From NCBI GenBank assembly GCA_964428725.1, contig CAYRYW010000009.1, positions 468 through 64,467 on the forward strand: 64,000 nucleotides of DNA. Direction: 5' to 3'. The notes beneath the pieces are model-generated. The model was not told where the DNA came from. It saw nothing but the letters and a program-made list of their open reading frames with translations, and searched no databases. A program made the position numbers and the translations under genes. This DNA is from an uncultured Dehalococcoidales bacterium (GTDB lineage: Bacteria; Chloroflexota; Dehalococcoidia; E44-bin15). Below are positions 1 through 64,000 of the stretch, one piece after another. Position 1 is the first letter of the stretch. Each line of letters begins with the position of its first letter.

Positions 1-29
1 ATCCCCCAGGACCCGCAAGCAATTGTCAG

Positions 30-632
30 ATGAGTACCTCGAACAATCGCTCTACTTGGGGTATCTACCCTGATGCAGAGAATGTCTGGATAGCATGCGG
101 GGGCGGCAGCTGCGGCTATGCGGCCTATTGGAAAGAAGGCGGCGGGTACACCCAAATAGACCCAAACCACGATCTTGGGTCCCAGACAGCGGCGAGTGTT
201 TTAGATGGGTATGCGGTTACTTGGGAGGGATGGATCTGGACAGAGGCATCGGGGTACCTGACCAGATGGTCGGAATCTATCCAGTGTAAGCCCGCATACC
301 GAGTGGACCAAGCAGGCGGATCTCTACTGTTTGCAAGTCCTGACACTGGGAAACTATATCTAGACACCTCAGAGATAGCCACAGCTTCAAGTCTATTCGA
401 CTATGATTACGGTGGTGTCCCGGCCTTTGTGAGGGGTGGTGATGAGATCATCTGGGTGGCCCGGGATAGTCGAACTGATGGAGACACCTTGATCGTGTGG
501 TCAGACGACCAATTCACTACGTACGTAGACAAGACAGGAGATTGGTGGACCTCTTGTGGAGCATGGGGTGGGGCCACCGGGTCCAGTGGGGACCAGGGGA
601 ATGCCGTGGCAATAGCGATTGAGATTCAATGA
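30..632 (+). CDS. hypothetical virion protein in the tail-fibre module (start may lie outside the window)
   Basis: 200-codon ORF. The frame has no stop back to position 3. W/G/Y/T-rich composition typical of fibre/receptor-binding proteins. Co-directional and contiguous with the fibre genes downstream. Confidence 0.5.
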   Translation: MSTSNNRSTWGIYPDAENVWIACGGGSCGYAAYWKEGGGYTQIDPNHDLGSQTAASVLDGYAVTWEGWIWTEASGYLTRWSESIQCKPAYRVDQAGGSLLFASPDTGKLYLDTSEIATASSLFDYDYGGVPAFVRGGDEIIWVARDSRTDGDTLIVWSDDQFTTYVDKTGDWWTSCGAWGGATGSSGDQGNAVAIAIEIQ

Positions 633-642
633 AGGTGATTGG

Positions 643-1572
643 ATGCCCATTACTGTAGGATCATTGAGAGAGCGTCTAGCAGCCATGCTGGACGAGAAGC
701 AGCCGAGGCAGAGGGCGATGGCCGGTCTTTTAGGCCGTGTATCCGATGAGCAAGTAGAGGTCACTACCCGACCGGGATATGTCTATGTCAGGATGGGTAA
801 TGCAGAAACACTGGGGCAGGTGAGGAATAAGCGGGTCCCTAATACTTACAATCTGCCTGTCTACGTTGGAGTGGATCCGGTATCCAGGGAGGTCGAGATC
901 CTGGGCATCCGACAGGGGGCATACATCAAGGCTGGGTATGATGCGATACCAGAGATCGAGCCCCACGCTTCCACTCACCAATGGCCATCAGTCGGGGACA
1001 GCAGTGCAAATGGAAGTGATGCAGTACACATCCATTGGCGTCAGATACGTGGTCTGCGGGTCACGATCGTCAGTGGATTCACTGTAAAGGCCGGAGGGGC
1101 TCCTCTGTACAGAGAGGGAACCGGTTGGACGTGGATACCTGAACAGAATCTCGACTTAACCGACCTAAAGCCGACAACTGGGGCTAAGTATGCGCTGGTA
1201 TACCTGGATGCGGACGGCGTGCTGCAGTACAGAGAGGGAACCCGGGTTTTCCCATCAACTGATATCGACATATCTGATTGTCCATCCCCCACCACTGATG
1301 AGATTCCTCTTGCCGCGGTAATGCTCACTGGGGCTCAATCGCAAATCAGAGAAACTAGAGACGCCCAGGACATCGTGGACCTTCGATTTCCGCAGACTAC
1401 CTTGGCCCAGTCAATAGTGACAGTCGGCCAGCTAGCTGCGGTAGAGAGTGAACTCGATTATGATATCACCCGGCTGCTGATGGATGCTCTACCCAAAGCT
1501 GTCACGGCACTTCAGGCAGAAGTAGAAGCGGAATTGGATTATGCATTGACCAGGCACGTAGTGGAGGGATAA
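643..1572 (+). CDS. hypothetical tail/baseplate-associated structural protein
   Basis: Frame of track ORF 619..1572. The ATG at 643 follows a GAAGGTG RBS and the upstream stop (630-632). 309 aa. Position in the fibre module. Confidence 0.5.
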   Translation: MPITVGSLRERLAAMLDEKQPRQRAMAGLLGRVSDEQVEVTTRPGYVYVRMGNAETLGQVRNKRVPNTYNLPVYVGVDPVSREVEILGIRQGAYIKAGYDAIPEIEPHASTHQWPSVGDSSANGSDAVHIHWRQIRGLRVTIVSGFTVKAGGAPLYREGTGWTWIPEQNLDLTDLKPTTGAKYALVYLDADGVLQYREGTRVFPSTDIDISDCPSPTTDEIPLAAVMLTGAQSQIRETRDAQDIVDLRFPQTTLAQSIVTVGQLAAVESELDYDITRLLMDALPKAVTALQAEVEAELDYALTRHVVEG

Positions 1573-1576
1573 AGCA

Positions 1577-2209
1577 ATGTCTTTTGGCAACACACAGAAA
1601 GATGGGAGTGGCACCTCGTATTGGCTCCTGCAGGATAGCGACGGCCGGCTGTTGGTCTCGGGGGCTGCGGCCGAGGATGCCGCTGTCGACGGATACCCAG
1701 TGCTGACCGGTGGCAGATACGACTCAACCAACCGTGATCTCGATGATGGGGATGTGGGGGCCATGGCTCTGAACGCTGACGCCCAAATAATTGTGGATGA
1801 CGGCTGGAGCCCCAGCTTGCAGGCGGATGAAACCGAAGACGATAGCGACAAAACGTTCACCGTTCCTGCCAGCACCCGTTGGCGCATCCAATCTATCTGG
1901 GTGGAGTATGCCTCCTCAGCGGACGCCGGAGATCGACAGCTCTGTATCGAGATCCAAGATGACAGCTCCGATGTCATCTTGCAAGTCCGACCCGGTCAGA
2001 CCCAGGCAGCCTCTGAAACCAGGTACTATGCCCTCGCCCCCCACATCACTGAGTTGGCCGCTTTCAGGGATACCGATTACCTATCTACCATCCTCCCGAG
2101 TCTGGAGCTCGGGGCAGGCTATGTCGTTCGAGTTTACGACAATAACGCAGTTGCGGCTGCAGCGGACGACATGGTAATTCAGATGCTGGTGGAGGCCAGG
2201 ACTGTCTAA
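1577..2209 (+). CDS. hypothetical structural protein (beta-sandwich-like composition)
   Basis: 210 codons. GGAGGGA RBS 7 nt upstream. Starts 5 nt after the previous stop. Lies between fibre-module genes. Confidence 0.5.
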   Translation: MSFGNTQKDGSGTSYWLLQDSDGRLLVSGAAAEDAAVDGYPVLTGGRYDSTNRDLDDGDVGAMALNADAQIIVDDGWSPSLQADETEDDSDKTFTVPASTRWRIQSIWVEYASSADAGDRQLCIEIQDDSSDVILQVRPGQTQAASETRYYALAPHITELAAFRDTDYLSTILPSLELGAGYVVRVYDNNAVAAAADDMVIQMLVEARTV

Positions 2210-2212
2210 ACA

Positions 2213-3811
2213 ATGACCACCAACCACCACCCACGCAGGTATTACATCGGCACTACAGCAGAACGCACTGCGCTGTCTCCCCCATCCGATGCACAGGGGA
2301 CCCACTTCTTTGATACCGATCTTAGTGTCCAGTTTTATTGGACGGGCTCCACCTGGAAATCGTATGGGACATCGGTACCCAATCACGATCACAGTGGGGA
2401 CGCGGGGGATGGCGGCCAGTTTGCTGGCATCGATGCCCTAACAGACCTGACAACCGGAGATGGCGCAAACGGCGTAGTAAGGACGGATGCCAACAAGGGG
2501 ATCCACCCGGCCCGTCTTGGAGTGGGGGCTGCCGTTCCGGACAGAGATGGGGTTGTCGCCATGGCGGAGACCTCCGACCCCACATCTGGCGGTGCTGGGT
2601 TGGCCAGGCTGTTCTTCAAGAATGCCGGCGGCCAGACCCAGCTCTATTTCATGGGGGACCAGGGTTCTGTCTACCAAATCCAGGGCATTGCCGAAGACGT
2701 TACTGTCACAGTTGGCGGCACTGGTGACTTCGCCACGATCCAGGGTGCCGTTGATTGGTTCAAGTCCTGGGTTATCAAGGGCGATTGCGTCATTGATGCG
2801 GACGCGGGTGCCTACGACGAGGCTGTCAGCTTTGCCGACCTGCTTATTTGTCCTGGCTCGACGCTCACGCTGCAAGGCGATGATGAGCACGCCTTAGCTG
2901 GAATCACCTACGTCGATGGCGCTGAAATGAACCAGTCAGGTGTTGCCAATGGTGGCGATGGCACATGCGCGCTTGCCACCAATGGCGCGCGCGACCAGAT
3001 TACCATCACTGGCACGGTTGCCAACCCGGACTTTGATGCAGACGGCTGGGCCAATGGTGACGAGATTATAGTCTATGCAGATGATGGCAACATTTATGAA
3101 AGGACAATTAACAGCATTGACCCAGGAGGCGCAGGCACCAATGTTATAGAAGTCACAGCCGCGCTTCCAGTTGGGGCAACACTTGGCAACGATGCTACAG
3201 CGGTTGGACTAAAGCCGAGTTGGGGAATTGAGCGAACGGCAGCAGGCTATTGCGTCACGGCAACGGGTAACGGTGTCATCCTAAGCGGATGGTATCTGGA
3301 GCCGCACACTGGCGCTGATTGCACGGGGATTCACATCACGACTCGCGGCTCACTGACAATTGAAAACACTCTAATCTATGCAGAGGACCATGGCATCAGA
3401 ATTGAGCCTGAATGCAGTTGTGTGCAACCATCTGACAGAGAGGGGCCAATTTCGGTATGGTCGGGCGATCGTGGCATGTATGTGGTTGGTGGCGCATTCG
3501 AGCTTTATTATCTCATCTGCATTGGCGGCAATTATGGCATTCGCGCGCAGAACTTCGCAAACGCCATTACCTACAAAGCAATTTTTGCGAATCAGGCCAG
3601 TTATGGCATTTACTGTCAGTATCATACAAATGGTTATGTAGTCAATGGCACAGCAAGGCAGATCGCTGGCACGGCGTACTATGCGCATGGCAATAGTGCC
3701 ATTGCTGCGAACAACACAAACGCGAACAATAATAATCCTGCTGGTACAGACTACAATCCAGCGGTATCTTGCACGCCTGGCAACTGTGGCGCTGTGATTC
3801 AGTGGAGCTAG
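2213..3811 (+). CDS. tail fibre / tailspike with probable right-handed beta-helix (pectate-lyase-like) domain
   Basis: 532 codons. The N terminus (YYIGTTAERTAL..THFFDTD..YWTGSTW) looks like the conserved phage fibre adaptor region. GDFATIQGAVD plus repetitive G/T/A/N-rich segments follow. The 3' two-thirds is visibly lower in GC. Confidence 0.65.
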   Translation: MTTNHHPRRYYIGTTAERTALSPPSDAQGTHFFDTDLSVQFYWTGSTWKSYGTSVPNHDHSGDAGDGGQFAGIDALTDLTTGDGANGVVRTDANKGIHPARLGVGAAVPDRDGVVAMAETSDPTSGGAGLARLFFKNAGGQTQLYFMGDQGSVYQIQGIAEDVTVTVGGTGDFATIQGAVDWFKSWVIKGDCVIDADAGAYDEAVSFADLLICPGSTLTLQGDDEHALAGITYVDGAEMNQSGVANGGDGTCALATNGARDQITITGTVANPDFDADGWANGDEIIVYADDGNIYERTINSIDPGGAGTNVIEVTAALPVGATLGNDATAVGLKPSWGIERTAAGYCVTATGNGVILSGWYLEPHTGADCTGIHITTRGSLTIENTLIYAEDHGIRIEPECSCVQPSDREGPISVWSGDRGMYVVGGAFELYYLICIGGNYGIRAQNFANAITYKAIFANQASYGIYCQYHTNGYVVNGTARQIAGTAYYAHGNSAIAANNTNANNNNPAGTDYNPAVSCTPGNCGAVIQWS

Positions 3812-3814
3812 TCA

Positions 3815-4174
3815 ATGTGGATTATTGTGCGCAAGTCAGATAATATTGTGGTTGGCACGCAGAGAGAGATTGACCCCACGCCATATTGGGACGCTGAGAA
3901 ATTCGAGGTTAAAGAGTATCATGGTTGCTGTGCCAAGATTGGCGAAATTGACCCAACGCTTGACGACCCCGATTGGCAAATCTTGGCAAATTCACGTGTA
4001 GATTTTGACGCACTGGCAGACAAAGCAGACAATGAAGTGGCGCGGCTTGAGAACGCTATACCGCAAATTGAGGCTGCCAGCCTAGATGAACTGCGCACGC
4101 TGCTACAAAGACTGGCGCGCCAGAACCTAGAGCAAATCAAGGCCTGGCGCTATTTATTTAGGAGATTGACATGA
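3815..4174 (+). CDS. hypothetical; possibly tail-fibre assembly/chaperone protein
   Basis: 119 codons directly after the fibre gene. Low GC like the fibre 3' end. Helical C-terminal half. Function inferred from position only. Confidence 0.4.
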   Translation: MWIIVRKSDNIVVGTQREIDPTPYWDAEKFEVKEYHGCCAKIGEIDPTLDDPDWQILANSRVDFDALADKADNEVARLENAIPQIEAASLDELRTLLQRLARQNLEQIKAWRYLFRRLT

Positions 4175-4409
4175 ACTTACTAGAGAATGGCAGATTTGAG
4201 ACAGATTGGTCAGAAGAAAAAAGCCACGATTGTGCCGCCAACTAGACAATCAATCTGCTTGCACTGCAATAGCACTTGTGCCCGGCGGAGGCAATGATGC
4301 ACAACTGCGAGGATTTTCTCTCCAATTTTCCACTACCAGGGCAGTCTACACCAGAAGAAGCAGGCACTGCGGGCAGTGGGACGTCATTGTGATCCGATGC
4401 CGTCTTTAG
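4171..4409 (+). pseudogene. possible 5' remnant of a paralogue of the 654-aa glycosidase gene (40414..42378)
   Basis: An ATG overlaps the previous stop (ATGA). The 24-codon ORF MNLLENGRFETDWSEEKSH.. resembles the N terminus ..YLENPGFNVPWEAEESH.. of the 40414 product, then hits a stop. The remainder is only weakly similar in another frame. Confidence 0.25.
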
Positions 4410-5007
4410 GTCCCCATGCCGACACCCAGCCGGCCGTCTCTCTTCTGGCAATCGTTCTGAGCATAGGGGCCAGACTGTCCCAAGGATCGTCTGTTAGCAT
4501 CCTGGGGTGCACCCGGAAAAAGACCCACCCCTGCATCTGGGCCGCATTGGCCTTTCGGATATCGTTGAGTATTCCTCGGATTGAGCCGTGCGCTTGACCG
4601 GTGAAGATGCCCCCCTCACATTCGACAATTACTCCGGATAAAGGCCAGGCGAAGTCGGCTAAATATCTGCGGGTGGGAATAAAAGGAAACTGCGACAGGG
4701 GGCCTCTGGGGGCCCATCCCTTTACAACTAGGGTGCTGGATGTCAGTTTCCAGATGGTCCAGAAGTGTGCCTCTAGATTGGTCTGCTGGCCGGCCGGCCT
4801 GGGCCGGGGTTCTCTCAACGGGGGCAGTTTGTGCATATTGCGCGCCAAGGCCAACTGCAGGTGGTTCCTTCCTACCACTCTGGCATTGCTCTCAAGGGAG
4901 ACCTCTTCGGCTTTACTCAGCAAGGTCTCCAGCCCCCGTGGGCCGTACCATCTCCTCAGGCTGCCATCGATAAATTGATTGGCGGAATCAGTGAAAATGC
5001 GTGTCAT
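4384..5007 (-). CDS. PD-(D/E)xK nuclease, Vsr/DUF559-like
   Basis: 207 codons. The C-terminal half (RRYLADFAWP..VIVECEGG..H..D.RK.N....GW.VFR) fits the Vsr/DUF559-type endonuclease core. Confidence 0.55.
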   Translation of the reverse strand: MTRIFTDSANQFIDGSLRRWYGPRGLETLLSKAEEVSLESNARVVGRNHLQLALARNMHKLPPLREPRPRPAGQQTNLEAHFWTIWKLTSSTLVVKGWAPRGPLSQFPFIPTRRYLADFAWPLSGVIVECEGGIFTGQAHGSIRGILNDIRKANAAQMQGWVFFRVHPRMLTDDPWDSLAPMLRTIARRETAGWVSAWGPKDGIGSQ

Positions 5008-5018
5008 CCTTTTCCCCT

Positions 5019-6404
5019 CTAGAATGGGATCTCTTCTTGTTCCTCTGGCAGGGGCCCCCGATCGAGCCCGGGCTCTCTATCCTTTACTTCTGCGTGCTCC
5101 CCAAAGTAAGCATGCGCCCGGCCCAGTCTCCCTGTCAGCCGATTTTTGTCACAGATAATCTCCATGCTTCTGCCCTTGGGATTTGGTCTGCCATCGGAGG
5201 TGCTGGTGGCCAGGGCCTCCCTCCATAGAAGAAGCACGATATCGGCATCTTGGGCCAGCATGCCGGACCATTGGAGGTCTTCTTTTTTCGGGCGTCGAAC
5301 TCCCCGTTTTTTCTTGGCCTGGGTGTCGGATTCCCTTCTGAGCTGGTGGTTCGCGAATATGCACGCGTCTAATTCTCTGGACAGATGGAGCAAGGACCCC
5401 GAAGCCGTGCCCAATTTTAACGGCCTGTGGTCGGAATCCCTGGGAACAAAACAGCCCAGATAATCGATCATCAGAATGTCCAGGCCTTCCTTTGCCTTCC
5501 TTTGATATGCCAGGCTTCGTATGTCGCCCACAGTAGAGCAAGAAGCATCCATCCAGATGGGCAGCTCCCCCATGATCTCCGCTGCTGCACTTACACGGGC
5601 CCATTGCTCTGAATTCAAGCCCCGTTTCATTTCTATGAGGCTCACTTGGGCGATGGAGGACAACATTCTGACCAGCAATTGGTCAACGGACATCTCGCCC
5701 GTGACGAAGCAGGCCCGATATCCCTTGCTGGCGATATTCAACAGAAGCTGCAGGGCAAAGGCGGTTTTGCCGATAGACGTTTGCCCACCGCAAAGAACCA
5801 GGGACGGCTCCAGTCCCCCCAGCATTCTGTCCAGGCTGCCGATGCCGGTGGGAATGCCCCTCACCTCCCCGGGTTTCAAGGGCTTTTCTCTCCACCCGGA
5901 TATTCTTTCCACAGCAGCAGGGAGGGAGATGCTTGGGGGTCCAGAGGTGGCACCAAACTTGTCGGATCCACCCAGCAAATCGGAGCAAATCCGATGAACG
6001 ATCGGGTGAGCATCCTCCGATTGGTTGTGGGCAGCCACGGCCAGACGACTGGCCTCTTGTAATAGGTTCCTTCTGTAGGAGCAGTCCTTAACTATTCGGG
6101 CGTGAGATCCGACAGCCTGTGAGCTGGGGGTCTGATTGATTAGTTCGGTCAATCGAGCCATCCCACCGATTGGGGCTAGCTGTCCCTTCCTCCTCAGGAA
6201 TTCGGAAATGGTAAGGAGATCGGTGGTCTCCCCCTCTTTGAATAGTGCCTGAAGGGCTGCCATCACCCAGGCATTCTCCTGCACCGAGAAATCCTCCGGA
6301 GACAACAGCCGGCCGACCCTGGGGATAGCCCCAGGGTCGATTAGGCAAGCTCCCAATACGGCGCATTCCGCCTCCAAACTGGCAGGTGGGGGCGGGGAGG
6401 TCAT
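5019..6404 (-). CDS. dnaB: replicative DNA helicase, DnaB family
   Basis: DnaB N-terminal pattern (LEAECAVLGACLIDPGAI). Walker A GGQTSIGKTAFALQL. Walker B-like ILMIDYLG. The start ATG at 6404 overlaps the upstream stop (ATGA). The track ORF extends to 6461. Confidence 0.85.
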   Translation of the reverse strand: MTSPPPPASLEAECAVLGACLIDPGAIPRVGRLLSPEDFSVQENAWVMAALQALFKEGETTDLLTISEFLRRKGQLAPIGGMARLTELINQTPSSQAVGSHARIVKDCSYRRNLLQEASRLAVAAHNQSEDAHPIVHRICSDLLGGSDKFGATSGPPSISLPAAVERISGWREKPLKPGEVRGIPTGIGSLDRMLGGLEPSLVLCGGQTSIGKTAFALQLLLNIASKGYRACFVTGEMSVDQLLVRMLSSIAQVSLIEMKRGLNSEQWARVSAAAEIMGELPIWMDASCSTVGDIRSLAYQRKAKEGLDILMIDYLGCFVPRDSDHRPLKLGTASGSLLHLSRELDACIFANHQLRRESDTQAKKKRGVRRPKKEDLQWSGMLAQDADIVLLLWREALATSTSDGRPNPKGRSMEIICDKNRLTGRLGRAHAYFGEHAEVKDREPGLDRGPLPEEQEEIPF

Positions 6405-7012
6405 TCGTACACCGGGTAGTCCGGCTCTTGATCGTCCTGCCATGCCATGGCCCGACCCCATTCGGATCTGACCTGGGAAGGATGGGGGGCATACCCCTTC
6501 AGCCCCCTCCAGTCCTGGTCATACCAGTAATCCCGGAACAGGCACACATCCTCCGGTGTAGCCCCTGCCTCCCTCAGAACCCGGGCCGCTTGGTTCAGCT
6601 TCCCCCTGTCCCCAGCAGTTATCGTGGCAGCATCAATCTCGCAGATTTCCGCCAATGCAGCAAACAGGGCCCGGTGCTGGTCCTGCAGAGGCACCCTGGT
6701 GGGTGCTGTTCCAGGGAGCTTCTCATTCGGGTGGGCCGTCAGGGTGTATTCCGATGTTTTCCCAGGTCGCAATGTCTTGTCAATGTAGCCGGTCTCCTCC
6801 AACGTGCTCAAGGCCCGGCGCACTACCCGGCTATTGGTTCCCAGCTCGGTAGCAACCTGCTTGACTCCCGGCCAGTCTGCATATGTCGATCTCCACCAAC
6901 TGAGATACGCAAATACCCGGATTTCTATCCCTCCCACCCGGCTATCCGTGATCAGGTAGATCGGGACGGTGGCCATCGTCCACCCATCTCTCACTCGTTC
7001 CTGTTTTGCCAT
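6401..7012 (-). CDS. winged-helix DNA-binding protein; candidate replication organiser/helicase loader
   Basis: 203 codons. HTH segment VKQVATELGTNSRVVRRALSTLEETGYI. Lies immediately upstream of, and coupled to, dnaB. Confidence 0.5.
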   Translation of the reverse strand: MAKQERVRDGWTMATVPIYLITDSRVGGIEIRVFAYLSWWRSTYADWPGVKQVATELGTNSRVVRRALSTLEETGYIDKTLRPGKTSEYTLTAHPNEKLPGTAPTRVPLQDQHRALFAALAEICEIDAATITAGDRGKLNQAARVLREAGATPEDVCLFRDYWYDQDWRGLKGYAPHPSQVRSEWGRAMAWQDDQEPDYPVYE

Positions 7013-7022
7013 GCCTCCCTCC

Positions 7023-7643
7023 TCAATCCGCTATGCGGAAGTCATCGATCCACAAGGGTGTTCCCACCTTGTCTCTCCAGATGTGGGCTTCGATACCAAG
7101 GTCTCTGGTGTCATACTTCGTGCCGGGCTCCATTTTCTCCACTTTGGCCCCCAAAGACCCCAGCAATTCCCCGAATTCGTCCGTTTTATCACTGTGGACG
7201 GCCAGGCCGGCCTGCTGGAATCCGGGCCCGTACACCCGCCAACCGGTTTCCCCATCTCTATCAAACATGGATATCTGGCCGATCCGAACAAAGGCATCGG
7301 GATCTGCGGCCGACTTCTTGGGTTCGGGCCCTCGTCTGGCCTTCCTCTTGGCCCTCTTCTTGGCCGGCTGGGCCGGCGCGCTCTTCAGTAGGGGTGCCAA
7401 TTGGGTCTTGACCTGTTCGACGGCGTATTCCCACATCATGGCCACACCTTCGTCCAGATCGTCCTCGTCGGTGATGTCTGCCCAAAGCCTGAATTCCAAA
7501 TCGGCGCTACTCCAATTCCCCAGGTTGACTTTCCTGCCGTATGCCAGGGATACCGTCTTGATATGAGGCATTCCCTCTGGGGATTTTACCAGAGCCTCCA
7601 CCCGTTCGGGGGCTTCGGCTTGCCCGTTCTCTGTGTCTGTCAT
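7023..7643 (-). CDS. hypothetical protein (basic K/R/A/P-rich linker between two domains)
   Basis: 206-codon ORF in the operon, with an AGGAGG-type RBS (GGAGGAGGCAGT ATG). Confidence 0.5.
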   Translation of the reverse strand: MTDTENGQAEAPERVEALVKSPEGMPHIKTVSLAYGRKVNLGNWSSADLEFRLWADITDEDDLDEGVAMMWEYAVEQVKTQLAPLLKSAPAQPAKKRAKRKARRGPEPKKSAADPDAFVRIGQISMFDRDGETGWRVYGPGFQQAGLAVHSDKTDEFGELLGSLGAKVEKMEPGTKYDTRDLGIEAHIWRDKVGTPLWIDDFRIAD

Positions 7644-7655
7644 ACTGCCTCCTCC

Positions 7656-8009
7656 TTAAATGCTGCCCAAAGCCAACACGATCACGATAATCGCTGCTAG
7701 GGCGACGATCAAAGCCCGTTCCAATCGATCGAGCGCTTCCAGTTTATTCCGTTTATGCTGCCCCCAAGAATTGGCCGCCACAACCAGCATGCTCAGTCTT
7801 GACCAAGCCTCCCAGTTCGACTCTATCTCCAGCAGCCTGTGGTCCATGGGGCCGGGCGTGCTCCATTCCGGGATATCCAGATAGGCAATGGGCCGCCCTT
7901 TTTCATCTTTCACGGTGAAGCGCAACTCGTCGTATTCTGCATGCAGGGTATACAAGCGTATCGCCTCCTTGAGGCTGTTAAAGGAGTGGAGGAGGTCGGC
8001 CCCCTCCAC
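7656..8009 (-). CDS. hypothetical protein with C-terminal transmembrane helix
   Basis: 117 codons with a GTG start. The C terminus ALIVALAAIIVIVLALGSI is hydrophobic. Confidence 0.45.
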   Translation of the reverse strand: MEGADLLHSFNSLKEAIRLYTLHAEYDELRFTVKDEKGRPIAYLDIPEWSTPGPMDHRLLEIESNWEAWSRLSMLVVAANSWGQHKRNKLEALDRLERALIVALAAIIVIVLALGSI

Positions 8010-8015
8010 TCGCCC

Positions 8016-8171
8016 TCACGACCCTTCGCTGTTGCTGCCCTCGTCCTCCCCGTCTTCTTCAGGGAAGCACACAATTGTGCCGATCTCCTCTGGCGGCACG
8101 GGGTCTACTCCAACCAAATCCTCAGGCGTGACGATGGCCACCTCCGGGTCTTCGTGGAAACACGGGCGCAT
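8016..8171 (-). CDS. small, very acidic hypothetical protein (51 aa)
   Basis: Not in the ORF track because it is under 60 aa. Near-perfect RBS AAGGAGGTGAT, then 5 nt, then ATG at 8171. Product is MRPCFHEDPEVAIVTPEDLVGVDPVPPEEIGTIVCFPEEDGEDEGSNSEGS. Confidence 0.45.
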   Translation of the reverse strand: MRPCFHEDPEVAIVTPEDLVGVDPVPPEEIGTIVCFPEEDGEDEGSNSEGS

Positions 8172-8208
8172 ACGAAATCACCTCCTTTGGCGCGCTCCCT
8201 CCAGGGGA

Positions 8209-8811
8209 TTACTCCTGCTTACTCCATACAATCTCGACATTGACATCGATTGCGGTCTTGGAAACTGCTGCCAGCATCTCCAGTTCACGGCGGACATGGC
8301 CGGTCAGATCCTCTCTGAACTCCTCAATCAAGCCATGCTCCTTGCGGAAAGCGCTGGCCAGGTCCTCTTCTGCACGCGCACTCTTGGGAATCCCGATGCT
8401 GACATGGAAACTGGGCATCCCCTCCCGTTTCTCCTGCTCAGCCTTGTGCTGCTTGTAGGTGCCATTTAGGCAGTCCTCACACCAACCTCTGAGATAGGCG
8501 CTGCCATTGGGAGTGTGCATCTCCTTGCAAAGCACCGCCGGGGACTCTTTGCACCGATAGCAAGTCACCTCCTCCCCATCAGGCACAGGCTCCAGAGTGC
8601 TGACATCTACTTTGCTCTTGCGTCCGGCTATCGGTCTCCTCCTCTCTGGACCGTTGCCCTCCAGGCAATCCCCACACCAACCGCGCGGGTATTTGGACCC
8701 ATTGGGGGTTTTCATCCACCTGAACTCATCGGCTGGATTGACCCTGCAGCGATAACAGACTAGATCCATGTCGTCGGGAACCGGTTGCAGCTTACTCCTG
8801 TCTATAGCCAC
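8209..8811 (-). CDS. tandem zinc-ribbon protein (internal duplication)
   Basis: Two ~45-aa repeats: PVPD..CYRC(R/K)..P....(M/H)(K/T)PNGS.Y.RGWC.DCL.G. The likely GTG start at 8811 follows a GAGGAGG RBS. The track ORF starts at a TTG at 8826. Confidence 0.6.
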   Translation of the reverse strand: MAIDRSKLQPVPDDMDLVCYRCRVNPADEFRWMKTPNGSKYPRGWCGDCLEGNGPERRRPIAGRKSKVDVSTLEPVPDGEEVTCYRCKESPAVLCKEMHTPNGSAYLRGWCEDCLNGTYKQHKAEQEKREGMPSFHVSIGIPKSARAEEDLASAFRKEHGLIEEFREDLTGHVRRELEMLAAVSKTAIDVNVEIVWSKQE

Positions 8812-8826
8812 CGTGTGCCTCCTCAA

Positions 8827-8950
8827 GGCCGCGCTCTAGATCGTGCAGCCCAATCCTCGGTGTGGGGCTTCCCCCACACCCCCATTAAACCACATCGGGA
8901 GGCTCTGCACAAATGTCGGGTGTCATACACTCGGGGTGACACTTATCATA
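8827..8950 (-). promoter_or_regulatory. promoter/operator cassette, copy 1 (drives 8811->4384 block)
   Basis: Read on the minus strand: -35 TTGTGC (8912-8907), a 17-nt spacer, extended -10 TGG-TTTAAT (-10 at 8889-8884). The inverted repeat GTGTCA-N11-TGACAC (8920-8942) lies upstream. Leader hairpin at 8859-8880. Confidence 0.6.
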
Positions 8951-9332
8951 TTGCTTCCCAGACCCCCTCTGGAAGCACCCTCTGTAGCCACCGGTTCCTA
9001 ATAACCAATGGGTCGTCATTATCCCTTGCCACGATGAAGAACTGTTCAATCTCCTCTTCTGACAACTCCCACTCCTTTCCCATGGGAAGATGCCGTATCA
9101 CCGCCCCCTTCAATTTCCTGAACAGCTCTGGGGCAGCCTCCCCTGTGTGCCGGCCCGCGCCGTGCAACACGGCCCAGGCTACCCGATCGACCCGGGTAGG
9201 GGGACCGCCCGCCACAATCCGTAGTTCGATCTCTTGCGCTGCATCACGGAACAAAAGGGGAATTCGTTCCTCCTCCCTTCCCTCGTCCTGAACATACAAG
9301 CAGTCGGCTTTCCAGAGATATCGTTCCGGCAT
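8946..9332 (-). CDS. hypothetical protein
   Basis: The track ORF runs to 9377. The ATG at 9332 is preceded by an AAGGAGA RBS. 128 aa. Confidence 0.45.
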   Translation of the reverse strand: MPERYLWKADCLYVQDEGREEERIPLLFRDAAQEIELRIVAGGPPTRVDRVAWAVLHGAGRHTGEAAPELFRKLKGAVIRHLPMGKEWELSEEEIEQFFIVARDNDDPLVIRNRWLQRVLPEGVWEAI

Positions 9333-9382
9333 CTTTGTCTCCTTCTGAGGGGGCCCCACCCGGGGCCCCCTCGACATCGGCC

Positions 9383-10363
9383 CTATTTCCCGGTGGAACC
9401 GAAACCGCGCTCTCCTCGTTCGGAAATCGGGAGCTCATCCAGTTGTGCCAATGGTGGGGTGACTCCAGGGAGCAAGACCAACTGTGCCACACGCTCCCCA
9501 GCTTCCAACTCTAGAGGCTCGTCTCCAACGTACAGAGCGAAGGCATACAACGGGCCCCTGTATCCTGAATCTACCACAGATTGCATTACCAGGAACCCTT
9601 TGGCGATCATGCTGGATCTTGGAAGGAAGGTGCCCCAGTATCCATCTGGGATGGCCAACCTCAGTGGCATGTTCCTCGTCACCGACCCAAGCTCCAGGCG
9701 GACAAAATCGCCGGGTTGGATAATGGCTGGATTCCACAGCGTGACGTCATATCCTACATCACCCTCCAATTTGGGCTCCGCAATCGCCTGTGCGGTAGTA
9801 GTATACAGCGCTGCGTCTGGGTCGCTGTATCCCACGCTATACCCAAGCGTCTGGGTCTGGGGGCCGGCTTCTAATGCCCCCGGCGTCTGAACGATTTCCT
9901 CAGGCAGGGCGGCCAGCAGATCCTCCACCCGGAGTGGGCTGCCGCAGATTCCCCGTTTCCTCTTTAGCAGCAGCTCTGCCATCAACAGGCAGGCCTCCTC
10001 CAGATCCCACTTGATAGGTCGGTCTGCGAAGTACGGCGGAACGAGCATTTCCCTGTCCGGCTTCCATAGGACGGTTGGCATGTGCTCGATGCCGGCCAAG
10101 AACAACTCAACCGGTGTGCCCCAACTGGGGACGGGCTGCACAGCAGCCAAAACCCCAGAGCATTGAAGCATGACTTCCAGATTGATGCTTTTGAGTGTAG
10201 CAGGTGCCATTTCGGCCACATCAGGATTGAAAGGCCCAGCAGGGTCGTAGGTGCAGATGCCCATCTCTCCAAGAAGTCGCTTGGCTTCATGTCTCCAGTC
10301 CCTGCAGTCAACGCCGGCGTAATCAATCGGGCCGGCCAGATACACTACGCGCTCGTTATTCAT
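9383..10363 (-). CDS. dut: fusion protein: nucleoside 2-deoxyribosyltransferase-like domain (N-terminal) + trimeric dUTPase (C-terminal)
   Basis: All five dUTPase motifs are present: DVGYDV, IPDGYWGTFLPRSSM, VVDSGYRGPL, GERVAQLV, RGERGFGSTGK. The N-terminal ~150 aa carries VYLAGPID .. SWGTPVEL, as in NDT/DUF4406-type folds. Confidence 0.8.
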   Translation of the reverse strand: MNNERVVYLAGPIDYAGVDCRDWRHEAKRLLGEMGICTYDPAGPFNPDVAEMAPATLKSINLEVMLQCSGVLAAVQPVPSWGTPVELFLAGIEHMPTVLWKPDREMLVPPYFADRPIKWDLEEACLLMAELLLKRKRGICGSPLRVEDLLAALPEEIVQTPGALEAGPQTQTLGYSVGYSDPDAALYTTTAQAIAEPKLEGDVGYDVTLWNPAIIQPGDFVRLELGSVTRNMPLRLAIPDGYWGTFLPRSSMIAKGFLVMQSVVDSGYRGPLYAFALYVGDEPLELEAGERVAQLVLLPGVTPPLAQLDELPISERGERGFGSTGK

Positions 10364-10765
10364 TTAGTGTCCTCCTGTCTCCTCCGATAGGGGCAAAGAC
10401 CACCAACCAAACTCCAGCAACAGGCAGATGATAAAGTAGTTTGCCCCATCTATTAGGTCATCCTGTAAACTTTCCCCTTCCCCCAGCTCCAGAGGAACCA
10501 GCTCGTCGATCGTGCCCTGATTGATGCCCCTTCTAGCCAGGCGCTCTCTGAGGTCCAAGGTCTCTACAGAGCGCTGTATGCGGGCCATTTTGTCTTCGGT
10601 GACCCGGGTAACCACCCCGTACAGGCCCTGCCTGCTGATGTTCTCGTGTCCTCTGAGCCTCCGCTTCGACAGCATGATGTCCAAGGTCAGAGAATTCACC
10701 AAAGCGATGGCCTCTTCTAGGGTTTTGGGATTGCCCCCAGAGATATCTATGGGCATCTGGGTCAC
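10364..10765 (-). CDS. all-alpha NTP pyrophosphohydrolase-like protein (MazG-like / DUF1599-type); MazZ candidate
   Basis: 133 codons. The pattern GLYGV..R..EDKMARIQR ... ESLQDDLIDGANYFIICLLL resembles the DK..R / ES..D.L.D..NY helices of MazG-like nucleotide-modification-associated proteins. The GTG start overlaps the upstream stop (GTGA). Confidence 0.45.
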   Translation of the reverse strand: MTQMPIDISGGNPKTLEEAIALVNSLTLDIMLSKRRLRGHENISRQGLYGVVTRVTEDKMARIQRSVETLDLRERLARRGINQGTIDELVPLELGEGESLQDDLIDGANYFIICLLLEFGWWSLPLSEETGGH

Positions 10766-10899
10766 TCCCCCTCGGCTTGGGCCGGCGTTATGTCCTCGGC
10801 CGGCTCGGGAGCCGGGGCATCTCCATCACCATACGCGCTCTCCACGACGTCTTCACGCCCATCTACCATGTCCTGGTAGGCATCTCGTTTGCATAGCAT
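10762..10899 (-). CDS. small acidic hypothetical protein (45 aa)
   Basis: ATG at 10899, 7 nt after a GGGAGGA RBS and just after the purZ-like stop. The stop overlaps the next start. This is the last 45 codons of track ORF 10762..11103. Confidence 0.4.
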   Translation of the reverse strand: MLCKRDAYQDMVDGREDVVESAYGDGDAPAPEPAEDITPAQAEGE

Positions 10900-10903
10900 C
10901 CTA

Positions 10904-11995
10904 TTATCCTCCCGGCATCTTCCGCAGGATGAAATCTGCGTAGTTGGGCCCAGTGCCGATGAAGAACACAGGGGCCTGACAGGCAGTCTCGACATCCCGA
11001 ACCAGCATCTTGGATCGATCCGATAGATGGGCCCACGAGGTCTTACCCAGATCGTCGTACCGCCACCAGTCCAGGAAAGTGAGGGCCACGTGAGTGGCCC
11101 CATTGAGCTTGGCCGCGTAGTCCAACTCTCTCAAGGATACGCTGAACGGCCGCTCCACACCGCCGGCCCCATCGCCGGCCCCGGCCACACCCCCAGGGGT
11201 CTGGTGGATCTCCTCGTACGGGCGGCCGGCCCTCAGGCACACCTCTTCCCAGGTGAGCTCTTTACCCCCTGTGGGCCCGCTATTGCCCGGTACCCTGGTT
11301 GGGACTGCCTTGACGACCATGATCACATTCCGAACGTTGGTGTGGTTCAGACCCGCGTCGGATATGGCCCCAGGGGCCGTCATATTGCGCGATGTGCAGT
11401 GCGGGTAATGCCCATGGTCCAGCGACAGCATGGTACCCTGACTGGACTCGATCAGCACGGGGCGGCCGGCATGGACAGTGTGCTGTAGATGCTTCGCTGC
11501 GTTGACCGTCCCGACGTGCAGCTCTCTGAGATCCTCTCCCACATCTGCAGCGATAGGGCAGCCCCCAGCCCGTCTGACTTTGGCTGCCATCGTGGCCCCG
11601 ACTCCCAAGAAGGTAGACCCGCGTTTCTCTGCAGCCTCCCTGCCGGCTTCGATCAGTTCCGAAGTCACGATAGCTGCGTTGCGATCAACCATAACCCTGG
11701 GAGCTCGACCAACCAGCTCCCTTACCTGTTCGATCTCTCTCTCCAGCATCTCCAGCCCGAAGGTCATGCCGGCTGTCAAAATGCAGGTTGGGCCTGGGTT
11801 CTGAGATACGGAGCCAACGGGCAGAACGTGATGCACACTGGTTCGTCCATCTTCGAGCTGGACCCGATGCTCCGCATTCTGGCCCCCCACACGGGCGTAC
11901 TTGGCATACTTGATGTGATTGGCGAGGAATAGGGCAATCCTGCCCTTCCCCTCGTCTCCATATTGCCCACCCACTACGACATCTACCATTCTCAC
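10904..11995 (-). CDS. purZ: PurA-family adenylosuccinate-synthetase homologue, short phage type (PurZ-like candidate)
   Basis: P-loop VVGGQYGDEGKGR, plus GGQNAEH and ESSQGTMLSLDHGHYPHCTS, match PurA motifs. At 363 aa it is shorter than bacterial PurA. Encoded in a phage nucleotide-metabolism operon. The PurZ versus PurA assignment is inference. Confidence 0.7.
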   Translation of the reverse strand: MRMVDVVVGGQYGDEGKGRIALFLANHIKYAKYARVGGQNAEHRVQLEDGRTSVHHVLPVGSVSQNPGPTCILTAGMTFGLEMLEREIEQVRELVGRAPRVMVDRNAAIVTSELIEAGREAAEKRGSTFLGVGATMAAKVRRAGGCPIAADVGEDLRELHVGTVNAAKHLQHTVHAGRPVLIESSQGTMLSLDHGHYPHCTSRNMTAPGAISDAGLNHTNVRNVIMVVKAVPTRVPGNSGPTGGKELTWEEVCLRAGRPYEEIHQTPGGVAGAGDGAGGVERPFSVSLRELDYAAKLNGATHVALTFLDWWRYDDLGKTSWAHLSDRSKMLVRDVETACQAPVFFIGTGPNYADFILRKMPGG

Positions 11996-12026
11996 TTGAG
12001 CATTCTCCTTTGGGGTTGCTGTTCCC

Positions 12027-12563
12027 CTATTCGGCCAGAGCGCGTTCGAGCTCTGGGTGCTGATACAGGACCCATTCCCACACCACAGCGATGGGGATAT
12101 CCCCCCCGCTTCTGGGCATGGCGCAGACTACGTCCCTCTTGAAATCGTGGTGCATTTCCCAAGACAGGTCGAAGCAGCTCCCTTCGTAGGTGCCCATCCT
12201 GGATCCCTCGAATCCCTTCATCTTTAGAACCTTCTCGATGATATTCAAGGCCAAATCGGACGGCCCGCTGCCCCCATAACCCCATTCGAATCCGCTGAGG
12301 CTGTGCTCCACACACAGGTGGGGGACATTGGTGTGCGCCCCATCCTGGTCTCTACGCAGGATAAAGACCCCCTCCTGTTCCACAGGGCGATCGACGATCA
12401 TCTGGTCTGCAAATCCTTCTGTGGCATCCGGGCCCAATCCCCCTGGATGCAGTTTCGTCCAACACACAGGCCCGTATCCCCGCTGCATGCTCTCCGGGTT
12501 GGACAGTGGGCGGCGGCATCTTTGGCACCGGGTAACTGGAATGTCCCCAAATAACGTGTTCAT
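12027..12563 (-). CDS. hypothetical protein: N-terminal CxxC..GxGPxC zinc motif plus WGYGGSGPSDLA domain
   Basis: 178 codons. N terminus RCQRCRRPLSNPESMQRGYGPVCW. Central part is FEWGYGGSGPSDLALNIIE. Resembles DUF6011/DUF6166-type phage proteins (from memory). Function unknown. Confidence 0.5.
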   Translation of the reverse strand: MNTLFGDIPVTRCQRCRRPLSNPESMQRGYGPVCWTKLHPGGLGPDATEGFADQMIVDRPVEQEGVFILRRDQDGAHTNVPHLCVEHSLSGFEWGYGGSGPSDLALNIIEKVLKMKGFEGSRMGTYEGSCFDLSWEMHHDFKRDVVCAMPRSGGDIPIAVVWEWVLYQHPELERALAE

Positions 12564-12579
12564 TCTGTTTCACCTCCTT

Positions 12580-12840
12580 TCAAAAGCGATATAAATGCGT
12601 GCATAGACAAAAGGGCGTCTCATAGGTCGTGGCCCACACATGGCCGGCACAAACCGGCTTACCCTCTATCAGCACAGTGCGGGCCAACAGGCTCTCGGTC
12701 TTGATAAACCTCCAGGCGGTGCCGTCTGCAAACCAGAACACCGCGCTATCGTAGTACAGCCTAACAGCGACTGCCCTCCTGGTTGCCTCACGGAACACTC
12801 GCCCCATCTCCTCGATCGAGCGCCTTTGCTCCTCCAGCAT
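12580..12840 (-). CDS. hypothetical protein
   Basis: 86-codon ORF abutting the next gene in the same operon. Confidence 0.4.
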   Translation of the reverse strand: MLEEQRRSIEEMGRVFREATRRAVAVRLYYDSAVFWFADGTAWRFIKTESLLARTVLIEGKPVCAGHVWATTYETPFCLCTHLYRF

Positions 12841-13050
12841 CTATGCCGCCCTGGGCTTCCCCTTTTCGGAGAATGCCCTGACCCGCCACCTTTTATAGCC
12901 GGATATGGCTTTATTGGCATAATCGCATTGCGCTCGGGCCACCCCTAGATGGGTAGTATGAAAGATCTCCCCCGTCCCCAAGCGGAACCACTCCCCGAAA
13001 CTGGCCGTGGTGCTGTCTGCCCATACTCCGTACATTGCTGCCTTGTCCAA
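12841..13050 (-). CDS. hypothetical protein
   Basis: 69-codon ORF, contiguous with its neighbours. Confidence 0.4.
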   Translation of the reverse strand: MDKAAMYGVWADSTTASFGEWFRLGTGEIFHTTHLGVARAQCDYANKAISGYKRWRVRAFSEKGKPRAA

Positions 13051-13060
13051 ATCTCACCCC

Positions 13061-13366
13061 CTATTGCTCTATCCAATACCAACCGGCCGCATTGTGCCAG
13101 AGCTTGAAGGATTCGCTGCTGACGATGTTGCGTTGGCGACCGACTACCACCTCCCGCTCTTGGCCTTCGAACCCATGCCGGTATTCCCGCCTGGTTTCGG
13201 TGATGGTCTCCTCCTCAACGGTCTCGACCACCACCACATCCCCCCGGCGGAGCCCGTAATGCACAAGCCATCGGGGGTCCAAACCCAAGATGCCTTCAAC
13301 TTCGTGATCGAAGCTGGTCAATATGACGTTTCCCACTACCACTTGCCGGTATCGTTCGCTGGCCAT
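13061..13366 (-). CDS. hypothetical protein
   Basis: 101-codon ORF with RBS GGAGGAGGACTAG ATG. Confidence 0.45.
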   Translation of the reverse strand: MASERYRQVVVGNVILTSFDHEVEGILGLDPRWLVHYGLRRGDVVVVETVEEETITETRREYRHGFEGQEREVVVGRQRNIVSSESFKLWHNAAGWYWIEQ

Positions 13367-13438
13367 CTAGTCCTCCTCCCCCCATTTCCTCCCCCCAGGC
13401 CCTCCACCTGGGGGGAGGATGGTGAATTAGCCAATCCT

Positions 13439-15223
13439 CTACCGATCGAATTCCAGACCGTGTGCCTGCAGAATATCGAATACGTTCTGGAGATCCTGCA
13501 GCAACGGCTCCTGGTCGATCATTCCTGCCAATTTGCTGAGCTCGTCCCCTCGGTCCTCCCAGTACACCTCTGAGGCTGCGGTCGTGGCCCGCTGCTCGTC
13601 CACCGGCCTCCAGGGGGCCCGCCCATCTGCGACGTGTCTGGCGAAGTCATCCATGTCGATTTCCTCCGCCTCGTCTGCCAGAGCATCTTGGATGGCCTCG
13701 TCCACGTGGGGCTGGGTCCGCCAATAGGATAACTCACTATCAGGCCTCAGGTCCTCTTTGACCGTGTCTACGATCTGGGCCCGCTGCTCGTAGAGCTGGC
13801 CCTTGACCCACTGCTCCATGGTCTGCAGCCGTTGGAGCAATTCGCTGAGTGCGACTGCGCTTGCAACTGCTTCGCCTTGGACTCCATACCAATCGGGCTC
13901 CGCAAACTGCATCAGCTTGTCCCTGAGGACCTCGTCCCCACCAACCGCTTCGATGATGGCCGCTACCAGATCCTCCACAAAGCAACTGGGCTCCAGGGCC
14001 TCAACCTCGATAGCGTAGCAGGTCTCCCCAACCCAGACGCCGTGGACGTCTGCCCATTCTTCGGTGGCTCTGTTGTAGTCCACCTCGAATTCGTACCCCG
14101 CCTGAACCGGTGACCGTCCTTGTCCCCTGAGCTGCTCTGGGGTAATGCCCACTCGATGCACCACCACCGCTCCTGGGAGATAGCGCTCGAATTGCTGGGC
14201 CGCCCCATCCTGGACGGGCACGAATCCATAATAATCGTGGTCGCTGATTACGAACAAGTGCAGCGGATTCTCTGGGGTGGGGGAGTATCGCCCTTCCCAA
14301 GATCTGAACCGATCGTTCAGCACTGCCTCCACTGCCGAGAAGGCGTTGACCCCAGACATCGCCATAAGCATCGGAACCCCGGCTGCCTTGCAGATCCCCT
14401 GGAAGTGCTCGAACAGGCCCTCCTTCTCCAGAAGGATCACGCCATGGAGATCATCAACGATCGGGGAGAATCTGGCCACATCCCTGCTGGCGTCTCGTAC
14501 CCAGAGCTCATCGTAGGTCAAGCCATCCCGTACGAGATCGGCCAGGATGGAGCTTTGCGCCTGGGCATAGGATCGGCCCCAACCCGTCTTGGGCCACGTG
14601 TGGATTCTGGGTTTGCGCCCCAGCTCCTCCTCCAGGGCCCTCTTCTGGGCCTTGTTCCAGTCGCTCTTGAACACCACCCTTTGGGCCCCCTGCTCCAACG
14701 CTCGATTGGAGGATCTATGCCCATCTACCAGCACCACATCCGCCGATCGAATCAGGTAGGCTTCCAGTGCCTGGGAGGCGAATTTCCAGCCCATAGCGCC
14801 TGGACTCTTGGAGAAGTACCAACGCTGGCGGATGGTTCCCAGCTCACCCGTTCCAACCGGGCCATCGAGAGGATTCAAGCAGGCTGTCTGACACAGCGCG
14901 TATGCCCGCAAAACCACGCTCTTGTTGGGCGTCGAGCCCCTCCAAATGTGGGGCTTCAGCCCCTCGGCCAGCTCAATCCCCCGGCTCATTGCCTCACGGA
15001 ACCGGCCCCCCTCTTCTGGAGTCATCTCTCCAGCAGCGACGGCCCGCTCGATCTCTTCATCGGATAGCGGGTTCAGCCCTGCCAATGCCTCCCAGACCGG
15101 GTTGTGGGAAGTGGAAATCTCGGCTATCCCATTCGGGTCGAGATCCCGAAGAACAGCCTGTTCTCCCTTCCTCAGGAATTGCCCCAACCTGGTCGGACTC
15201 GCTCCCTGCTTTTGCCTGGCCAT
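13439..15223 (-). CDS. Toprim-domain protein resembling the TopoVI-A/Spo11 catalytic subunit
   Basis: 594 codons. VILLEKEGLFEHF and LFVISDHDYYG resemble the EKxxxF / DxDxxG Toprim motifs of type IIB topoisomerase A subunits. An upstream IRQRWYF...KFASQ segment resembles the R-x-x-Y-Y catalytic-tyrosine region. Confidence 0.5.
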   Translation of the reverse strand: MARQKQGASPTRLGQFLRKGEQAVLRDLDPNGIAEISTSHNPVWEALAGLNPLSDEEIERAVAAGEMTPEEGGRFREAMSRGIELAEGLKPHIWRGSTPNKSVVLRAYALCQTACLNPLDGPVGTGELGTIRQRWYFSKSPGAMGWKFASQALEAYLIRSADVVLVDGHRSSNRALEQGAQRVVFKSDWNKAQKRALEEELGRKPRIHTWPKTGWGRSYAQAQSSILADLVRDGLTYDELWVRDASRDVARFSPIVDDLHGVILLEKEGLFEHFQGICKAAGVPMLMAMSGVNAFSAVEAVLNDRFRSWEGRYSPTPENPLHLFVISDHDYYGFVPVQDGAAQQFERYLPGAVVVHRVGITPEQLRGQGRSPVQAGYEFEVDYNRATEEWADVHGVWVGETCYAIEVEALEPSCFVEDLVAAIIEAVGGDEVLRDKLMQFAEPDWYGVQGEAVASAVALSELLQRLQTMEQWVKGQLYEQRAQIVDTVKEDLRPDSELSYWRTQPHVDEAIQDALADEAEEIDMDDFARHVADGRAPWRPVDEQRATTAASEVYWEDRGDELSKLAGMIDQEPLLQDLQNVFDILQAHGLEFDR

Positions 15224-15356
15224 CTCCTGTGCCTCCTCTAATGGCTCTGAGATCGCTCCGTCTGTTCCCTGGTGGGGATTCCCCCCACACCCTAATTAAA
15301 CCACATCGGGAGGTTCTGCACAAATGTCGGTCGTCATACGCTTGGGGTGACATTTA
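15224..15356 (-). promoter_or_regulatory. promoter/operator cassette, copy 2 (drives 15223->8946 block)
   Basis: Minus strand: -35 TTGTGC (15323-15318), 17-nt spacer, TGG-TTTAAT (-10 at 15300-15295). Degenerate inverted repeat at 15331-15353. Confidence 0.55.
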
Positions 15357-16985
15357 TCATATCCCGGCGAACAGGGGCAGGGAGGACAGGCCGTCTTCCT
15401 CTGGGTCTGTCTGTATACCCCCCTCCTTTCCCATCTCCGCCTTTTTAAGGTTCAGCGTCTTGGCCGCGTGCTCCTGGAGATATTCCTCGCTGAGATCGAC
15501 GCCTACAAAGGAGATCGGGCCCTTGACTCTGCGGGCGGCTGCACCCGTTCTGGCGGTTCCGGCGAATGGGTCCAGGACAATTGAGGGAGCAACCGGCCAT
15601 TCGTCGATGTTGTCCGGCCAGATGTCGCCCTCGATCACCCCTTCACCGCCACATTTTGGGCAGGGCTCCCCCGTTTCGACAGGTGGGACGTTGCTGAGCC
15701 CTCCCCTGCTGTCCCGCTGCGGCTGTCCATCCTTGGCGGTTCCGCTGGTCCAATCCTGGCCCCCCCGCAAGTACTTCATTCCTTTCCCCGTCCCCCCGCA
15801 TTTGGTGCAGGGGACAGGGCCCCGCTCGGGATGCCCATAGCACCCACAACCCGGAACCCAGCCGGCTGTCTGCGCCTGCCGAATGTCCCCCTGGCGGTAC
15901 CCGACAAAATTCAGCGCTTGGCCTCTCTTCGGTTGTCCCTCACTGTATGGGGCCGCCCCCCGCTGGTCCAGCATTTCTCTGGTCGTGGGGCCCCGCTTCT
16001 CTACCACTCGTTCCCAGGGAGTGCCGCATTCAGGACAGACCCCCCGTTTGGACAGGCTAGCTCGCAAACACAGCTCCGGAAGTCCTGTGGGAAAAGACGC
16101 GAAATGGGAGCCGGAGTAGGGCTCGGGGGGTATGATCCACACGCTCCTGAGATCGTGGGACCTGTTGCGCTTTTCCGGGTTCTTTTCGCTCCAGTCGATC
16201 CAATGGGCCCGTACCGCCTGCTCGTCATAGTGGTATTGTGGTCTCTTGGTAAGCATCAACACCTGCTCGTGGGTGAGGGTGGGGGCATCTGTGCGGCTCA
16301 TAGGCATAGCGCTGCCGTACCCGTCATCCCCCACATCCCCATCTCTGCCCTTTGCCCAGATATTGCAAATGCGCAGATACCAACCATCCGCCTGCAGGGC
16401 AAAGGCTGCCCTCCAGGGGACGCCCACCAAGTCCTTCTCCTTGAGGCCGGGGGGGACGTTTCTTGCTATATCTGAACTCATGGATCTTACATTGGTCTGG
16501 GACACTTGATGGCTTCGGTTGGCTGCGTAGGTGTCTCCCAGGTTTAGCCAGTAAATGCCATCGTCGCGCAATACTCGCCAGAATTCACGGGAGATGGCTA
16601 CCAGGTGGGCGATGTACATCTGTGGGGAGGGCTCTTGGCCCAGATGGCCCGACCATCCCCAGCACTTTTGGCAAAATCGGCCGGTAGAGACATCCATTAC
16701 TCTCCCCCGATCGGGCTGGAGGTCCCCCTCCTTCCTGGGCCCCCTCAGATGGAGCTTGCCCACATCTCCCCATTCGTGCTCGCATTCTGGGTCACAGCCG
16801 TGGATGTCGAATCGATCCAGCCCCGGCATCGGGCAGAAGTTCGGAACAGGGGGCCAGGCCCTGGGAGGCACTAGATACTCTCGGTGGGCCAGATATGGGG
16901 GAGAGGTACAAATGGCGTGTACACTTTTGTCGGCCAGGCCCAAGCGCAGGCTGTGGCCCTGTAGCAGCACTCGGTCAGTTAGCAT
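15357..16985 (-). CDS. DNA methyltransferase (N6-adenine/N4-cytosine type, beta order) with zinc-finger insertions
   Basis: Motif IV ICTSPPY is N-terminal and motif I LDPFAGTARTG is C-terminal. Internal zinc motifs are CPECGTPW, CTKCGGTGKG and CPKCGGEGV. Confidence 0.8.
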   Translation of the reverse strand: MLTDRVLLQGHSLRLGLADKSVHAICTSPPYLAHREYLVPPRAWPPVPNFCPMPGLDRFDIHGCDPECEHEWGDVGKLHLRGPRKEGDLQPDRGRVMDVSTGRFCQKCWGWSGHLGQEPSPQMYIAHLVAISREFWRVLRDDGIYWLNLGDTYAANRSHQVSQTNVRSMSSDIARNVPPGLKEKDLVGVPWRAAFALQADGWYLRICNIWAKGRDGDVGDDGYGSAMPMSRTDAPTLTHEQVLMLTKRPQYHYDEQAVRAHWIDWSEKNPEKRNRSHDLRSVWIIPPEPYSGSHFASFPTGLPELCLRASLSKRGVCPECGTPWERVVEKRGPTTREMLDQRGAAPYSEGQPKRGQALNFVGYRQGDIRQAQTAGWVPGCGCYGHPERGPVPCTKCGGTGKGMKYLRGGQDWTSGTAKDGQPQRDSRGGLSNVPPVETGEPCPKCGGEGVIEGDIWPDNIDEWPVAPSIVLDPFAGTARTGAAARRVKGPISFVGVDLSEEYLQEHAAKTLNLKKAEMGKEGGIQTDPEEDGLSSLPLFAGI

Positions 16986-18777
16986 CTGGTGGGTACCACC
17001 TTTCCCAGTCTACAACCATCCTGACCGGTGGGTCTGTTCTCTTGGATAGCCACGCGGGGTACGCATCGATCATCGCCTGGGCGATCTCCTCCTTGATGCC
17101 CCTGTCGAGATCCTCTCTGGATAGCTCGCCCTCTATGCTGTCGTGGATCTGCAAAAGAAGCCGGCTGCTGGTTCCGGCCATCAACCGATCCACGGCCAAC
17201 ATGGCGTCCTTCATCATCTCTGCCACACCGCCCTGAATCAATTGATTAAAGGCCTTATACGCTCGATCCTTCTCATTGCCCCCCAGCCATCTCCTCCTGC
17301 CAGATAGCAATTTCAGCCAACCCCTGTCTACCCACACCCTCTCGGTGGTTCTCTGAGCGTGGGCTATTCCGGGAAAGGCCCGGCGGTGGCGTCTGATCAC
17401 CTCTTTGGCATCCTCGTACGGCAGCCCCGTGGATACAGACAGGGCCCCGGCCCCTCCACCGTAAGAAATAGTGTAGTTGGCACCTTTGCCGTATTGTCGT
17501 TTTATCCTATCGATCTCCTCACCGGGCCACATCTCTCTGGCGGTTTCCTTGTGGACGTCCTTGCCCTTGTGGAAAGATTGTGCCATGACCGCGCTCTGGG
17601 CATATGAGGTGAGCATCCGAAGCTCAGCCTGCCCATAATCCACTGCCCACAACTCCGACCCACCCGGGGCCAGAAACAGGCCCCCCATGCTGCCAAAGCT
17701 GGCTCCCCTGTCGCTCATGGGGATAGCCTGGAGATTGGGGCTCCTGCAGCTCAAGCGTCCGCTGATGGTGCCGGCCGCGTGGAATCGGGGATGCAGCCGG
17801 CCATCGTCCGCCACCTTGTCGAGGAACCCCTCCAGCCAAGTGGAGATGGCTTTATCGAAACCCCTCCACTCCAAAAGAACCCCGGCCAGGGGATCATCCA
17901 AAGACACTAAGGAGTCCTCGTCTATGCGGGGATTTCCCTTCTCTGTCAGAGGTAGTTTGGCTCCCCTGTCACGGAATAGGGAAATCACCTCCGATCGAGA
18001 AGCCGGGTTCTGCAATCCTTCCCCTTTTAGTCTGGCAGCCGCCTCCTCCCTCTTTCGGGTCAGAATGCCCATCTGCTCCTGCACCCATCCGGAATTCAAG
18101 AGAATGCCCGTTAACTGCATCCTGGTTAGAAGCTTCCCAAAGGCGGACTCTCTGCGCAGTAGGTGACTCAAGGTGTCTGGTTCATCGTAGGCCTTGGCCG
18201 CCTCCTCCAGGAGAACGAGGCCCAAGCGCAGGGTGTATTCAGCATCTGCCCGTCCGTAGCGCTCCACCTTCTCAGCGGGCATCATAGCAAATTGCCCTCG
18301 ATTGTTCTTCATCGAAGCCACATCGGCCGGCATTCCACCCAGGAGCCTGGCAGACAGATGCTTCAACGAGGTGGACTCTTTGTGATTGAAAGGAACGGCG
18401 ATACGAGATAGGGTTTGGGTATCCACCAGTTGGCTGTCGGAGGGCCATTCCCCAGGCTGCATGTAGTCCCAACGGGCCAGACGCTCTAGATCGAATAGCG
18501 CGTTGTGCATAAAGAACCGCTCGGGGTTTCTGGCAGCCTGGATTATCGCCCGAATTCCTTCAAGGGGGTGCCTGGGAAAGAACAGCGATGGGGGATGCCC
18601 CGCGTTCAGGTACAGGCTGTCTATCTCCCCCTCTTTCAACCAGCTAATGCCGATGCCAAGTATCCGATCGTCGAAATCCAGACCCGTGGTTTCTGTGTCT
18701 ACTGCTACTGCGTCGGCCCCAGAGATTTCAGTTATCAGCTCTGGGGTTATCCCCCTGTGATCTATGCTCTCTAGCAC
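16975..18777 (-). CDS. polA: family-A DNA polymerase with 3'-5' exonuclease domain (DpoZ candidate)
   Basis: Exo I AVDTETTGL, Exo II HNALFDL, Exo III YGRADAEY. Pol motif A VDYGQAELRML, motif B RQYGKGANYTISYG, motif C LQIHDSIE. GTG start after GAGGAGGAG. Confidence 0.9.
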   Translation of the reverse strand: MLESIDHRGITPELITEISGADAVAVDTETTGLDFDDRILGIGISWLKEGEIDSLYLNAGHPPSLFFPRHPLEGIRAIIQAARNPERFFMHNALFDLERLARWDYMQPGEWPSDSQLVDTQTLSRIAVPFNHKESTSLKHLSARLLGGMPADVASMKNNRGQFAMMPAEKVERYGRADAEYTLRLGLVLLEEAAKAYDEPDTLSHLLRRESAFGKLLTRMQLTGILLNSGWVQEQMGILTRKREEAAARLKGEGLQNPASRSEVISLFRDRGAKLPLTEKGNPRIDEDSLVSLDDPLAGVLLEWRGFDKAISTWLEGFLDKVADDGRLHPRFHAAGTISGRLSCRSPNLQAIPMSDRGASFGSMGGLFLAPGGSELWAVDYGQAELRMLTSYAQSAVMAQSFHKGKDVHKETAREMWPGEEIDRIKRQYGKGANYTISYGGGAGALSVSTGLPYEDAKEVIRRHRRAFPGIAHAQRTTERVWVDRGWLKLLSGRRRWLGGNEKDRAYKAFNQLIQGGVAEMMKDAMLAVDRLMAGTSSRLLLQIHDSIEGELSREDLDRGIKEEIAQAMIDAYPAWLSKRTDPPVRMVVDWERWYPPDAN

Positions 18778-19261
18778 CTGTCTCCTCCTCGATATAGCCC
18801 TCTAATTCTGCTGCTGCTGCTTTGACTTCCTCAGACCCTCCAGGCAAAATGGTGGGGAGGTACCACCGTTCCCTCCTCTCCTCCCATTCTTGCACTGCTT
18901 GGAGTATGGCCCATACCCTCAAGCTCCCCAATATGGGAGAAGGCCCCACTCCACCTCCACTGCAGGTTCCCTTCCTCAACCCACCAAGATGGTCGGGCCC
19001 ACTTGGGTGGGAAGCATCCGATGGCCAAACGTGGATAGTGCAGGAGCATCCATCTGTGGGGTCTATCCATGTCCCCACAACCTGGAAGGCCCAGCCAATT
19101 TCGGCGGATGCACGGCGCACTTGGGCTCTTCTGGCCCTAAATTGGCGGCCCCTAATAATGATGCTGGCCCCCGCGTTTGATAGAGGAACCACCGAATCGC
19201 CGGGCTGCAGGATTCCCGAGATCTCAATGGGCAGGGGGCCTTTAGTTTGAGAATGACCCAT
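18728..19261 (-). CDS. hypothetical protein
   Basis: 177-codon ORF whose 3' end overlaps the polymerase start by 50 nt. Confidence 0.4.
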   Translation of the reverse strand: MGHSQTKGPLPIEISGILQPGDSVVPLSNAGASIIIRGRQFRARRAQVRRASAEIGWAFQVVGTWIDPTDGCSCTIHVWPSDASHPSGPDHLGGLRKGTCSGGGVGPSPILGSLRVWAILQAVQEWEERRERWYLPTILPGGSEEVKAAAAELEGYIEEETGAREHRSQGDNPRADN

Positions 19262-19619
19262 CGGCCGCCTCCCATTGGTGTGCTTCCAGATCCGACTGTA
19301 GCCGGCCCTGCTCAGCCGAGGCGGCGACCTCGACCATCAACCGTTTCAACCCCGTCCAATCTCGATGGTTGACCAAGCTGTCGGGGGCTTTGTCCAGAAT
19401 CTCCCTGGCCCTGATAAATGCCTGCCTGGCCAAGCCATTGAATGATAGAACCCGCAACGCATCGTCATCTCTGGCCAGGGCCATGGCCCTCTCTATCTCT
19501 CCCTGCAGTCTCTCCGGGCCCGCGACGCGCTCGTGGCCCTCCTCATGCTGCTTCATCCAGGCCTCTGATTCCGACAATTCCCCGCACACCCCGCATCGGT
19601 ATGCCACAATCTGTTTCAT
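19242..19619 (-). CDS. hypothetical protein with N-terminal CxxC motif
   Basis: The ATG at 19619 overlaps the upstream stop (ATGA). Product begins MKQIVAYRCGVCGE... The track ORF extends to 19703. Confidence 0.45.
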   Translation of the reverse strand: MKQIVAYRCGVCGELSESEAWMKQHEEGHERVAGPERLQGEIERAMALARDDDALRVLSFNGLARQAFIRAREILDKAPDSLVNHRDWTGLKRLMVEVAASAEQGRLQSDLEAHQWEAADGSFSN

Positions 19620-20086
19620 CGCTCGGCTCCCTTCCTGCCTCCCATCCCCTTCGGCCAATCCGGGATGTACTCCACCCTGATGCCCCGGCCGATGGTTCCC
19701 CAACGCTTGGCAGTCTCAAAGTCCACCTCCGCCACAATGCCGCCACCTACCATCCATTCCCAACCGGATCTGGGGTCCTGCTCACTCTGATGGTCGCTCC
19801 TGCTGGCACAATCTATCACCAAGAATCTTTCCCAGGTCTGGGCCCCCTCCGGTCTTAGAAGCCAAATTCCACCGATGTCGGGGCATTCCCTCACAGCGAT
19901 GAACCCGTCAACCTCGGGGAGGTTGGCTGGGAGAGTGGCCGCAGTCCTGCCCCCTTGTCGAACAGCGATAACCCGCTCCGCTACCCCTGGGCCGTATTGG
20001 GACGCCCAGCCCGTCAGAATCAGGAAGGCCAGGGCCGCCTCTTTCACCGCTCCAGCTCCCACAGCAACTCGCTTCCCTTCTCCCAT
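19616..20086 (-). CDS. RlpA-like (double-psi beta-barrel) protein
   Basis: 156 codons. GWASQYGPG resembles the G-x-A-S-x-Y-G signature of RlpA/expansin-like DPBB domains. Confidence 0.45.
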   Translation of the reverse strand: MGEGKRVAVGAGAVKEAALAFLILTGWASQYGPGVAERVIAVRQGGRTAATLPANLPEVDGFIAVRECPDIGGIWLLRPEGAQTWERFLVIDCASRSDHQSEQDPRSGWEWMVGGGIVAEVDFETAKRWGTIGRGIRVEYIPDWPKGMGGRKGAER

Positions 20087-20313
20087 TCTTCAGGCATGTT
20101 CGCACTATCTGGGAACTGCCATAGGAATAAACGCACTTGATCCCCCAATCGGCGGAGCTCTGCCCGTTGCAACCCCCGTGCCCGACCCGCAGTTGGGGTA
20201 TAAAACGTGGCCTGAATGCCCAGAGCCTCATGGCCCTCGATCGGTTCAATATCCAGAATAGCCGGCCATCCACTGCCCACCCGGACGTGATCGAAGTCTA
20301 CATAGCTAGCCAT
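20044..20313 (-). CDS. hypothetical protein
   Basis: 89-codon ORF in the operon. Confidence 0.4.
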   Translation of the reverse strand: MASYVDFDHVRVGSGWPAILDIEPIEGHEALGIQATFYTPTAGRARGLQRAELRRLGDQVRLFLWQFPDSANMPEEWEKGSELLWELER

Positions 20314-20482
20314 CTTGCGTGTCCTCCTCTATCGTCGCCTCAACAATCTCCGAGACTTCCATTATGGCCTCTGCCAGAGCATTGGCATACTCCAGCTCCG
20401 CCACGATCTCTTGAACCATTTGCGCCGTCTCCTCCGGAGTGGGGCCCGGAGGATCACCGACGGCACAGCATAAAAGCAGCAT
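20306..20482 (-). CDS. small acidic hypothetical protein (58 aa)
   Basis: C-terminal part of track ORF 20306..20749, from the internal ATG. The upstream part of that ORF looks non-coding and competes with 20454..20687. Confidence 0.3.
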   Translation of the reverse strand: MLLLCCAVGDPPGPTPEETAQMVQEIVAELEYANALAEAIMEVSEIVEATIEEDTQDG

Positions 20483-20687
20483 GGCCGGGTTTGACAAAGG
20501 TATTAGCAGAGGTTGGGTGTGGGCGGAAACCCAACTTTTGCAGCCGGGCAAGGACAAATTCCCTGCTCGTTTGATGCCCCTTTCCCACAACTCTAGTAGT
20601 GCGGATGGGGATCTTGCCCAATACGCTAATAGTCTTTTGCTTCCCGGTGGGCAGGCCCTTCGGCCTCCGTGCCAATTGTCTATGCAT
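20454..20687 (-). CDS. small basic hypothetical protein (possible DNA-binding)
   Basis: 77 codons, K/R-rich (RRPKGLPTGKQKTISVLGKIPIRTTRVVGKGH). Confidence 0.35.
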   Translation of the reverse strand: MHRQLARRPKGLPTGKQKTISVLGKIPIRTTRVVGKGHQTSREFVLARLQKLGFRPHPTSANTFVKPGHAAFMLCRR

Positions 20688-20922
20688 CGTTTTGCTCCTG
20701 TAAGAATGTCAACGTGCTCCCTAGGGCTGCAATCAGGTGAGATTTGCAAACGATAATCCCCCCAGACTGCATGGCCAATTGCTCTGCAGTGCGGGCAGCA
20801 GCAATCAGCTCCTCCGGCGACAGACCGCCTTCCAGTTTGCTCAGAATCCAGCGGGCGTCTCTGGTTACGGGAAGGTCTAAGTTATCTATGCCCCCAACAG
20901 GCTCTTGATTCTGCTCAGCCAT
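20680..20922 (-). CDS. hypothetical protein
   Basis: 80-codon ORF. Confidence 0.4.
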   Translation of the reverse strand: MAEQNQEPVGGIDNLDLPVTRDARWILSKLEGGLSPEELIAAARTAEQLAMQSGGIIVCKSHLIAALGSTLTFLQEQNDA

Positions 20923-21485
20923 TTTGGCCCCCTTGTCTCTTCCTTCGGCAGTAGAGCGCTTTCGGCCGCCAATTTCCGGATGACTTCTAGCATCAACCTC
21001 CCGGTGGATGCCTGCGGAGCGTCTATCTCCAGCTCTTCGCTTAGGGCCAGGCGTTCAGCGGATGCCTCCTCCGGAACCGGATCGAGGTCTCGATGCTCCC
21101 GCCCCATCCGCCTTAGTCCCTCCTCAATGTGGCCCTTAGATACCGCCCCCGACCCATCCTCAGCGGATGCCGACGTTGCCCACTCTACAATGGCCATTAG
21201 ACTATTCCCGGAAAAGTGGCTTCGGATGGTGTCCAGGAGCATCTGGGCAGACCCAGACAGTTCCCGCTCCTGGAGCCTTCTGGTGGCCCCCCCTGAGGGA
21301 GATACGCGCACTCGTTCTCCCTTGCGGCGGTTTCCATTCTCTTGGGCCATCTGCTCCATCTCTTTCGACCTGGTAATGGTCCAACGGGCCCCATCATCCG
21401 CCACCCATTCCAAAGACACGGCCTCCTGTTTGGCTCTCCGTGCTCCTGTCACCATCTGTATCACCTCCCGTATGTCTCGAAACAT
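20886..21485 (-). CDS. hypothetical protein
   Basis: 199-codon ORF. Confidence 0.45.
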   Translation of the reverse strand: MFRDIREVIQMVTGARRAKQEAVSLEWVADDGARWTITRSKEMEQMAQENGNRRKGERVRVSPSGGATRRLQERELSGSAQMLLDTIRSHFSGNSLMAIVEWATSASAEDGSGAVSKGHIEEGLRRMGREHRDLDPVPEEASAERLALSEELEIDAPQASTGRLMLEVIRKLAAESALLPKEETRGPKWLSRIKSLLGA

Positions 21486-21658
21486 CTGTCTATGCAGTCA
21501 CACCAATCCCATGGCGCGTCATACGCATCGCACGACCCCTTGCACGACTCCAGGTCATGCACCCCCGGCGCTCCGGGCCCTCCCCTTGGCACGCCACAGG
21601 CAGTCAATAGTGCCAGCAGCGCCAACAGTGTGACCAGGGCCTTAGTCAAAGTTTTCAT
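21461..21658 (-). CDS. small Cys-rich lipoprotein
   Basis: Signal peptide plus lipobox MKTLTKALVTLLALLALLTAC. The mature part has 5 further Cys. Confidence 0.55.
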   Translation of the reverse strand: MKTLTKALVTLLALLALLTACGVPRGGPGAPGVHDLESCKGSCDAYDAPWDWCDCIDRCFETYGR

Positions 21659-21962
21659 TCCAATTTTCCCCCCTCCATCCGTTCAGAGGAACCGAGAGCT
21701 TGGCCCCAAGCACCAACAAACAGCACTGCGCCTGGTATCTGTTGCCGTATCCATCGACCACCCAATCGAACTGTCCAGGGATGCCCCGATTGATCTCCAA
21801 GCTGCACACGATCACATCCTTGATTGGGCCAGCGGCCCCTCTATACTGGCAAACCCGCTGGTCGTACCCGTCATCATCCAGATATCCGTACACAGCAACG
21901 GCATCATATAACCAGATAGCATTCCCGATCAGATCCACGGCGTACTCTCGAAAGATGCCCAT
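21642..21962 (-). CDS. hypothetical protein
   Basis: 106-codon ORF. Confidence 0.4.
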   Translation of the reverse strand: MGIFREYAVDLIGNAIWLYDAVAVYGYLDDDGYDQRVCQYRGAAGPIKDVIVCSLEINRGIPGQFDWVVDGYGNRYQAQCCLLVLGAKLSVPLNGWRGENWNENFD

Positions 21963-21965
21963 GTC

Positions 21966-22244
21966 TCACCTTGTGGGAGTCAGATCTCGACGGTAGACAT
22001 ATCCCAGCTTCTCCGCCTGTTGCCTGCACTCTTGGGCAGTTACGCTGTTGCCCTCAGAGTCTGTCCCGATATGACACACACGAATCCGGTAGGGCTTGAC
22101 GTTTCCGTCCTCTGCACGGATATCTGCCCCCGGCCCCAAGGTGTAGACGGGCATGGGGTGATACTGGAATCCACAGAAATAGCACTCATCCATCGATAAT
22201 TCCCCCCTAACGGTGGCCGTACATCGAATTGGCCACCCTGGCAT
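21966..22244 (-). CDS. hypothetical protein
   Basis: 92-codon ORF. Confidence 0.45.
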   Translation of the reverse strand: MPGWPIRCTATVRGELSMDECYFCGFQYHPMPVYTLGPGADIRAEDGNVKPYRIRVCHIGTDSEGNSVTAQECRQQAEKLGYVYRRDLTPTR

Positions 22245-22488
22245 AATGCTTCAACGTGCCGGCAATAACCCTGACATCGCTAAAAGCCAGGGTGCCGCGT
22301 GGGATGAGAACCACGCCCTTTGCAAAGTCTATGGTGACAGTGCGTATCTCCGGGAGCCCGGCTGGGGTCGCCGCCCAATCTTGGAGACTGACGCTTGCCT
22401 CCCCCAGAATCGGCACTTGTATCTGGCCCCCGTTATCCTCCAGTCTGCGGTGTTGGGCCTCCAGCTCGAGATCAGTGGGATCCGTCAT
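22207..22488 (-). CDS. hypothetical protein
   Basis: 93-codon ORF. Confidence 0.4.
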   Translation of the reverse strand: MTDPTDLELEAQHRRLEDNGGQIQVPILGEASVSLQDWAATPAGLPEIRTVTIDFAKGVVLIPRGTLAFSDVRVIAGTLKHYARVANSMYGHR

Positions 22489-22702
22489 GATCCTCCTCAG
22501 TCAACCAATCCACTATTTGGTCTGCTAATTCCTCCGCCGTCCCGATACCGGCACTGACGAAGAAGCCGGCCGCGATCAGGAGGAGTATAATAACAACGAG
22601 CCCCAGCCCGAAAGCATCCCCTCCCATCATCGCCCTCCTACGGTTGGCAAATCCGGGCGACCCCCTGTATTTGCCGATGCCGAAGCGGCTGCAGCTTCCC
22701 AT
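22472..22702 (-). CDS. small membrane protein
   Basis: 76 codons with a central hydrophobic helix FGLGLVVIILLLIAAGFFV. Confidence 0.4.
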   Translation of the reverse strand: MGSCSRFGIGKYRGSPGFANRRRAMMGGDAFGLGLVVIILLLIAAGFFVSAGIGTAEELADQIVDWLTEEDHDGSH

Positions 22703-22821
22703 TTGCTCCTGGAATCCGGGCGGGACGGGTCGTCAAAATATCCATTGCCCCTCAACCTGTCCAGCGTTGCTCTATGCTGGCCGAATTCTGCCAATGCTCT
22801 TTTGGCATCCTGAATGTTCAT
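22627..22821 (-). CDS. hypothetical protein
   Basis: 64-codon ORF. It overlaps the previous candidate, so only one of the two may be real over 22627-22702. Confidence 0.35.
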   Translation of the reverse strand: MNIQDAKRALAEFGQHRATLDRLRGNGYFDDPSRPDSRSKWEAAAASASANTGGRPDLPTVGGR

Positions 22822-23315
22822 CTATCTGCTCTCCTCTGTAGATCCTGACACTTCGGATAGTCTGCCCCAACCAATGCCATGCCGGCCAGAATCTGCGCGA
22901 AATACACGCGGGGGTTGCTGGCCCACCAGGGCGGAAGGTGGCTCCGTTCGATCACAAGGGGGTGCCTATTCAGGAACGACAATAGCTCTGCGTCTGTCAT
23001 GCGACGTACCAGCAGACCATTCGTTCTCAGTGGGCCGATTCGCCTAGAGATGGCCGGCCGCGATGGCCATGCCCCGGCCCGAATCCAACGGAAAGATCGC
23101 TCGATCTTGTGCTTGGCCACCACCAGTGAAGCGGCCACGAAGCTGTAGCGCAGGCGTCCCTTGCGATACACGCGCACTCGATAGCCAATGGGATGGGTTC
23201 GCAAATCGAAGCTGAGCTCCCCGCTCCCCCGTGGGGTGACGGTGGCCCGCGCTCCTTCTGTGGTAACTTCCCAACAGCGGCGCTGTAATGCCAATCTGGT
23301 CCACTTGATATCCAC
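22818..23315 (-). CDS. hypothetical protein sharing a domain with the 46054..46785 product
   Basis: GTG at 23315 after an AAGGAGGA RBS, 2 nt after the upstream stop (23318-23320). DIKWTR..GYRVRVYRKGRLRYS..AKHKIERSFRWIRAG parallels DIRWTR..GFRLQIKRNGRLRYD..AKQAFAGFLRRIQAG. Confidence 0.5.
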   Translation of the reverse strand: MDIKWTRLALQRRCWEVTTEGARATVTPRGSGELSFDLRTHPIGYRVRVYRKGRLRYSFVAASLVVAKHKIERSFRWIRAGAWPSRPAISRRIGPLRTNGLLVRRMTDAELLSFLNRHPLVIERSHLPPWWASNPRVYFAQILAGMALVGADYPKCQDLQRRADR

Positions 23316-23317
23316 AG

Positions 23318-23683
23318 TCAATCCTCCTTCATCTCCACCGTATAATGCGGGTCGAAATGCGGGGGACACCCATCTGGAGCTTCCGTCACAGACAGCCGGC
23401 TCCTCAAGGTGAGGGCCAACACACTGGTGAATTTCCAAGCGAGATACGTCTGCACGGGCTCCTTGACAAGCTGCGCCCGACGCATTACCACCTGGCCCCG
23501 ACAGTCCCCCACCTGAGGGTGCCCCCAAGTGAATCGTACCAGGCGGGTGTACGCACTAGCGGGGCCTTGCCCATCGTTCAAGAGCACGCTCACCTCCAGG
23601 CGTATTTCCGGTGGGGGCAAATGCCAGGTGAACCGGGCCGCCATGCCCCGCTCGATCTCTTTAGCTATCTCGTCATCTTTCAT
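23318..23683 (-). CDS. hypothetical protein
   Basis: 121-codon ORF. Confidence 0.45.
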   Translation of the reverse strand: MKDDEIAKEIERGMAARFTWHLPPPEIRLEVSVLLNDGQGPASAYTRLVRFTWGHPQVGDCRGQVVMRRAQLVKEPVQTYLAWKFTSVLALTLRSRLSVTEAPDGCPPHFDPHYTVEMKED

Positions 23684-23710
23684 GCTCGTCCCCTACGTGC
23701 TGCTCCTCGT

Positions 23711-23962
23711 TTAGATTGTGATAGTCACGGTTGCACCGTTTGCAAGCCTATATTCTTTTAGCCAATTCAGCATGTGCTTGAGAGTGGAATCGTAGCCGAA
23801 TCGGCCGAAATTGTGTGCGCTTCGCCCTTTGAGTTTCAAGCAAGGCGTTATTAATCCCCATCCCGAACAACGACGAAGGCTAAGCGTGTATGTTATGTCA
23901 TTGTGCTCAACCTTACCAATCACTCTGGTCTGCTGACCGTTAAGTGCCTGTTCGAGTGTCAT
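23711..23962 (-). CDS. hypothetical protein on a low-GC island
   Basis: 83-codon ORF with an AAGGAGAA RBS. The local GC is clearly below that of its neighbours. Confidence 0.5.
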   Translation of the reverse strand: MTLEQALNGQQTRVIGKVEHNDITYTLSLRRCSGWGLITPCLKLKGRSAHNFGRFGYDSTLKHMLNWLKEYRLANGATVTITI

Positions 23963-23992
23963 TTTCTCCTTAGATGGCTGGGCTCTGCCTTG

Positions 23993-24187
23993 CTAACCCA
24001 ACGGAACCGTAGCCCGCCGTCTCCACCAGTGCCTGACTGGCCGGCCGGGTACCTCCACTGTCTCGCCCATCCCGGCATCGTGGGTCCCGCTACCGCTCCC
24101 ATGGGCAATCTGGTGGGCATCGCGGGCAGCCTGCTCCTCGTCAGCAGACGCCTGCATCTCGTCCAGCATCTCGTCCCAATCCATCAT
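23993..24187 (-). CDS. small hypothetical protein (64 aa)
   Basis: ATG-ATG at 24187 after an AGGAGGTGG RBS. This is the last third of track ORF 23993..24712, the rest of which overlaps a better gene. Confidence 0.35.
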   Translation of the reverse strand: MMDWDEMLDEMQASADEEQAARDAHQIAHGSGSGTHDAGMGETVEVPGRPVRHWWRRRATVPLG

Positions 24188-24230
24188 TCCACCTCCTGTG
24201 CCCGATCCCGGTGTATTCGGTCCTCCTTGT

Positions 24231-24255
24231 CCGCCACCCAGGGATTCGAACCCTG
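24231..24255 (-). other. tRNA-like fragment (T arm + acceptor 3' strand), not a complete tRNA
   Basis: The minus strand reads CAGGG-TTCGAAT-CCCTG-GGTGGCG-G. No 5' acceptor strand, D arm or anticodon arm could be folded. Confidence 0.4.
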
Positions 24256-24357
24256 AGCTCCCGGCAACCTGCCTAGCGGATGGGGGGGACCCAATTGGGG
24301 AAGCGGGGAAAGGGACAAGCGCCCCCTTCCCTGCTCCCCTTGTGGGATCACCTCCTT

Positions 24358-24930
24358 CTACTCTTTGATTGTAAATGGCCCGTCTTCCCTGGCCAAGTCC
24401 ACCCCAAAACGCCCCTCGAAGTGCCTCCGAATGGTTGGCCACCGATCGTCCTCCAGGATGGCCTTGCAGACCGCTTCGCGCTGCTCGTCGTTCCAGGGCA
24501 TGTCCCCGACCACCAGGTCGAAGAGGAAGGCCTCCACTTGCCCCCGGCAGGGCTCGGGCAGCCCGCTCTCGATCACGATCTCCAGTTCGCCCAGGACGAG
24601 ATCGTGCCAGTTGCGGTGGGGGTCCAATGGATGCAAGCTGGCGGACAACGCGTCGATCTTGTCGCTGACGCTGAGCTGGCCGAAGGCGCAATCCGGGCAA
24701 ACCTCGATGCAATTGATCGCATCATCGACATCGCACTCGCCGTAGGACAGGAAGTCCACCCGGAGCGTGTCGGTCACCGCCTGGAGCGTGATCTCGAACT
24801 CCTCCCCGCACATTCTGCAGCGACCGGTGGGGGGGTCGTTCTTGATCTCCTGGACCCGTCCATTGAGAGCCGTCGCCACCGCCATGTTGATCCGTCCTTC
24901 CAAATTCCGGCTTCTAACGTTCCTATTCAC
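24358..24930 (-). CDS. hypothetical zinc-ribbon protein
   Basis: 190 codons. CRMCGEE..(40 aa)..CPDC. First gene after promoter cassette copy 3. Confidence 0.55.
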   Translation of the reverse strand: MNRNVRSRNLEGRINMAVATALNGRVQEIKNDPPTGRCRMCGEEFEITLQAVTDTLRVDFLSYGECDVDDAINCIEVCPDCAFGQLSVSDKIDALSASLHPLDPHRNWHDLVLGELEIVIESGLPEPCRGQVEAFLFDLVVGDMPWNDEQREAVCKAILEDDRWPTIRRHFEGRFGVDLAREDGPFTIKE

Positions 24931-25094
24931 TGTGTGCCTCCTCTTAAGGTTCGATCGTTCTCGATTCCGCCCGTTCCTTCACCCCCATTAAACCACATGG
25001 GAAGGCCCCGCGCAAATGTCGGATGTCATATGCTTGGGGTGACATTTGTCATATGCTTCCCGTCCGCCCCCGCGCGCCCCCGCGCGCCAGGGGG
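24931..25094 (-). promoter_or_regulatory. promoter/operator cassette, copy 3 (drives 24930->15357 block)
   Basis: Minus strand: -35 TTGCGC (25015-25010), 17-nt spacer, TGG-TTTAAT (-10 at 24992-24987). Inverted repeat ATGTCA-N11-TGACAT (25023-25045). A GC-rich tandem CCCCGCGCGC x2 lies at 25056-25077. Confidence 0.55.
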
Positions 25095-25703
25095 TCATCT
25101 AGGAAGGGGCGGGGGTTCCGGTGGGGGCGGACTCTTGGGGCCCTGGGGGAAGGATCGATCCCCCTCCCGGTTGGGCCTCGGTTGGGCCCCGGGTTTTGGC
25201 CTCTTGCCCAGAGCTGCAAGGATAGACTGCGCCCGTAGAAATTCCAGGGCGGCCATGCCCATCTCCCGCGCTTGCCATTGCGTAAAGGGGACGTTGATCA
25301 CGGTGGTTGGTTCCCCGGCGGGTTTGACGGCCCCTTGCCCGATGACCTTCCCAGGCCCGGATTCCAGGCGGACCCATACCTTCCCATCCTTTCCCGATCG
25401 AACCTTGAGCACCCTGCTGACCGGTTTCCCTTCTGGGCCTCGGGGACTGCCCTTGAATTCACAGTAGTCGATGGCGGCCTGGCCTGCAGACAGGTCGGAA
25501 AACAGAACCCTGGCGCTGTCCAGATCGATGAAGTGGGCGGCTGTCGCTTGGGCCCCCTCTCCCCGCTGGTATTTCCCAGCGAACACCCGGACTTTGTCGA
25601 TGTCGAGGGCATCCTCCAGGTGCAGAAATGCGCTCCTCGTCATAAACTGATAGAATTGCTCCCTCTGTGGGGCATTGCCGTTACCGTTTGTTCCGTTAGC
25701 CAT
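25095..25703 (-). CDS. hypothetical protein with Pro-rich basic tail
   Basis: 202-codon ORF with RBS GGAGGAAGG ATG. Confidence 0.5.
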   Translation of the reverse strand: MANGTNGNGNAPQREQFYQFMTRSAFLHLEDALDIDKVRVFAGKYQRGEGAQATAAHFIDLDSARVLFSDLSAGQAAIDYCEFKGSPRGPEGKPVSRVLKVRSGKDGKVWVRLESGPGKVIGQGAVKPAGEPTTVINVPFTQWQAREMGMAALEFLRAQSILAALGKRPKPGAQPRPNREGDRSFPQGPKSPPPPEPPPLPR

Positions 25704-25711
25704 CCTTCCTC

Positions 25712-25912
25712 CTATGCCTCCCCAATCTTAGGGAGTCTATAGATGATCAACCAATCTGTGACAGCCATCCCGCTCATTCTCGGATCAGCAAACCCCTTCA
25801 AGGGGGCTATGGTAGAAATCTCGAATCCGGAATCCAGCAAGATCTCCACTGTCTCCAGCAGCTTGGAGCGATCGGCCATGTACAGCATCTTTATACTCTG
25901 CTTGCGCGGCAT
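25712..25912 (-). CDS. hypothetical protein (66 aa)
   Basis: ATG at 25912 after a GGGGGAGGA RBS, 5 nt after the upstream stop. C-terminal part of track ORF 25712..26233. Confidence 0.4.
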   Translation of the reverse strand: MPRKQSIKMLYMADRSKLLETVEILLDSGFEISTIAPLKGFADPRMSGMAVTDWLIIYRLPKIGEA

Positions 25913-25916
25913 CGTC

Positions 25917-26339
25917 TTATCCTCCCCCTTCCGTCTGTGTGGCTTTGAGTTTGCCGTCTGGCATCCGGCCCAGCCAATAACCCCCTCTGTCCCAGCACCG
26001 GCATTCGGGCTCTGGTGGAAGGCAATCGGGGCTCTCCTCCCTCCACCCGCATTCCGGGCAAGCAACCGGATCTCCAGTGAAGTCATTGCTATCCCACACC
26101 TGCTGTCCACAGCGGGGGCAAATTCCCCGCTCCAAGCAATCGGGGCAGGGATCACAAAACACCAGCGAGCCCGATGACAGGCTGATGCCGGCCGGCGATG
26201 GGTCCTCTGTCCAGCACGTATTTCCCGCGCCACAGCAGGTTCTACAATAATTGGACCAAAGAGAGATATAGGCCCCCCTCCGGGCCAGATGCTCTTCGTG
26301 TGTCTGTTTACACCCTTCGGTATGCTCGAAATTCTCCAT
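25917..26339 (-). CDS. Cys-rich (multi zinc-ribbon) hypothetical protein
   Basis: ATG at 26339, 2 nt after the upstream stop. Contains many CxxC pairs (CRTCCG, CDPCPDC, CPRCG, CPECG). Confidence 0.5.
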   Translation of the reverse strand: MENFEHTEGCKQTHEEHLARRGAYISLWSNYCRTCCGAGNTCWTEDPSPAGISLSSGSLVFCDPCPDCLERGICPRCGQQVWDSNDFTGDPVACPECGWREESPDCLPPEPECRCWDRGGYWLGRMPDGKLKATQTEGGG

Positions 26340-26341
26340 CC

Positions 26342-26743
26342 TTATCCTTTCCCGACGGGGGTCCAATCCGGGTCTCGCTCGTTCATGAACTCGCGCATGG
26401 TGGTGATCATAACCCGGCCGTCCCCGGCAACAGCTAGCATAAAGTCTATGGGAAACCCAAACCCTGCATCAGTGGCGCTGAGCATTACCCTCGGCGGTTC
26501 TTTAGGTGGGGCCAATGGGTCCTCGATCTCGGAAAGCATGCCGGCCAAGTCCTCTCTTTCCACAACCAGCAGCCCACCCCCCTTCACCCCAGCAGCCATC
26601 ACGTCCGCAGGGGGAGCCACCAATAGGTTCCCTTCCGATACCAGGTTGTAAGCTACCGAGATGTCCTTCTGCACCAACCACCGCAGGAGGAGGTGCACTA
26701 GTCTGGCCCTGACAAGCAGGCAGGCCCGCCTAATCCTCTTCAT
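26342..26743 (-). CDS. hypothetical protein
   Basis: 133-codon ORF. Confidence 0.45.
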   Translation of the reverse strand: MKRIRRACLLVRARLVHLLLRWLVQKDISVAYNLVSEGNLLVAPPADVMAAGVKGGGLLVVEREDLAGMLSEIEDPLAPPKEPPRVMLSATDAGFGFPIDFMLAVAGDGRVMITTMREFMNERDPDWTPVGKG

Positions 26744-27278
26744 TGGGTTCCTCCTCGAACACGGCCGCCAGCACCCGGTCCCCCAGATCAGTGAGCTCCT
26801 CCATGATTGCGTCGAGTCGGCCCCACAGTCTCTCTGTATAATCGGCGTAGATCCAGATGCCCGTGTAGTTCTCCAGGACAGCCGGGGTTAGAATAAGCTT
26901 GGTCTTTCGATCGATGGATGTCGAGGGCACGTGGGGCCCATTTGACAGAGCAATCCAGGGCTCCTCTCCTAGGATATCTCTGGTCACCCAGCCCACTCCC
27001 TTGATATAGGAGAATTGCTTCCTACTATACATCAACGATGCGGAGCCGGCATAGCCTGCCACAGCAACCCGGATAGCGATCAGGCTTTGCCAATCCTTCT
27101 CTGACAGGGCAAGGGCCTCTTGGGCAGCACGGTTGGCCCTATTTATCACCGTGCACCCCTCGGCGTCCCTGATGGTCTTGCCGCAGTATTCGAGTTCGAA
27201 CTCCAGAGTCTCGTAGTCCAGCTTCAATTCTGCAGGGGTACCATCCACGAGCCCGATCTCTTTGACTTTTCTGGCCAT
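26730..27278 (-). CDS. hypothetical protein
   Basis: 182-codon ORF with RBS GGAGAGGAGATAGCCA ATG. Confidence 0.5.
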   Translation of the reverse strand: MARKVKEIGLVDGTPAELKLDYETLEFELEYCGKTIRDAEGCTVINRANRAAQEALALSEKDWQSLIAIRVAVAGYAGSASLMYSRKQFSYIKGVGWVTRDILGEEPWIALSNGPHVPSTSIDRKTKLILTPAVLENYTGIWIYADYTERLWGRLDAIMEELTDLGDRVLAAVFEEEPNEED

Positions 27279-27281
27279 TGG

Positions 27282-28133
27282 CTATCTCCTCTCCCATTGA
27301 ATGGCGAATATCTCCTCGGTCTCGAAGAACACTGCCCCCAGTTTGGTGAATCGGGCAGCATCCAGGTGTCTTCTCCCTGCACGGGCCCGATTGCCCTCGA
27401 TATTTTTGACGACATGCGCCTTGAGCACTGGCGTCCGTCTATCGCCCCCTCTGGTAGACATCATATGGACTGCCCGATTGAACACGGCAGAAGCCAATGG
27501 GCAATGCCCATATGGGTCTCCAGTTTTTCTGGCCTGTTCCCGCGTGATCCACACGTCCCCACAGACGATAACCAGGTATCCGCCCTCCTCCAGGTGATAG
27601 ACCACATTCCAGACGGCATCCTCCCACCTGCAAAGGAAGTTCTTGATGCCGTCCCCATTCTCTAGAGCGGATGGGTCCTCCGAGAATTGGATCGTGTTAT
27701 AGTAAGGCGGGTGCAACACGATCAGATCAAATTGGAAGGGATCGGCATCTTGGGGCATTGGGCATTCAAGGGAAGGGGTCAGATGGCTCTTTCCATCGAT
27801 GCTCAATTTGCGGGCCCAGGGCAGGGCCGTGGTGGCGTCCGCCTCGTAGATCTCCGGTAGCCGGGGGGAAATGTCGGACAGTAGGCAGTGCCGGCCCAAT
27901 TCGACGGCTTTCTGACCGGTGGTTCCTGAGCCGGCCATAGGATCCCAGACCCAATCCCCTGGTTTGGACCATCTGCGGAGGATGCCCTCGGCCACCTCCG
28001 GGATGAATGCCCCGTGAAAATCCAGGGCCCCGGCGCTTTCCCCTCGTTCTAGCAACCACAGGGATGACAACCACCCCCCCTCCAGCAAGTCCATCCATCC
28101 GCTTGATTCAGTCTGTATCATCATCCCCTCCAT
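27282..28133 (-). CDS. second DNA methyltransferase (motif I before motif IV)
   Basis: Motif I VWDPMAGSGTTG. Motif IV-like LIVLHPPYYN. The start ATG at 28133 is inferred because the upstream part of the track ORF (to 28415) is occupied by 28108..28557. Confidence 0.65.
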   Translation of the reverse strand: MEGMMIQTESSGWMDLLEGGWLSSLWLLERGESAGALDFHGAFIPEVAEGILRRWSKPGDWVWDPMAGSGTTGQKAVELGRHCLLSDISPRLPEIYEADATTALPWARKLSIDGKSHLTPSLECPMPQDADPFQFDLIVLHPPYYNTIQFSEDPSALENGDGIKNFLCRWEDAVWNVVYHLEEGGYLVIVCGDVWITREQARKTGDPYGHCPLASAVFNRAVHMMSTRGGDRRTPVLKAHVVKNIEGNRARAGRRHLDAARFTKLGAVFFETEEIFAIQWERR

Positions 28134-28557
28134 ATGGATATTTGTCTTCGTCCGCCCAGTCTGACTGCAACACCGGTTCCCCTCTTCGCCACCGGCAATA
28201 ACTACACTGACACTCGGCCTCCAGCCATGCCTCAACCTCTCCCCCATCCACTGGAGAGAACCAATGGGGGATGTCCCCAGCGCCATTGCAGGTCGGGCAG
28301 GGAGAATAGAGACAGTGGCATCCGGGCCATTCCCGATCCAGCCCTCGATATAGCTGGGGCAGGGGGGCATCCGCAGGAAGTTTGCAGCGCTCTCGATCCC
28401 AAACTTCCATCCCATAGGTGCTGCCGCAATGCTTGCAGGTATGCCGGCCCAGAGTCAGACACGAGTCCAATGCGGCCAGTCTCCCCTCCAGGCTGTCGAG
28501 CTCTTCTCTCAGCATTCCTTCCCTACGGTAGACATGGCCACAATCCAGATTAGGCAT
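28108..28557 (-). CDS. Cys-rich zinc-binding hypothetical protein
   Basis: ATG at 28557 after GGAGGGTG. Contains CKHCG, CPTCNG and CQCSYC motifs. Acidic C terminus. Confidence 0.5.
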   Translation of the reverse strand: MPNLDCGHVYRREGMLREELDSLEGRLAALDSCLTLGRHTCKHCGSTYGMEVWDRERCKLPADAPLPQLYRGLDREWPGCHCLYSPCPTCNGAGDIPHWFSPVDGGEVEAWLEAECQCSYCRWRRGEPVLQSDWADEDKYPYGGDDDTD

Positions 28558-28861
28558 CGTCACCCTCCTTTTCCCACACCACACGGCCGCGGCACCCATC
28601 CCATTCGATATCCCCCTCTGCCATAGCCCCGCCGGGGCCGAGTATGGTAATGCGATCAGGCCTGAATTCCAATGGGGGGGAAAATTGGATGGCGACCACT
28701 GCCCCCTCCGGGATTTCGTCAGACACGATTATTGGGTAACCCAGCGGGGTCTCCGTCTCCGGCAAAACGGGCTGGGGCCTATACTTCACACGGTCACGGT
28801 CTATCCCTCTCTCCAGAGCTAGGGCGATCTGCATTAGCTCGATGTTGTCGTTATCGTTCAC
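28550..28861 (-). CDS. hypothetical protein
   Basis: Frame of track ORF 28550..28915. The GTG at 28861 overlaps the upstream stop (GTGA). Confidence 0.4.
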   Translation of the reverse strand: MNDNDNIELMQIALALERGIDRDRVKYRPQPVLPETETPLGYPIIVSDEIPEGAVVAIQFSPPLEFRPDRITILGPGGAMAEGDIEWDGCRGRVVWEKEGDDA

Positions 28862-29280
28862 TGCAGATATGCCCCCGAGATATCCGCCGTGTCTGGGAGC
28901 ACAAACAAGCCCCACCCAGTGCAGCTCTCTCCCGGCTCGATGTAGGGGCTGCAGGTTTTGGCAAATCTGGCACGCCCAGGATGCCCGGCCCAGCCGGCAT
29001 ATTTGTCGGGATATAGCCGCCCTCCCACAGCCAATTTGGGGAGTGCGGCAGGGCAGCGGCGTTCTGTGTTACTGCAATAAATGTGCACTTGAACCCATAC
29101 GAGCTTCGACCCGCCCTGAGCGACCTTGGCCTTGCCGGCGGTATCAATGTAGCTGCGGCCCTCTTCGATGCCCGCGATGCTCAGCTCCACACCTTCCCTG
29201 GGTGTACTTTCACAGGCTGTTAGCGCCAAAAGGACGGCCAGTAGCGTTACTAATGCTGCACGTTTTCCCGAGTTCCTCAT
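28858..29280 (-). CDS. lipoprotein (DUF4352-like beta-sandwich?)
   Basis: Signal peptide plus lipobox MRNSGKRAALVTLLAVLLALTAC. 140 codons. Confidence 0.6.
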   Translation of the reverse strand: MRNSGKRAALVTLLAVLLALTACESTPREGVELSIAGIEEGRSYIDTAGKAKVAQGGSKLVWVQVHIYCSNTERRCPAALPKLAVGGRLYPDKYAGWAGHPGRARFAKTCSPYIEPGESCTGWGLFVLPDTADISGAYLQ

Positions 29281-29330
29281 TTGACTCCTCTCCTTCCGGC
29301 TCTTCGGCCGGGTGCTCGATCTCAGTTGTG

Positions 29331-29570
29331 CTATCCCCGATAGTGCCTTCCCGAATGCCGCATCACACAGAACAGCGGCTCAGCCTGTTTCTTCAGCAGT
29401 TTGTCCCCACTCCGTGCAACCCGTTCATCGCTCCAATCGGACGGCCCGATATAGGCTGCCCAATCGCCACCGTATCCGGCCACCGCTATGATCTTGACCG
29501 CAAAGGCGTCGTTGTCTTGCACATCACTGGGGGCTGTCGTAACGGGATTCCTGAATTTATATGTGGGCAT
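29331..29570 (-). CDS. hypothetical protein (79 aa)
   Basis: ATG at 29570 after an AGGAGGA RBS. C-terminal part of track ORF 29331..29792. Confidence 0.4.
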   Translation of the reverse strand: MPTYKFRNPVTTAPSDVQDNDAFAVKIIAVAGYGGDWAAYIGPSDWSDERVARSGDKLLKKQAEPLFCVMRHSGRHYRG

Positions 29571-29901
29571 CGCTATCCTCCTGGGGGCCCAGAACGACAC
29601 GGACCCATTTACTTCTGTTTTCTCGTATCCCCTGGATTTGATCAGGGTCCAGGTACCCGCACTTCCGGCACCACGGCCCCCCCGATGTCTCTTCGATGGG
29701 ATTCCCCGCACAGTGGGGGCATATGTCCGGCATGCTCTGGATTGCAACCCCGGAGTGCAGGGTTCCGCCCATTTGAAGCAGTCTCTCTGCAAGCCCCGGA
29801 TCGAATCCCTGTGTGGGCAGCAGAGTTTTCCCGAATTCTGCCAGCACGTCCTTGAGTAGCCTTGCGCTCTCCTCGACGAATTCAGCCCCTGTCATCATCA
29901 T
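29557..29901 (-). CDS. hypothetical zinc-ribbon protein
   Basis: Triple ATG at 29901-29893 after GAGGAGG. Contains CPHCAG..CRKCG. Confidence 0.45.
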   Translation of the reverse strand: MMMTGAEFVEESARLLKDVLAEFGKTLLPTQGFDPGLAERLLQMGGTLHSGVAIQSMPDICPHCAGNPIEETSGGPWCRKCGYLDPDQIQGIRENRSKWVRVVLGPQEDSDAHI

Positions 29902-30328
29902 CCTCCTCAGATGGGCCGGCCCCAGCGCGCTCCGCTTGCAGAATCTGGTGGATCTCTTCGCCCTTCCTCTTACATTCCTCCAGAAAGCTCGGCCTATCGT
30001 GCAGTACCAGCACAGCGACAAGATCCCCGGCCAACTCCCTGGCCGCTTCCGGACTGAACACGATCGCGCCGATGGGCCCCTCCTCGGGGGTAATCGCCAC
30101 ATTGTTCCCGTAGTGGCAAGTGATGATGTCTTCTTTGTCCAATTTGATGATTACAAGCATTGGTTCTTTTGCCTCCTCGTCTACAATTAGGGAGACCACC
30201 AGCAGCCCCCCTACCACGAAGAGCAGCAGGGCTGCCTCTGCGGGGCCGAATCTCTCCAGGATCCCCCCTACCAGAAACCCGGCAAGCACTAGGGCTATAC
30301 GAATAAAAATGTCCCAAGCTCTGCACAT
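29882..30328 (-). CDS. membrane protein (two N-terminal TM helices)
   Basis: ATG at 30328 after an AGAGGAG RBS. IFIRIALVLAGFLVGGIL and ALLLFVVGGLLVVSLIV are hydrophobic. Confidence 0.45.
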   Translation of the reverse strand: MCRAWDIFIRIALVLAGFLVGGILERFGPAEAALLLFVVGGLLVVSLIVDEEAKEPMLVIIKLDKEDIITCHYGNNVAITPEEGPIGAIVFSPEAARELAGDLVAVLVLHDRPSFLEECKRKGEEIHQILQAERAGAGPSEEDDDDRG

Positions 30329-30594
30329 AAGCGCTCCTCTGTATCCCACGCCTCGGCGGCCCGGATCCTGGCCCGGTCCAGACGCAATCGAGCATCGATG
30401 GCCCCTATCGGATCGTCCAAAATACGGGCATTCTCCACGGCCAACATCTCCTCGACAGTGCGGCCAGCAATGAACCGGGCATACTTGGCATCCAGCCGGC
30501 ACCGCTTGTCTATTTCCATAACAGTCTGGAGCTCTCCCCCATTTAGGCAGGGCTCGACCAGACGATCGACCCATTCCCTCAAACCGCCATTCAT
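30295..30594 (-). CDS. hypothetical protein (99 aa)
   Basis: The ATG at 30594 overlaps the stop of the upstream small ORF (ATGA). GGAGGGGG lies upstream. Confidence 0.4.
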   Translation of the reverse strand: MNGGLREWVDRLVEPCLNGGELQTVMEIDKRCRLDAKYARFIAGRTVEEMLAVENARILDDPIGAIDARLRLDRARIRAAEAWDTEERLCAELGTFLFV

Positions 30595-30707
30595 CTTAGC
30601 ATTCCCCCTCCAAATAACAACACAGCTAGGAGGCCCAGGGTGAGACCGGCCAGCACCACAAGTGCCAAGGGCCCGCAACCGCAACCAGAATAGCCCTGCT
30701 GTGCCAT
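30591..30707 (-). CDS. small membrane peptide (38 aa)
   Basis: Not in the track. Product is MAQQGYSGCGCGPLALVVLAGLTLGLLAVLLFGGGMLR. Coupled to both neighbours. Confidence 0.35.
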   Translation of the reverse strand: MAQQGYSGCGCGPLALVVLAGLTLGLLAVLLFGGGMLR

Positions 30708-30710
30708 ATC

Positions 30711-31070
30711 TCATAACCCCACTTCTGTTCCCGATTTAGCCGATGTGGGCTCTCCCACCAGCTCCCTCAAAGCACACCAAGGGCAGTTCATGCCAACGCA
30801 CACGCTACGCCCACAGACCGGGCAGGTCTGGATGCCCCCGCCTGGGTGCAGCATCTCTTTTATGGCCTCTTGAATTGCGGGGCAGTCGTCATCAGGCTCG
30901 GCCAGACAGATAAAGATGGTCTGTGTCCTCCTGGTGATCCGGCCGCTTTCCAGCTTTGTGATTTCACACCTGCAGAGATGCGGGCAGTTTTCGCAGGGCG
31001 GCATCCGGTCTGGGTCCGGCCCTCCCACATCGGTTGCCTCTGGGGGGCTCAGTGGCTGTGGCTTGCACAT
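30711..31070 (-). CDS. Cys-rich hypothetical protein
   Basis: 119 codons. Contains CENCPHLCRC, CPVCG and CPWC. Confidence 0.45.
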   Translation of the reverse strand: MCKPQPLSPPEATDVGGPDPDRMPPCENCPHLCRCEITKLESGRITRRTQTIFICLAEPDDDCPAIQEAIKEMLHPGGGIQTCPVCGRSVCVGMNCPWCALRELVGEPTSAKSGTEVGL

Positions 31071-31083
31071 TTATCCGCCCTCC

Positions 31084-31353
31084 TCAAATTGGGGCGTACT
31101 CCCGATCCACCTGTCCACCAGACACATCCTCCGATTTGGTGAATCCCCTGGAATTGGATTCCAGAACCTCGGCCCCATCCACCGACTCGAGGATAGCATC
31201 TTTGCACTCGCGGCACACGGGGATGGTGGCCTCATACCCATTGTCGTCGAAGAAATGGACAATGTGCTTGGCTACCCGCCCGCAAATCTTCTTGTTCCTA
31301 TAGTGCCGGCATCTCGCTTTTCGATGGGGACGTCTGCGCCCAATGGTATTCAT
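31084..31353 (-). CDS. small basic zinc-ribbon protein
   Basis: The ATG at 31353 overlaps the upstream stop (ATGA). Basic N terminus RRRPHRKARCRHYRNKKICG, then CRECK. Confidence 0.45.
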   Translation of the reverse strand: MNTIGRRRPHRKARCRHYRNKKICGRVAKHIVHFFDDNGYEATIPVCRECKDAILESVDGAEVLESNSRGFTKSEDVSGGQVDREYAPI

Positions 31354-31643
31354 ACGCACTTCCTATCTAGTTGTAGGGCCAGAGTGCTGGCCGTAATCAA
31401 AGCCACCCCGAGTTGGGCAGCCTCGTCCGCCGGCATCGGTCCAAAGGCATAGTAGTTGACTTCCGCCGGGGGCTGCTCCTTCCCGGCTATCGCTTCGGAG
31501 AGATTCTCCCGCTTGCGGACCCAGATGTGCTCCTTGAACCCTTCATCCTCGGGCTCCCGGTAGGCGTCGATCGAAATAAGGGTAATACGGAGGGAGCTCC
31601 CTTCCCTATCTGTGCCTAGGTTTTCGGTTTTTTGCACCTTCAT
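31350..31643 (-). CDS. hypothetical protein
   Basis: 97-codon ORF with RBS AGGAGGAGCACAG ATG. Confidence 0.45.
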   Translation of the reverse strand: MKVQKTENLGTDREGSSLRITLISIDAYREPEDEGFKEHIWVRKRENLSEAIAGKEQPPAEVNYYAFGPMPADEAAQLGVALITASTLALQLDRKCV

Positions 31644-31783
31644 CTGTGCTCCTCCTGGATGGTGTTCCTTTAGTCGTCGTCGTCGTCGCTTCCAAACATC
31701 GCCTCGTCGGCCGCGGCAATGGTCTCTTCGGCTGACTAGATCTCAGCCTGTAGCTCGTCATTTGTTGGTGGATCCGGCAGCAC

Positions 31784-32155
31784 CTATATCACCCCCTTTC
31801 CTAACCCCTCTTTGGATCGATCCTTCACCTGCAGGCACTTGTACAGAAGCTTGGGGATATCGTATCCCACCTCCTGTCCGCCGATGCGGAACCAGAGGGC
31901 ATACTCGTCTTTGGGATTCTTAAGTTTGGCGTAGCAGCCCCCGCGCTTGCGTCTGGAGAAATGCCTCACGCTGTGGCGTTTGTAGAGGATGTCATCAATG
32001 TGGCGATCAATGAATGCCCGCAAGGCCATGGTGCCTTCTGAGAAGACATAGAATCTGAGCAATGCCTTCTTCAGTTGGCCGGCCTGACGGGCACTCAGTA
32101 CATCCAGATCCAGCAGGGCGTCCAGGCCCCTAGGTGTTCCGTTGGGATCACTCAC
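31784..32155 (-). CDS. hypothetical protein
   Basis: 123-codon ORF. The start overlaps the upstream stop. Confidence 0.45.
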   Translation of the reverse strand: MSDPNGTPRGLDALLDLDVLSARQAGQLKKALLRFYVFSEGTMALRAFIDRHIDDILYKRHSVRHFSRRKRGGCYAKLKNPKDEYALWFRIGGQEVGYDIPKLLYKCLQVKDRSKEGLGKGVI

Positions 32156-32706
32156 AGCAGCGGCCCGTAACCCGAGTCGTTCAGATCGTCCATTACGTCG
32201 TCGTAGGCGCTAATGGCCCATTTTTGGGTTCGTCCTCGATCGGTCACGGTCCTCAAAACCCGGTCGCGGGCAATGCCCAGACCGATAGCCGCAGTGATCC
32301 ATCCGTAGATGGCATCCCACTTCGCACGCTTGACTGCGGGCAGGGTGCCTCCGGAGCACTCCGGGCAGGTGTCTACGCTCAACACGGCCCCGATGACATC
32401 AACTGTGGGGCGGTTCTCCTTCAGGAAGGCATCACACAAAGCGCTGAGTGCATGATCGTGGTCGAGCACGAACTCACGCCCGCACTCTTTGCACTGGCAC
32501 TCAATGCCCTCCTCCCTCGACTGCCGCAAGAAGTCCACGGCGTTGACGAATTCGCCTACCGTGTCTGCCATAGAGCGGGTCTCCTCGTCGAACTCGGCAG
32601 CGTCGCCCCGAAACCCGCAAGTACCACAAGCCCAATCCTGGTGGAGATTGTTGGTCTCTCTGACGTTCGCGCTCTTGCACTTCGGGCAGCTTATCTTGCT
32701 CATCAT
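32152..32706 (-). CDS. zinc-ribbon protein, first gene of the leftward arm
   Basis: 184 codons. Contains CPKC..CGTCG, CQCKECG and CPEC motifs. GAGGAGGCACATG ATG context shared with the leader of cassette copy 1. Confidence 0.55.
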   Translation of the reverse strand: MMSKISCPKCKSANVRETNNLHQDWACGTCGFRGDAAEFDEETRSMADTVGEFVNAVDFLRQSREEGIECQCKECGREFVLDHDHALSALCDAFLKENRPTVDVIGAVLSVDTCPECSGGTLPAVKRAKWDAIYGWITAAIGLGIARDRVLRTVTDRGRTQKWAISAYDDVMDDLNDSGYGPLL

Positions 32707-32845
32707 GTGCCTCCTCAGGGCCGTGCTCTAGATCGTGCAGCCCAATCCTCGATGCGGGATCTCTCCCACACCCCTATTAAACCACACCGGAGGGCCCCGC
32801 ACAAATGTCGGGTGTCATACGCTGGACATAACAGGTATCATATGT
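32707..32845 (-). promoter_or_regulatory. promoter/operator cassette, copy 4 (leftward promoter of the divergent control region)
   Basis: Minus strand: -35 TTGTGC (32804-32799), 17-nt spacer, TGG-TTTAAT (-10 at 32781-32776). GTGTCA half-site at 32812-32817. The leader is nearly identical to copy 1. Confidence 0.6.
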
Positions 32846-32865
32846 GCCATGTTATGGTTGGAAGG

Positions 32866-32908
32866 GTGTCATGTGACACTTGCGCTTCGAGTTGGGCTGT
32901 GGTTTAAT
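32866..32908 (+). promoter_or_regulatory. rightward promoter of the divergent control region
   Basis: Palindrome GTGTCA-TG-TGACAC (32866-32879) abuts -35 TTGCGC (32880-32885). A 17-nt spacer is followed by TGG-TTTAAT (-10 at 32903-32908) and then a G-run. Confidence 0.6.
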
Positions 32909-32945
32909 GGGGGGGAGCAACCCCCCGGCCCTGATCGGGCCCAAA

Positions 32946-33338
32946 ATGAACAAGGAGGAGGCTGTGGCATCTGACGAGTTTAATTTCACCTGGGGTCTAC
33001 ACCTCCTGGACGAGCTGGGGTACGTGCAGCTATTTGTATTCATGCTGCGGGCATACTCTCAGCTCGGGATTACCAGGACGGAGATGCTGCTCTTGAGCCA
33101 TCTTGCCAGTTATCACTACAACAGTCCGGCGGGAGAGAGCCGGCCGTCGCTGACGACGGTAGCAAGGGAGATGGGCTACAGGAGCAGGGTTTCCGTTTCC
33201 AGGTTAGTGTCATCCCTGAAGGAGAAGGGAATGCTAGTGGTACACGAACGACCGGGGAAGCCGTCGATCTATGATGCCTCCCCGTTCGCCAGAGCAGCGT
33301 TGCGCAAATTTCTCAGGCTGCACAAGGAGGAGCTATGA
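32946..33338 (+). CDS. winged-helix DNA-binding protein (candidate regulator)
   Basis: The ATG at 32946 is the first start downstream of the predicted promoter; the track ORF starts at 32880. Contains SLTTVAREMGYRSRVSVSRLVSSLKEKGMLV. Confidence 0.5.
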   Translation: MNKEEAVASDEFNFTWGLHLLDELGYVQLFVFMLRAYSQLGITRTEMLLLSHLASYHYNSPAGESRPSLTTVAREMGYRSRVSVSRLVSSLKEKGMLVVHERPGKPSIYDASPFARAALRKFLRLHKEEL

Positions 33339-33961
33339 CCGAAGATACCGCGAGTACCAAGGAGAGGGCGGCAAAGGTTCTGCGCGTTTTGGCCCGATCG
33401 ATGAAGCAGGGGACCCTCTGCCTATCGGTGTGCAATAGTGTCTCCCCCCTGAACCAATTGGGAGAAACCGCCGGGGGCATAGAAGAAATAGCCGGCTTGC
33501 TGGAGGAAGGATGCCCCCACAAGGACGAGACGGCCGCACTGCTGCACGAAGCTGCCGATCTCCTAAATGTGCTCATCCTAAAGGAACGAGTGGAGGAGGG
33601 GGATCAGGAGAACAGGGCCCGATCCCTGATGTACCGGCTCCGGAAAAGGGCAAAGCGCGGGGGAGGGCGAGATCACGGAACTATTTCCAAGACCACCGGG
33701 CAGGGGCAGCCTGTTGCGTCGATGGAGCGGGTGCTATCGCTGGTTCGCGAGGAGCGGGCCAGACAGGTGCACCTATGGGGCGATGAAGACCGATCGGACG
33801 GTTGGTGGAGGATGATTCTGGACGAGGAACTGGGGGAGGCGGCTAGGATATGGCTGGAGGAAACCTATGATGCCCAGCCGGCCGCGTGGTTCAGGGAGAT
33901 GGTCCAGGCAGCGGCTGTCCTGGTGGCGTGGTTGGAGCACAGACTCAATCGGGCTGGATAG
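33335..33961 (+). CDS. protein with C-terminal all-alpha NTP-pyrophosphohydrolase-like domain (MazG/DUF550-like)
   Basis: 208 codons, ATGA coupling. The C-terminal 85 aa (RARQVHLWGDEDRS..WWRMILDEELGEAARIW...FREMVQAAAVLVAWLE) fits the R..Q...WG ... W..IL.EE.GE ... E..Q.AA pattern of phage MazG-like enzymes. Confidence 0.45.
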   Translation: MTEDTASTKERAAKVLRVLARSMKQGTLCLSVCNSVSPLNQLGETAGGIEEIAGLLEEGCPHKDETAALLHEAADLLNVLILKERVEEGDQENRARSLMYRLRKRAKRGGGRDHGTISKTTGQGQPVASMERVLSLVREERARQVHLWGDEDRSDGWWRMILDEELGEAARIWLEETYDAQPAAWFREMVQAAAVLVAWLEHRLNRAG

Positions 33962-33964
33962 AGG

Positions 33965-34005
33965 TGTATACTCCCGTATACAATAGGTGTATACTCCCGT
34001 ATACA
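33965..34005. promoter_or_regulatory. two tandem copies of an 18-bp perfect palindrome (candidate operator)
   Basis: TGTATAC-TCCC-GTATACA occurs at 33965-33982 and again at 33988-34005, separated by ATAGG. It is an AT-rich island in the gap between two genes. Confidence 0.6.
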
Positions 34006-34013
34006 CGAAGAAC

Positions 34014-34322
34014 ATGAAAAAGAATCCGATTCTTCACCGAAGAAATCGCCCCCTTACGGGGGAATCTTTCCAAGCGCTGCCCCTGCTGGAGATAGATATA
34101 GAGCTTGCAGACCGGTTTGGGCCGATGGCCTTGCAGATGGCCAAACTGGCCGGTGGGTGTGGCCTATCAGAGGAGGGCCGGCAAGCAGTCCTGGAGATCG
34201 TAGACGGCTTACACCCTGGTACAGCGGCCGCCGCTCAGCTCCTCGTTGAGTGGGTCGGCTCCTCTAAGGAAATCCTCCCGCTGCCTCTGGAGGACCAGAA
34301 GGAGGGGTATCTGAATACTTGA
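34014..34322 (+). CDS. hypothetical protein
   Basis: The ATG at 34014 is preferred over the GTG at 33987, which lies inside the palindrome. 102 aa. Confidence 0.4.
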   Translation: MKKNPILHRRNRPLTGESFQALPLLEIDIELADRFGPMALQMAKLAGGCGLSEEGRQAVLEIVDGLHPGTAAAAQLLVEWVGSSKEILPLPLEDQKEGYLNT

Positions 34323-34347
34323 CAAAGAGGCCGAGCTGTGGTATAAT
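34319..34347 (+). promoter_or_regulatory. consensus sigma70-type promoter upstream of the packaging/structural genes
   Basis: TTGACA (34319-34324), a 17-nt spacer ending in TGG, TATAAT (34342-34347), then GGGGGT as in the other cassettes. Confidence 0.65.
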
Positions 34348-34613
34348 GGGGGTACCCTGAGGCCGGCCCGTCCTCAGGGTGGCTCGGAGAAGCTTCGCGC
34401 TTGATTCCGTGTCTCCTCCTGGACGGGGGCCCGGGGCCTTTAAACCGTCCCGGGCCCCTGACAGAGCGGATGGGCGAGGACTTTTTTGAAAAGAGTGTGG
34501 GTGCGCTGCGATAGACAAAGGGTGCAGCGTTTGGCAGGTCTGGTGGGAAGGCCAGCCGGGAAGTAACACCTCGTGGCGGATTCGGCCCTGATCGTTGGGG
34601 AAATGGAGACTCG

Positions 34614-35216
34614 GTGGCCCTTTGGAGGGAAGACCGGCCCCTAGATCGGATACGGGGAACAGATGAGCGCAGAGGGGAGACAAGGAGAGCCAACGCGGCG
34701 CTCCGTGAGTATGCGCTTATGGGTCCCGGCAGGTCTCTACTGAAGCTGCATGCCAGATTCCGGGCTATCCCCAAGAAGAATGCCCCTCAACCGCCCACGC
34801 GTCGTCTGTCAACTCTCAAACTGTGGTCAACCAAATATGACTGGGTTGCCAGGGTCAACCGGTGGGGCAAAATCCGCTGGGAGACCCGGCGTCGTGCTAT
34901 ACTCGAATCCGATTGGGAGGATGGGAGGGCCCTGAGGGAGAAGGCCCTGAAACTGTTAGAGGGTATAGATGGGAGCTCCCTTTCCCAGGTTGTGGAAGCG
35001 ATCCAGGTTGCCAGCAAACTGCAGCGCATGGCCACCGATGAGCCGACAGACAAGGTGGAGGTGGCCCTGACTGGGCAGGCCCTGGATGGGGTGATTGAGA
35101 GAGAGATAGCCCGGCTTCTGGAGGAAATGGGTGATGGATTGGGTGTAGAGGTGAGCCTAGAGGATGTCTTACCAGGGGGGAACAACCGCGATATCTCCAA
35201 ACTATCGACCGGGTGA
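34614..35216 (+). CDS. terminase small subunit (candidate)
   Basis: 200 codons, GTG start. Lies immediately upstream of, and overlapping, the large terminase. HTH-like segment GPGRSLLKLHARF. Basic N-terminal half, helical acidic C-terminal half. Confidence 0.55.
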   Translation: MALWREDRPLDRIRGTDERRGETRRANAALREYALMGPGRSLLKLHARFRAIPKKNAPQPPTRRLSTLKLWSTKYDWVARVNRWGKIRWETRRRAILESDWEDGRALREKALKLLEGIDGSSLSQVVEAIQVASKLQRMATDEPTDKVEVALTGQALDGVIEREIARLLEEMGDGLGVEVSLEDVLPGGNNRDISKLSTG

Positions 35217-36795
35217 TTGGCATCGATGGCCGACAGAGGATAAGCGGGCGCTACTGCAGAGACTCAGAGAGATAAGGAGGGCCGGACGGGCTGGATTTAG
35301 ACGGGGGACCCTTCAAGCACGAGGGAATTTTCTGTCCTTTATCAATTACACATTCCCTAACTATGTGCCAGATCCGGCTCACGAGCTGATCACAGACGTG
35401 CTGACCGAGGTTTTGCGCGGGAACCTGAAGCGGGTGATGCTATTTGCTCCCCCACAGCATGGAAAGAGCGAGATCGTTTCCGTTCGGTTTCCTGCTTTCT
35501 GGTTTGCGCACAGGCCCAATGATCCGGTTATCTTGTGTAGCTATGCTGCGTCTTTGGCCACGAGCAAATCCTGGGAGGCCCGATCGGTTGTGGAGAGCCC
35601 AGAGTATCGGGCTCTATTTCCGGGCATCGATACCGATCGATCTAGCAGGGCCAAGGATGAATGGAGAATCAAGGGGTATCGGGGAGAGCTGGTGGCTGCG
35701 GGTGTTAGGGGCCCGATTGCTGGTCACGGCGCACTGTGTGGAATCATCGATGATCCGTTCAAGAATCGCCAGGAGGCCTTCTCCAGGGTTCGTAGGGAGG
35801 AGGTCTGGAATTGGTGGCGCTCGACATTCCGCCCGCGAATCTGGGAGGGCGGGGCAGTTGTTATCGTCACGACCCGGTGGCACGAGGACGATCTGGCCGG
35901 CCGGCTGCTGCAAGGACAGCGGGATAAATGGAAGGTGATCCGGCTCCCTGCACTGGCGGAATCCCAGGAGGACCGGGACAAGGCCAATACTCGTATTGGG
36001 CTGGAATCTGGTGTGCCCGATCCGTTGGGAAGGGAACCCGGAGAGGCCCTTTGCCCTCAGCGCTTTAGCCGGGCGGCGCTCCATGAGACTAAGGAGGACG
36101 TCGGGAATTATGTCTGGTTCTCCCAGTTTCAGGGCTCCCCCAAGCCTCCAGAAGGGGGCAGGATTAAGCGGGTCTGGTTTGAGATCGTGGACCGGGTTCC
36201 GGATATCGAGGGGGTCTTGTGGTGCAGGTATTGGGATAAAGCTGGCACTGAGGGAGGCGGGGCCTTCTCTTGTGGCACGAGAATGGCGGCCGTCCCTCTG
36301 GAGGGCAGCGCGTCTTACGGGAATCCCACCAAGTGGCACTTTTACGTTGCAGACATTCGCAGAGGCCAATGGTCTTCTGGTACCAGGGAAGCTAGGATCA
36401 TCCAGGCAGCCAAAGACGATGCGATCTTGGATTGGAAGGATGAGGGGGAGTATGAGATTCTCGATCCGGGCCCCCCGATTTGGGTGGAGCAGGAGCCGGG
36501 CAGTGGGGGCAAGGAGTCTGCCGAGGCCACGATTTCCCGTCTTATTGGATTCGATGCCCACCTTGACAGGGTAACTGGGGCAAAGGAGCTGAGATGGGAG
36601 CCGTTTATTGCGGCTTCCGAGAATGGGCGGGTGTTTCTGGTTCGGGGGCCCTGGGTGTGGGATTGGCTGGACGAGGTATGCGCTGTCCCATTCGGGACAT
36701 TCAGAGACCAAATAGACTCAGGGTCTGGGGCTTTTGCAAAGCTGGTGGCCAAGACTAGGCGTAAGAAGAAAAAGGCCTACCACGGCCTGGTGTGA
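35164..36795 (+). CDS. terL: terminase large subunit
   Basis: 543 codons. Walker A-like FAPPQHGKSE. Walker B/coupling IIDDPFKN. TTRWHEDDL. C-terminal nuclease-type region. Typical size and position. Confidence 0.85.
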   Translation: MSYQGGTTAISPNYRPGDWHRWPTEDKRALLQRLREIRRAGRAGFRRGTLQARGNFLSFINYTFPNYVPDPAHELITDVLTEVLRGNLKRVMLFAPPQHGKSEIVSVRFPAFWFAHRPNDPVILCSYAASLATSKSWEARSVVESPEYRALFPGIDTDRSSRAKDEWRIKGYRGELVAAGVRGPIAGHGALCGIIDDPFKNRQEAFSRVRREEVWNWWRSTFRPRIWEGGAVVIVTTRWHEDDLAGRLLQGQRDKWKVIRLPALAESQEDRDKANTRIGLESGVPDPLGREPGEALCPQRFSRAALHETKEDVGNYVWFSQFQGSPKPPEGGRIKRVWFEIVDRVPDIEGVLWCRYWDKAGTEGGGAFSCGTRMAAVPLEGSASYGNPTKWHFYVADIRRGQWSSGTREARIIQAAKDDAILDWKDEGEYEILDPGPPIWVEQEPGSGGKESAEATISRLIGFDAHLDRVTGAKELRWEPFIAASENGRVFLVRGPWVWDWLDEVCAVPFGTFRDQIDSGSGAFAKLVAKTRRKKKKAYHGLV

Positions 36796-36805
36796 AGGGG
36801 GACGG

Positions 36806-37141
36806 ATGTCGGAATTGTATCAAGCTCTAGTGGATGGGCGGGTGACGCTGGATGGTCTTAAGGCGGAGGCCGACCCGGAGCCCAAGCAGCGGGGGAGCCA
36901 GAATCAGCAAGGGGCTCCCAAAAGTGGGGGCATGCGCAGGTTCCGCTTGAACCGCAAGCAGGACGAGAGCGGAGTTTCGGGGGAGGGCATTGTCGCCGAG
37001 GGAGTGGCGTTCTCCAATGGGCAGTGCGCCCTGCATTGGCTGGGGGATCTCTCCTCGATTGTTCTGTACGACGATATGCAGACGTTAGAATCGGTACACG
37101 GCCACGGCGGGAAAACCGAAGTGCTGTGGATGGACAATTAA
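36806..37141 (+). CDS. hypothetical protein
   Basis: ATG at 36806 after GAAGGGGGA; the track ORF starts at 36734 inside terL. N terminus ..ALVDGRVTLDGLKAEAD resembles that of the 55915 product. Confidence 0.45.
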   Translation: MSELYQALVDGRVTLDGLKAEADPEPKQRGSQNQQGAPKSGGMRRFRLNRKQDESGVSGEGIVAEGVAFSNGQCALHWLGDLSSIVLYDDMQTLESVHGHGGKTEVLWMDN

Positions 37142-37151
37142 GGAGTGTAGC

Positions 37152-37778
37152 ATGAAGATGAGTTCCAGAGTGGCGCAGAGGATAGCCGATCGAATCACGG
37201 ACGGTCTGCTGGTATCCGGACGGGGGCGAGCAGCCAATGCCAAGGCCGGTGGCGATGACTTTACCGATTTCGTCCGGACTCTAACGAGAGACCTGAGCCG
37301 GTTTCAGAGAGAGATATTTAGCACCGTTGACCGGGTGTGTAAAAGATTCGGTGTCGAGACCCCATCTGCTATCCGCGGCATAATTGTGGAGGATCTCGGC
37401 GAGCTCGTTGCTTACGTTCAGGCAGCAGCGGCCCGGGGCTCTTATCGATCAATTGCCGGGTTGGCGACTAACCCGGTTGCTCCTATCAGATATCTTGCTG
37501 ATGACCCTGAGGAGCTGTTGGAGGAGATAGATGCAGCGACCACTTATCTGGAGAGACGGAGGGGTGAGCTGGTGAAGCTGAGTGGGGGTATCGCCCTGTC
37601 GAGCCGCACTTTCAAGCGCCTGTTGCATGTGACGGCCGGGGGGCGGGACGAGGCATCTAGGGAGCTGGCCAGGCATATAAAAGGGATATCGGAGGAGGTG
37701 GCCGCGGCATTCTCTGCAACCCATGAGGCTCTGGATAGGGTAGAGCGGGCGTTGTCCTCTCTGGAAAGGATTCGATGA
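37152..37778 (+). CDS. helical protein, paralogue family member 1 (KAGGD motif at residues 31-35)
   Basis: 208 codons. N terminus VAQRIADRITDGL..NAKAGGDDF parallels the 38140 product. Coupled to the next gene. Confidence 0.55.
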   Translation: MKMSSRVAQRIADRITDGLLVSGRGRAANAKAGGDDFTDFVRTLTRDLSRFQREIFSTVDRVCKRFGVETPSAIRGIIVEDLGELVAYVQAAAARGSYRSIAGLATNPVAPIRYLADDPEELLEEIDAATTYLERRRGELVKLSGGIALSSRTFKRLLHVTAGGRDEASRELARHIKGISEEVAAAFSATHEALDRVERALSSLERIR

Positions 37779-38143
37779 TGAGTGGGGCACTACAGCAATT
37801 TCTGAAGAGTGGGGGCGCGTTCGATGATCTGAAAGGCAACGATGGTTCCTCTCCCCCCGTTAAGGCAGGGGGAGATTTGGATTGGCTACAGGGCCGGCTG
37901 CAGGGTTCCCAGCGCGAATTGGGTGGGCTGATGCGCAGGGTACATAACCTGTCCGGGGATGTGGTCCAAGTCGGTCTGGACTTGGCCCCTGTCGGGCAGC
38001 GGGCAGAGCGGGCGGGATTCGACGATATCTTCAGTACAGCCGCCGATGCCTTCGACCACATCGCCGATGCCAGGGAGCTTCTGGACTCCGCCGAGAAGGC
38101 CCTCAAGCAGGCGGAGAGGGTGTTGAATAGGGGAACTAGATGA
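37775..38143 (+). CDS. helical protein, paralogue family member 2 (KAGGD at residues 30-34)
   Basis: 122 codons, ATGA coupling at both ends. Contains PPVKAGGDLDWL. The C-terminal AEKALKQAERVL is like its neighbours. Confidence 0.5.
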   Translation: MMSGALQQFLKSGGAFDDLKGNDGSSPPVKAGGDLDWLQGRLQGSQRELGGLMRRVHNLSGDVVQVGLDLAPVGQRAERAGFDDIFSTAADAFDHIADARELLDSAEKALKQAERVLNRGTR

Positions 38144-38655
38144 GCAACCGACCAGTAGCACAAGAGATCGCCTCCCGTATTGCCGAGGGACTAGCGGGTG
38201 GGCCAATCAAGGCCGGCGGTGACGTTGCCAGATTAGAGAGGGAGCTGGAGACCGAGTTTGGTGCATTGGCCCGTCAGGTGAAGAGCCGGGTGGAGAATGT
38301 GTGTGGCCGGTTCGGCATTTCTTTGGGGCCCAAACTGCAGCGGTGGATAGACAGAGCATTCAGAGATTTGCATATTCGGATTTCAGACACCGTTGGGTAT
38401 ATGATGGAGGAAGCCGGCATGCTGTCCTTGCCCGACTCCCGGCTTCCGGCTGTCAAGTTCGGCTCCAATGAGAAGCTCCTCAAAGAGGCCTCCCAGCATC
38501 TGGAGCGGGCCTACCGGGTGGCGGACATGGCGTCCAAGTCACTCAGGCGGACTGATCCCTCTACTTCGGATCTAATCGATCGAGCTACTCGCAAGATGGC
38601 TGCTGCCAATGGAGAGATCCGGGGGGCGAAAGACCGGTTGGGAGGATACCCGTGA
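38140..38655 (+). CDS. helical protein, paralogue family member 3 (KAGGD at residues 24-28)
   Basis: 171 codons. VAQEIASRIAEGLAGGPIKAGGDVARL. ..VENVCGRFGISL parallels ..VDRVCKRFGVET in member 1. Confidence 0.55.
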   Translation: MSNRPVAQEIASRIAEGLAGGPIKAGGDVARLERELETEFGALARQVKSRVENVCGRFGISLGPKLQRWIDRAFRDLHIRISDTVGYMMEEAGMLSLPDSRLPAVKFGSNEKLLKEASQHLERAYRVADMASKSLRRTDPSTSDLIDRATRKMAAANGEIRGAKDRLGGYP

Positions 38656-39266
38656 GCACCTATCGGCACAGGCCGTATCGAGCAGCAACCAGCGTCCCAC
38701 GCCTCGTCCGACAGGTGGACGATGCAATCAAGGAGATCGACGGCATCAAGAAGGAACTAGACACGGCCGGTACTCATTCGGCCAGGCTCAAAACCAAATT
38801 GCTAGCACTGGCCAGAGATGCCGCCGAATTCGGGGCCGAAGAAATCGCTGTTGCTGCGCGGTTCCTGTCCAAAAATGTTTTGCGCGACATGAACAGCGCA
38901 GATTCCAACCTGATCGAGGCCAAACACCAACTGGAGCAAGCGGCGCGCCGGCTGGAATCCCGTGAAGAGAAGGCATATCCGCATATCCCGTCACCGGTCA
39001 AGGCAGGGCCTCTGGAGCCGTTCCCTACAGTGCTGAAGAACCATTGGAGATCGGTGTCCAGGATATTGAATGGGGATCTCAGCAGACAGCCCGGTGCTCT
39101 TAGGGCCAGAGCATCTGAGATAAAGAATGAGAACGGTGGGGCCCCCGATCGGCATACTGAGGCCCTATACCAGGCGGCCGACAAGGTGGACGATGCCTTG
39201 AAGGCTCTGGATAATGCCCGGTCGGTTCTGGGCAGGGCCGGGACCATCCTGCAGCGGGCGGGATAG
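38652..39266 (+). CDS. helical protein, possible distant family member 4
   Basis: 204 codons, GTGA coupling. Internal SPVKAGPLEP. C-terminal ALKALDNARSVLGRAG. Confidence 0.5.
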   Translation: MSTYRHRPYRAATSVPRLVRQVDDAIKEIDGIKKELDTAGTHSARLKTKLLALARDAAEFGAEEIAVAARFLSKNVLRDMNSADSNLIEAKHQLEQAARRLESREEKAYPHIPSPVKAGPLEPFPTVLKNHWRSVSRILNGDLSRQPGALRARASEIKNENGGAPDRHTEALYQAADKVDDALKALDNARSVLGRAGTILQRAG

Positions 39267-39355
39267 GAGGTAACGGGGGGGGAGATTTCTGGGTAAAAGA
39301 GGGCGGCGGCATCTGAGCTGGCACGATTTCAACCATATACTTGAGGAGAAAACCA

Positions 39356-39898
39356 ATGACTTCTGAAGGAATGAGTGGTACGCGCAACAAAATGACGGGG
39401 GCCCTGATCGTTGGGGCCCTGCTTCCGGTTTTGCTTCCAGCGCTTCTGGTGATCCCGGTGGGCACGAGCCCAGAGGAAGTTTGGGAGGCCATCCTGGCCT
39501 TCCTCACCATGGTCTGGACCTATGATGGGGTCAAGTGGATCGTGTTTCATGTCCTGCTGAACACCGTTGCAGCTTTGGCGGTTTCGATCTACACCGGTGA
39601 GTTCATCTTGGGGAAGTTCTTCGAGTTTCTGTATCGGAAACTCCTGCCCTACGTGTTGCTCTACTATGTGGCCAAGCTGGTGGGGATGGAAGTTGGCCAG
39701 GAGTGGATCGCCCCTGCTTGTTGGGCCATCATCGGGGCTACCCTGCTGGGCGATCTGGCCGACAATGCCCTGAAGCTGAACCTCCCATTACCAGAGAAGG
39801 TCAAGATGGCTCTGTCCTGGTTCGTGAAGATGGTCAAGGCCAATCCCAGCATGCAGGCCAGGGAGGCCTACCTCCGGCACTACAGGAGCAAGTTCTAG
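39356..39898 (+). CDS. integral membrane protein (about 4 TM helices); holin candidate
   Basis: ATG at 39356, 7 nt after GAGGAG. Four hydrophobic stretches. Lies upstream of glycosidase/peptidase genes. Confidence 0.45.
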   Translation: MTSEGMSGTRNKMTGALIVGALLPVLLPALLVIPVGTSPEEVWEAILAFLTMVWTYDGVKWIVFHVLLNTVAALAVSIYTGEFILGKFFEFLYRKLLPYVLLYYVAKLVGMEVGQEWIAPACWAIIGATLLGDLADNALKLNLPLPEKVKMALSWFVKMVKANPSMQAREAYLRHYRSKF

Positions 39899-39934
39899 AG
39901 CCGAAGCCGGCCAGATAGGAGCGCACACTGATGA

Positions 39935-40414
39935 ATGGGCCAAACGGTGAATAGCACTTTAACAACCATCTTGATATCTCTGATCTCGGGGAGCGCCCCG
40001 TCTATTGTCTTGTGGCTGCTTACCAGACGCAAATACGAGGCAGAAGTTGGCAAGCTGAAGGCGGAAACAGAGAAGCTGGAAAGCGACGCTGCAGCGCTAC
40101 TGACGGAGGCTGCATCCGGATTGGTGGGGGATCTTCGCTCCGAGGTGGATGCGCTCAAAGAGGACAAGCGGGGCCTGGAGAAGCGGGTTTCCCAGTTGGA
40201 GGAATTGGGCGGTAGACAATCAGCCACCATTGCCAATCTGAAAATAGCTCTATCCAGGGCGGAGGGCAAGATCTATCAGTTGGAGTGTGAGAACAGGACT
40301 CTGAGAGAGACCAATCACCGTTTGGCCCAGCATTTGGCAGATATGACGGGGGGAGACACAGGCCCCCTAGACATACTGGGAGAGGAGCCTTGTGAAGGCG
40401 AGGACGAGAGCTGA
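39935..40414 (+). CDS. N-terminally anchored coiled-coil protein
   Basis: 159 codons. TM segment LTTILISLISGSAPSIVLWLL, then heptad-like EAEVGKLKAETEKLES.. The stop shares a base with the next start (TGATG). Confidence 0.45.
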   Translation: MGQTVNSTLTTILISLISGSAPSIVLWLLTRRKYEAEVGKLKAETEKLESDAAALLTEAASGLVGDLRSEVDALKEDKRGLEKRVSQLEELGGRQSATIANLKIALSRAEGKIYQLECENRTLRETNHRLAQHLADMTGGDTGPLDILGEEPCEGEDES

Positions 40415-42378
40415 TGACTGAGCGCGACTACCTTGAAAATCCAGGGTTCAATGTGCCGTGGGAGGCAGAGGAAAGCCACAGGTACCTGGTCGTCCCGCTG
40501 GAGGACGGGCGGCCGCCGTTTTTCACGCAGGCCGGCATTATTCACGCTCCCCCACGCTGGACACCCTGGTGTATAGTGGACGAGGAGAGTGGGTGGGACC
40601 ACCCAGAGGTTCATCTCAGATCGAGGGAGCAATTTCCGGAGCGAGTGTGCGAAGGAGAGCGGTCTGCTATGCTGTTTACCTTCTTCAGGCGGCATGATGC
40701 AGGATTCCAGCAGACGCTTCGGGTCCCGGCAGGGACTCTGATCAGACTCACTGCTAGAGCCCATGCCTGGAGCAACCATCTGGATGGGGAGCACCCGGAC
40801 GATCCGAGGTGGAGTGAGGGGGCGGGGTACGGAGCCGGGTTCTTGTCGGCCGGCTTGGCCCCCAACGATGAATGGGCAAATTTCACCTTCTGGGTGGGCA
40901 TAGACCCAACTGGGGGGAACGACCCACTATCCGATTCGGTGGTCTGGGGACACGGGGCCCACATCTATAACGAGTTTGCGGATGTCCCCCCAGTGGAGGT
41001 GATGGCCGGCGACAGTCCGATCACGGTGTTTCTGAGATCGAGAACGGCCTATCCTTTCAAGCATAATGATGCCTATTGGGATGATGCCCATCTTCTGGAG
41101 GTCCCCGTTGAGCCGGAGATCGAGGGGGGATCGACAAAGCTTGGGGCCCATGTTCTGAGGACAGCAGCGGATTTGGGAGGGTATATCGATGCCGGCCCGG
41201 CTGTGGTCAAATTCGTGGGAGATTGGGGGATGGCGGAGCAGGTCCCGGAGGGGGTCCTGGTTGTCGGCAGAAAGCACATGTCGGAGTATGATGCCCAGCA
41301 GCAGCGGGCATCCGGTCAGGGCCCGGACGATGCAGCCCGGCAATTCATTGAGGATCAGAGGGGAGTTTATCAGTCCAATCCTGGTATCAAGTACTGGGAG
41401 GGGCACAATGAGCCTGTGTGGAACTCTGTGGAGGATATGACCTGGTATGCCCGGTTCGAGATCGAACGGATGCGCCTGATGGCGGATCTAGGCCTCAAGT
41501 GTGTGATTGGCAATTTTGCCACAGGCACCCCTGCACTCAACCTCTGGCCGGCATTCGTTCCGGCTTGTAGGGTGGGCAAACAGAGAGGGGCCCTGCTGGG
41601 CCTGCACGAGTATAGTTGCCCCTGGATGTGGTGGATGACTGGAGCGTATCAGATAGACCCGACCGAGGATGAGGGGGACGAGGGCTGGACTACATTGCGA
41701 TACAGAAAGGTCTATCGGCAGCACCTAATACCAAGCGATGCTGTTATCCCTTTGGTGATCACCGAGTGCGGGATAGACGGACTCGTTAGGCCGTTGCCAC
41801 CCGGAGTAGATGGGGGGGCCTGGAGCGACCTGGGGGACTTTTGGCGCGACCACGACCAGGAGCCGGACAAGGAGGACTACTACTTCAGGCAGCTTGTCTG
41901 GTATGATCGGGAATTGCAGAAGGATGAGTATGTGGTGGGTGCTACGGTGTTCGCTTGGGGAAATTTCGGGCCGCCATGGGATGCATTCGATATAGCGGGA
42001 ACGGGGGTATCCGAGAAATTGACTCAGTATACCATAGAGCATCCGGCTGAGGGGTTCGATCCAGGAGGTTCGGGCAGGGGGACCCCACGAATCCAGTACA
42101 ATAGGACCTATGTTCTTTTGCCCCCCGATTGTGGGGCCGAGTGGGCTGCGGCCGTGATTGCTGCAACCTGGGAGGAACACCGCTTCACGATCGGTGGAAG
42201 TGCGGATGATGCTGGCATCGGGGATCTCGACTATCGCCGAGTCGTTGCGGTCAACCCGGAGCAGTGGCGCTCCGATCTGGAAGGATTCTATCAGCGGCAT
42301 TACCCGAAGGTGATTTTCCGGCCGATAACGGCGGAATCCCCTGAAGAACTGGGGGTGGCGCTTCGTGCTCTGGAGTGA
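40414..42378 (+). CDS. glycoside hydrolase, clan GH-A (TIM barrel) type, with N-terminal beta-rich domain
   Basis: 654 codons. WEGHNEPVW (acid/base NEP) and LVITECGIDG (nucleophile TE) with TIM-barrel-like spacing. The N-terminal LENPGF..W is CBM-like. Confidence 0.5.
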   Translation: MTERDYLENPGFNVPWEAEESHRYLVVPLEDGRPPFFTQAGIIHAPPRWTPWCIVDEESGWDHPEVHLRSREQFPERVCEGERSAMLFTFFRRHDAGFQQTLRVPAGTLIRLTARAHAWSNHLDGEHPDDPRWSEGAGYGAGFLSAGLAPNDEWANFTFWVGIDPTGGNDPLSDSVVWGHGAHIYNEFADVPPVEVMAGDSPITVFLRSRTAYPFKHNDAYWDDAHLLEVPVEPEIEGGSTKLGAHVLRTAADLGGYIDAGPAVVKFVGDWGMAEQVPEGVLVVGRKHMSEYDAQQQRASGQGPDDAARQFIEDQRGVYQSNPGIKYWEGHNEPVWNSVEDMTWYARFEIERMRLMADLGLKCVIGNFATGTPALNLWPAFVPACRVGKQRGALLGLHEYSCPWMWWMTGAYQIDPTEDEGDEGWTTLRYRKVYRQHLIPSDAVIPLVITECGIDGLVRPLPPGVDGGAWSDLGDFWRDHDQEPDKEDYYFRQLVWYDRELQKDEYVVGATVFAWGNFGPPWDAFDIAGTGVSEKLTQYTIEHPAEGFDPGGSGRGTPRIQYNRTYVLLPPDCGAEWAAAVIAATWEEHRFTIGGSADDAGIGDLDYRRVVAVNPEQWRSDLEGFYQRHYPKVIFRPITAESPEELGVALRALE

Positions 42379-42381
42379 GAG

Positions 42382-42579
42382 ATGGCCCGCGATAATAGGT
42401 GCTATCTGCGCGGCTGGACACCTCTAGGGCTGTTCAACTCGTTGGTGGGGTGTCTGTTCAATCGGGTGCTGGTGAAAGTTGAGGACAGCAGAACCGGGAG
42501 GACAGTGCGACGATATTGGGATAGGGCGTCAGCCCACCCAGGGGGAAAAGATGGCCAGTATACAACCAACCGAGAGTAA
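42382..42579 (+). CDS. hypothetical protein (weak)
   Basis: 65-codon ORF. It overlaps the next candidate by 29 nt. Confidence 0.3.
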   Translation: MARDNRCYLRGWTPLGLFNSLVGCLFNRVLVKVEDSRTGRTVRRYWDRASAHPGGKDGQYTTNRE

Positions 42580-42847
42580 TGGGTCTTCTACCCCCCCACT
42601 GACCCCCCTGCCGGATAGTCAGGCGTGGGCGGCCCTGAGAGAGTGGAACCGCAGAGCCATTGCCGGGGCCCTGAGCGTTCCGGTGGAGGTCTTGTGGGGC
42701 AAGGACCTCTGGGATGCCATCAGGGATGGTTTGGATCGGGCAGACCGGGCAATCGACGATGTCTGCGAAAAGTGCAATATCGATAGGACAGAGATCGAGA
42801 AAGAGGCCCAGAAAGCAGACGCCGATGCCGGGGAGGATGGGGAATGA
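42551..42847 (+). CDS. hypothetical protein
   Basis: ATG at 42551 after GGGGGAAAAG. 98 aa. Confidence 0.4.
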   Translation: MASIQPTESNGSSTPPLTPLPDSQAWAALREWNRRAIAGALSVPVEVLWGKDLWDAIRDGLDRADRAIDDVCEKCNIDRTEIEKEAQKADADAGEDGE

Positions 42848-43230
42848 GCACTATGGCACTGGTTGACCGGATAGCCGAGAGGGTGGCGGCCGGCCTGAAG
42901 GGATACGGAAGTCAGTGGCGGGTATGCGATTACAAGGGGAAGCTGGCAATCACGCTTCCGGCAGCCCCAGACTGGAATGAGCCGTTTATGGTCAAGCCGT
43001 ACCACGTCTCTAATATCCCGGTCAGTCAATATCGGGAGCTGCTAGATTGCCCGGTTCGTAACCTCCGTGGGAATGTGGGGACGGTTGCCCCGATCGGTGG
43101 GAGACCCAAACGCCTGGATACTTCGGGGTGGAAAAGAATCGAGGAGAAGAAACGAGTACGCAAGCCCCCCAAGGGCAGGGATTACGACTATGTGTGGGAG
43201 CGGGGGGAATGGAGGAAAGAGTGGGTATAG
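42844..43230 (+). CDS. hypothetical protein with LVDRIAERVAAGL N-terminal motif
   Basis: 128 codons, ATGA coupling. Confidence 0.45.
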   Translation: MSTMALVDRIAERVAAGLKGYGSQWRVCDYKGKLAITLPAAPDWNEPFMVKPYHVSNIPVSQYRELLDCPVRNLRGNVGTVAPIGGRPKRLDTSGWKRIEEKKRVRKPPKGRDYDYVWERGEWRKEWV

Positions 43231-43250
43231 GAGGAGACAGGCCGGATCTG

Positions 43251-43457
43251 ATGCAGGATGTCCTGGACTCGCTTGAGAAGCTGGCAGAACAGAAGCAGGA
43301 GGCTGTGGCCCTTTGTAGAGAGCTGCTTGGTGTGCTCGAGCGGATCCATGAGGGATTCGATGAGAGGGATTCAGAGAAGGCATCGAGCGTCCTGGGACGG
43401 AGCTTAATCGATGCCTGGTCAAAGAAGATCGAGGGGCTGAGTCATGCGAAAGATTGA
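43251..43457 (+). CDS. small helical hypothetical protein
   Basis: First ATG after the upstream stop, in the frame of track ORF 43128..43457. Confidence 0.35.
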   Translation: MQDVLDSLEKLAEQKQEAVALCRELLGVLERIHEGFDERDSEKASSVLGRSLIDAWSKKIEGLSHAKD

Positions 43458-44262
43458 CCGGGTTCTGGAGGAGATGAATGGCGGCCTGGTGGGGTTCCGT
43501 GTTAGAGACCAGCGGGTGCTGTTCAAAGCGGTAGCAAGGACTGTCACGCCGGCTTCTGGGTGGATCTCGGACGATGGTACCGATGTGGATTTCATCATCC
43601 TCACCCGCAAATGGAGGGCCCAAGTGCAGGAGGTGGGAACCCGGATTCCTCCAGTGTTCCTGCAGACCGATGAGCGGTGGGCCGATCTAAGGTACTCGCC
43701 AGAGAGCCGGCTGACCTTCGACCAGGCCGGCTGTCTGGTATGCACTGCAGCTTCATTGGCGGCCTGGGCAGGGTATGACGTGGACCCGGTATCCTTTGCT
43801 GGGGCCATTGCTGAGAAGGGGGCTTTCTCTGGCGGGAATTTGGGGCATCCCTCAGCAGTGGCGCGGGCGTTTCCGAAGTTGACATGGCATTTGGCAGGGG
43901 ATCGGGTGTACTGGTCTCCCAAATATCAACAAAGGGAGACCAGTCGCATTGATTGGGGGGACAGACCGGCGGACGTTGGGTGCTTGGGGCCCATCCTGGA
44001 AGCCCAGCCCGTTCCGATCAAGGTGGACTACAAGCCGAATACCAGACCGATCGATCAGCACTTTGTCTTGGCGTATTGTTATATTCCAGACCCAAACGGA
44101 GGGCTGAACGATGATCTGTTGGTGATGGACCCAATGTCTGGGAGGACGTCTGCACTGACGTATTTCAACCCAGATTGGTTGAACGATTGGATGAAACGGG
44201 AAGGCGTAACGCGTGTGGAGCGGCTCCTGATGGGGGCCAGGGTTTGGGACATACAAGACTAG
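43444..44262 (+). CDS. papain-like cysteine peptidase (C39/NlpC-like); endolysin candidate
   Basis: 272 codons. Candidate catalytic Cys in DQAGCLVCTAASL and His in DQHFVLAYCY. The assignment is tentative. Confidence 0.4.
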   Translation: MRKIDRVLEEMNGGLVGFRVRDQRVLFKAVARTVTPASGWISDDGTDVDFIILTRKWRAQVQEVGTRIPPVFLQTDERWADLRYSPESRLTFDQAGCLVCTAASLAAWAGYDVDPVSFAGAIAEKGAFSGGNLGHPSAVARAFPKLTWHLAGDRVYWSPKYQQRETSRIDWGDRPADVGCLGPILEAQPVPIKVDYKPNTRPIDQHFVLAYCYIPDPNGGLNDDLLVMDPMSGRTSALTYFNPDWLNDWMKREGVTRVERLLMGARVWDIQD

Positions 44263-44303
44263 GGGCCCCATAGAGAGGGCCAATCCAAGTGGAGGGATGA
44301 AAG

Positions 44304-45971
44304 ATGAATAGCAAGATCAGCAGGGTTTTCAGTGTTCTGGCGCTCGTTTCCTTGTTGCTGGTGCTGGCGGGATGCGAAGAAGGGACCCCGTGGGATATCG
44401 GCATTGGGGGAGAACCGGCGGACGAGGAAATGCCGGCCGCGCGGTCAACCTACCAGTGCGCTGTTCATACAGAGCAGGGATGCGCTAAGCTCGTCGTCGA
44501 ATCCGGCGGTGAGATCGAGGTCCAATCTGGCGGCACGGTTGACTTTCAGGATGGGGTCACCGTTGATCTCTCCAGCGGTGTTGACCTGGACGGGTCCACT
44601 CTGACTTGGGACGCAGATGGGGACACAACCGCTGTGGCGTCAGACGACGATGTGGTCAGCATGACTGTCGGGGCAAGCACCGGCTACTTTAACGTTCTCA
44701 CTGGGAATCTCAAGGTGGGGGACGGCAGCCCGGATACCTCCCTCAACGGGGAGGATCTTTATGTGGAGGGTACCATCGAGGTCGATGGGGCAGCAGATTT
44801 CGATGGGGCTGTCGATATGGCCAGCACTCTCAACCTGCTTGGGGCCCTCAGTGACAGTGGGGGGGCGCTCACTTTCGAGGACAACACGCTGATCGATGGC
44901 CAGTCAGATGCCGTCCAACTGACAATTCAGGGCCATACTACCCAGACGTCCAGTTCGTTTGTCGTGGAACAAAGCGACGGCACCGACAAATTCACCATTA
45001 ACGACTTTGGGCAGGTAACGATCTCCCCAGAGATGGACGACGATGGGGCAAACTATGACACGTGGGTCGGAATCGATGGCACTGTCACTGGAACCGGAAC
45101 CAAAGATCGGGTTCGAGCCCTGGAGGTCGAGTTTGAGCGCCCGGCCGGCCAAGAGCTTACCAGTGGGGACCATGATGACGTGGGCATCAAGGTGGCTGTT
45201 AAAACCAAAGCCATTACCACGACCACCGGCACAGTGCTCCGAGGGATTGACTGTGAGGCGAAGGCCGACAATCCCAGCGGGACGGTCACCAACCTCTATG
45301 GTGGTCTGTTCACGTCCAAGAGCGATACCGGCGCTGGCGATGTCTCCGAGATGATCGCCCTGAGCAGCAACGTCCACAATAACGCGGCTGTGAACACGAC
45401 GCTCCTATCTGCGGATTTCCGTCTGTATAGGCAAGCGGCTACAGAGCCCACTACGGAGGGGGTCGTCAGGGTTCGCAACGGCAGCACGTCTGGGACGGGA
45501 TGCGATTACGGTGTGGGGATTGTCTCGGATGGCAGCGGGGAGACTGACGATTTCGACTATGGGCTGGATATGTCCGGCGCTGATATCGACGATGCCGACA
45601 TCCGGTTCTCCAATGGAACGACTCTTTATGAGACAACCGATACCGTACTGACTTTCGGCGAATTTCTGGCTGCCGAGGAGCAGTCTGCAGTCACCCTGGG
45701 CGATGGTGAGACGATCACGGCGACCGGCACTTTCCAGCCAATCACCTCGTCCGGAAATGTCACCTGCAGCACTTCAACGTGTATTGTGGACGGCGTGGTC
45801 GATGGCCAGTTGCTGATTCTACAAAACGTGGGGTCCGACAACATCGTCATCGACGGCACGGGGGGCAATGTTGAATGCAAGAACGACGTCACCCTGGACG
45901 ACAATGACACCTTGATGTTGCTCTGGAACGGCTCGGACTGGTTCTGCATCGCCAATTACGATAACAGCTAG
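44304..45971 (+). CDS. large lipoprotein with beta-rich, fibre-like repeats
   Basis: Signal peptide and lipobox VLALVSLLLVLAGC. The 555-aa D/G/T/V-rich sequence ends ..LMLLWNGSDWFCIANYDNS. Confidence 0.6.
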   Translation: MNSKISRVFSVLALVSLLLVLAGCEEGTPWDIGIGGEPADEEMPAARSTYQCAVHTEQGCAKLVVESGGEIEVQSGGTVDFQDGVTVDLSSGVDLDGSTLTWDADGDTTAVASDDDVVSMTVGASTGYFNVLTGNLKVGDGSPDTSLNGEDLYVEGTIEVDGAADFDGAVDMASTLNLLGALSDSGGALTFEDNTLIDGQSDAVQLTIQGHTTQTSSSFVVEQSDGTDKFTINDFGQVTISPEMDDDGANYDTWVGIDGTVTGTGTKDRVRALEVEFERPAGQELTSGDHDDVGIKVAVKTKAITTTTGTVLRGIDCEAKADNPSGTVTNLYGGLFTSKSDTGAGDVSEMIALSSNVHNNAAVNTTLLSADFRLYRQAATEPTTEGVVRVRNGSTSGTGCDYGVGIVSDGSGETDDFDYGLDMSGADIDDADIRFSNGTTLYETTDTVLTFGEFLAAEEQSAVTLGDGETITATGTFQPITSSGNVTCSTSTCIVDGVVDGQLLILQNVGSDNIVIDGTGGNVECKNDVTLDDNDTLMLLWNGSDWFCIANYDNS

Positions 45972-46001
45972 GCTTCATCTCCTTACTCTCCTTGTGGTGT
46001 G

Positions 46002-46030
46002 GGGGGAGGGATTGTCGGGATCCCTCCCCC
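46002..46030 (+). terminator. GC-rich hairpin after the lipoprotein gene (no U tract)
   Basis: GGGGGAGGGAT (46002-46012) pairs with ATCCCTCCCCC (46020-46030), with a 7-nt loop. Confidence 0.35.
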
Positions 46031-46053
46031 TGAGGGGAGATTGAAGGGATACT

Positions 46054-46785
46054 ATGGATATTCGGTGGACCAGAGCAGGGCCCAGGGGCGAGTACTGGAC
46101 GGTTGAGGCGGAGCGTGTCGGTGTGTCTGCCCAAATAACCCCGATGGAAGGTGGGGGGTTCCGTCTGCAGATCAAGCGCAATGGGCGGCTCAGATACGAC
46201 GAGCCGGTCAGGGGGACTCTTAGGGACGCCAAGCAGGCGTTTGCTGGGTTTCTGCGGAGGATACAGGCCGGCGTTTTGCCATCCAGACCTGTATTTGCCC
46301 GGTCTTTGGCTGCAGGGGCCGTCTGGACCGGGAACCAGGGAGACTACGCCGAAGGCACCTGGCCGCAGGGCTGGGCTAAGGTCGAGTGGGTGAGTTCTCT
46401 GGGGGCCTGGAGGATTCAAGTTCGTTTGTTCCGTCGCCCGATTCAACGGGCGCAGGTGGAGGGCCTGGATAATCTGGATATGGCCAAGCAAAAGGCAGAG
46501 GAAATGTACAGGAAGGAACAACAGCGGATGGGCAAAAGATCGATGCCCCTTTGGAGGCTGCCGGCCCAATGGAAAGCGGTAGTATCTGGGGCCCGTGAGG
46601 TCTCTGTGGGCCTGTCTGAAATCGCTAGAGGTGTGGGCAAGGTCCAACGAGGGGTGCTGGCGGCTGTGCAGGAAACGGATCTGGTGGATTTGAACAGGGC
46701 TTTCACCAAATTCCAGAAGGCTGTTCTCAAGGCCATGGATGACTTCCAGGGGGACAGCTCCCGTATCTTAGAGGGAGGGGCTTGA
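46054..46785 (+). CDS. hypothetical protein with two copies of a W-x-R-(I/L)-Q beta/alpha module
   Basis: 243 codons. The N-terminal module is shared with the 22818..23315 product. A second, weaker copy is GAWRIQVRLFRRP..AKQKAEEMYRKE. Confidence 0.5.
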   Translation: MDIRWTRAGPRGEYWTVEAERVGVSAQITPMEGGGFRLQIKRNGRLRYDEPVRGTLRDAKQAFAGFLRRIQAGVLPSRPVFARSLAAGAVWTGNQGDYAEGTWPQGWAKVEWVSSLGAWRIQVRLFRRPIQRAQVEGLDNLDMAKQKAEEMYRKEQQRMGKRSMPLWRLPAQWKAVVSGAREVSVGLSEIARGVGKVQRGVLAAVQETDLVDLNRAFTKFQKAVLKAMDDFQGDSSRILEGGA

Positions 46786-47141
46786 TGGGGAACAAGGTTC
46801 AGGCTTTCGAGCATACCTTTCATAGCGGAACCAAGACAACAGGGAACGGCACCGCCATGGATGTTGGGGGTCTATCTGGCGTGGCTGTCCAGATCAGCGG
46901 CATTTCTAGCGACACCATTACCTGGGAGGCTACCATTGACGGCAGCAATTGGGTTGCAGTGCGGGCGATGAATGCTAACGATGGGGCGGTTGCAACCACT
47001 GCCACCGCCGACGGGATCTACATCGTCCCGGTTGCCGGCCTCGACCAGCTCAGGGCCCGTGTAAGTACCCATGGATCCGGCACGATCAATGCTGTGGGGA
47101 AGGGCGTCACCAATGCGGTATCTGTGGGGTTGAAGACATGA
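46782..47141 (+). CDS. hypothetical beta-sandwich protein
   Basis: 119 codons, ATGA coupling. G/T/A/V-rich. Confidence 0.45.
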   Translation: MMGNKVQAFEHTFHSGTKTTGNGTAMDVGGLSGVAVQISGISSDTITWEATIDGSNWVAVRAMNANDGAVATTATADGIYIVPVAGLDQLRARVSTHGSGTINAVGKGVTNAVSVGLKT

Positions 47142-47281
47142 CGGAATGGGAAAGCGATCCGGCTTTCATATTGTACTCGGCATTCGGGTGTGTAGTGGGA
47201 TTCATTCTGCTTGTGCTATTGATTCGCTGGGGCGTCGAGTGGGCCATAAAGATTCTGGCTCGGCTAATAAGCGGGTGGTAG
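47138..47281 (+). CDS. small single-pass membrane peptide (47 aa)
   Basis: Not in the track. The ATG overlaps the upstream stop. Product is MTEWESDPAFILYSAFGCVVGFILLVLLIRWGVEWAIKILARLISGW. Confidence 0.35.
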   Translation: MTEWESDPAFILYSAFGCVVGFILLVLLIRWGVEWAIKILARLISGW

Positions 47282-47294
47282 GGGGAGACAGCCT

Positions 47295-49961
47295 GTGGCC
47301 AATAGACTGGCAAAGATAGCCGGCCAACTCGGCGCGGCTGTCGGCACCTTTCAAAAGAATAGGATGCAAGCTGTGCGGGGGAAACGGGCCCCGTTTCTGG
47401 CATCTATGGCTCAGCAGGGCAAATGGCGGGGGAGCGGCAGCGGATCAACCCGCCAAGCCCAGCGTCGGGCAGTCCAGAACAGTTGGGTGTTTGTGGCTTG
47501 CTCCTTCATATCTCGACAGGTCAGTGCTGCGGAATTCCAGGTATTCAAGCACCAGAAGGGGAAAAAGGACCCGGTGCGGGTGCCCGGCCATCCTCTGGAG
47601 GTTGTACTGCGCAGGCCCAACCCCTGGATGGGTAGCTCGTATATGTGGCAATACTCGGCCTGGTGGCAGCAACTGAATGGAAACTCCTATTGGTATTTGG
47701 GGCTGGACCGGGGAGGGGAGCTGGCAGAAATCTGGCCCATGCCGTCGGAGGATGTGGAACCGTTCCCAGGAGACGAAGAACGGTTTGTGGACTTCTATCG
47801 TTACACGGTGGGGGGGCATGCCTATGATATCCCGGCCGAGTATGTGGTTCACACTAAGCTGGTTAACCCCTTCGATGTCTTTCGGGGGATGAGCCCCCTG
47901 AAAGCAGCCATTTTGCCATCGGACGTGGATCTGTTCATGTCGAGGTGGAATGCGGCATTTTTCGGTAGAGACAACACTATGCCCTCTGCCATTATCAACA
48001 TTTCGAGTGAGGACCCAGAACATCCTCTGGAAGATTCGGACATAGCGGCCCTGAAGGAGGATCTTAGGCAGGATTACCACAGCATCAAGCGCAAGGCCGC
48101 CATCGTCAGCGCGGCCAAGCTGGAGGTGGAGCTCCTGGGGTGGAATCCCAAGGATTTAGATTTTATCCAGGGCAGACAGTTTACCAGAGAGGAAATTTAT
48201 GAGATATACGGCATTCCCCCTGGATTGCTGGACAAGAATGCCACCTATGCCAATAGCGCTAATGCTCGAATGGTCTTTAACAATTACACACTTTGGCCCC
48301 TGCTGGTTCTGACAGCGGAGCAGCTAACGGCGGAGCTCGTTTGGCCCTTATACGGGGAATCGTTCTCGGCCGGGTTCATCGATGTTAGGGAGACCAATAG
48401 GGAAACAGAGCTTCAAGAATTGGGCTCAGCCGGCCCCTACCTAACAATCGACGAGATCCGGGCCAAATTCTGGAAATTGCCCCCTCTACCCGATGGCCGG
48501 GGAGAGATCACTGCCGATGAATCACAGCGCGGGGATCTGGGCGGGGGCGGGGACAACCTGTTCGGCAGGGAACCGCCGGCGGGGCGGCCACCCGAAGGCC
48601 CCCCATCTGAGAGCCCACCGCCCAGCGATAAAGATCGGAGCCTGCCCCTTCGGGAGCCGCCAGCAGGGCAGCCCCTCCTCGAACCCGGGCCCGCAGATGA
48701 GCCCCCCAAGGGCAGCGCCAGCAATGAGCTGAGAGAGAGAATCGGCCGGCAGGATCTCCGGAATTGGAGAACCAAGGCAATTCGCAGTGTATCTAATGGG
48801 GAACCACTGCCAGTGGGCTTTCGTAGCAAGTTCCTGCCGGGGGAAGCCAAGACTGCAGTCTCCTCTGGGCTAAGGGCGCTGCAGGCCGTGCGCGGGGCTG
48901 CCGCGGACGATGTGGTGTTGAATTCTGTGAAGGCCCTATTTCAGGAGGTCAAGGTAAAACACTACCCTTTTGATCGGGGGGGTGCAACGGCCCCCATGAA
49001 GGCAGGGAGCAGCCGCCCATGGGATAGATTGGAAAGAACCGTACGCAAGCAAGTCAAGGAGGCGTTGGAGAGACAGGTTGGGCGTATCCTGGACCGAATT
49101 ACAAAGGACGGGGAGGCCGTCGTAAATGATGAGGCCTTCTGGACCGAGCATCGACAATCTATCCTGGATTCTTTAATGAACAGCCTGTCCAGGATCACCG
49201 AATTGGGGGTTGATAAAGCCCGCAGTAAGGTGAGGAGGGATGTAAGGGATTCGATCGATTGGGACCTTGTCAATAAGAGAGCCGAGGATTGGGCCAGGCA
49301 GCATGCCGCCGATCTGGTGACCCAGGTCACAGAGACTACCAGGGAGGAAATGCGCAGGGCTGTGGGGGATTGGATCAACTACGGGGAAGCCCTCCCAGAC
49401 CTACAGAGGCGCATAGAGGGCATCCTGAAGGAGGCCGAGGGGGACGCAAGAGAGGTTGCCGACAGGATCAAGAGGATGGTAGAGGAGCTGAAGGATAGGC
49501 TCCCAGATGAGACAGAAGAGGCTATCCTCCAGGCCATCCAGAGGGCGGGTGGTGATGTGGCCAGGTTGCGACGGGAATTGGGCAAAGTGGTAGGCAAGCT
49601 GGATGTGCCGTCATTGGTGGAGGTCCTAAAGCCCAGGGTAGCAGACCCAGCCAAGATCAAAGAACGGGCCCGCTTGATTGCGCAGACCGAATCGACGGGG
49701 GCGTATGCCTCGGGGAATGCGGAGGCGTGGCAAGAGGCTGGAGCGAAACCGGCTGTATTCAAACCGCCGGCCCATCCGGGATGCCGCTGCTATCTGCAAC
49801 CAAAGAAGCTGGGGGATATTTGGGTGATGGTTTGGTACACTGCCCGTGATGAGCTGGTATGCGAAGCTCCGATCGATACGCCTTGGGGCAAGGTCAATGG
49901 GTGCAAAGCACTGCACCGAGTGGTGGTGTCTGAGGGGCCCAAATTGGGCCGAAGGGTGTGA
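47295..49961 (+). CDS. portal protein fused to a MuF/SPP1-gp7-like minor head domain
   Basis: 888 codons, GTG start. N-terminal ~420 aa is portal-like (SWVFVACSFISRQ.., WNAAFFGRDNTMPSAII, EIYEIYGIPPGLL). A Pro-rich linker follows. The C-terminal ARLIAQTESTGAY ... HPGCRCYLQP is the MuF-type signature. Confidence 0.8.
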   Translation: MANRLAKIAGQLGAAVGTFQKNRMQAVRGKRAPFLASMAQQGKWRGSGSGSTRQAQRRAVQNSWVFVACSFISRQVSAAEFQVFKHQKGKKDPVRVPGHPLEVVLRRPNPWMGSSYMWQYSAWWQQLNGNSYWYLGLDRGGELAEIWPMPSEDVEPFPGDEERFVDFYRYTVGGHAYDIPAEYVVHTKLVNPFDVFRGMSPLKAAILPSDVDLFMSRWNAAFFGRDNTMPSAIINISSEDPEHPLEDSDIAALKEDLRQDYHSIKRKAAIVSAAKLEVELLGWNPKDLDFIQGRQFTREEIYEIYGIPPGLLDKNATYANSANARMVFNNYTLWPLLVLTAEQLTAELVWPLYGESFSAGFIDVRETNRETELQELGSAGPYLTIDEIRAKFWKLPPLPDGRGEITADESQRGDLGGGGDNLFGREPPAGRPPEGPPSESPPPSDKDRSLPLREPPAGQPLLEPGPADEPPKGSASNELRERIGRQDLRNWRTKAIRSVSNGEPLPVGFRSKFLPGEAKTAVSSGLRALQAVRGAAADDVVLNSVKALFQEVKVKHYPFDRGGATAPMKAGSSRPWDRLERTVRKQVKEALERQVGRILDRITKDGEAVVNDEAFWTEHRQSILDSLMNSLSRITELGVDKARSKVRRDVRDSIDWDLVNKRAEDWARQHAADLVTQVTETTREEMRRAVGDWINYGEALPDLQRRIEGILKEAEGDAREVADRIKRMVEELKDRLPDETEEAILQAIQRAGGDVARLRRELGKVVGKLDVPSLVEVLKPRVADPAKIKERARLIAQTESTGAYASGNAEAWQEAGAKPAVFKPPAHPGCRCYLQPKKLGDIWVMVWYTARDELVCEAPIDTPWGKVNGCKALHRVVVSEGPKLGRRV

Positions 49962-50488
49962 TGCCTGACGCTTTCGAGATCCATGGCGTAGACGAGCTGA
50001 AGCAGTTCGTGGACCATTTTGTCAGCACTGCGTATCTGACAGCAGCCAAGATGGGAATGGAACACGCCTTGATGTTGCTGCACGGCCGGCTCCCTGAGTA
50101 TCCTCCGCCCCCAGAGAAGGGGGAAGCATCGAAGCACTGGACAGATAAGCAGCGGCGGTGGTTTTTCTGGGCCCTGAAGAAGGGCTTAATAGAGGCGGAA
50201 TACAAACGGACTGGGACTCTGGGCAGGAAATTCACGACCGAGGTCCGGGTCGAGGGGGTGGACATCAGTGGGTCTTTTGGCAATGACTGCCCGTACGCCC
50301 CGTGGGTAGTGGGTCCGCCGGAATCCGAGCCCCTAACGTTTGGTGGGGTGATAATGTTTCAGGCCCCTATCCATCGGGGGAGATGGTGGCAATTCTTCGA
50401 CGAGGTGAAGAAGAACCTGCCGGACGCAGAGAAGGAGCTCGTATCTGTGGTGTGGACGGAGATCGGAAAAGCCTGGGAGACCGCGTGA
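49958..50488 (+). CDS. hypothetical head/neck protein (HK97 gp10-like?)
   Basis: 176 codons, coupled. KRTGTLGRKF and PYAPWV resemble gp10-type neck proteins. Weak call. Confidence 0.4.
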   Translation: MMPDAFEIHGVDELKQFVDHFVSTAYLTAAKMGMEHALMLLHGRLPEYPPPPEKGEASKHWTDKQRRWFFWALKKGLIEAEYKRTGTLGRKFTTEVRVEGVDISGSFGNDCPYAPWVVGPPESEPLTFGGVIMFQAPIHRGRWWQFFDEVKKNLPDAEKELVSVVWTEIGKAWETA

Positions 50489-51282
50489 TGGCAGGGATGG
50501 CGGCGATTCGACTCCCTGGGTCTTTAATAGCGGCCTGCAGGGCCTATGTCCGGGAAATAAAGAGAATAGAGCGCGAATTCGAGCGCTACTACCCCAAATT
50601 GCCGGCGGGATCTCTCACGGTGATAGAGAGGGATCGACGCAGATTGCACGATCGGGTCATCGCTGAGTTGCGAAAGATCGGGGCCAGATCCCTGGAGAGA
50701 GCAGACGCTACTCTATTGGCATACGCCATAGTCGACGGCCAGTACACGGGGCAAGAAGACCCAAAAGAGTGGCTGAAGAGGGAGGGCTGGTTGGTGGATG
50801 CCCCACAGCATTCCAAGGCCGCATTATTGGAGGACATCATCGTTGACGAAGTTGCCCGATCTCTGAAAGCCCTGGGGATCCGAGTTGTCTCGGTCAAGGC
50901 CAGGGGCCAATTGTTTCGGGAGCTCCAGGCTTTGCGGGGGAGAATGGCCAGGGCGGCCCAACGGGTCTATGACCGGTGGCAGCCTGGAGACTATGGCGGT
51001 GGCGGTGCCTGTGACGACATAGCGGGCGCGCTCCTCGATGTGGCCCTAGATGCTAGGAGTGCGGACGGGGGGCGGGTAGCCGGTTGGGCAGCAGATCACG
51101 CTTTCGCTCTGGTCTGGAGCGATGAATTGGGAGAGGCATGCAGAGTTGACATCTCACCCTACACCTACGAGACCGGTGGAGGTTACAATTGGGACAAGAT
51201 CGAGGGGGTTCGATTCTCTTCAGGCGATGTCTATGTCGAGGACATCTCTGAGGATATCGAGCACATAAAAGGGGGGCATTGA
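50488..51282 (+). CDS. hypothetical protein
   Basis: The ATG at 50488 shares a base with the upstream stop (TGATG). 264 aa. Confidence 0.45.
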   Translation: MAGMAAIRLPGSLIAACRAYVREIKRIEREFERYYPKLPAGSLTVIERDRRRLHDRVIAELRKIGARSLERADATLLAYAIVDGQYTGQEDPKEWLKREGWLVDAPQHSKAALLEDIIVDEVARSLKALGIRVVSVKARGQLFRELQALRGRMARAAQRVYDRWQPGDYGGGGACDDIAGALLDVALDARSADGGRVAGWAADHAFALVWSDELGEACRVDISPYTYETGGGYNWDKIEGVRFSSGDVYVEDISEDIEHIKGGH

Positions 51283-51283
51283 G

Positions 51284-51649
51284 ATGGGAAGGAATCGAAT
51301 GGCCGAAGGATTGGTCAACAGGATAACTGCCCAAATTGTTGGCGTACGCTACCCGGCCAGTGGGCTAAAGGCCGGATTTGGGTCTGTGGAGGGCCTAATC
51401 CAGGCGATGAAGCGGGCCGGCTGGAGAAACGTGACAGAATCTGGGGACGCGGTTATTGGAGAGGCCCGCACTTCTGCCGGCGAATTCAGCATAGAGGCTG
51501 TGCAAGCGGTGAACAATGGCGGTGAACCCAACTTCTGGAGTGTGTTCGGCATCATCGATGACCTTGATGCTGAGGTTCACATGCGATACTCCTTGGGGCG
51601 GGTTCCCGGGCCCAGGGATGTGGAGAGAGTGATCGAGCGGGAGCTGTAG
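51284..51649 (+). CDS. hypothetical protein (N-terminal LVNRITAQI..GLKAGFG)
   Basis: 121 codons, directly upstream of the protease-capsid gene. Confidence 0.45.
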   Translation: MGRNRMAEGLVNRITAQIVGVRYPASGLKAGFGSVEGLIQAMKRAGWRNVTESGDAVIGEARTSAGEFSIEAVQAVNNGGEPNFWSVFGIIDDLDAEVHMRYSLGRVPGPRDVERVIEREL

Positions 51650-51661
51650 AGGGAACGGCCG

Positions 51662-54478
51662 ATGCCATATGGTGTATTCAAAACCGGTTCCGGAAGTGAC
51701 CCCTACTGTGTCTACAAGACTGATGGTGACGGGCACAGAATGGGGGAGGCATTCGGGTGTCACCCCTCAGAAGAAGAAGCAAGGGGGCAGATTATGGCTA
51801 TAGGGGCTAGATCCCATACCAGGGCGTCGGTTGGGGATTTTCTGTTATCGGTTAAGGCCAATGTGGGCGGCCTGATGGAGGGCCAAATCCATCAGGTGTT
51901 TTCCGTCATCGCCGATCAGCTCTTGCAATTGGGCGTGATTGACAGAGACCAGCGTATAGAGCTGTCGTCAGCCATTGGGGATTCATTGGACAGCTTGCAC
52001 AAGGTCATCGAGAAGCACGGCCTGGACAACACCGAACTGTCTGCTGAGGCAGTGGAAACCCTGATGGGCGGCCGGCTCCTGGGGGGTGGGGAGGATAAGG
52101 GAGCTCCTCCTCCAGCCGAACGACAGCCCCAGCCGTCAGCACAGCGTCCCCAAGAAGAGCAGGCGGCTAGGGCCCTGACGCTTGAGGAAACCCTGGTTTC
52201 ATCGGGTAGCGGTCTTAAGGCTGTGGGCGATGGCTGGGTAGAGGGATATCTAGTAGTTTGGTCTCCCAACAAGCAGCGGGATCTGGGAGGCGACTATTTC
52301 GATGACAAAACAGATCTCGGCTGGGAAGGGCGGGAAAGCAGAACCGCACTTTACCACCACGGCCTGGATCACACGATGGGCAAGAAATCTCTAGGAAGCG
52401 GCTGGGAATTTGTGCGGCGCGACGATGTGGGCTTGTGGGTTCGCACACAGTTGGACATGCGCGATCGTTACGAGAGTGCTATCTACAAACTGTGCGAGAT
52501 GGGCAAGATGGGGCTCAGTAGTGGAACGGCATCGCACATGATAGTCCGTGAGGACGACGGCCGCATGGCTAGATGGCCGATCGTTGAGGGCAGCTTTACC
52601 CCTGCCCCGATGGAACCACGAACGATGGTCTCCCCTCTGGGTGAAATCGCGGGTAGAGCGGTTCCGTTTAAGTCTTTGCTGTCAGAACTCGAAGGCGGTG
52701 TTATAGGGGCACCTAACGCTAGAGGGCCCGAGAACACTCGCGGGGGGATGGGCAATGACGATTGGATTAGTTGGTACCTTGGCATACTGGATCGGGAGGT
52801 AAAAGCGATGACAGTAGATGAATTGATTGGGACCCTCAGAGAGTTGGTCCCGGAACTGAACGATGACCAGCTACAGCAGATCCAGTCTATCCTCCAGTTG
52901 GGAATGGGCGAGACCCCAGTGGGGGGAGACGAGGAAATGCGAGCGTGGACGGGCGGCGGCTACATCGACCCATGGAAAGCCGCTGCTGAGCTGGACACTA
53001 TCCTGGACACTATCCAGAGCGTGGTTCAGCTCGATGACGACAAGCTGGCCAAGATCACTTCTGTTCTTCAGTTGGCCCTGCAGGGAGCGGCCGAGGAGGC
53101 TGGAGAAGGGAGCTATATGGAGGACTACGAGGACGAGGTCGTGGCTCCCATGGCTGAAGAGGTGGTCGCTGGTGAGGAGGTAACAGAGGAGGAAATTCGA
53201 TCGATCGTCAGTGATGCGGTGTATGGAGCGATGGGCAGCGGCCCGAGAGTGAGACCCCGCCGTCGGGCAGTCTCTCGTCCCCCGTATGCTTTCACTCCGT
53301 CCGCACGCGTTGGAGGTAACGATATGTCAGCAGGCAAAGCGGCCCAGGTTCTTCGCTATGGGCATCCGGATGCGGCGGTCAAGGCCATCGCCACAGACTT
53401 GTACGGCGGCAATTACGAAGCGCTGCGGTATAAACAGCACAAGGCCTTCGGGGCATTCTTGAGACACGGTGAGCGGGCCCTGAGTGATGACTACCAGCGG
53501 GCTATGAAGACCGTTGTACTCACTCCTACCCAGTTGAAGGCATTCGCCTTGAGTGGGGTCGATGTTTCGTCCTTCAAGACCGAGATGTCGGAAGTCGTGG
53601 ACGATCTGGGTGGGTGGTTGGCCCCAGAGGATTTCCGCACGGACATGATCGAGCGGCTGCCCGGCTTGACAGTGGTTCGGCGTCGGGCGGATGTGCTGCA
53701 GACTGGGTCAGACATGATGTCCCGCGTCAAGGTGACCGGTGGGGGTGATCGATATACCTCCGCAGTCCGGGTGACTTGGGTTGGAGATGTGCCTTCCGAG
53801 GGAGACGCTGATACCAATCCCACCTTCGGCGTTGAGCGCACGCCGATCCACATTGCCAAAGCAGTTGTGTACGTCCCCATGTCCTTGCTGGAGGATACGC
53901 CCTTCCCGCTGGTGGAGAAGATCAACCAGTGGGTTTCTGAGGCGTATGCCCTCGACGAGGATGAGCAGTTTCTGGTGGGCGATGGCATCGCCAAGCCCGA
54001 GGGCATCCTGCCCGACGAGGGCAACGGCAACGATCTGGAAAGCGTGGCCTCTGGGGATGCCGACACTGTCACGTTCGACGGATTGGTAGGCATGCGCTAT
54101 GGGATTGGCCGCCAGTATCGGCAAGGTGCATGCTGGACCATGAACGACTCTACCGCCAGCGTGATCGCCAAACTGAAAGATGGAGACGGGCGGTACCTGT
54201 GGCAAACCAGCAATCAGGAAGGCGAGCCGGACCGCATGCTGGGCTACCCGGTGGAAACCTCCGAGGCCATGCCAGATGTAGCGGCCGGTGCCTTCCCCGT
54301 TACCTTTGGGAATTACAACCAGGGCTACCAGATTGCCGATCGTATCGGCATGAGCGTGGTTCGGGATGATGTCACCAAGGCGGAGGAGGATCTGGTCAAA
54401 TTCATCTTCCGGCGTCGGCTCGGTGGTCAGCTCAAGGCTGAGTGGGCCTTCTGCGTGATGGAGATTTCGGCCAGCTAG
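51662..54478 (+). CDS. single polypeptide: N-terminal domain + HK97-type prohead protease + acidic scaffold-like linker + HK97-fold major capsid protein
   Basis: 938 codons. The protease region is WVEGYLVVWSPNKQRDLGGDYF..ALYHHGLD..GLSSGT. An E/D-rich linker follows. The C-terminal ~400 aa is capsid-like (..LTVVRRRADVL.., ..DEDEQFLVGDGIAKPEGIL.., ..GYPVETSEAMP..). Confidence 0.8.
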   Translation: MPYGVFKTGSGSDPYCVYKTDGDGHRMGEAFGCHPSEEEARGQIMAIGARSHTRASVGDFLLSVKANVGGLMEGQIHQVFSVIADQLLQLGVIDRDQRIELSSAIGDSLDSLHKVIEKHGLDNTELSAEAVETLMGGRLLGGGEDKGAPPPAERQPQPSAQRPQEEQAARALTLEETLVSSGSGLKAVGDGWVEGYLVVWSPNKQRDLGGDYFDDKTDLGWEGRESRTALYHHGLDHTMGKKSLGSGWEFVRRDDVGLWVRTQLDMRDRYESAIYKLCEMGKMGLSSGTASHMIVREDDGRMARWPIVEGSFTPAPMEPRTMVSPLGEIAGRAVPFKSLLSELEGGVIGAPNARGPENTRGGMGNDDWISWYLGILDREVKAMTVDELIGTLRELVPELNDDQLQQIQSILQLGMGETPVGGDEEMRAWTGGGYIDPWKAAAELDTILDTIQSVVQLDDDKLAKITSVLQLALQGAAEEAGEGSYMEDYEDEVVAPMAEEVVAGEEVTEEEIRSIVSDAVYGAMGSGPRVRPRRRAVSRPPYAFTPSARVGGNDMSAGKAAQVLRYGHPDAAVKAIATDLYGGNYEALRYKQHKAFGAFLRHGERALSDDYQRAMKTVVLTPTQLKAFALSGVDVSSFKTEMSEVVDDLGGWLAPEDFRTDMIERLPGLTVVRRRADVLQTGSDMMSRVKVTGGGDRYTSAVRVTWVGDVPSEGDADTNPTFGVERTPIHIAKAVVYVPMSLLEDTPFPLVEKINQWVSEAYALDEDEQFLVGDGIAKPEGILPDEGNGNDLESVASGDADTVTFDGLVGMRYGIGRQYRQGACWTMNDSTASVIAKLKDGDGRYLWQTSNQEGEPDRMLGYPVETSEAMPDVAAGAFPVTFGNYNQGYQIADRIGMSVVRDDVTKAEEDLVKFIFRRRLGGQLKAEWAFCVMEISAS

Positions 54479-54493
54479 TTTGGAGAAACCCCT

Positions 54494-54526
54494 GCTGGGG
54501 GGATGGCCAGCACTTCTCCCCCCAGC
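54494..54526 (+). terminator. GC-rich hairpin between capsid and decoration genes (no U tract)
   Basis: GCTGGGGGGA (54494-54503) pairs with TCCCCCCAGC (54517-54526), with a 13-nt loop. Confidence 0.35.
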
Positions 54527-54553
54527 ATACGATAGATAAATGGAGGATAAACG

Positions 54554-54997
54554 ATGAACGTTCACACACCGAGTGATAGCGTACTCACCAAGCAGGCCCT
54601 GGCCCCACAGGACATTGGCACGGGCGCTACCGTCAACGGAACCGGCGTTGATTGTCTGGGGCATGAGGTGGCCGTGCTAGAAGTCAACGCGGGGGCCATC
54701 GATTCTGGGGCCAACAAGAGCGTGACGGTCAAGCTGCAGGAGAGCTCAGATGACGGAGACTCCGATGCCTATGCGGACGTCACCGACGCCACGACGGGGG
54801 CCATCGACAACGACGGGCAGAACGAGCCCTATCTGATCGAGGTCAACCTGTCTGAGCGCGAGCGGTATCTGCGTGCTGTGGCCACCGGGGGCAGCGCCGA
54901 TGGCGGCCTGGTCGGGGCAGTTCTCAACCTGTATCGATCTCGTCACAATCCGCCCACCCAGGATAATACCGTGGTTCAGATCGGCTTCTCTTCGTAG
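54554..54997 (+). CDS. head decoration / capsid accessory protein (candidate)
   Basis: 147 codons, directly after the capsid gene with a strong RBS (TGGAGGATAAACG ATG). Beta-rich. Confidence 0.45.
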   Translation: MNVHTPSDSVLTKQALAPQDIGTGATVNGTGVDCLGHEVAVLEVNAGAIDSGANKSVTVKLQESSDDGDSDAYADVTDATTGAIDNDGQNEPYLIEVNLSERERYLRAVATGGSADGGLVGAVLNLYRSRHNPPTQDNTVVQIGFSS

Positions 54998-55023
54998 GGC
55001 CTGTCAACACGAATAATCGTGGG

Positions 55024-55050
55024 CACACGGGGGGCATCGCTCCCCGTGTG
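55024..55050 (+). terminator. GC-rich hairpin after the decoration gene (no U tract)
   Basis: CACACGGGG (55024-55032) pairs with CCCCGTGTG (55042-55050), with a 9-nt loop. Confidence 0.35.
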
Positions 55051-55066
55051 CTCCTGGAGAACAACC

Positions 55067-55918
55067 ATGAATCGTGCACGGCTTATGCTAGAGGCCAGCA
55101 GGATGCCCGCACATATGAAGGCTGTAACCAGGGAGGGCCCCTTTCTCAGAAGGGTTACTAGAACCAGGGGTATCCTCAGTGCTCAGATTCGCGGGGATCT
55201 GGTAGATGTGGCTTTCGATCCCCGCGAGATAAGGATCGGGACAGTTGACAATCTCCTGTTTAACGCGGCGGGGGACCAGGGCCTGTCTTCTGAACGCGTA
55301 TCCGGGCCGAAGAGATCTGCTAGAGCATATCAGCTAACTGCCACGTACCGGGTAGAAGCTGGGGGGAAGGCGATCAATGAGGATCTGACACTCCACGATG
55401 CCCGCACTCTGTCCAGCGGAACTATCGCCACCTTGACCGGGCTGAACAAATACAGCGATCTGGATAAAGTGCAGGGGGCATTCGTGGATTTTGTGGAGGA
55501 AAGTGGGCCCGGGAAATTTCCCAATTGGCAAGCGGCGTGGCGGGCTTTCGAGGTGGAATTAAAGCGTGGCAAAGCCGGTAGAGCGCTCAGCAGAGAGTTG
55601 AGCCAACCGATGCGCCTGAAAGCCTCGCGGCTTCTGCTATCTGACTCGGCCCGGATTTCCCCGCTGAAGTATGAGATCACCCCAGAGATCGAGGGGTGGA
55701 TGCAAGATGCTGTGGACGATCTGGACGGCATTTGCAGAACGTTTGCTGCCCTGGTTAGGGAGTTGACCCACTTACAATCTGCAGCCCCCATATCCGCCCG
55801 AAGAATCGGGCATTACGAAGGATTGGCCGAGGCGGTGCAGAAGGCCGCCGAAGCCATCAGGCTTCTTCGCAGGGAGCAGCGCCATATGGGGGAGGACCTG
55901 CAGACATACGGCAAATGA
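55067..55918 (+). CDS. hypothetical head-module protein
   Basis: The ATG at 55067 lies downstream of the hairpin. The track ORF starts at a GTG at 55019, before the hairpin, and runs through it. Confidence 0.45.
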   Translation: MNRARLMLEASRMPAHMKAVTREGPFLRRVTRTRGILSAQIRGDLVDVAFDPREIRIGTVDNLLFNAAGDQGLSSERVSGPKRSARAYQLTATYRVEAGGKAINEDLTLHDARTLSSGTIATLTGLNKYSDLDKVQGAFVDFVEESGPGKFPNWQAAWRAFEVELKRGKAGRALSRELSQPMRLKASRLLLSDSARISPLKYEITPEIEGWMQDAVDDLDGICRTFAALVRELTHLQSAAPISARRIGHYEGLAEAVQKAAEAIRLLRREQRHMGEDLQTYGK

Positions 55919-56295
55919 TGCGCCCGATCCACCAGAGGTCTCTCGGAGGATTGCCGCAGTCGTGTTATGGGAGATGGGAGACACAATTAATGCCCAATTT
56001 GGACTACGCTTTAGCATCCGGATGGGTGACATTTGACCAGCTAAAGGCAGGCGGAGACGTCAATGTCAAGCCTCAGATCGATAGATTGGTTAGGGCAGAA
56101 TACCAGAAGTACAATGCCCTGCTTGCCGATATGCAGATCGCCCGTGGGGCCCGGCTCAGGAAGTTGGAAAGGCTGCAGGGGCAATGGTCCAGACACATGG
56201 GTGAGGTGGACAAGATCGGGAGGAAGGAAAGGCCGGAGTATGTGGATCTGCGGATGCTGCAGGGCTTGATCAGAGGTCGTCCCCCAACCGCATAG
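55915..56295 (+). CDS. hypothetical protein carrying LKAGGDV motif
   Basis: 126 codons, ATGA coupling; alternative ATG at 55990. Contains ..ALASGWVTFDQLKAGGDVNVK. Confidence 0.45.
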   Translation: MMRPIHQRSLGGLPQSCYGRWETQLMPNLDYALASGWVTFDQLKAGGDVNVKPQIDRLVRAEYQKYNALLADMQIARGARLRKLERLQGQWSRHMGEVDKIGRKERPEYVDLRMLQGLIRGRPPTA

Positions 56296-56314
56296 AGAAA
56301 CAAGGAGGGAAACG

Positions 56315-56770
56315 GTGGCAAAAGGGACTAAGGTTGCGGTGTTGGTTCCGGGAAAATACAACGACCAGCATGGCTGCGCGATGAAAAGGAATGTGGGAGA
56401 TGTTTTCTCCACCCGGCACTGGTATGCCCTCAAGCTGGAGGAGCGGGGATTGGTGGAGGTCCAGCGGGTCGGGGAGAGCGGGAAATCGCCCTCAGCTCTG
56501 GCGACTGCATTGGCGGAAAGGAAAACCGAAGAGCCGGAACCGGAGCCGGAGGAGACTACAGAGGAGGACCCGGGGCCCAGGGGTTTGTCGTCTGAGCTAT
56601 TGGAGGACGCCGGCCTTTCGCCCAAATTGCTGTATGAGGTGATGCAGCGGTGGTCTACTCTAGGAGATGTGGCTGATGCCACAGACAGCCGGCTGTGCAG
56701 CATTCGTGGGATTGGCCGGGCCACAGTATCTGATATCCGTCAGTTCTTGGAGGAGCAGGGGATAGAATAA
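56315..56770 (+). CDS. hypothetical protein with C-terminal helix-hairpin-helix
   Basis: 151 codons. GTG after AAGGAGGGAAACG. Acidic PEPE linker. C-terminal LCSIRGIGRATVSDIRQFLEEQG. Confidence 0.45.
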   Translation: MAKGTKVAVLVPGKYNDQHGCAMKRNVGDVFSTRHWYALKLEERGLVEVQRVGESGKSPSALATALAERKTEEPEPEPEETTEEDPGPRGLSSELLEDAGLSPKLLYEVMQRWSTLGDVADATDSRLCSIRGIGRATVSDIRQFLEEQGIE

Positions 56771-56771
56771 G

Positions 56772-57698
56772 GTGCACTACGCAACCCTATATCAAGTCAG
56801 GCAATATCTGAAGCTTGCGGATTCGGAAACTGGGGACGACGAACTGCTGAAGCGGTTTGTTCGTGAAGCTGTCAACGCAATCGACGAACGATGCCGGCGC
56901 AGATTCGATATTCGGTATGACACGCTAAGCTTTGACTATCCCCTGCCCAGACGGGACCGGGTAGGGGTCTATAGGGTCGATGACTTTGTGACCCAAATGA
57001 CTGCGGTGGCGGATTGGACCAAGCAGCTATTGCGCCTGGACAAAGACCTGCTGGAGGCCACGACCATCACCAATGGCGACGATACTTCCGTATCGTTGGA
57101 TGATGTGGTTTTCAAACCGCCCAATTCCTACCCCAAGATCTCGGTGGAGATCAAGCCCGGATCTGGAGAGAGATGGGAGTATGAGGATGACGGCAATAGG
57201 CTGCAGGTGATCCAAATTGCAGGGTATTGGGGGTACCATACCAGATATGGGGATGCCTGGAGCGATTCCCTGGATTCGGTGCAGGATAATCCATTGACCG
57301 ATAGCGCCACATCATTGACCGTGAGTGACGTCGGTGGCACAGACAGTGACGCACTCTCCCCCAGGTTCCAGGTAGGGCAGATGCTGAAGATCGAGGATGA
57401 GTTTTTATTTGTCGTGGCCAGGAATACTACCACAGATGTTATGACGGTGGTTAGAGGGTACAACGGAACCACAGCGGCACAGCACGCCAAGAGCACGACG
57501 GTCTACGTATACCGCCCCATGGATAAAATAGTGCGGGCTTGTTCCCGATTAGTGGTGTGGGCCTACCGCCAGAAGGACACAGACGCCTTCGATAAAGCCA
57601 CCATTTTGGGCTCCGGTGTGGCCATCACCCCGTCCACGATGCCGGCTGACGTCCGAGAGCTGTTGCCCAAGCCCAAACCGCCGAGACTAAACGATTAG
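56772..57698 (+). CDS. head-tail connector (gp6-like N-terminal region) protein
   Basis: 308 codons. N terminus ATLYQVRQYLKLADSETGDDELLKRFVREAVNAIDERCRRRF matches the pattern of gp6-type head-tail adaptors. Confidence 0.5.
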   Translation: MHYATLYQVRQYLKLADSETGDDELLKRFVREAVNAIDERCRRRFDIRYDTLSFDYPLPRRDRVGVYRVDDFVTQMTAVADWTKQLLRLDKDLLEATTITNGDDTSVSLDDVVFKPPNSYPKISVEIKPGSGERWEYEDDGNRLQVIQIAGYWGYHTRYGDAWSDSLDSVQDNPLTDSATSLTVSDVGGTDSDALSPRFQVGQMLKIEDEFLFVVARNTTTDVMTVVRGYNGTTAAQHAKSTTVYVYRPMDKIVRACSRLVVWAYRQKDTDAFDKATILGSGVAITPSTMPADVRELLPKPKPPRLND

Positions 57699-57708
57699 GG
57701 GGAGAATA

Positions 57709-58908
57709 ATGGCCAAAGAGCCGTGGCAAAGACAAGCGGGAACCATAACCCGGAATCTCGTTAGGACTCTTCGTGATTGCAGGAAGGACATAGAGGCAGC
57801 TATCAAGCTCATTCCAGGCAGCCGCAGTAAGGACACTATGTCACAGATACTGGCCGAGGGAGATTTGCATCTGGCTAGGTGTATCAGAAGCATCGAGGAT
57901 GTGGCCTATGTCATGGCCAGTGGGCCCTACACTCCTGTTCGATCAGCCGGGCAGGGGGGGCTGTTGGGGGCTCTGAACTCGGGGGAGGTCTCGTTTGATA
58001 GCCTGAAATACGAACGTGACGGGCCCACTATGACCCACTGGCAGGATTCAGCGGGCAATCGTATCACGATCGGGGATGTGGTCTCCTTTAGACACCACGG
58101 CAAGGATTTCCAAGGCGAGATCATCGACTCTGGGCATTACAACCCGATAGTGCGGGTTGGTCTGACTGCTTACGAGGTCTCTCCCAGGGCATTGGCCTTG
58201 AAGAGGCGGGGTGTGGGAAAGGCCATCCCTGGGAAAGCGAGAATCAGGCCGGGCGGCAGGGTTCGGGTACTGCAGGGCAGGCACGCCGGCGAATCCGGAC
58301 GGGTAACGGCGGTAATGTCCGGCGGCATTCCCGAGGCGAATGTGGAGTTAGACAGCGGTCTGCGCAGGACATTCCGGCTCGATGATCTGACTACCGATAT
58401 GGAGGCCTCACTGGGTAAGGCTGCCCCCGTGGGATCGATGAGGATCAAACCGGGCCAACCGGTGGTGATAAAGCGAGGAAGGTTTGCCGGCCAACCGGGC
58501 AGGGTTGTGGCAGTGTGGAGAAGGACCGGGGATGCCACAGTACGCCTGCACAGGGGAGGACAGGAGATCTTCTGTTTTGACAATCTGGACACCAACGTGG
58601 CCCCGCAGAGATCCTTGAGCACGGGGAGAATGTCCAGGGAGCAAGCCAGAGGAACAGCCGAAGAGCTGCTAGGACAATATCGGTGGCGGTTGGGCCACAT
58701 CGATCGAGCAGGGAGGGGTTGGGCCGTCACCTCGGAGGGGGTGGGTATAGGCAGGGGGGTAGTTGTCTCGATATCCTTCCAGATGGATGACACCGGAGAG
58801 CCCAGCAGCCCGATAACTATTTATGGGTTCGATGCCAACGGCAACGAAATGAGCGGCACGTCGCATTCCATGCTAAGCCCAAGCCGGGCGGCCAAGCAGG
58901 TAAGGTAG
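57709..58908 (+). CDS. hypothetical protein with three KOW/SH3-like repeats
   Basis: 399 codons. Repeats: IGDVVSFRHHGKDFQGEII, GGRVRVLQGRHAGESGRVTAV, GQPVVIKRGRFAGQPGRVVAV. Confidence 0.45.
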   Translation: MAKEPWQRQAGTITRNLVRTLRDCRKDIEAAIKLIPGSRSKDTMSQILAEGDLHLARCIRSIEDVAYVMASGPYTPVRSAGQGGLLGALNSGEVSFDSLKYERDGPTMTHWQDSAGNRITIGDVVSFRHHGKDFQGEIIDSGHYNPIVRVGLTAYEVSPRALALKRRGVGKAIPGKARIRPGGRVRVLQGRHAGESGRVTAVMSGGIPEANVELDSGLRRTFRLDDLTTDMEASLGKAAPVGSMRIKPGQPVVIKRGRFAGQPGRVVAVWRRTGDATVRLHRGGQEIFCFDNLDTNVAPQRSLSTGRMSREQARGTAEELLGQYRWRLGHIDRAGRGWAVTSEGVGIGRGVVVSISFQMDDTGEPSSPITIYGFDANGNEMSGTSHSMLSPSRAAKQVR

Positions 58909-58925
58909 AAATCGGGAGATTGCGA

Positions 58926-59321
58926 ATGGCGATGCGGCAGAGTGCCCTTATAGACAGAATCTCGGGGGGCATAATCAAGTCCTTAACCGGAAAAGAGTGG
59001 GACACTCCCAAGAATTATGGCCCGGAAGCGGAAGCCGCCAAGCGGGCGATCCGTGAGGGATGGAACAGCCCAGCCCGATTCTCTGTGAAGGAGCAGAGAT
59101 GGAAGCCGAGGATGAGCACTAGTCAGGACGTCGCCATGAAGCTCATGGCAGAAGCTTGGGCCCACCATCGATCCGGTGGGCTTCGAGAGATACCTCTGCG
59201 GCCAATTAACAGATCCACGCTTAGAAGTCTGCAATCTAGAGGATGGGTGGATAGCAGACTGCCAAAGCTGACGGCTCTGGGACTGGCCGTAGTGCGGGAA
59301 TTCTGGCCGGCATACTTGTGA
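58926..59321 (+). CDS. hypothetical protein (N-terminal LIDRISGGIIKSL)
   Basis: ATG at 58926, 6 nt after GGGAGA. The track ORF starts at a TTG at 58920. Confidence 0.4.
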   Translation: MAMRQSALIDRISGGIIKSLTGKEWDTPKNYGPEAEAAKRAIREGWNSPARFSVKEQRWKPRMSTSQDVAMKLMAEAWAHHRSGGLREIPLRPINRSTLRSLQSRGWVDSRLPKLTALGLAVVREFWPAYL

Positions 59322-59331
59322 TGATGGGTCG

Positions 59332-59778
59332 ATGAGTGTATCAACAGTTCCCCCAGCGATCGTGGCTTTGGATTGGTCATCTGCTGGTATCACTACAGCA
59401 GAGGACCCGCCCCCGCCATCCATCGAGACAGCCCAAATACCGATGCTGTATGTCCTGACCGGTGAAGCGGACTTTGACTGGGCAGACATCGATCAGGGTT
59501 GGGAGACCAGAATATACCGGGTCCAGGTGGCTGTAATACCTACTACGTTGGCAACACCGGAAACTAGGGAAACCAGGTGCCGGCCCGTCCTGGTTGGGGT
59601 ACGTGGGGTGCTCGATTCGGCCCCCCAGTTGGGCCAGACGCGCTATATTCAGAGTGCGACGATCGTGGGGGATAGCGGGATAGCCATCTTGCCGGAGTAT
59701 AACAGCAAGTATGTCGGATTCGAAATCCGCTTGCAGGTGATAGAGGTATTCGCCCGCGATTTTTCCAGCGGAGAATGA
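59332..59778 (+). CDS. neck/tail-terminator-like protein (by position)
   Basis: 148 codons, between connector genes and the major tail gene. Confidence 0.4.
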   Translation: MSVSTVPPAIVALDWSSAGITTAEDPPPPSIETAQIPMLYVLTGEADFDWADIDQGWETRIYRVQVAVIPTTLATPETRETRCRPVLVGVRGVLDSAPQLGQTRYIQSATIVGDSGIAILPEYNSKYVGFEIRLQVIEVFARDFSSGE

Positions 59779-59787
59779 GGAGGAAAC

Positions 59788-60072
59788 ATGAAGGCAATCG
59801 ACCCAGTTGGAGTGGACGGTGGGGGGGGCATCCCCGAGATCACGGTTCTATGCCCGTACTGTGGGGAACCGGTGCTGATGAAACGGCACCCGGATAGGCC
59901 GTGGAGATTGGTGGCGGCAGCGGGCTGCAAGGGCAGCAAGCCCCTGCCATTCCTAGAAACCAACATTCCTGTGGACATCGAAGAAGGGGAGGAGGAACCG
60001 GTAGGTCTTTCAGTGGGGGAGCCGCTTGAGGAGCAGCCTGAGGAGGGGGAAGCAGAGAGTGAAACTATATAG
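59788..60072 (+). CDS. small zinc-ribbon protein with acidic tail
   Basis: 94 codons. RBS GAGGAGGAAAC ATG. Contains CPYCGEP. Confidence 0.4.
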   Translation: MKAIDPVGVDGGGGIPEITVLCPYCGEPVLMKRHPDRPWRLVAAAGCKGSKPLPFLETNIPVDIEEGEEEPVGLSVGEPLEEQPEEGEAESETI

Positions 60073-61465
60073 CATTATTACGGGCACTGGCAGGTGCGGC
60101 ACATCCTATGCTGCCAAATTGCTGACCGAGGCCGGCATGCAGTGTACGCATGAACGAGTATGGGGGTTCCACGATGCCGATTGGGAAAACCCTGAGGAAC
60201 CGGCGGAGTCTAGCTGGGTGGCTGCCCCATTCCTGAATGGGCCGCTGGCCAAGGATGCCAGGGTGATCCACCTGGTACGGCATCCTAAGCATGTTATTGA
60301 ATCCTTGGTGAGGACCAACTTCTTTGATGAGAATACGGGGCGTAGGGATTGGCCGTACACCCAGTTCGTGTACGACAGAATGCCGGACCTGCTGAACATG
60401 GAATCGCAGATCGACCGAGCTGCAGCGTTTTACGTTCGATGGAACCGGATGATCGAGGATTCAAGGCCGGACGCGACCAGGGTACCCGTGGAAGCCGCGG
60501 AGCCGGTCTGGGAACAACTACCAAACCCCGATTGGCGCATTGATGAGTTGGGAATGGAGCAGGGCAAGAGGTATCTCTTGACCGGTGATCCTGGGGCCCT
60601 GCTGAAGGAGTACGGTCTCGAAGCCCCAGAAGACATTCGGGTCTCTAATAGAGAGAACCGGCATGGGGGCGTTTGGAGAAAAGTCCCGCTGAACCAGATA
60701 CCGGATGTGGAGATCCGGAGTGATGTAGTAGAGATGTGTAAGGAGTACGGATACGATCCCTGTCTCGGAGAGGACCCCAGGGCATTTTGGGCGGTATTGC
60801 TAGAGCGGAACGTGCAATGGAATTCGATCGATGCCCTGTTCGATCTGGCTAATGGGGCTACAATGGGGGGGCATACCAGAATATCAATCCCGTATGGCAG
60901 GACGGATACTTCCAGGAACCACATCGTCCGCTGTTTCCAGGAATTGGCCCAGAGCCCGAACGACATGATCATCATGTTGGATTGCGATCATGTTCATCCT
61001 CCCAATACGATAGACCGGCTGTTCAGACACGACCCAACGTTGGGAGTAGTGGCAGCTCTGGCCTTCAGAAGGGGGCCTCCCTACGACCCGATGTTTTTTG
61101 TTTGGGAGGAGAATGGGAGGAGAAGCAGGTTTGTTGCTCCCGCAGAGTGGAGACGGGGGGCCCTATATGAGTGTGATGCGATAGCCACCTGTGCTATAGG
61201 CATTCGCCAGTGGGTGTTTGTGGAGCTGGACGAAGCGGGATCTCCATTCCCGTATTTTCGATACTCATATGAGCGCGGCTATCAGATGACGGAGGACATC
61301 TTCTTTGCCATGAGCTGTATGCGGGCCGGCATTTCGCAGTACTGTGATACCTCCCTGGTGACCCCACATCTATCCACGATTGGTGTGGACGAGAACACGT
61401 GGGAGGAATTCAAGCAGAAGAACCCCTCTATCCTGAGTTCTCAGGGAAAGGAAATCGATCGATGA
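60026..61465 (+). CDS. bifunctional sulfotransferase-like / GT-A glycosyltransferase-like protein
   Basis: N-terminal ITGTGRCGTSYAAKLL and VIHLVRHPKHVIESL resemble the 5'-PSB and 3'-PB motifs of sulfotransferases. The C-terminal IIMLDCDHVHP (DxD) sits in a GT-A-like context. An alternative GTG start at 60059 would reduce the overlap with the upstream gene. Confidence 0.55.
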   Translation: MRSSLRRGKQRVKLYSIITGTGRCGTSYAAKLLTEAGMQCTHERVWGFHDADWENPEEPAESSWVAAPFLNGPLAKDARVIHLVRHPKHVIESLVRTNFFDENTGRRDWPYTQFVYDRMPDLLNMESQIDRAAAFYVRWNRMIEDSRPDATRVPVEAAEPVWEQLPNPDWRIDELGMEQGKRYLLTGDPGALLKEYGLEAPEDIRVSNRENRHGGVWRKVPLNQIPDVEIRSDVVEMCKEYGYDPCLGEDPRAFWAVLLERNVQWNSIDALFDLANGATMGGHTRISIPYGRTDTSRNHIVRCFQELAQSPNDMIIMLDCDHVHPPNTIDRLFRHDPTLGVVAALAFRRGPPYDPMFFVWEENGRRSRFVAPAEWRRGALYECDAIATCAIGIRQWVFVELDEAGSPFPYFRYSYERGYQMTEDIFFAMSCMRAGISQYCDTSLVTPHLSTIGVDENTWEEFKQKNPSILSSQGKEIDR

Positions 61466-62289
61466 CAGCACCAAATGCAGCGCGTAGTGGAGTTGGCTTT
61501 AGATCCATTCGGGTGTTCGCTTTAAACTCTGACGGCTACCTCGATGCAGAAAGCACCAACGTGGCGTACGAGGGTGTGGCCATCACCGGAGCCCGGGCCC
61601 TCACCTTGAATGATCCAGAGCCCCAGCAGATTGTCCATCGCGGCGATGATCGGGTGTTCGCCCTGGATACCCTGCCCCCAACCGATCCAATCAGTGGAGA
61701 GATGCGGGTCGGCAAGACCAGTGACACCGTAGATGCCGTCCTCACCGATGATAAGGCCTTCTATGTCAAGAGTGGTGCAGCACGTCTGTTCGGCATCGGC
61801 ACAGACAATCGGGGGGACGAAAGTCAGGTTGGTGTGCTGGCCTATCGGCAAGCCCTGGATACAGACCCGGACGGCACCGATTTCGGTGTCAGGCGTTGGG
61901 AATTCCGCATATTCCCCAAGGCCTACATTATCCCCAGGGAGGGAGGTCTAGTAGATACCCCAGAGGAACGGGCATATACTGTCCGCCCGTTGTTCGTCAA
62001 GGAGCATCTGTGGGGTGTGGCCTTCTCGACCAGCACTGAGGGATTCGAGCAAGCGCAGGGCCTACGGGGCATAGCCAAGAACAAGCCCAAGGTCATCGCC
62101 TATCAAGGAGACAACACCGTCACGACTTTTGCCCTGGACCCGGTGGCTGTCAATACAGACAATATCGGGGTATGGGTGAACGGGGTGGATTATTCTGGCA
62201 CGGCCACCCTAGCCACAAACCAGGTCGACTTTGGTACCTCTCCCCCAACCACCAGTGCCAACATCACCATTTTCTACGAACATGCATAG
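61462..62289 (+). CDS. major tail protein (candidate)
   Basis: The ATG at 61462 overlaps the upstream stop (ATGA). 275 aa, beta-rich. Lies upstream of the chaperone pair and tape measure. Confidence 0.55.
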   Translation: MTAPNAARSGVGFRSIRVFALNSDGYLDAESTNVAYEGVAITGARALTLNDPEPQQIVHRGDDRVFALDTLPPTDPISGEMRVGKTSDTVDAVLTDDKAFYVKSGAARLFGIGTDNRGDESQVGVLAYRQALDTDPDGTDFGVRRWEFRIFPKAYIIPREGGLVDTPEERAYTVRPLFVKEHLWGVAFSTSTEGFEQAQGLRGIAKNKPKVIAYQGDNTVTTFALDPVAVNTDNIGVWVNGVDYSGTATLATNQVDFGTSPPTTSANITIFYEHA

Positions 62290-62345
62290 CAGAGAGGGCA
62301 TATGACGAAGTAAAGGGGGTCATGAGACCCCCAGGAGGCAAATCG

Positions 62346-62642
62346 ATGTTAGTGAGAGCGAGAGACCGCAGGGGCCGGCCGCGGCTGGTTCGGGTGTCCC
62401 CGATAAAAGCCGGGCGCGCATACAGTTCGCGTAGTGGGCTCAGGGCCCAAAAGGAAAAGGCCCCAAAGGAGCTCAGTGATGCGGCCAAGTCTGTTCATCA
62501 GGCAGAGCGGGGGATCAGCAGCCTGGCCGGCAGCGCCACCAGCAAAGAAGGGGCCCGGTATTATAAGGATCTGGAGAAAGCCCTGCAGGATGCCAACCGC
62601 GCCATCATTCAGATCTTGAGAGTCAACGGTTGGAGGATATGA
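62346..62642 (+). CDS. hypothetical basic protein
   Basis: ATG at 62346, 7 nt after AGGAGG. 98 aa. Confidence 0.4.
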   Translation: MLVRARDRRGRPRLVRVSPIKAGRAYSSRSGLRAQKEKAPKELSDAAKSVHQAERGISSLAGSATSKEGARYYKDLEKALQDANRAIIQILRVNGWRI

Positions 62643-62914
62643 TGCCAATGAGAAGAGGGCGCAGAGTTTTGGTTCGGATACGCCGGCCGGCGCTGAAGGA
62701 CTGGCGGCAGGATCAAACATACGGGCCCAGAACCAAGGACCTGGTGCACAGTCTTGGTCAATCGAAACGGCACATAGAGCGAGCGTGGGCTCAGGCCAAT
62801 GCCCTGGGTGCGGCAGTTCGCAGAGAGGGAGTGGTCCCAAGCGGGTTGCCCGGCGAATTGCTGTCTGCCCTACAGACGGCCATTCGTATCATCGAGGAGT
62901 TGGAGGGCTTCTGA
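62639..62914 (+). CDS. hypothetical protein
   Basis: ATG-ATG at 62639/62642 after GGAGGA. It overlaps the upstream stop. Confidence 0.4.
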   Translation: MMPMRRGRRVLVRIRRPALKDWRQDQTYGPRTKDLVHSLGQSKRHIERAWAQANALGAAVRREGVVPSGLPGELLSALQTAIRIIEELEGF

Positions 62915-62925
62915 CAGGAGGGACG

Positions 62926-63300
62926 ATGGCTCTCAAAGAGGGGACGGTAGTATACGAGAAGGGCGAAATCCGGATAGAGCTGTTGGTTGGGGAGGCTTCT
63001 GTCCTAATGGGCATGCGCAGAACCAGGCTCAGGATGGAGGGCCGCAGGGCAGAGGAGGAGGACCCCGATCGGGCCCTGCTGCGGGTATTTTCCTACCCGG
63101 ACATGCTGGCCGCCACCAAGACAGCGGAGGGCATCCCGTGGCCCCTGGGCTTCGAGGAATTTCTGGCTCTGCCTGAGGGACTACTAGTCATGTGGGAAGA
63201 AGCCGTATACGAGCTGAACCCCAATTGGCTGATTACCGATCAAGTGGGGGGAGATGAGGAGCAGACAAAAAAAGTAGCGCAGAGCTCTACCGACGATTAA
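62926..63300 (+). CDS. tail assembly chaperone (G-like)
   Basis: ATG at 62926 after GGAGGGACG. 124 aa. Lies immediately upstream of the tape measure. A slippery A7 run sits near the 3' end. Confidence 0.6.
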   Translation: MALKEGTVVYEKGEIRIELLVGEASVLMGMRRTRLRMEGRRAEEEDPDRALLRVFSYPDMLAATKTAEGIPWPLGFEEFLALPEGLLVMWEEAVYELNPNWLITDQVGGDEEQTKKVAQSSTDD

Positions 63301-63515
63301 CATGCTGGCACAAGAGGGAATCCCCCGGCGAGGAGGACTTCCCAGACATCCCCCTGCACGACCCGGACGAAAGCTGGAGAGTCTGGACCCTCCTTGAAGC
63401 AATAAGCTGGAGATGGCCCCCAGACGTTCTGCTGAGGCAGCCGGAGCAGCTTATGGAGGATCTGGTGGCAATATCGTTTGCGTCATCCCGAGTGAGGGAG
63501 CGATTGAGTGAATAA
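62926..63515 (+). CDS. tail assembly chaperone frameshift product (GT-like, -1 frameshift at 63267-63273)
   Basis: I translated the -1 frame by hand from 63273. It is open for 80 further codons (SSAELYRRLTCWHKRESPGEEDF...RVRERLSE) to a TAA at 63513-63515. Confidence 0.55.
63267..63273 (+). promoter_or_regulatory. -1 programmed ribosomal frameshift slippery heptamer A-AAA-AAA
   Basis: In the zero frame the codons are ACA AAA AAA GTA. This is the canonical position for a G/GT frameshift. Confidence 0.55.
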
Positions 63516-63518
63516 AGT

Positions 63519-63549
63519 GGGGGGCCAAACCGGCCCCCCTCTTTGCTTT
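63519..63549 (+). terminator. intrinsic terminator-like hairpin with U-rich tail
   Basis: GGGGGGCC (63519-63526) pairs with GGCCCCCC (63532-63539) across a 5-nt loop, followed by TCTTTGCTTT. Confidence 0.55.
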
Positions 63550-63559
63550 AGGAGAACCG

Positions 63560-64000
63560 ATGGCGAGAGAGAAACTTCTGCAGGCAATTCTGCGGTTGTC
63601 ATTCGACAAGAGGACAGCCACAGAGGCCAAGCAGGGGGTGGTTTCAATAGAAGATGCCCTGGCCCGTCTTGAAGATAGGGCCAGCGCTACCCGCGATGCT
63701 CTGATAGAACTGCAGGAGGGGACGGAAATCCTGGCCGTGGCCGGGGAGCAGTTGGAGCAACTGGGACGGGGCATCGCCACACCCCTGAGGCAAGCCGCCG
63801 AAGAGTACGTGATGTACGCCGGCAGGGCGGATTCTGTGTCCAGAGAATGGCTGGACACGAGCAATGATCTGGCCAGCTCCCAGAGGAAGATTGGCAGGGC
63901 AGCAGCTCAGGCAGTCTTGCCCACGATGGATCGGGCAGCCAGACTGGCGGAGAAAGCATCTCGGTTTGCCGAAAGACACCCCGGCGTAGTCAGAGCGGCA
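63560..64000 (+). CDS. tape measure protein, N-terminal part (truncated by window end)
   Basis: ATG at 63560, 5 nt after an AGGAGAA RBS. I translated 147 codons with no stop up to the window edge. Helical A/E/R/L-rich. Position is right after G/GT. Confidence 0.6.
   Translation, partial: MAREKLLQAILRLSFDKRTATEAKQGVVSIEDALARLEDRASATRDALIELQEGTEILAVAGEQLEQLGRGIATPLRQAAEEYVMYAGRADSVSREWLDTSNDLASSQRKIGRAAAQAVLPTMDRAARLAEKASRFAERHPGVVRAA

Follow-up and report, generated by a model that had tools for sequence, protein, structure and literature searches.

In the phage encoded on this 64,000-nt stretch of an uncultured Dehalococcoidales contig (the window), and in five relatives, several small late proteins that are not otherwise related begin with the same short N-terminal peptide, an arrangement resembling the address tag that loads proteins into the T4 capsid. 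These shared peptides behave as portable leaders: they precede unrelated bodies and are kept in related phages while the bodies change.

Two classes of N-terminal leader

The N-terminal motifs fall into two classes, both 15-25 residues long. Class A, MSKR-hh..I[AST]..I..GLK[AG], is a basic amphipathic helix (pI 10-12), and class B, L..G..[ST]F[DE].LK[AGT], a short helix-turn-helix. L-K-(small residue) closes both classes, and a linker that is disordered or rich in Gly and Pro usually comes next. Both lie a few residues (1-5) past start codons with ribosome-binding sites. Leaders are found only in the plus-strand late block, with none in the 41 minus-strand early ORFs. Synonymous codons vary between leader copies, and therefore selection acts on the peptide rather than on the DNA.

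A shared N-terminal motif had been proposed in an earlier note on this sequence. An all-against-all comparison of N-terminal 30-mers that presupposed no motif bore this out, with four pairs scoring at least 32 where about 0.5 are expected and a maximum of three such pairs in 100 shuffles. A class A model was run against the six-frame translations of about 70 related loci (1.26 million residues); its matches above 9 bits fell solely at the starts of genes in one small clade. Cross-genome validation was moderate, the leaders being only partly retrieved: a model trained without window sequences clearly recovered just one window leader, that of the 42844 product, which was its top match (9.1 bits). 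Models of the capsid maturation region and of the scaffold N-terminus retrieved none of the leaders, and therefore mimicry of known protease substrates cannot be shown.

At least eight late-block proteins bear a leader (Table 1); they are small, mostly basic and unrelated to one another. In three proteins, one each from the window, L002 and L014, the leader is internal, at a junction within a longer ORF. Among 30 carrier bodies (residue 31 to the end), BLAST found similarity in only three pairs, and 23 of the 30 have a body pI of at least 9.4. The body families differ as well, including PHROG 7499/PF26761, DUF5049 and a domain common to the 50302 product. Class A scores were 19.2 bits for the 42844 product, 14.3 for 58926 and 13.1 for 51284; class B scores were 27.4 bits for the 55990 protein, 23.6 for 36806 and 20.0 for 37775, and 11.5 for the 57709 product, which lay outside the training set and in which ALNSGEVSFDSLKY separates a helical N-terminal part from the rest. 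The 55990 protein belongs to an ORF that opens at 55915, public gene calls beginning at M26. The N-termini of the 62346 and 62639 products may, from their sequences, represent a third leader type, and five Arg-rich N-termini in L007 resemble them.

The 36806 product illustrates how leader and body are joined. Its PHROG 7499 match is limited to aa 37-111, and a disordered linker (aa 21-40) precedes a beta-rich body. In the AF2 model, short helices at residues 3-9 and 15-19 are followed by a stretch with pLDDT below 50 (21-40) and a body at 80-87; that this 20-residue low-confidence linker begins directly after the leader L-K counts in favor of a removable propeptide. The proteins that the body matches come from Streptomyces phages and haloviruses and are uncharacterised; the body's other-virus homologues, like homologues P0068 and P0069, have no leader.

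Table 1. Leaders, KAGGD units and head-gene features of the window; products are named in the text by start coordinate.
Feature	Position	Strand	Motifs and matches
Small protein, 111 aa	36806..37141	+	class B leader ALVDGRVTLDGLKAEAD, aa 7-23, nt 36824-36874
Paralogue 1, 208 aa	37152..37778	+	class A leader RVAQRIADRITDGL, nt 37167-37208; NAKAGGD, nt 37236-37256
Paralogue 2, 122 aa	37775..38143	+	class B leader FLKSGGAFDDLKG, nt 37799-37837; PVKAGGD, nt 37856-37876
Paralogue 3, 171 aa	38140..38655	+	class A leader, nt 38152-38193; PIKAGGDVARLEREL, nt 38203-38247
Paralogue 4, 204 aa	38652..39266	+	no leader; RPYRAATSVPRL, nt 38670-38705, aligned with GPIKAGGDVARL
Small protein, 128 aa	42844..43230	+	class A leader ALVDRIAERVAAGLKG, nt 42856-42903
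Portal-MuF fusion, 888 aa	47295..49961	+	PF04860 and MuF-type PHROGs
Portal/MuF junction APMKAGSS	nt 48990-49013	+	h-K-A-(G/P) kept in L001, L002
71-aa insertion in MuF half	nt 49428-49640	+	QRAGGDVARLRREL, nt 49539-49580
Small protein, 121 aa, just upstream of protease	51284..51649	+	class A variant GLVNRITAQIVG, nt 51308-51343; SGLKAGFG, nt 51359-51382
Polyprotein, 938 aa	51662..54478	+	N-domain, aa 1 to about 170
S78-type protease	aa about 175-335 of polyprotein	+	GLKAVGDG, nt 52211-52234; HH, nt 52346-52369; SS, nt 52511-52537
Junction REVKA/MTVDEL	nt 52793-52825	+	protease/scaffold
Scaffold-like region	aa about 383-540 of polyprotein	+	
HK97-fold capsid domain	to aa 938 of polyprotein	+	PF05065 match
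Small basic protein, 101 aa from internal ATG	55990..56295	+	class B leader and KAGGD ALASGWVTFDQLKAGGD, nt 56008-56058
399-aa protein, two KOW motifs	57709..58908	+	internal class B-like ALNSGEVSFDSLKY, aa 88-101, nt 57970-58011
Small basic protein, 131 aa	58926..59321	+	class A leader ALIDRISGGIIKSL, nt 58944-58985
Two small helical proteins, 98 and 91 aa	62346..62914	+	Arg-rich N-termini, then SPIKAG, nt 62397-62423, and RPALKD, nt 62684-62701

Leaders recur in related phages

Five related metagenomic phages (L001, L002/L015, L007, L008 and L014) carry these leader types too, with two to seven per locus. Same-position genes in several genomes retain the leader while their bodies diverge. 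L002 8610, the positional counterpart of the 42844 gene, has the N-terminus MSKRRQVAKKIARGLKGY; the position of 51284 is held by leader-bearing genes in L001 (3428), L002 (13463) and L008 (about 113) too; and that of 58926 in L002, L007, L008 and L014 encodes basic N-termini ending in L-K. The 8680 protein of L014 has its body in common with the 55990 protein, but not the leader. No such leaders were found in L009, L011, L012, L016, L017 and L019, whose protease-capsid genes are about 50% identical, which counts against a propeptide function. A search for cultured relatives of the phage found none.

KAGGD is a junction within one gene family

The earlier note had grouped the leaders with the string KAGGD and with relaxed versions of it. 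All of these strings, and the five N-terminal helices it listed (37152, 38140, 42844, 51284 and 58920/58926), are where it placed them, but they do not make up a single common motif. Six-frame translation gave the expected four copies of KAGGD, all in plus-strand coding frames and starting at nt 37242, 37862, 38209 and 56044. The lysine is residue 31, 30, 24 and 44 of the 37152, 37775, 38140 and 55915 products, or residue 19 of the last when counted from the internal ATG chosen by public gene callers. VKAGGAP in a tail-fibre protein is an isolated string and was rejected as an instance of the motif.

As the note held, the first three carriers are paralogues (BLAST against the 38140 product, E 3e-7 for 37152 and 1e-6 for 37775). 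They belong to a tandem four-gene family whose fourth member, 38652, is weakly related (21% identity) and has RAATS where the others have KAGGD. The 55915 product had been judged not obviously related, and hhalign aligned it with the family over just the 10-residue motif (probability 1.3%). Before paralogy is considered, a 5-mer common to four proteins arises in 9 of 300 residue shuffles. Correction for paralogy leaves only two independent families, and about 170 5-mers common to two proteins arise by chance, so that the count of KAGGD is not significant. The exact conservation of KAGGD despite only about 30% identity between paralogues is nevertheless real, with codons varying at synonymous sites across all five motif copies. 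The family has no relatives elsewhere, and a search of 1.84 billion representative proteins returned no homologue of the 38140 product.

KAGGD lies between leader and helical body. The AF2 model of the 38140 product, a weak one (pLDDT 52), places a helix at residues 6-19, a loop at 20-26 and a helix at 27-57. The same product shares AGGDVARL[E/R]REL with an insertion that the portal fusion carries in its MuF half, at 11 of 12 positions, a significant match, since none of 200 shuffles exceeded 9 of 12. The portals of L001 and L002 lack this 71-aa insertion. MuF proteins are a class known inside heads, and the presence of a KAGGD-plus-helix unit there counts in favor of the leaders being propeptides.

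The proposal that K-A-G-G-D is a general protease site did not hold. Beyond one orphan paralogue family, the string occurs only as one isolated copy and as one copy inside MuF; leaders in the related phages end in L-K-(A/G/T) without G-G-D; and conservation over 12 residues downstream of the lysine far exceeds what a trimming site needs. We conclude that P-h-K-A-G-G-D is specific to one tandem four-gene family, where it joins leader to helical body and caps the helix, and that with the helix that follows it is a conserved unit also inserted into MuF.

A protease-scaffold-capsid polyprotein

The 51662 polyprotein unites a prohead serine protease, a scaffold-like region and an HK97-fold capsid, confirming the earlier description of an HK97-type prohead protease fused to its capsid protein. 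Over its protease (residues about 175-335) it shares 47% identity (E 6e-46) with the N-terminal domain of P0016, which exceeds the Pfam Peptidase_S78 threshold. Identical copies of the polyprotein occur on eight public contigs; in L001, L002 and L014 the protease gene is separate from the scaffold-capsid gene. Two strings that had been taken for domain-junction sites proved otherwise: GLKAVGDG is conserved in all homologues as the flank that directly precedes the Pfam S78 match, and SARVGGND is conserved in no relatives.

What the leaders may do

The earlier interpretation, that N-terminal helices target cargo to the procapsid and are trimmed at KAGGD, thus stands for the protease-capsid fusion and the portable leaders, but not for KAGGD as a general site or for those two junctions. 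Our tentative preference, resting on sequence comparison and on analogy with the T4 targeting sequence and P1 DarB, is that the leaders are portable capsid-targeting propeptides, possibly cut after the lysine. They would dock cargo to the protease-scaffold-capsid polyprotein during procapsid assembly, and the embedded S78 protease would then remove them, probably after Lys; the basic, fast-evolving bodies would remain in the head and may leave with the DNA on ejection, a fate like that of T4 internal proteins and DarB. In favor of propeptides, the S78-type protease forms part of polyproteins whose junctions have to be cut, and h-K-A occurs at both the protease/scaffold (EVKA/M) and portal/MuF (PMKA/G) junctions. 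Against them, the 38652 paralogue has no leader, and [LIVM]K[AG] is only modestly enriched near N-termini: 9 of 34 plus-strand occurrences lie within residues 9-35 (3.7 expected; P about 0.009, uncorrected), compared with 1 of 13 in minus-strand proteins, for a low-information motif, h-K-(A/G), that was defined post hoc.

Nearly as likely is a helix that is never cleaved. It is possible that the leaders draw unrelated small proteins to one partner as a docking, oligomerisation or nucleic-acid-binding helix; candidate partners are DNA, RNA, the portal or neck, a chaperone and a host factor, and KAGGD would be a turn before the next helix. The 12-residue conservation after the lysine, together with the internal MuF copy of AGGDVARLxREL, points to a binding surface and is more easily explained by a binding helix than by a removable propeptide. 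The basic charge of class A leaders, the Arg-rich N-termini of L007 and of the 62346 and 62639 products, the small helix-turn-helix predicted for class B and the three leaders internal to longer ORFs agree with such a helix. It has no need, however, of a consistent L-K-(small) ending and a flexible linker, the carrier genes lie among head and neck genes with the protease adjoining, and no nucleic-acid-binding or other family was detected in the 31 carriers.

We consider it unlikely that the leaders have no common function, KAGGD reflecting paralogy plus one chance match and the N-termini being generic amphipathic helices with the usual Lys/Arg-rich second codons. The paralogy-corrected KAGGD count, the 10-residue limit of the hhalign alignment, the single leader clearly recovered by the window-free model and the VKAGGAP of the tail-fibre protein are all consistent with chance. 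Chance does not account for 30-mer pairs that beat all 100 shuffles, for class A matches confined to gene starts of one clade, for leaders kept in same-position genes despite diverging bodies, or for a portal-insertion match beyond 200 shuffles.

A folded DNA-binding domain in the first 60-70 residues of the 37152 and 38140 products, either an alphaCTD-like helix-hairpin-helix (HhH) or a GntR-like winged helix, with the leader as helix 1 and KAGGD as the hairpin, is improbable. When the 38140 N-terminus was compared with the PDB, five of the six matches were RNA polymerase alpha C-terminal domains (ranks 1, 2, 4, 5 and 6; 66 residues aligned; E about 1); NCBIfam gives a faint GntR match (E 0.1), and 56315, a neighbouring gene, encodes a genuine HhH/alphaCTD-like domain. 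Yet every E-value is non-significant, the alphaCTD match is lost with a three-sequence profile, none of the 31 carriers matches an HhH or GntR family at E up to 5, BLAST against the 56315 product finds no similarity, and most carriers have no second hairpin past the leader.

Double-glycine leaders, with a C39-type cysteine peptidase such as the 43444 product cutting after G-G, are highly improbable: G-G precedes Asp in four proteins and that product shows, by eye, a Q...GC...H pattern as in papain-type peptidases, but no model supports the pattern, searches of Pfam, PHROG, NCBIfam and the PDB gave no match to the product, its gene lies near holin-like genes, G-G is missing from the relatives' leaders, and the hydrophobic residues are shifted by one position from the double-glycine consensus.

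Comparison with known systems

Encapsulins use a short portable peptide to send unrelated cargo inside an HK97-fold shell. Their peptides are usually C-terminal, involve no protease and serve cellular compartments; the G-(S)-L-K-G core resembles G-L-K-G/A here and is a lead only. PhiKZ-like phages are giant myoviruses with a T4-gp21-like protease that cleaves after Glu, and to our knowledge they have no shared N-terminal helix of the present kind. Their prohead protease, for example in SPN3US, processes many head-internal proteins at a short consensus (PMC10052503, PMC7411985).

In P1, an N-terminal signal, of which 30 residues are sufficient, loads DarB into a capsid that is HK97-like and whose major capsid protein is thought to bear its own N-terminal scaffold (PMC9024508). 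That signal was described for one very large protein, and no consensus across many small proteins is reported (PMC9024508).

HK97 itself has a protease, gp4, of the same S78 family as here. Its targeting element is C-terminal and within the protease, whereas the leaders here are N-terminal and on separate cargo proteins. A short segment of gp4 reportedly suffices to bring a passenger into the procapsid, and the gp5 capsid protein is said to be cut after Lys103 at maturation; we know of no separate HK97 cargo proteins that share an N-terminal leader. HK97 Prohead 1 has its scaffold removed (PMC12749128).

T4 differs in that its encapsidation and cleavage are proven, whereas those of the leaders here are proposed from sequence. 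The leaders have no sequence homology to the T4 peptide; they are 15-25 residues long, of two classes and end in L-K-(A/G/T), and the protease is S78-type and fused to the capsid. The T4 targeting peptide is about 10 residues long and is cut at L/I-x-E by gp21, which belongs to another prohead protease family than S78. The internal proteins of T4 are small, basic and poorly conserved, with a common targeting sequence in front (PMC9026906). As in the phage analysed here, one short N-terminal peptide is found on several small, basic, divergent proteins, whose genes belong to the head programme of a phage with a prohead serine protease (PMC9026906).

Two classes of N-terminal leader mark small late proteins

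The N-terminal motifs are the stronger half of the finding. Two classes of short N-terminal peptide, which we call leaders, sit on small late proteins, the remainder of each protein being its body. Class A reads M-S/N-K/R-R-(0-4 residues)-h-h-x-x-I-[AST]-x-x-I-x-x-G-L-K-[AG]; class B reads L-x-x-G-x-x-[ST]-[FL]-[DE]-x-L-K-[AGT] and has, besides its carriers in the window, two more in the related metagenomic phage locus L002. In every case the leader lies 1-5 residues past a start codon that has a plausible ribosome-binding site, and none occurs in the minus-strand early genes. Synonymous sites differ among leader copies, which rules out a DNA-level repeat or regulatory element.

To gauge the strength of the motifs, we translated ~70 loci in six frames (1.26 million residues) and scanned them with the class A model. 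All matches above 9 bits coincided with gene starts, and all came from the window, L001, L002/L015, L007 or L008. We also compared the N-terminal 30-mers of the window all against all, with no predefined motif, and found 4 pairs scoring at least 32 against ~0.5 expected (maximum in 100 shuffles, 3 pairs), one of the 4 being paralogous. A model built from the window leaders only, when applied to other genomes, ranked the L008 6148 product (14.5 bits, E 0.0015) and the L007 5559 product highest; a model built without window sequences clearly recovered the 42844 product only. On these sequence comparisons, support for the leaders is real yet moderate, and class A is heterogeneous.

Leaders were seen in L001, L002/L015, L007, L008 and L014, with visible variants such as MTSKRANAIANNVMQGLKAD and VSKRSKRIAEIAVRSLKSA in L014; L015 contributes MGKRKHLIRAIGRRLKGLS. 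Matches from outside the training set included the L001 3756 product, the beginning of a small ORF in L008, the L014 8407 product and an internal segment (aa 88-101) of the window's KOW protein. Six more distant relatives, with capsid genes ~50% identical (L009, L011, L012, L016, L017 and L019) were without such leaders.

Leader-bearing proteins have unrelated bodies

The claim that one short N-terminal peptide is carried by otherwise unrelated proteins was borne out, the five class A and three class B carriers having, the paralogues apart, dissimilar bodies of different families. For 30 leader-bearing proteins, BLAST of the bodies (from residue 31 on) found similarity in three pairs only, and genes at the same position in different genomes had the leader in common with no detectable body similarity. 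That related phages keep the leader while the bodies vary held in five relatives, with the qualification that model retrieval across genomes was partial. Bodies are mostly basic (pI at least 9.4 in 23 of the 30).

Some bodies could be placed in families. The body of the 36806 product belongs to PHROG 7499/PF26761, and its homologues P0068 and P0069, as well as structurally similar proteins of Streptomyces phages and haloviruses, are without the leader. The L008 6148 body is a DUF5049 domain, and the L002 17445 body recurs as the C-terminal portion of the 50302 product of the window, itself leaderless. AF2 models the leader of the 36806 product as two short helices and its body as a confident beta-rich domain; residues 21-40 are of low confidence, with L-K-A exactly at the start of this linker.

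KAGGD is a family-specific junction

The earlier note had read the string KAGGD as a candidate protease site and the N-terminal helices as capsid-targeting propeptides. All the strings it listed are present: the six-frame translation has exactly four copies of KAGGD, all in plus-strand genes (at residue 31 of the 37152 product, 30 of the 37775 product, 24 of the 38140 product and 44 of the 55915 product, called the 55990 product when read from its internal ATG), and every relaxed string and all five N-terminal helices were found. However, the count fails the enrichment test proposed with the claim, because three of the four carriers are paralogous. BLAST links the 37152, 37775 and 38140 products as paralogues (3e-7 and 1e-6), and the 38652 product aligns as a weak fourth, with RPYRAATS replacing GPIKAGGD. 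The 55915 product was rejected as a distant paralogue of this four-gene family (hhalign probability 1.3%, nothing past ten residues). Given three paralogues, the independent count of KAGGD is 2, and ~170 5-mers common to two proteins are expected by chance; a 5-mer common to four proteins arose in 3% of shuffles.

Within the family, KAGGD is the sole strictly conserved block among paralogues ~30% identical, and it lies exactly between the variable leader and the helical body; two members have a class A leader, one has a class B leader and one has none. A longer stretch, AGGDVARL[E/R]REL, is common to the 38140 product and the portal-MuF fusion at 11 of 12 residues (0 of 200 shuffles exceeded 9/12), the portal copy lying within a 71-residue insertion missing from the L001 and L002 portals. 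At least 7 of the 12 codons differ between the two copies at synonymous positions only, so the peptide itself is selected. A conserved helix start of 12 residues that also works internally resembles a binding element capped by Gly-Gly-Asp and not a bare cleavage site. Queried exhaustively by HMMER against 1.84 billion representative proteins, the 38140 product matched only itself, as the 55915 product did in a word-based search; an AF2 model of the former (pLDDT 52) was too weak for a fold search.

Two of the relaxed strings also lost their reading as sites. GLKAVGDG is a conserved segment directly N-terminal to the Pfam S78 match: G-x-LKA-[LVI]-G stands at this position in all homologues, and in P0006, P0007, P0016 and P0018 the protein begins only 10-20 residues ahead of it. 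SARVGGND is not conserved in relatives. At the portal/MuF junction, where the string is PMKAGSS, h-K-A-(G/P) is kept in L001 and L002. We conclude that K-A-G-G-D is unsupported as a protease site; it is a family-specific junction and no protease code, and the narrower claim adds little.

The phage encodes a prohead protease within a capsid polyprotein

The prohead protease itself is encoded, as the earlier note had stated: in the 51662 product, a protease-scaffold-capsid polyprotein, aa ~175-335 form an S78-type domain. Neither aa 168-373 nor the whole product matched Pfam PF04586 directly at E up to 1. The assignment runs through the homologue P0016, whose N-terminal domain is 47% identical to aa ~175-335 (E 6e-46) and which passes the Peptidase_S78 threshold (27.1 bits, cut-off 21); another homologue, P0018, scores 33.5 bits. 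H232/H233 and S286/S287 of the 51662 product are invariant in 7 homologues.

An identical 938-residue protein is found on eight public contigs, so the fusion is real. Protease and scaffold-capsid share an ORF in the window and P0002-P0007 but are two genes in L001, L002 and L014, and the fused forms retain the downstream gene's Met at the junction; the two parts thus appear to have been joined and separated repeatedly. The tripeptide h-K-A is present at both the protease/scaffold and the portal/MuF junctions. Seven h-K-(A/G/S/T) tripeptides are conserved in the polyprotein, and they are uninformative because some of the conserved copies lie inside folded domains.

Two homologues carry extra sequence. 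The capsid homologue P0008 (JGI, 861 aa) joins 2H-phosphoesterase/LigT-like Pfam domains (PF02834, PF13563) to an HK97-type capsid domain. The L001 portal-MuF homologue has a ~290-aa insertion just before its conserved C-terminal CRC..LQP motif, which looks like a candidate intein.

Genome context and neighbouring genes

The phage is uncultured and known solely from metagenomic contigs; its genome is ~69 kb, most of it covered by the window. Megablast against phage records matched nothing, a close cultured relative is absent, and the top phage protein match was ~33% identical and restricted to the capsid domain. A cultured relative with virion proteomics was likewise not found. We gathered related loci by scanning viral contigs with the portal and the capsid and by looking up the contigs of capsid homologues; a portal-based search of species genomes was empty, and a metagenome scan gave only two already-known viral contigs.

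Several neighbouring genes deserve mention (see table). The short PurA-like gene lies near the family A DNA polymerase and a dUTPase/dCTP-deaminase-like fusion. Its product scores 170 bits against NCBIfam PurZ (cut-off 300) and 203 bits against a short PurA model (cut-off 368), and the gene, which lies in the replication module, may point to a 2-aminoadenine (Z-base) genome pathway. In the late block, an enzyme gene amid neck and tail genes may serve virion modification, and it has counterparts in L007 and L008. Two proteins with nucleic-acid-binding domains, one KOW and one helix-hairpin-helix, lie in the structural block, an unusual position. The 44304 and 40414 genes stand between lysis-like genes and the portal. 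The 43444 product has, by eye, a Q...GC...H pattern recalling papain-like peptidases; assignment as a cysteine peptidase was rejected, as no model or PDB entry matched. Compared with the 42844 leader, its N-terminus, KIDRVLEEMNGGLVG, gives a score of 31.

Features of the window and of related phage loci
Feature	Coordinates	Strand	Description
Replication genes	~4.4 to 32 kb	-	DnaB, family A DNA polymerase, methylases, short PurA-like gene
Genes named with the PurA-like gene	9383-10363; 16975-18777	-	
PurA-like gene	10904-11995	-	363 aa, adenylosuccinate-synthetase homologue
Late genes	32 to 64 kb, continuing at 1-4.2 kb	+	terminase, portal-MuF fusion, polyprotein, neck and tail genes
Class A carriers (n=5)	37152, 38140, 42844, 51284, 58926		named by start
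Class B carriers (n=3)	36806, 37775, 55990		named by start
Holin-like gene	39341	+	in lysis group of late block
40414 gene	40414-42378	+	654 aa, no family match
43444 gene	43444-44262	+	272 aa, no family match
44304 gene	44304-45971	+	555 aa, lipoprotein-like N-terminus, phage depolymerase C-terminal domain (PF25692)
Polyprotein	51662-54478		protease and scaffold-capsid in one ORF
Helix-hairpin-helix protein	56315-56770	+	151 aa, helix-hairpin-helix/alphaCTD-like C-terminus
KOW protein	57709-58908	+	399 aa, two KOW motifs
Enzyme gene among neck/tail genes	60026-61465	+	sulfotransferase-like and glycosyltransferase family 2 (GT2)
L007, L008 counterparts of enzyme gene	L007 9137-11308; L008 6498-8630		methyltransferase and GT2 fusion
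L001 portal-MuF homologue	L001 246-3431		IMGVR_UViG_3300009149_005356
Split protease and scaffold-capsid genes	L001 5292-8375; L002 13970-16751		two genes each

Leaders as candidate capsid-targeting peptides

What the earlier note observed is confirmed in part; its interpretation finds partial support for the leaders and none for K-A-G-G-D as the protease site. We rank first the reading that the leaders would direct proteins to the capsid and be removed by proteolysis. The proteins share an N-terminal peptide, their bodies are small, basic and quick to diverge, their genes sit in the head programme, and the phage has a prohead protease. We favour capsid targeting because this anatomy fits what is described for the capsid-targeting sequence and the internal proteins of T4 (PMC9026906) and parallels the P1 DarB N-terminal signal (PMC9024508).

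If so, the cut would probably come after Lys, because all leaders share L-K-(small), because h-K-A recurs at two junctions and because HK97 gp5, which is cleaved after Lys103, offers a parallel. Leader ends read L-K-(A/G/T) and the two polyprotein junctions h-K-A, a motif low in information. We also considered that class B leaders might mimic the maturation region of the capsid protein (LSGxxVxxLKTDM), but a model of that region trained on 15 capsid proteins retrieved no leader, and a model of the scaffold N-terminus retrieved none. Capsid targeting is what we infer from the anatomy and no more than that, because the tripeptide is uninformative and the capsid and scaffold models miss the leaders.

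Nearly as likely is that the leaders are an uncleaved helix, used in common for docking or for binding nucleic acid, and this better fits the internal MuF copy. The suggestion that the N-termini are a folded alphaCTD or GntR-like domain is not supported: the matches behind it are weak (PDB phmmer E ~1), the alphaCTD/helix-hairpin-helix match vanishes with a profile, and 0 of 31 carriers match at E up to 5. A double-glycine leader system with a C39 peptidase is unlikely, G-G being confined to four window proteins and missing from relatives' leaders, and the ~40 window proteins scanned including no C39 family member.

Returning to capsid targeting, a fuller proposal would be that in this HK97-type clade a two-class address tag, recognisable in the sequence, loads small basic proteins into the procapsid via the polyprotein and also marks cut points within fused ORFs; we offer it tentatively and think it rather improbable as a whole. 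The extra N-terminal domain of the polyprotein, which co-occurs with leaders, could act as the leader receptor, and the fast-evolving cargo set could comprise anti-defence or takeover effectors.

Were the leaders capsid-targeting propeptides, they would give a sequence rule for spotting virion-delivered or injected proteins in metagenomic phages that resist cultivation. Anti-defence factors, such as T4 IPI and P1 Dar, are frequent among proteins of this kind. The leaders would also provide a compact tag for loading foreign proteins into an HK97-type shell. If they are instead an uncleaved docking helix, they mark unrelated small proteins converging on one partner, still a useful handle on proteins of unassigned function. 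As capsid-targeting propeptides, they would constitute a system of cargo with a common leader beyond the T4-like and giant phages, in a phage whose S78 protease and HK97 capsid are fused in one polyprotein.
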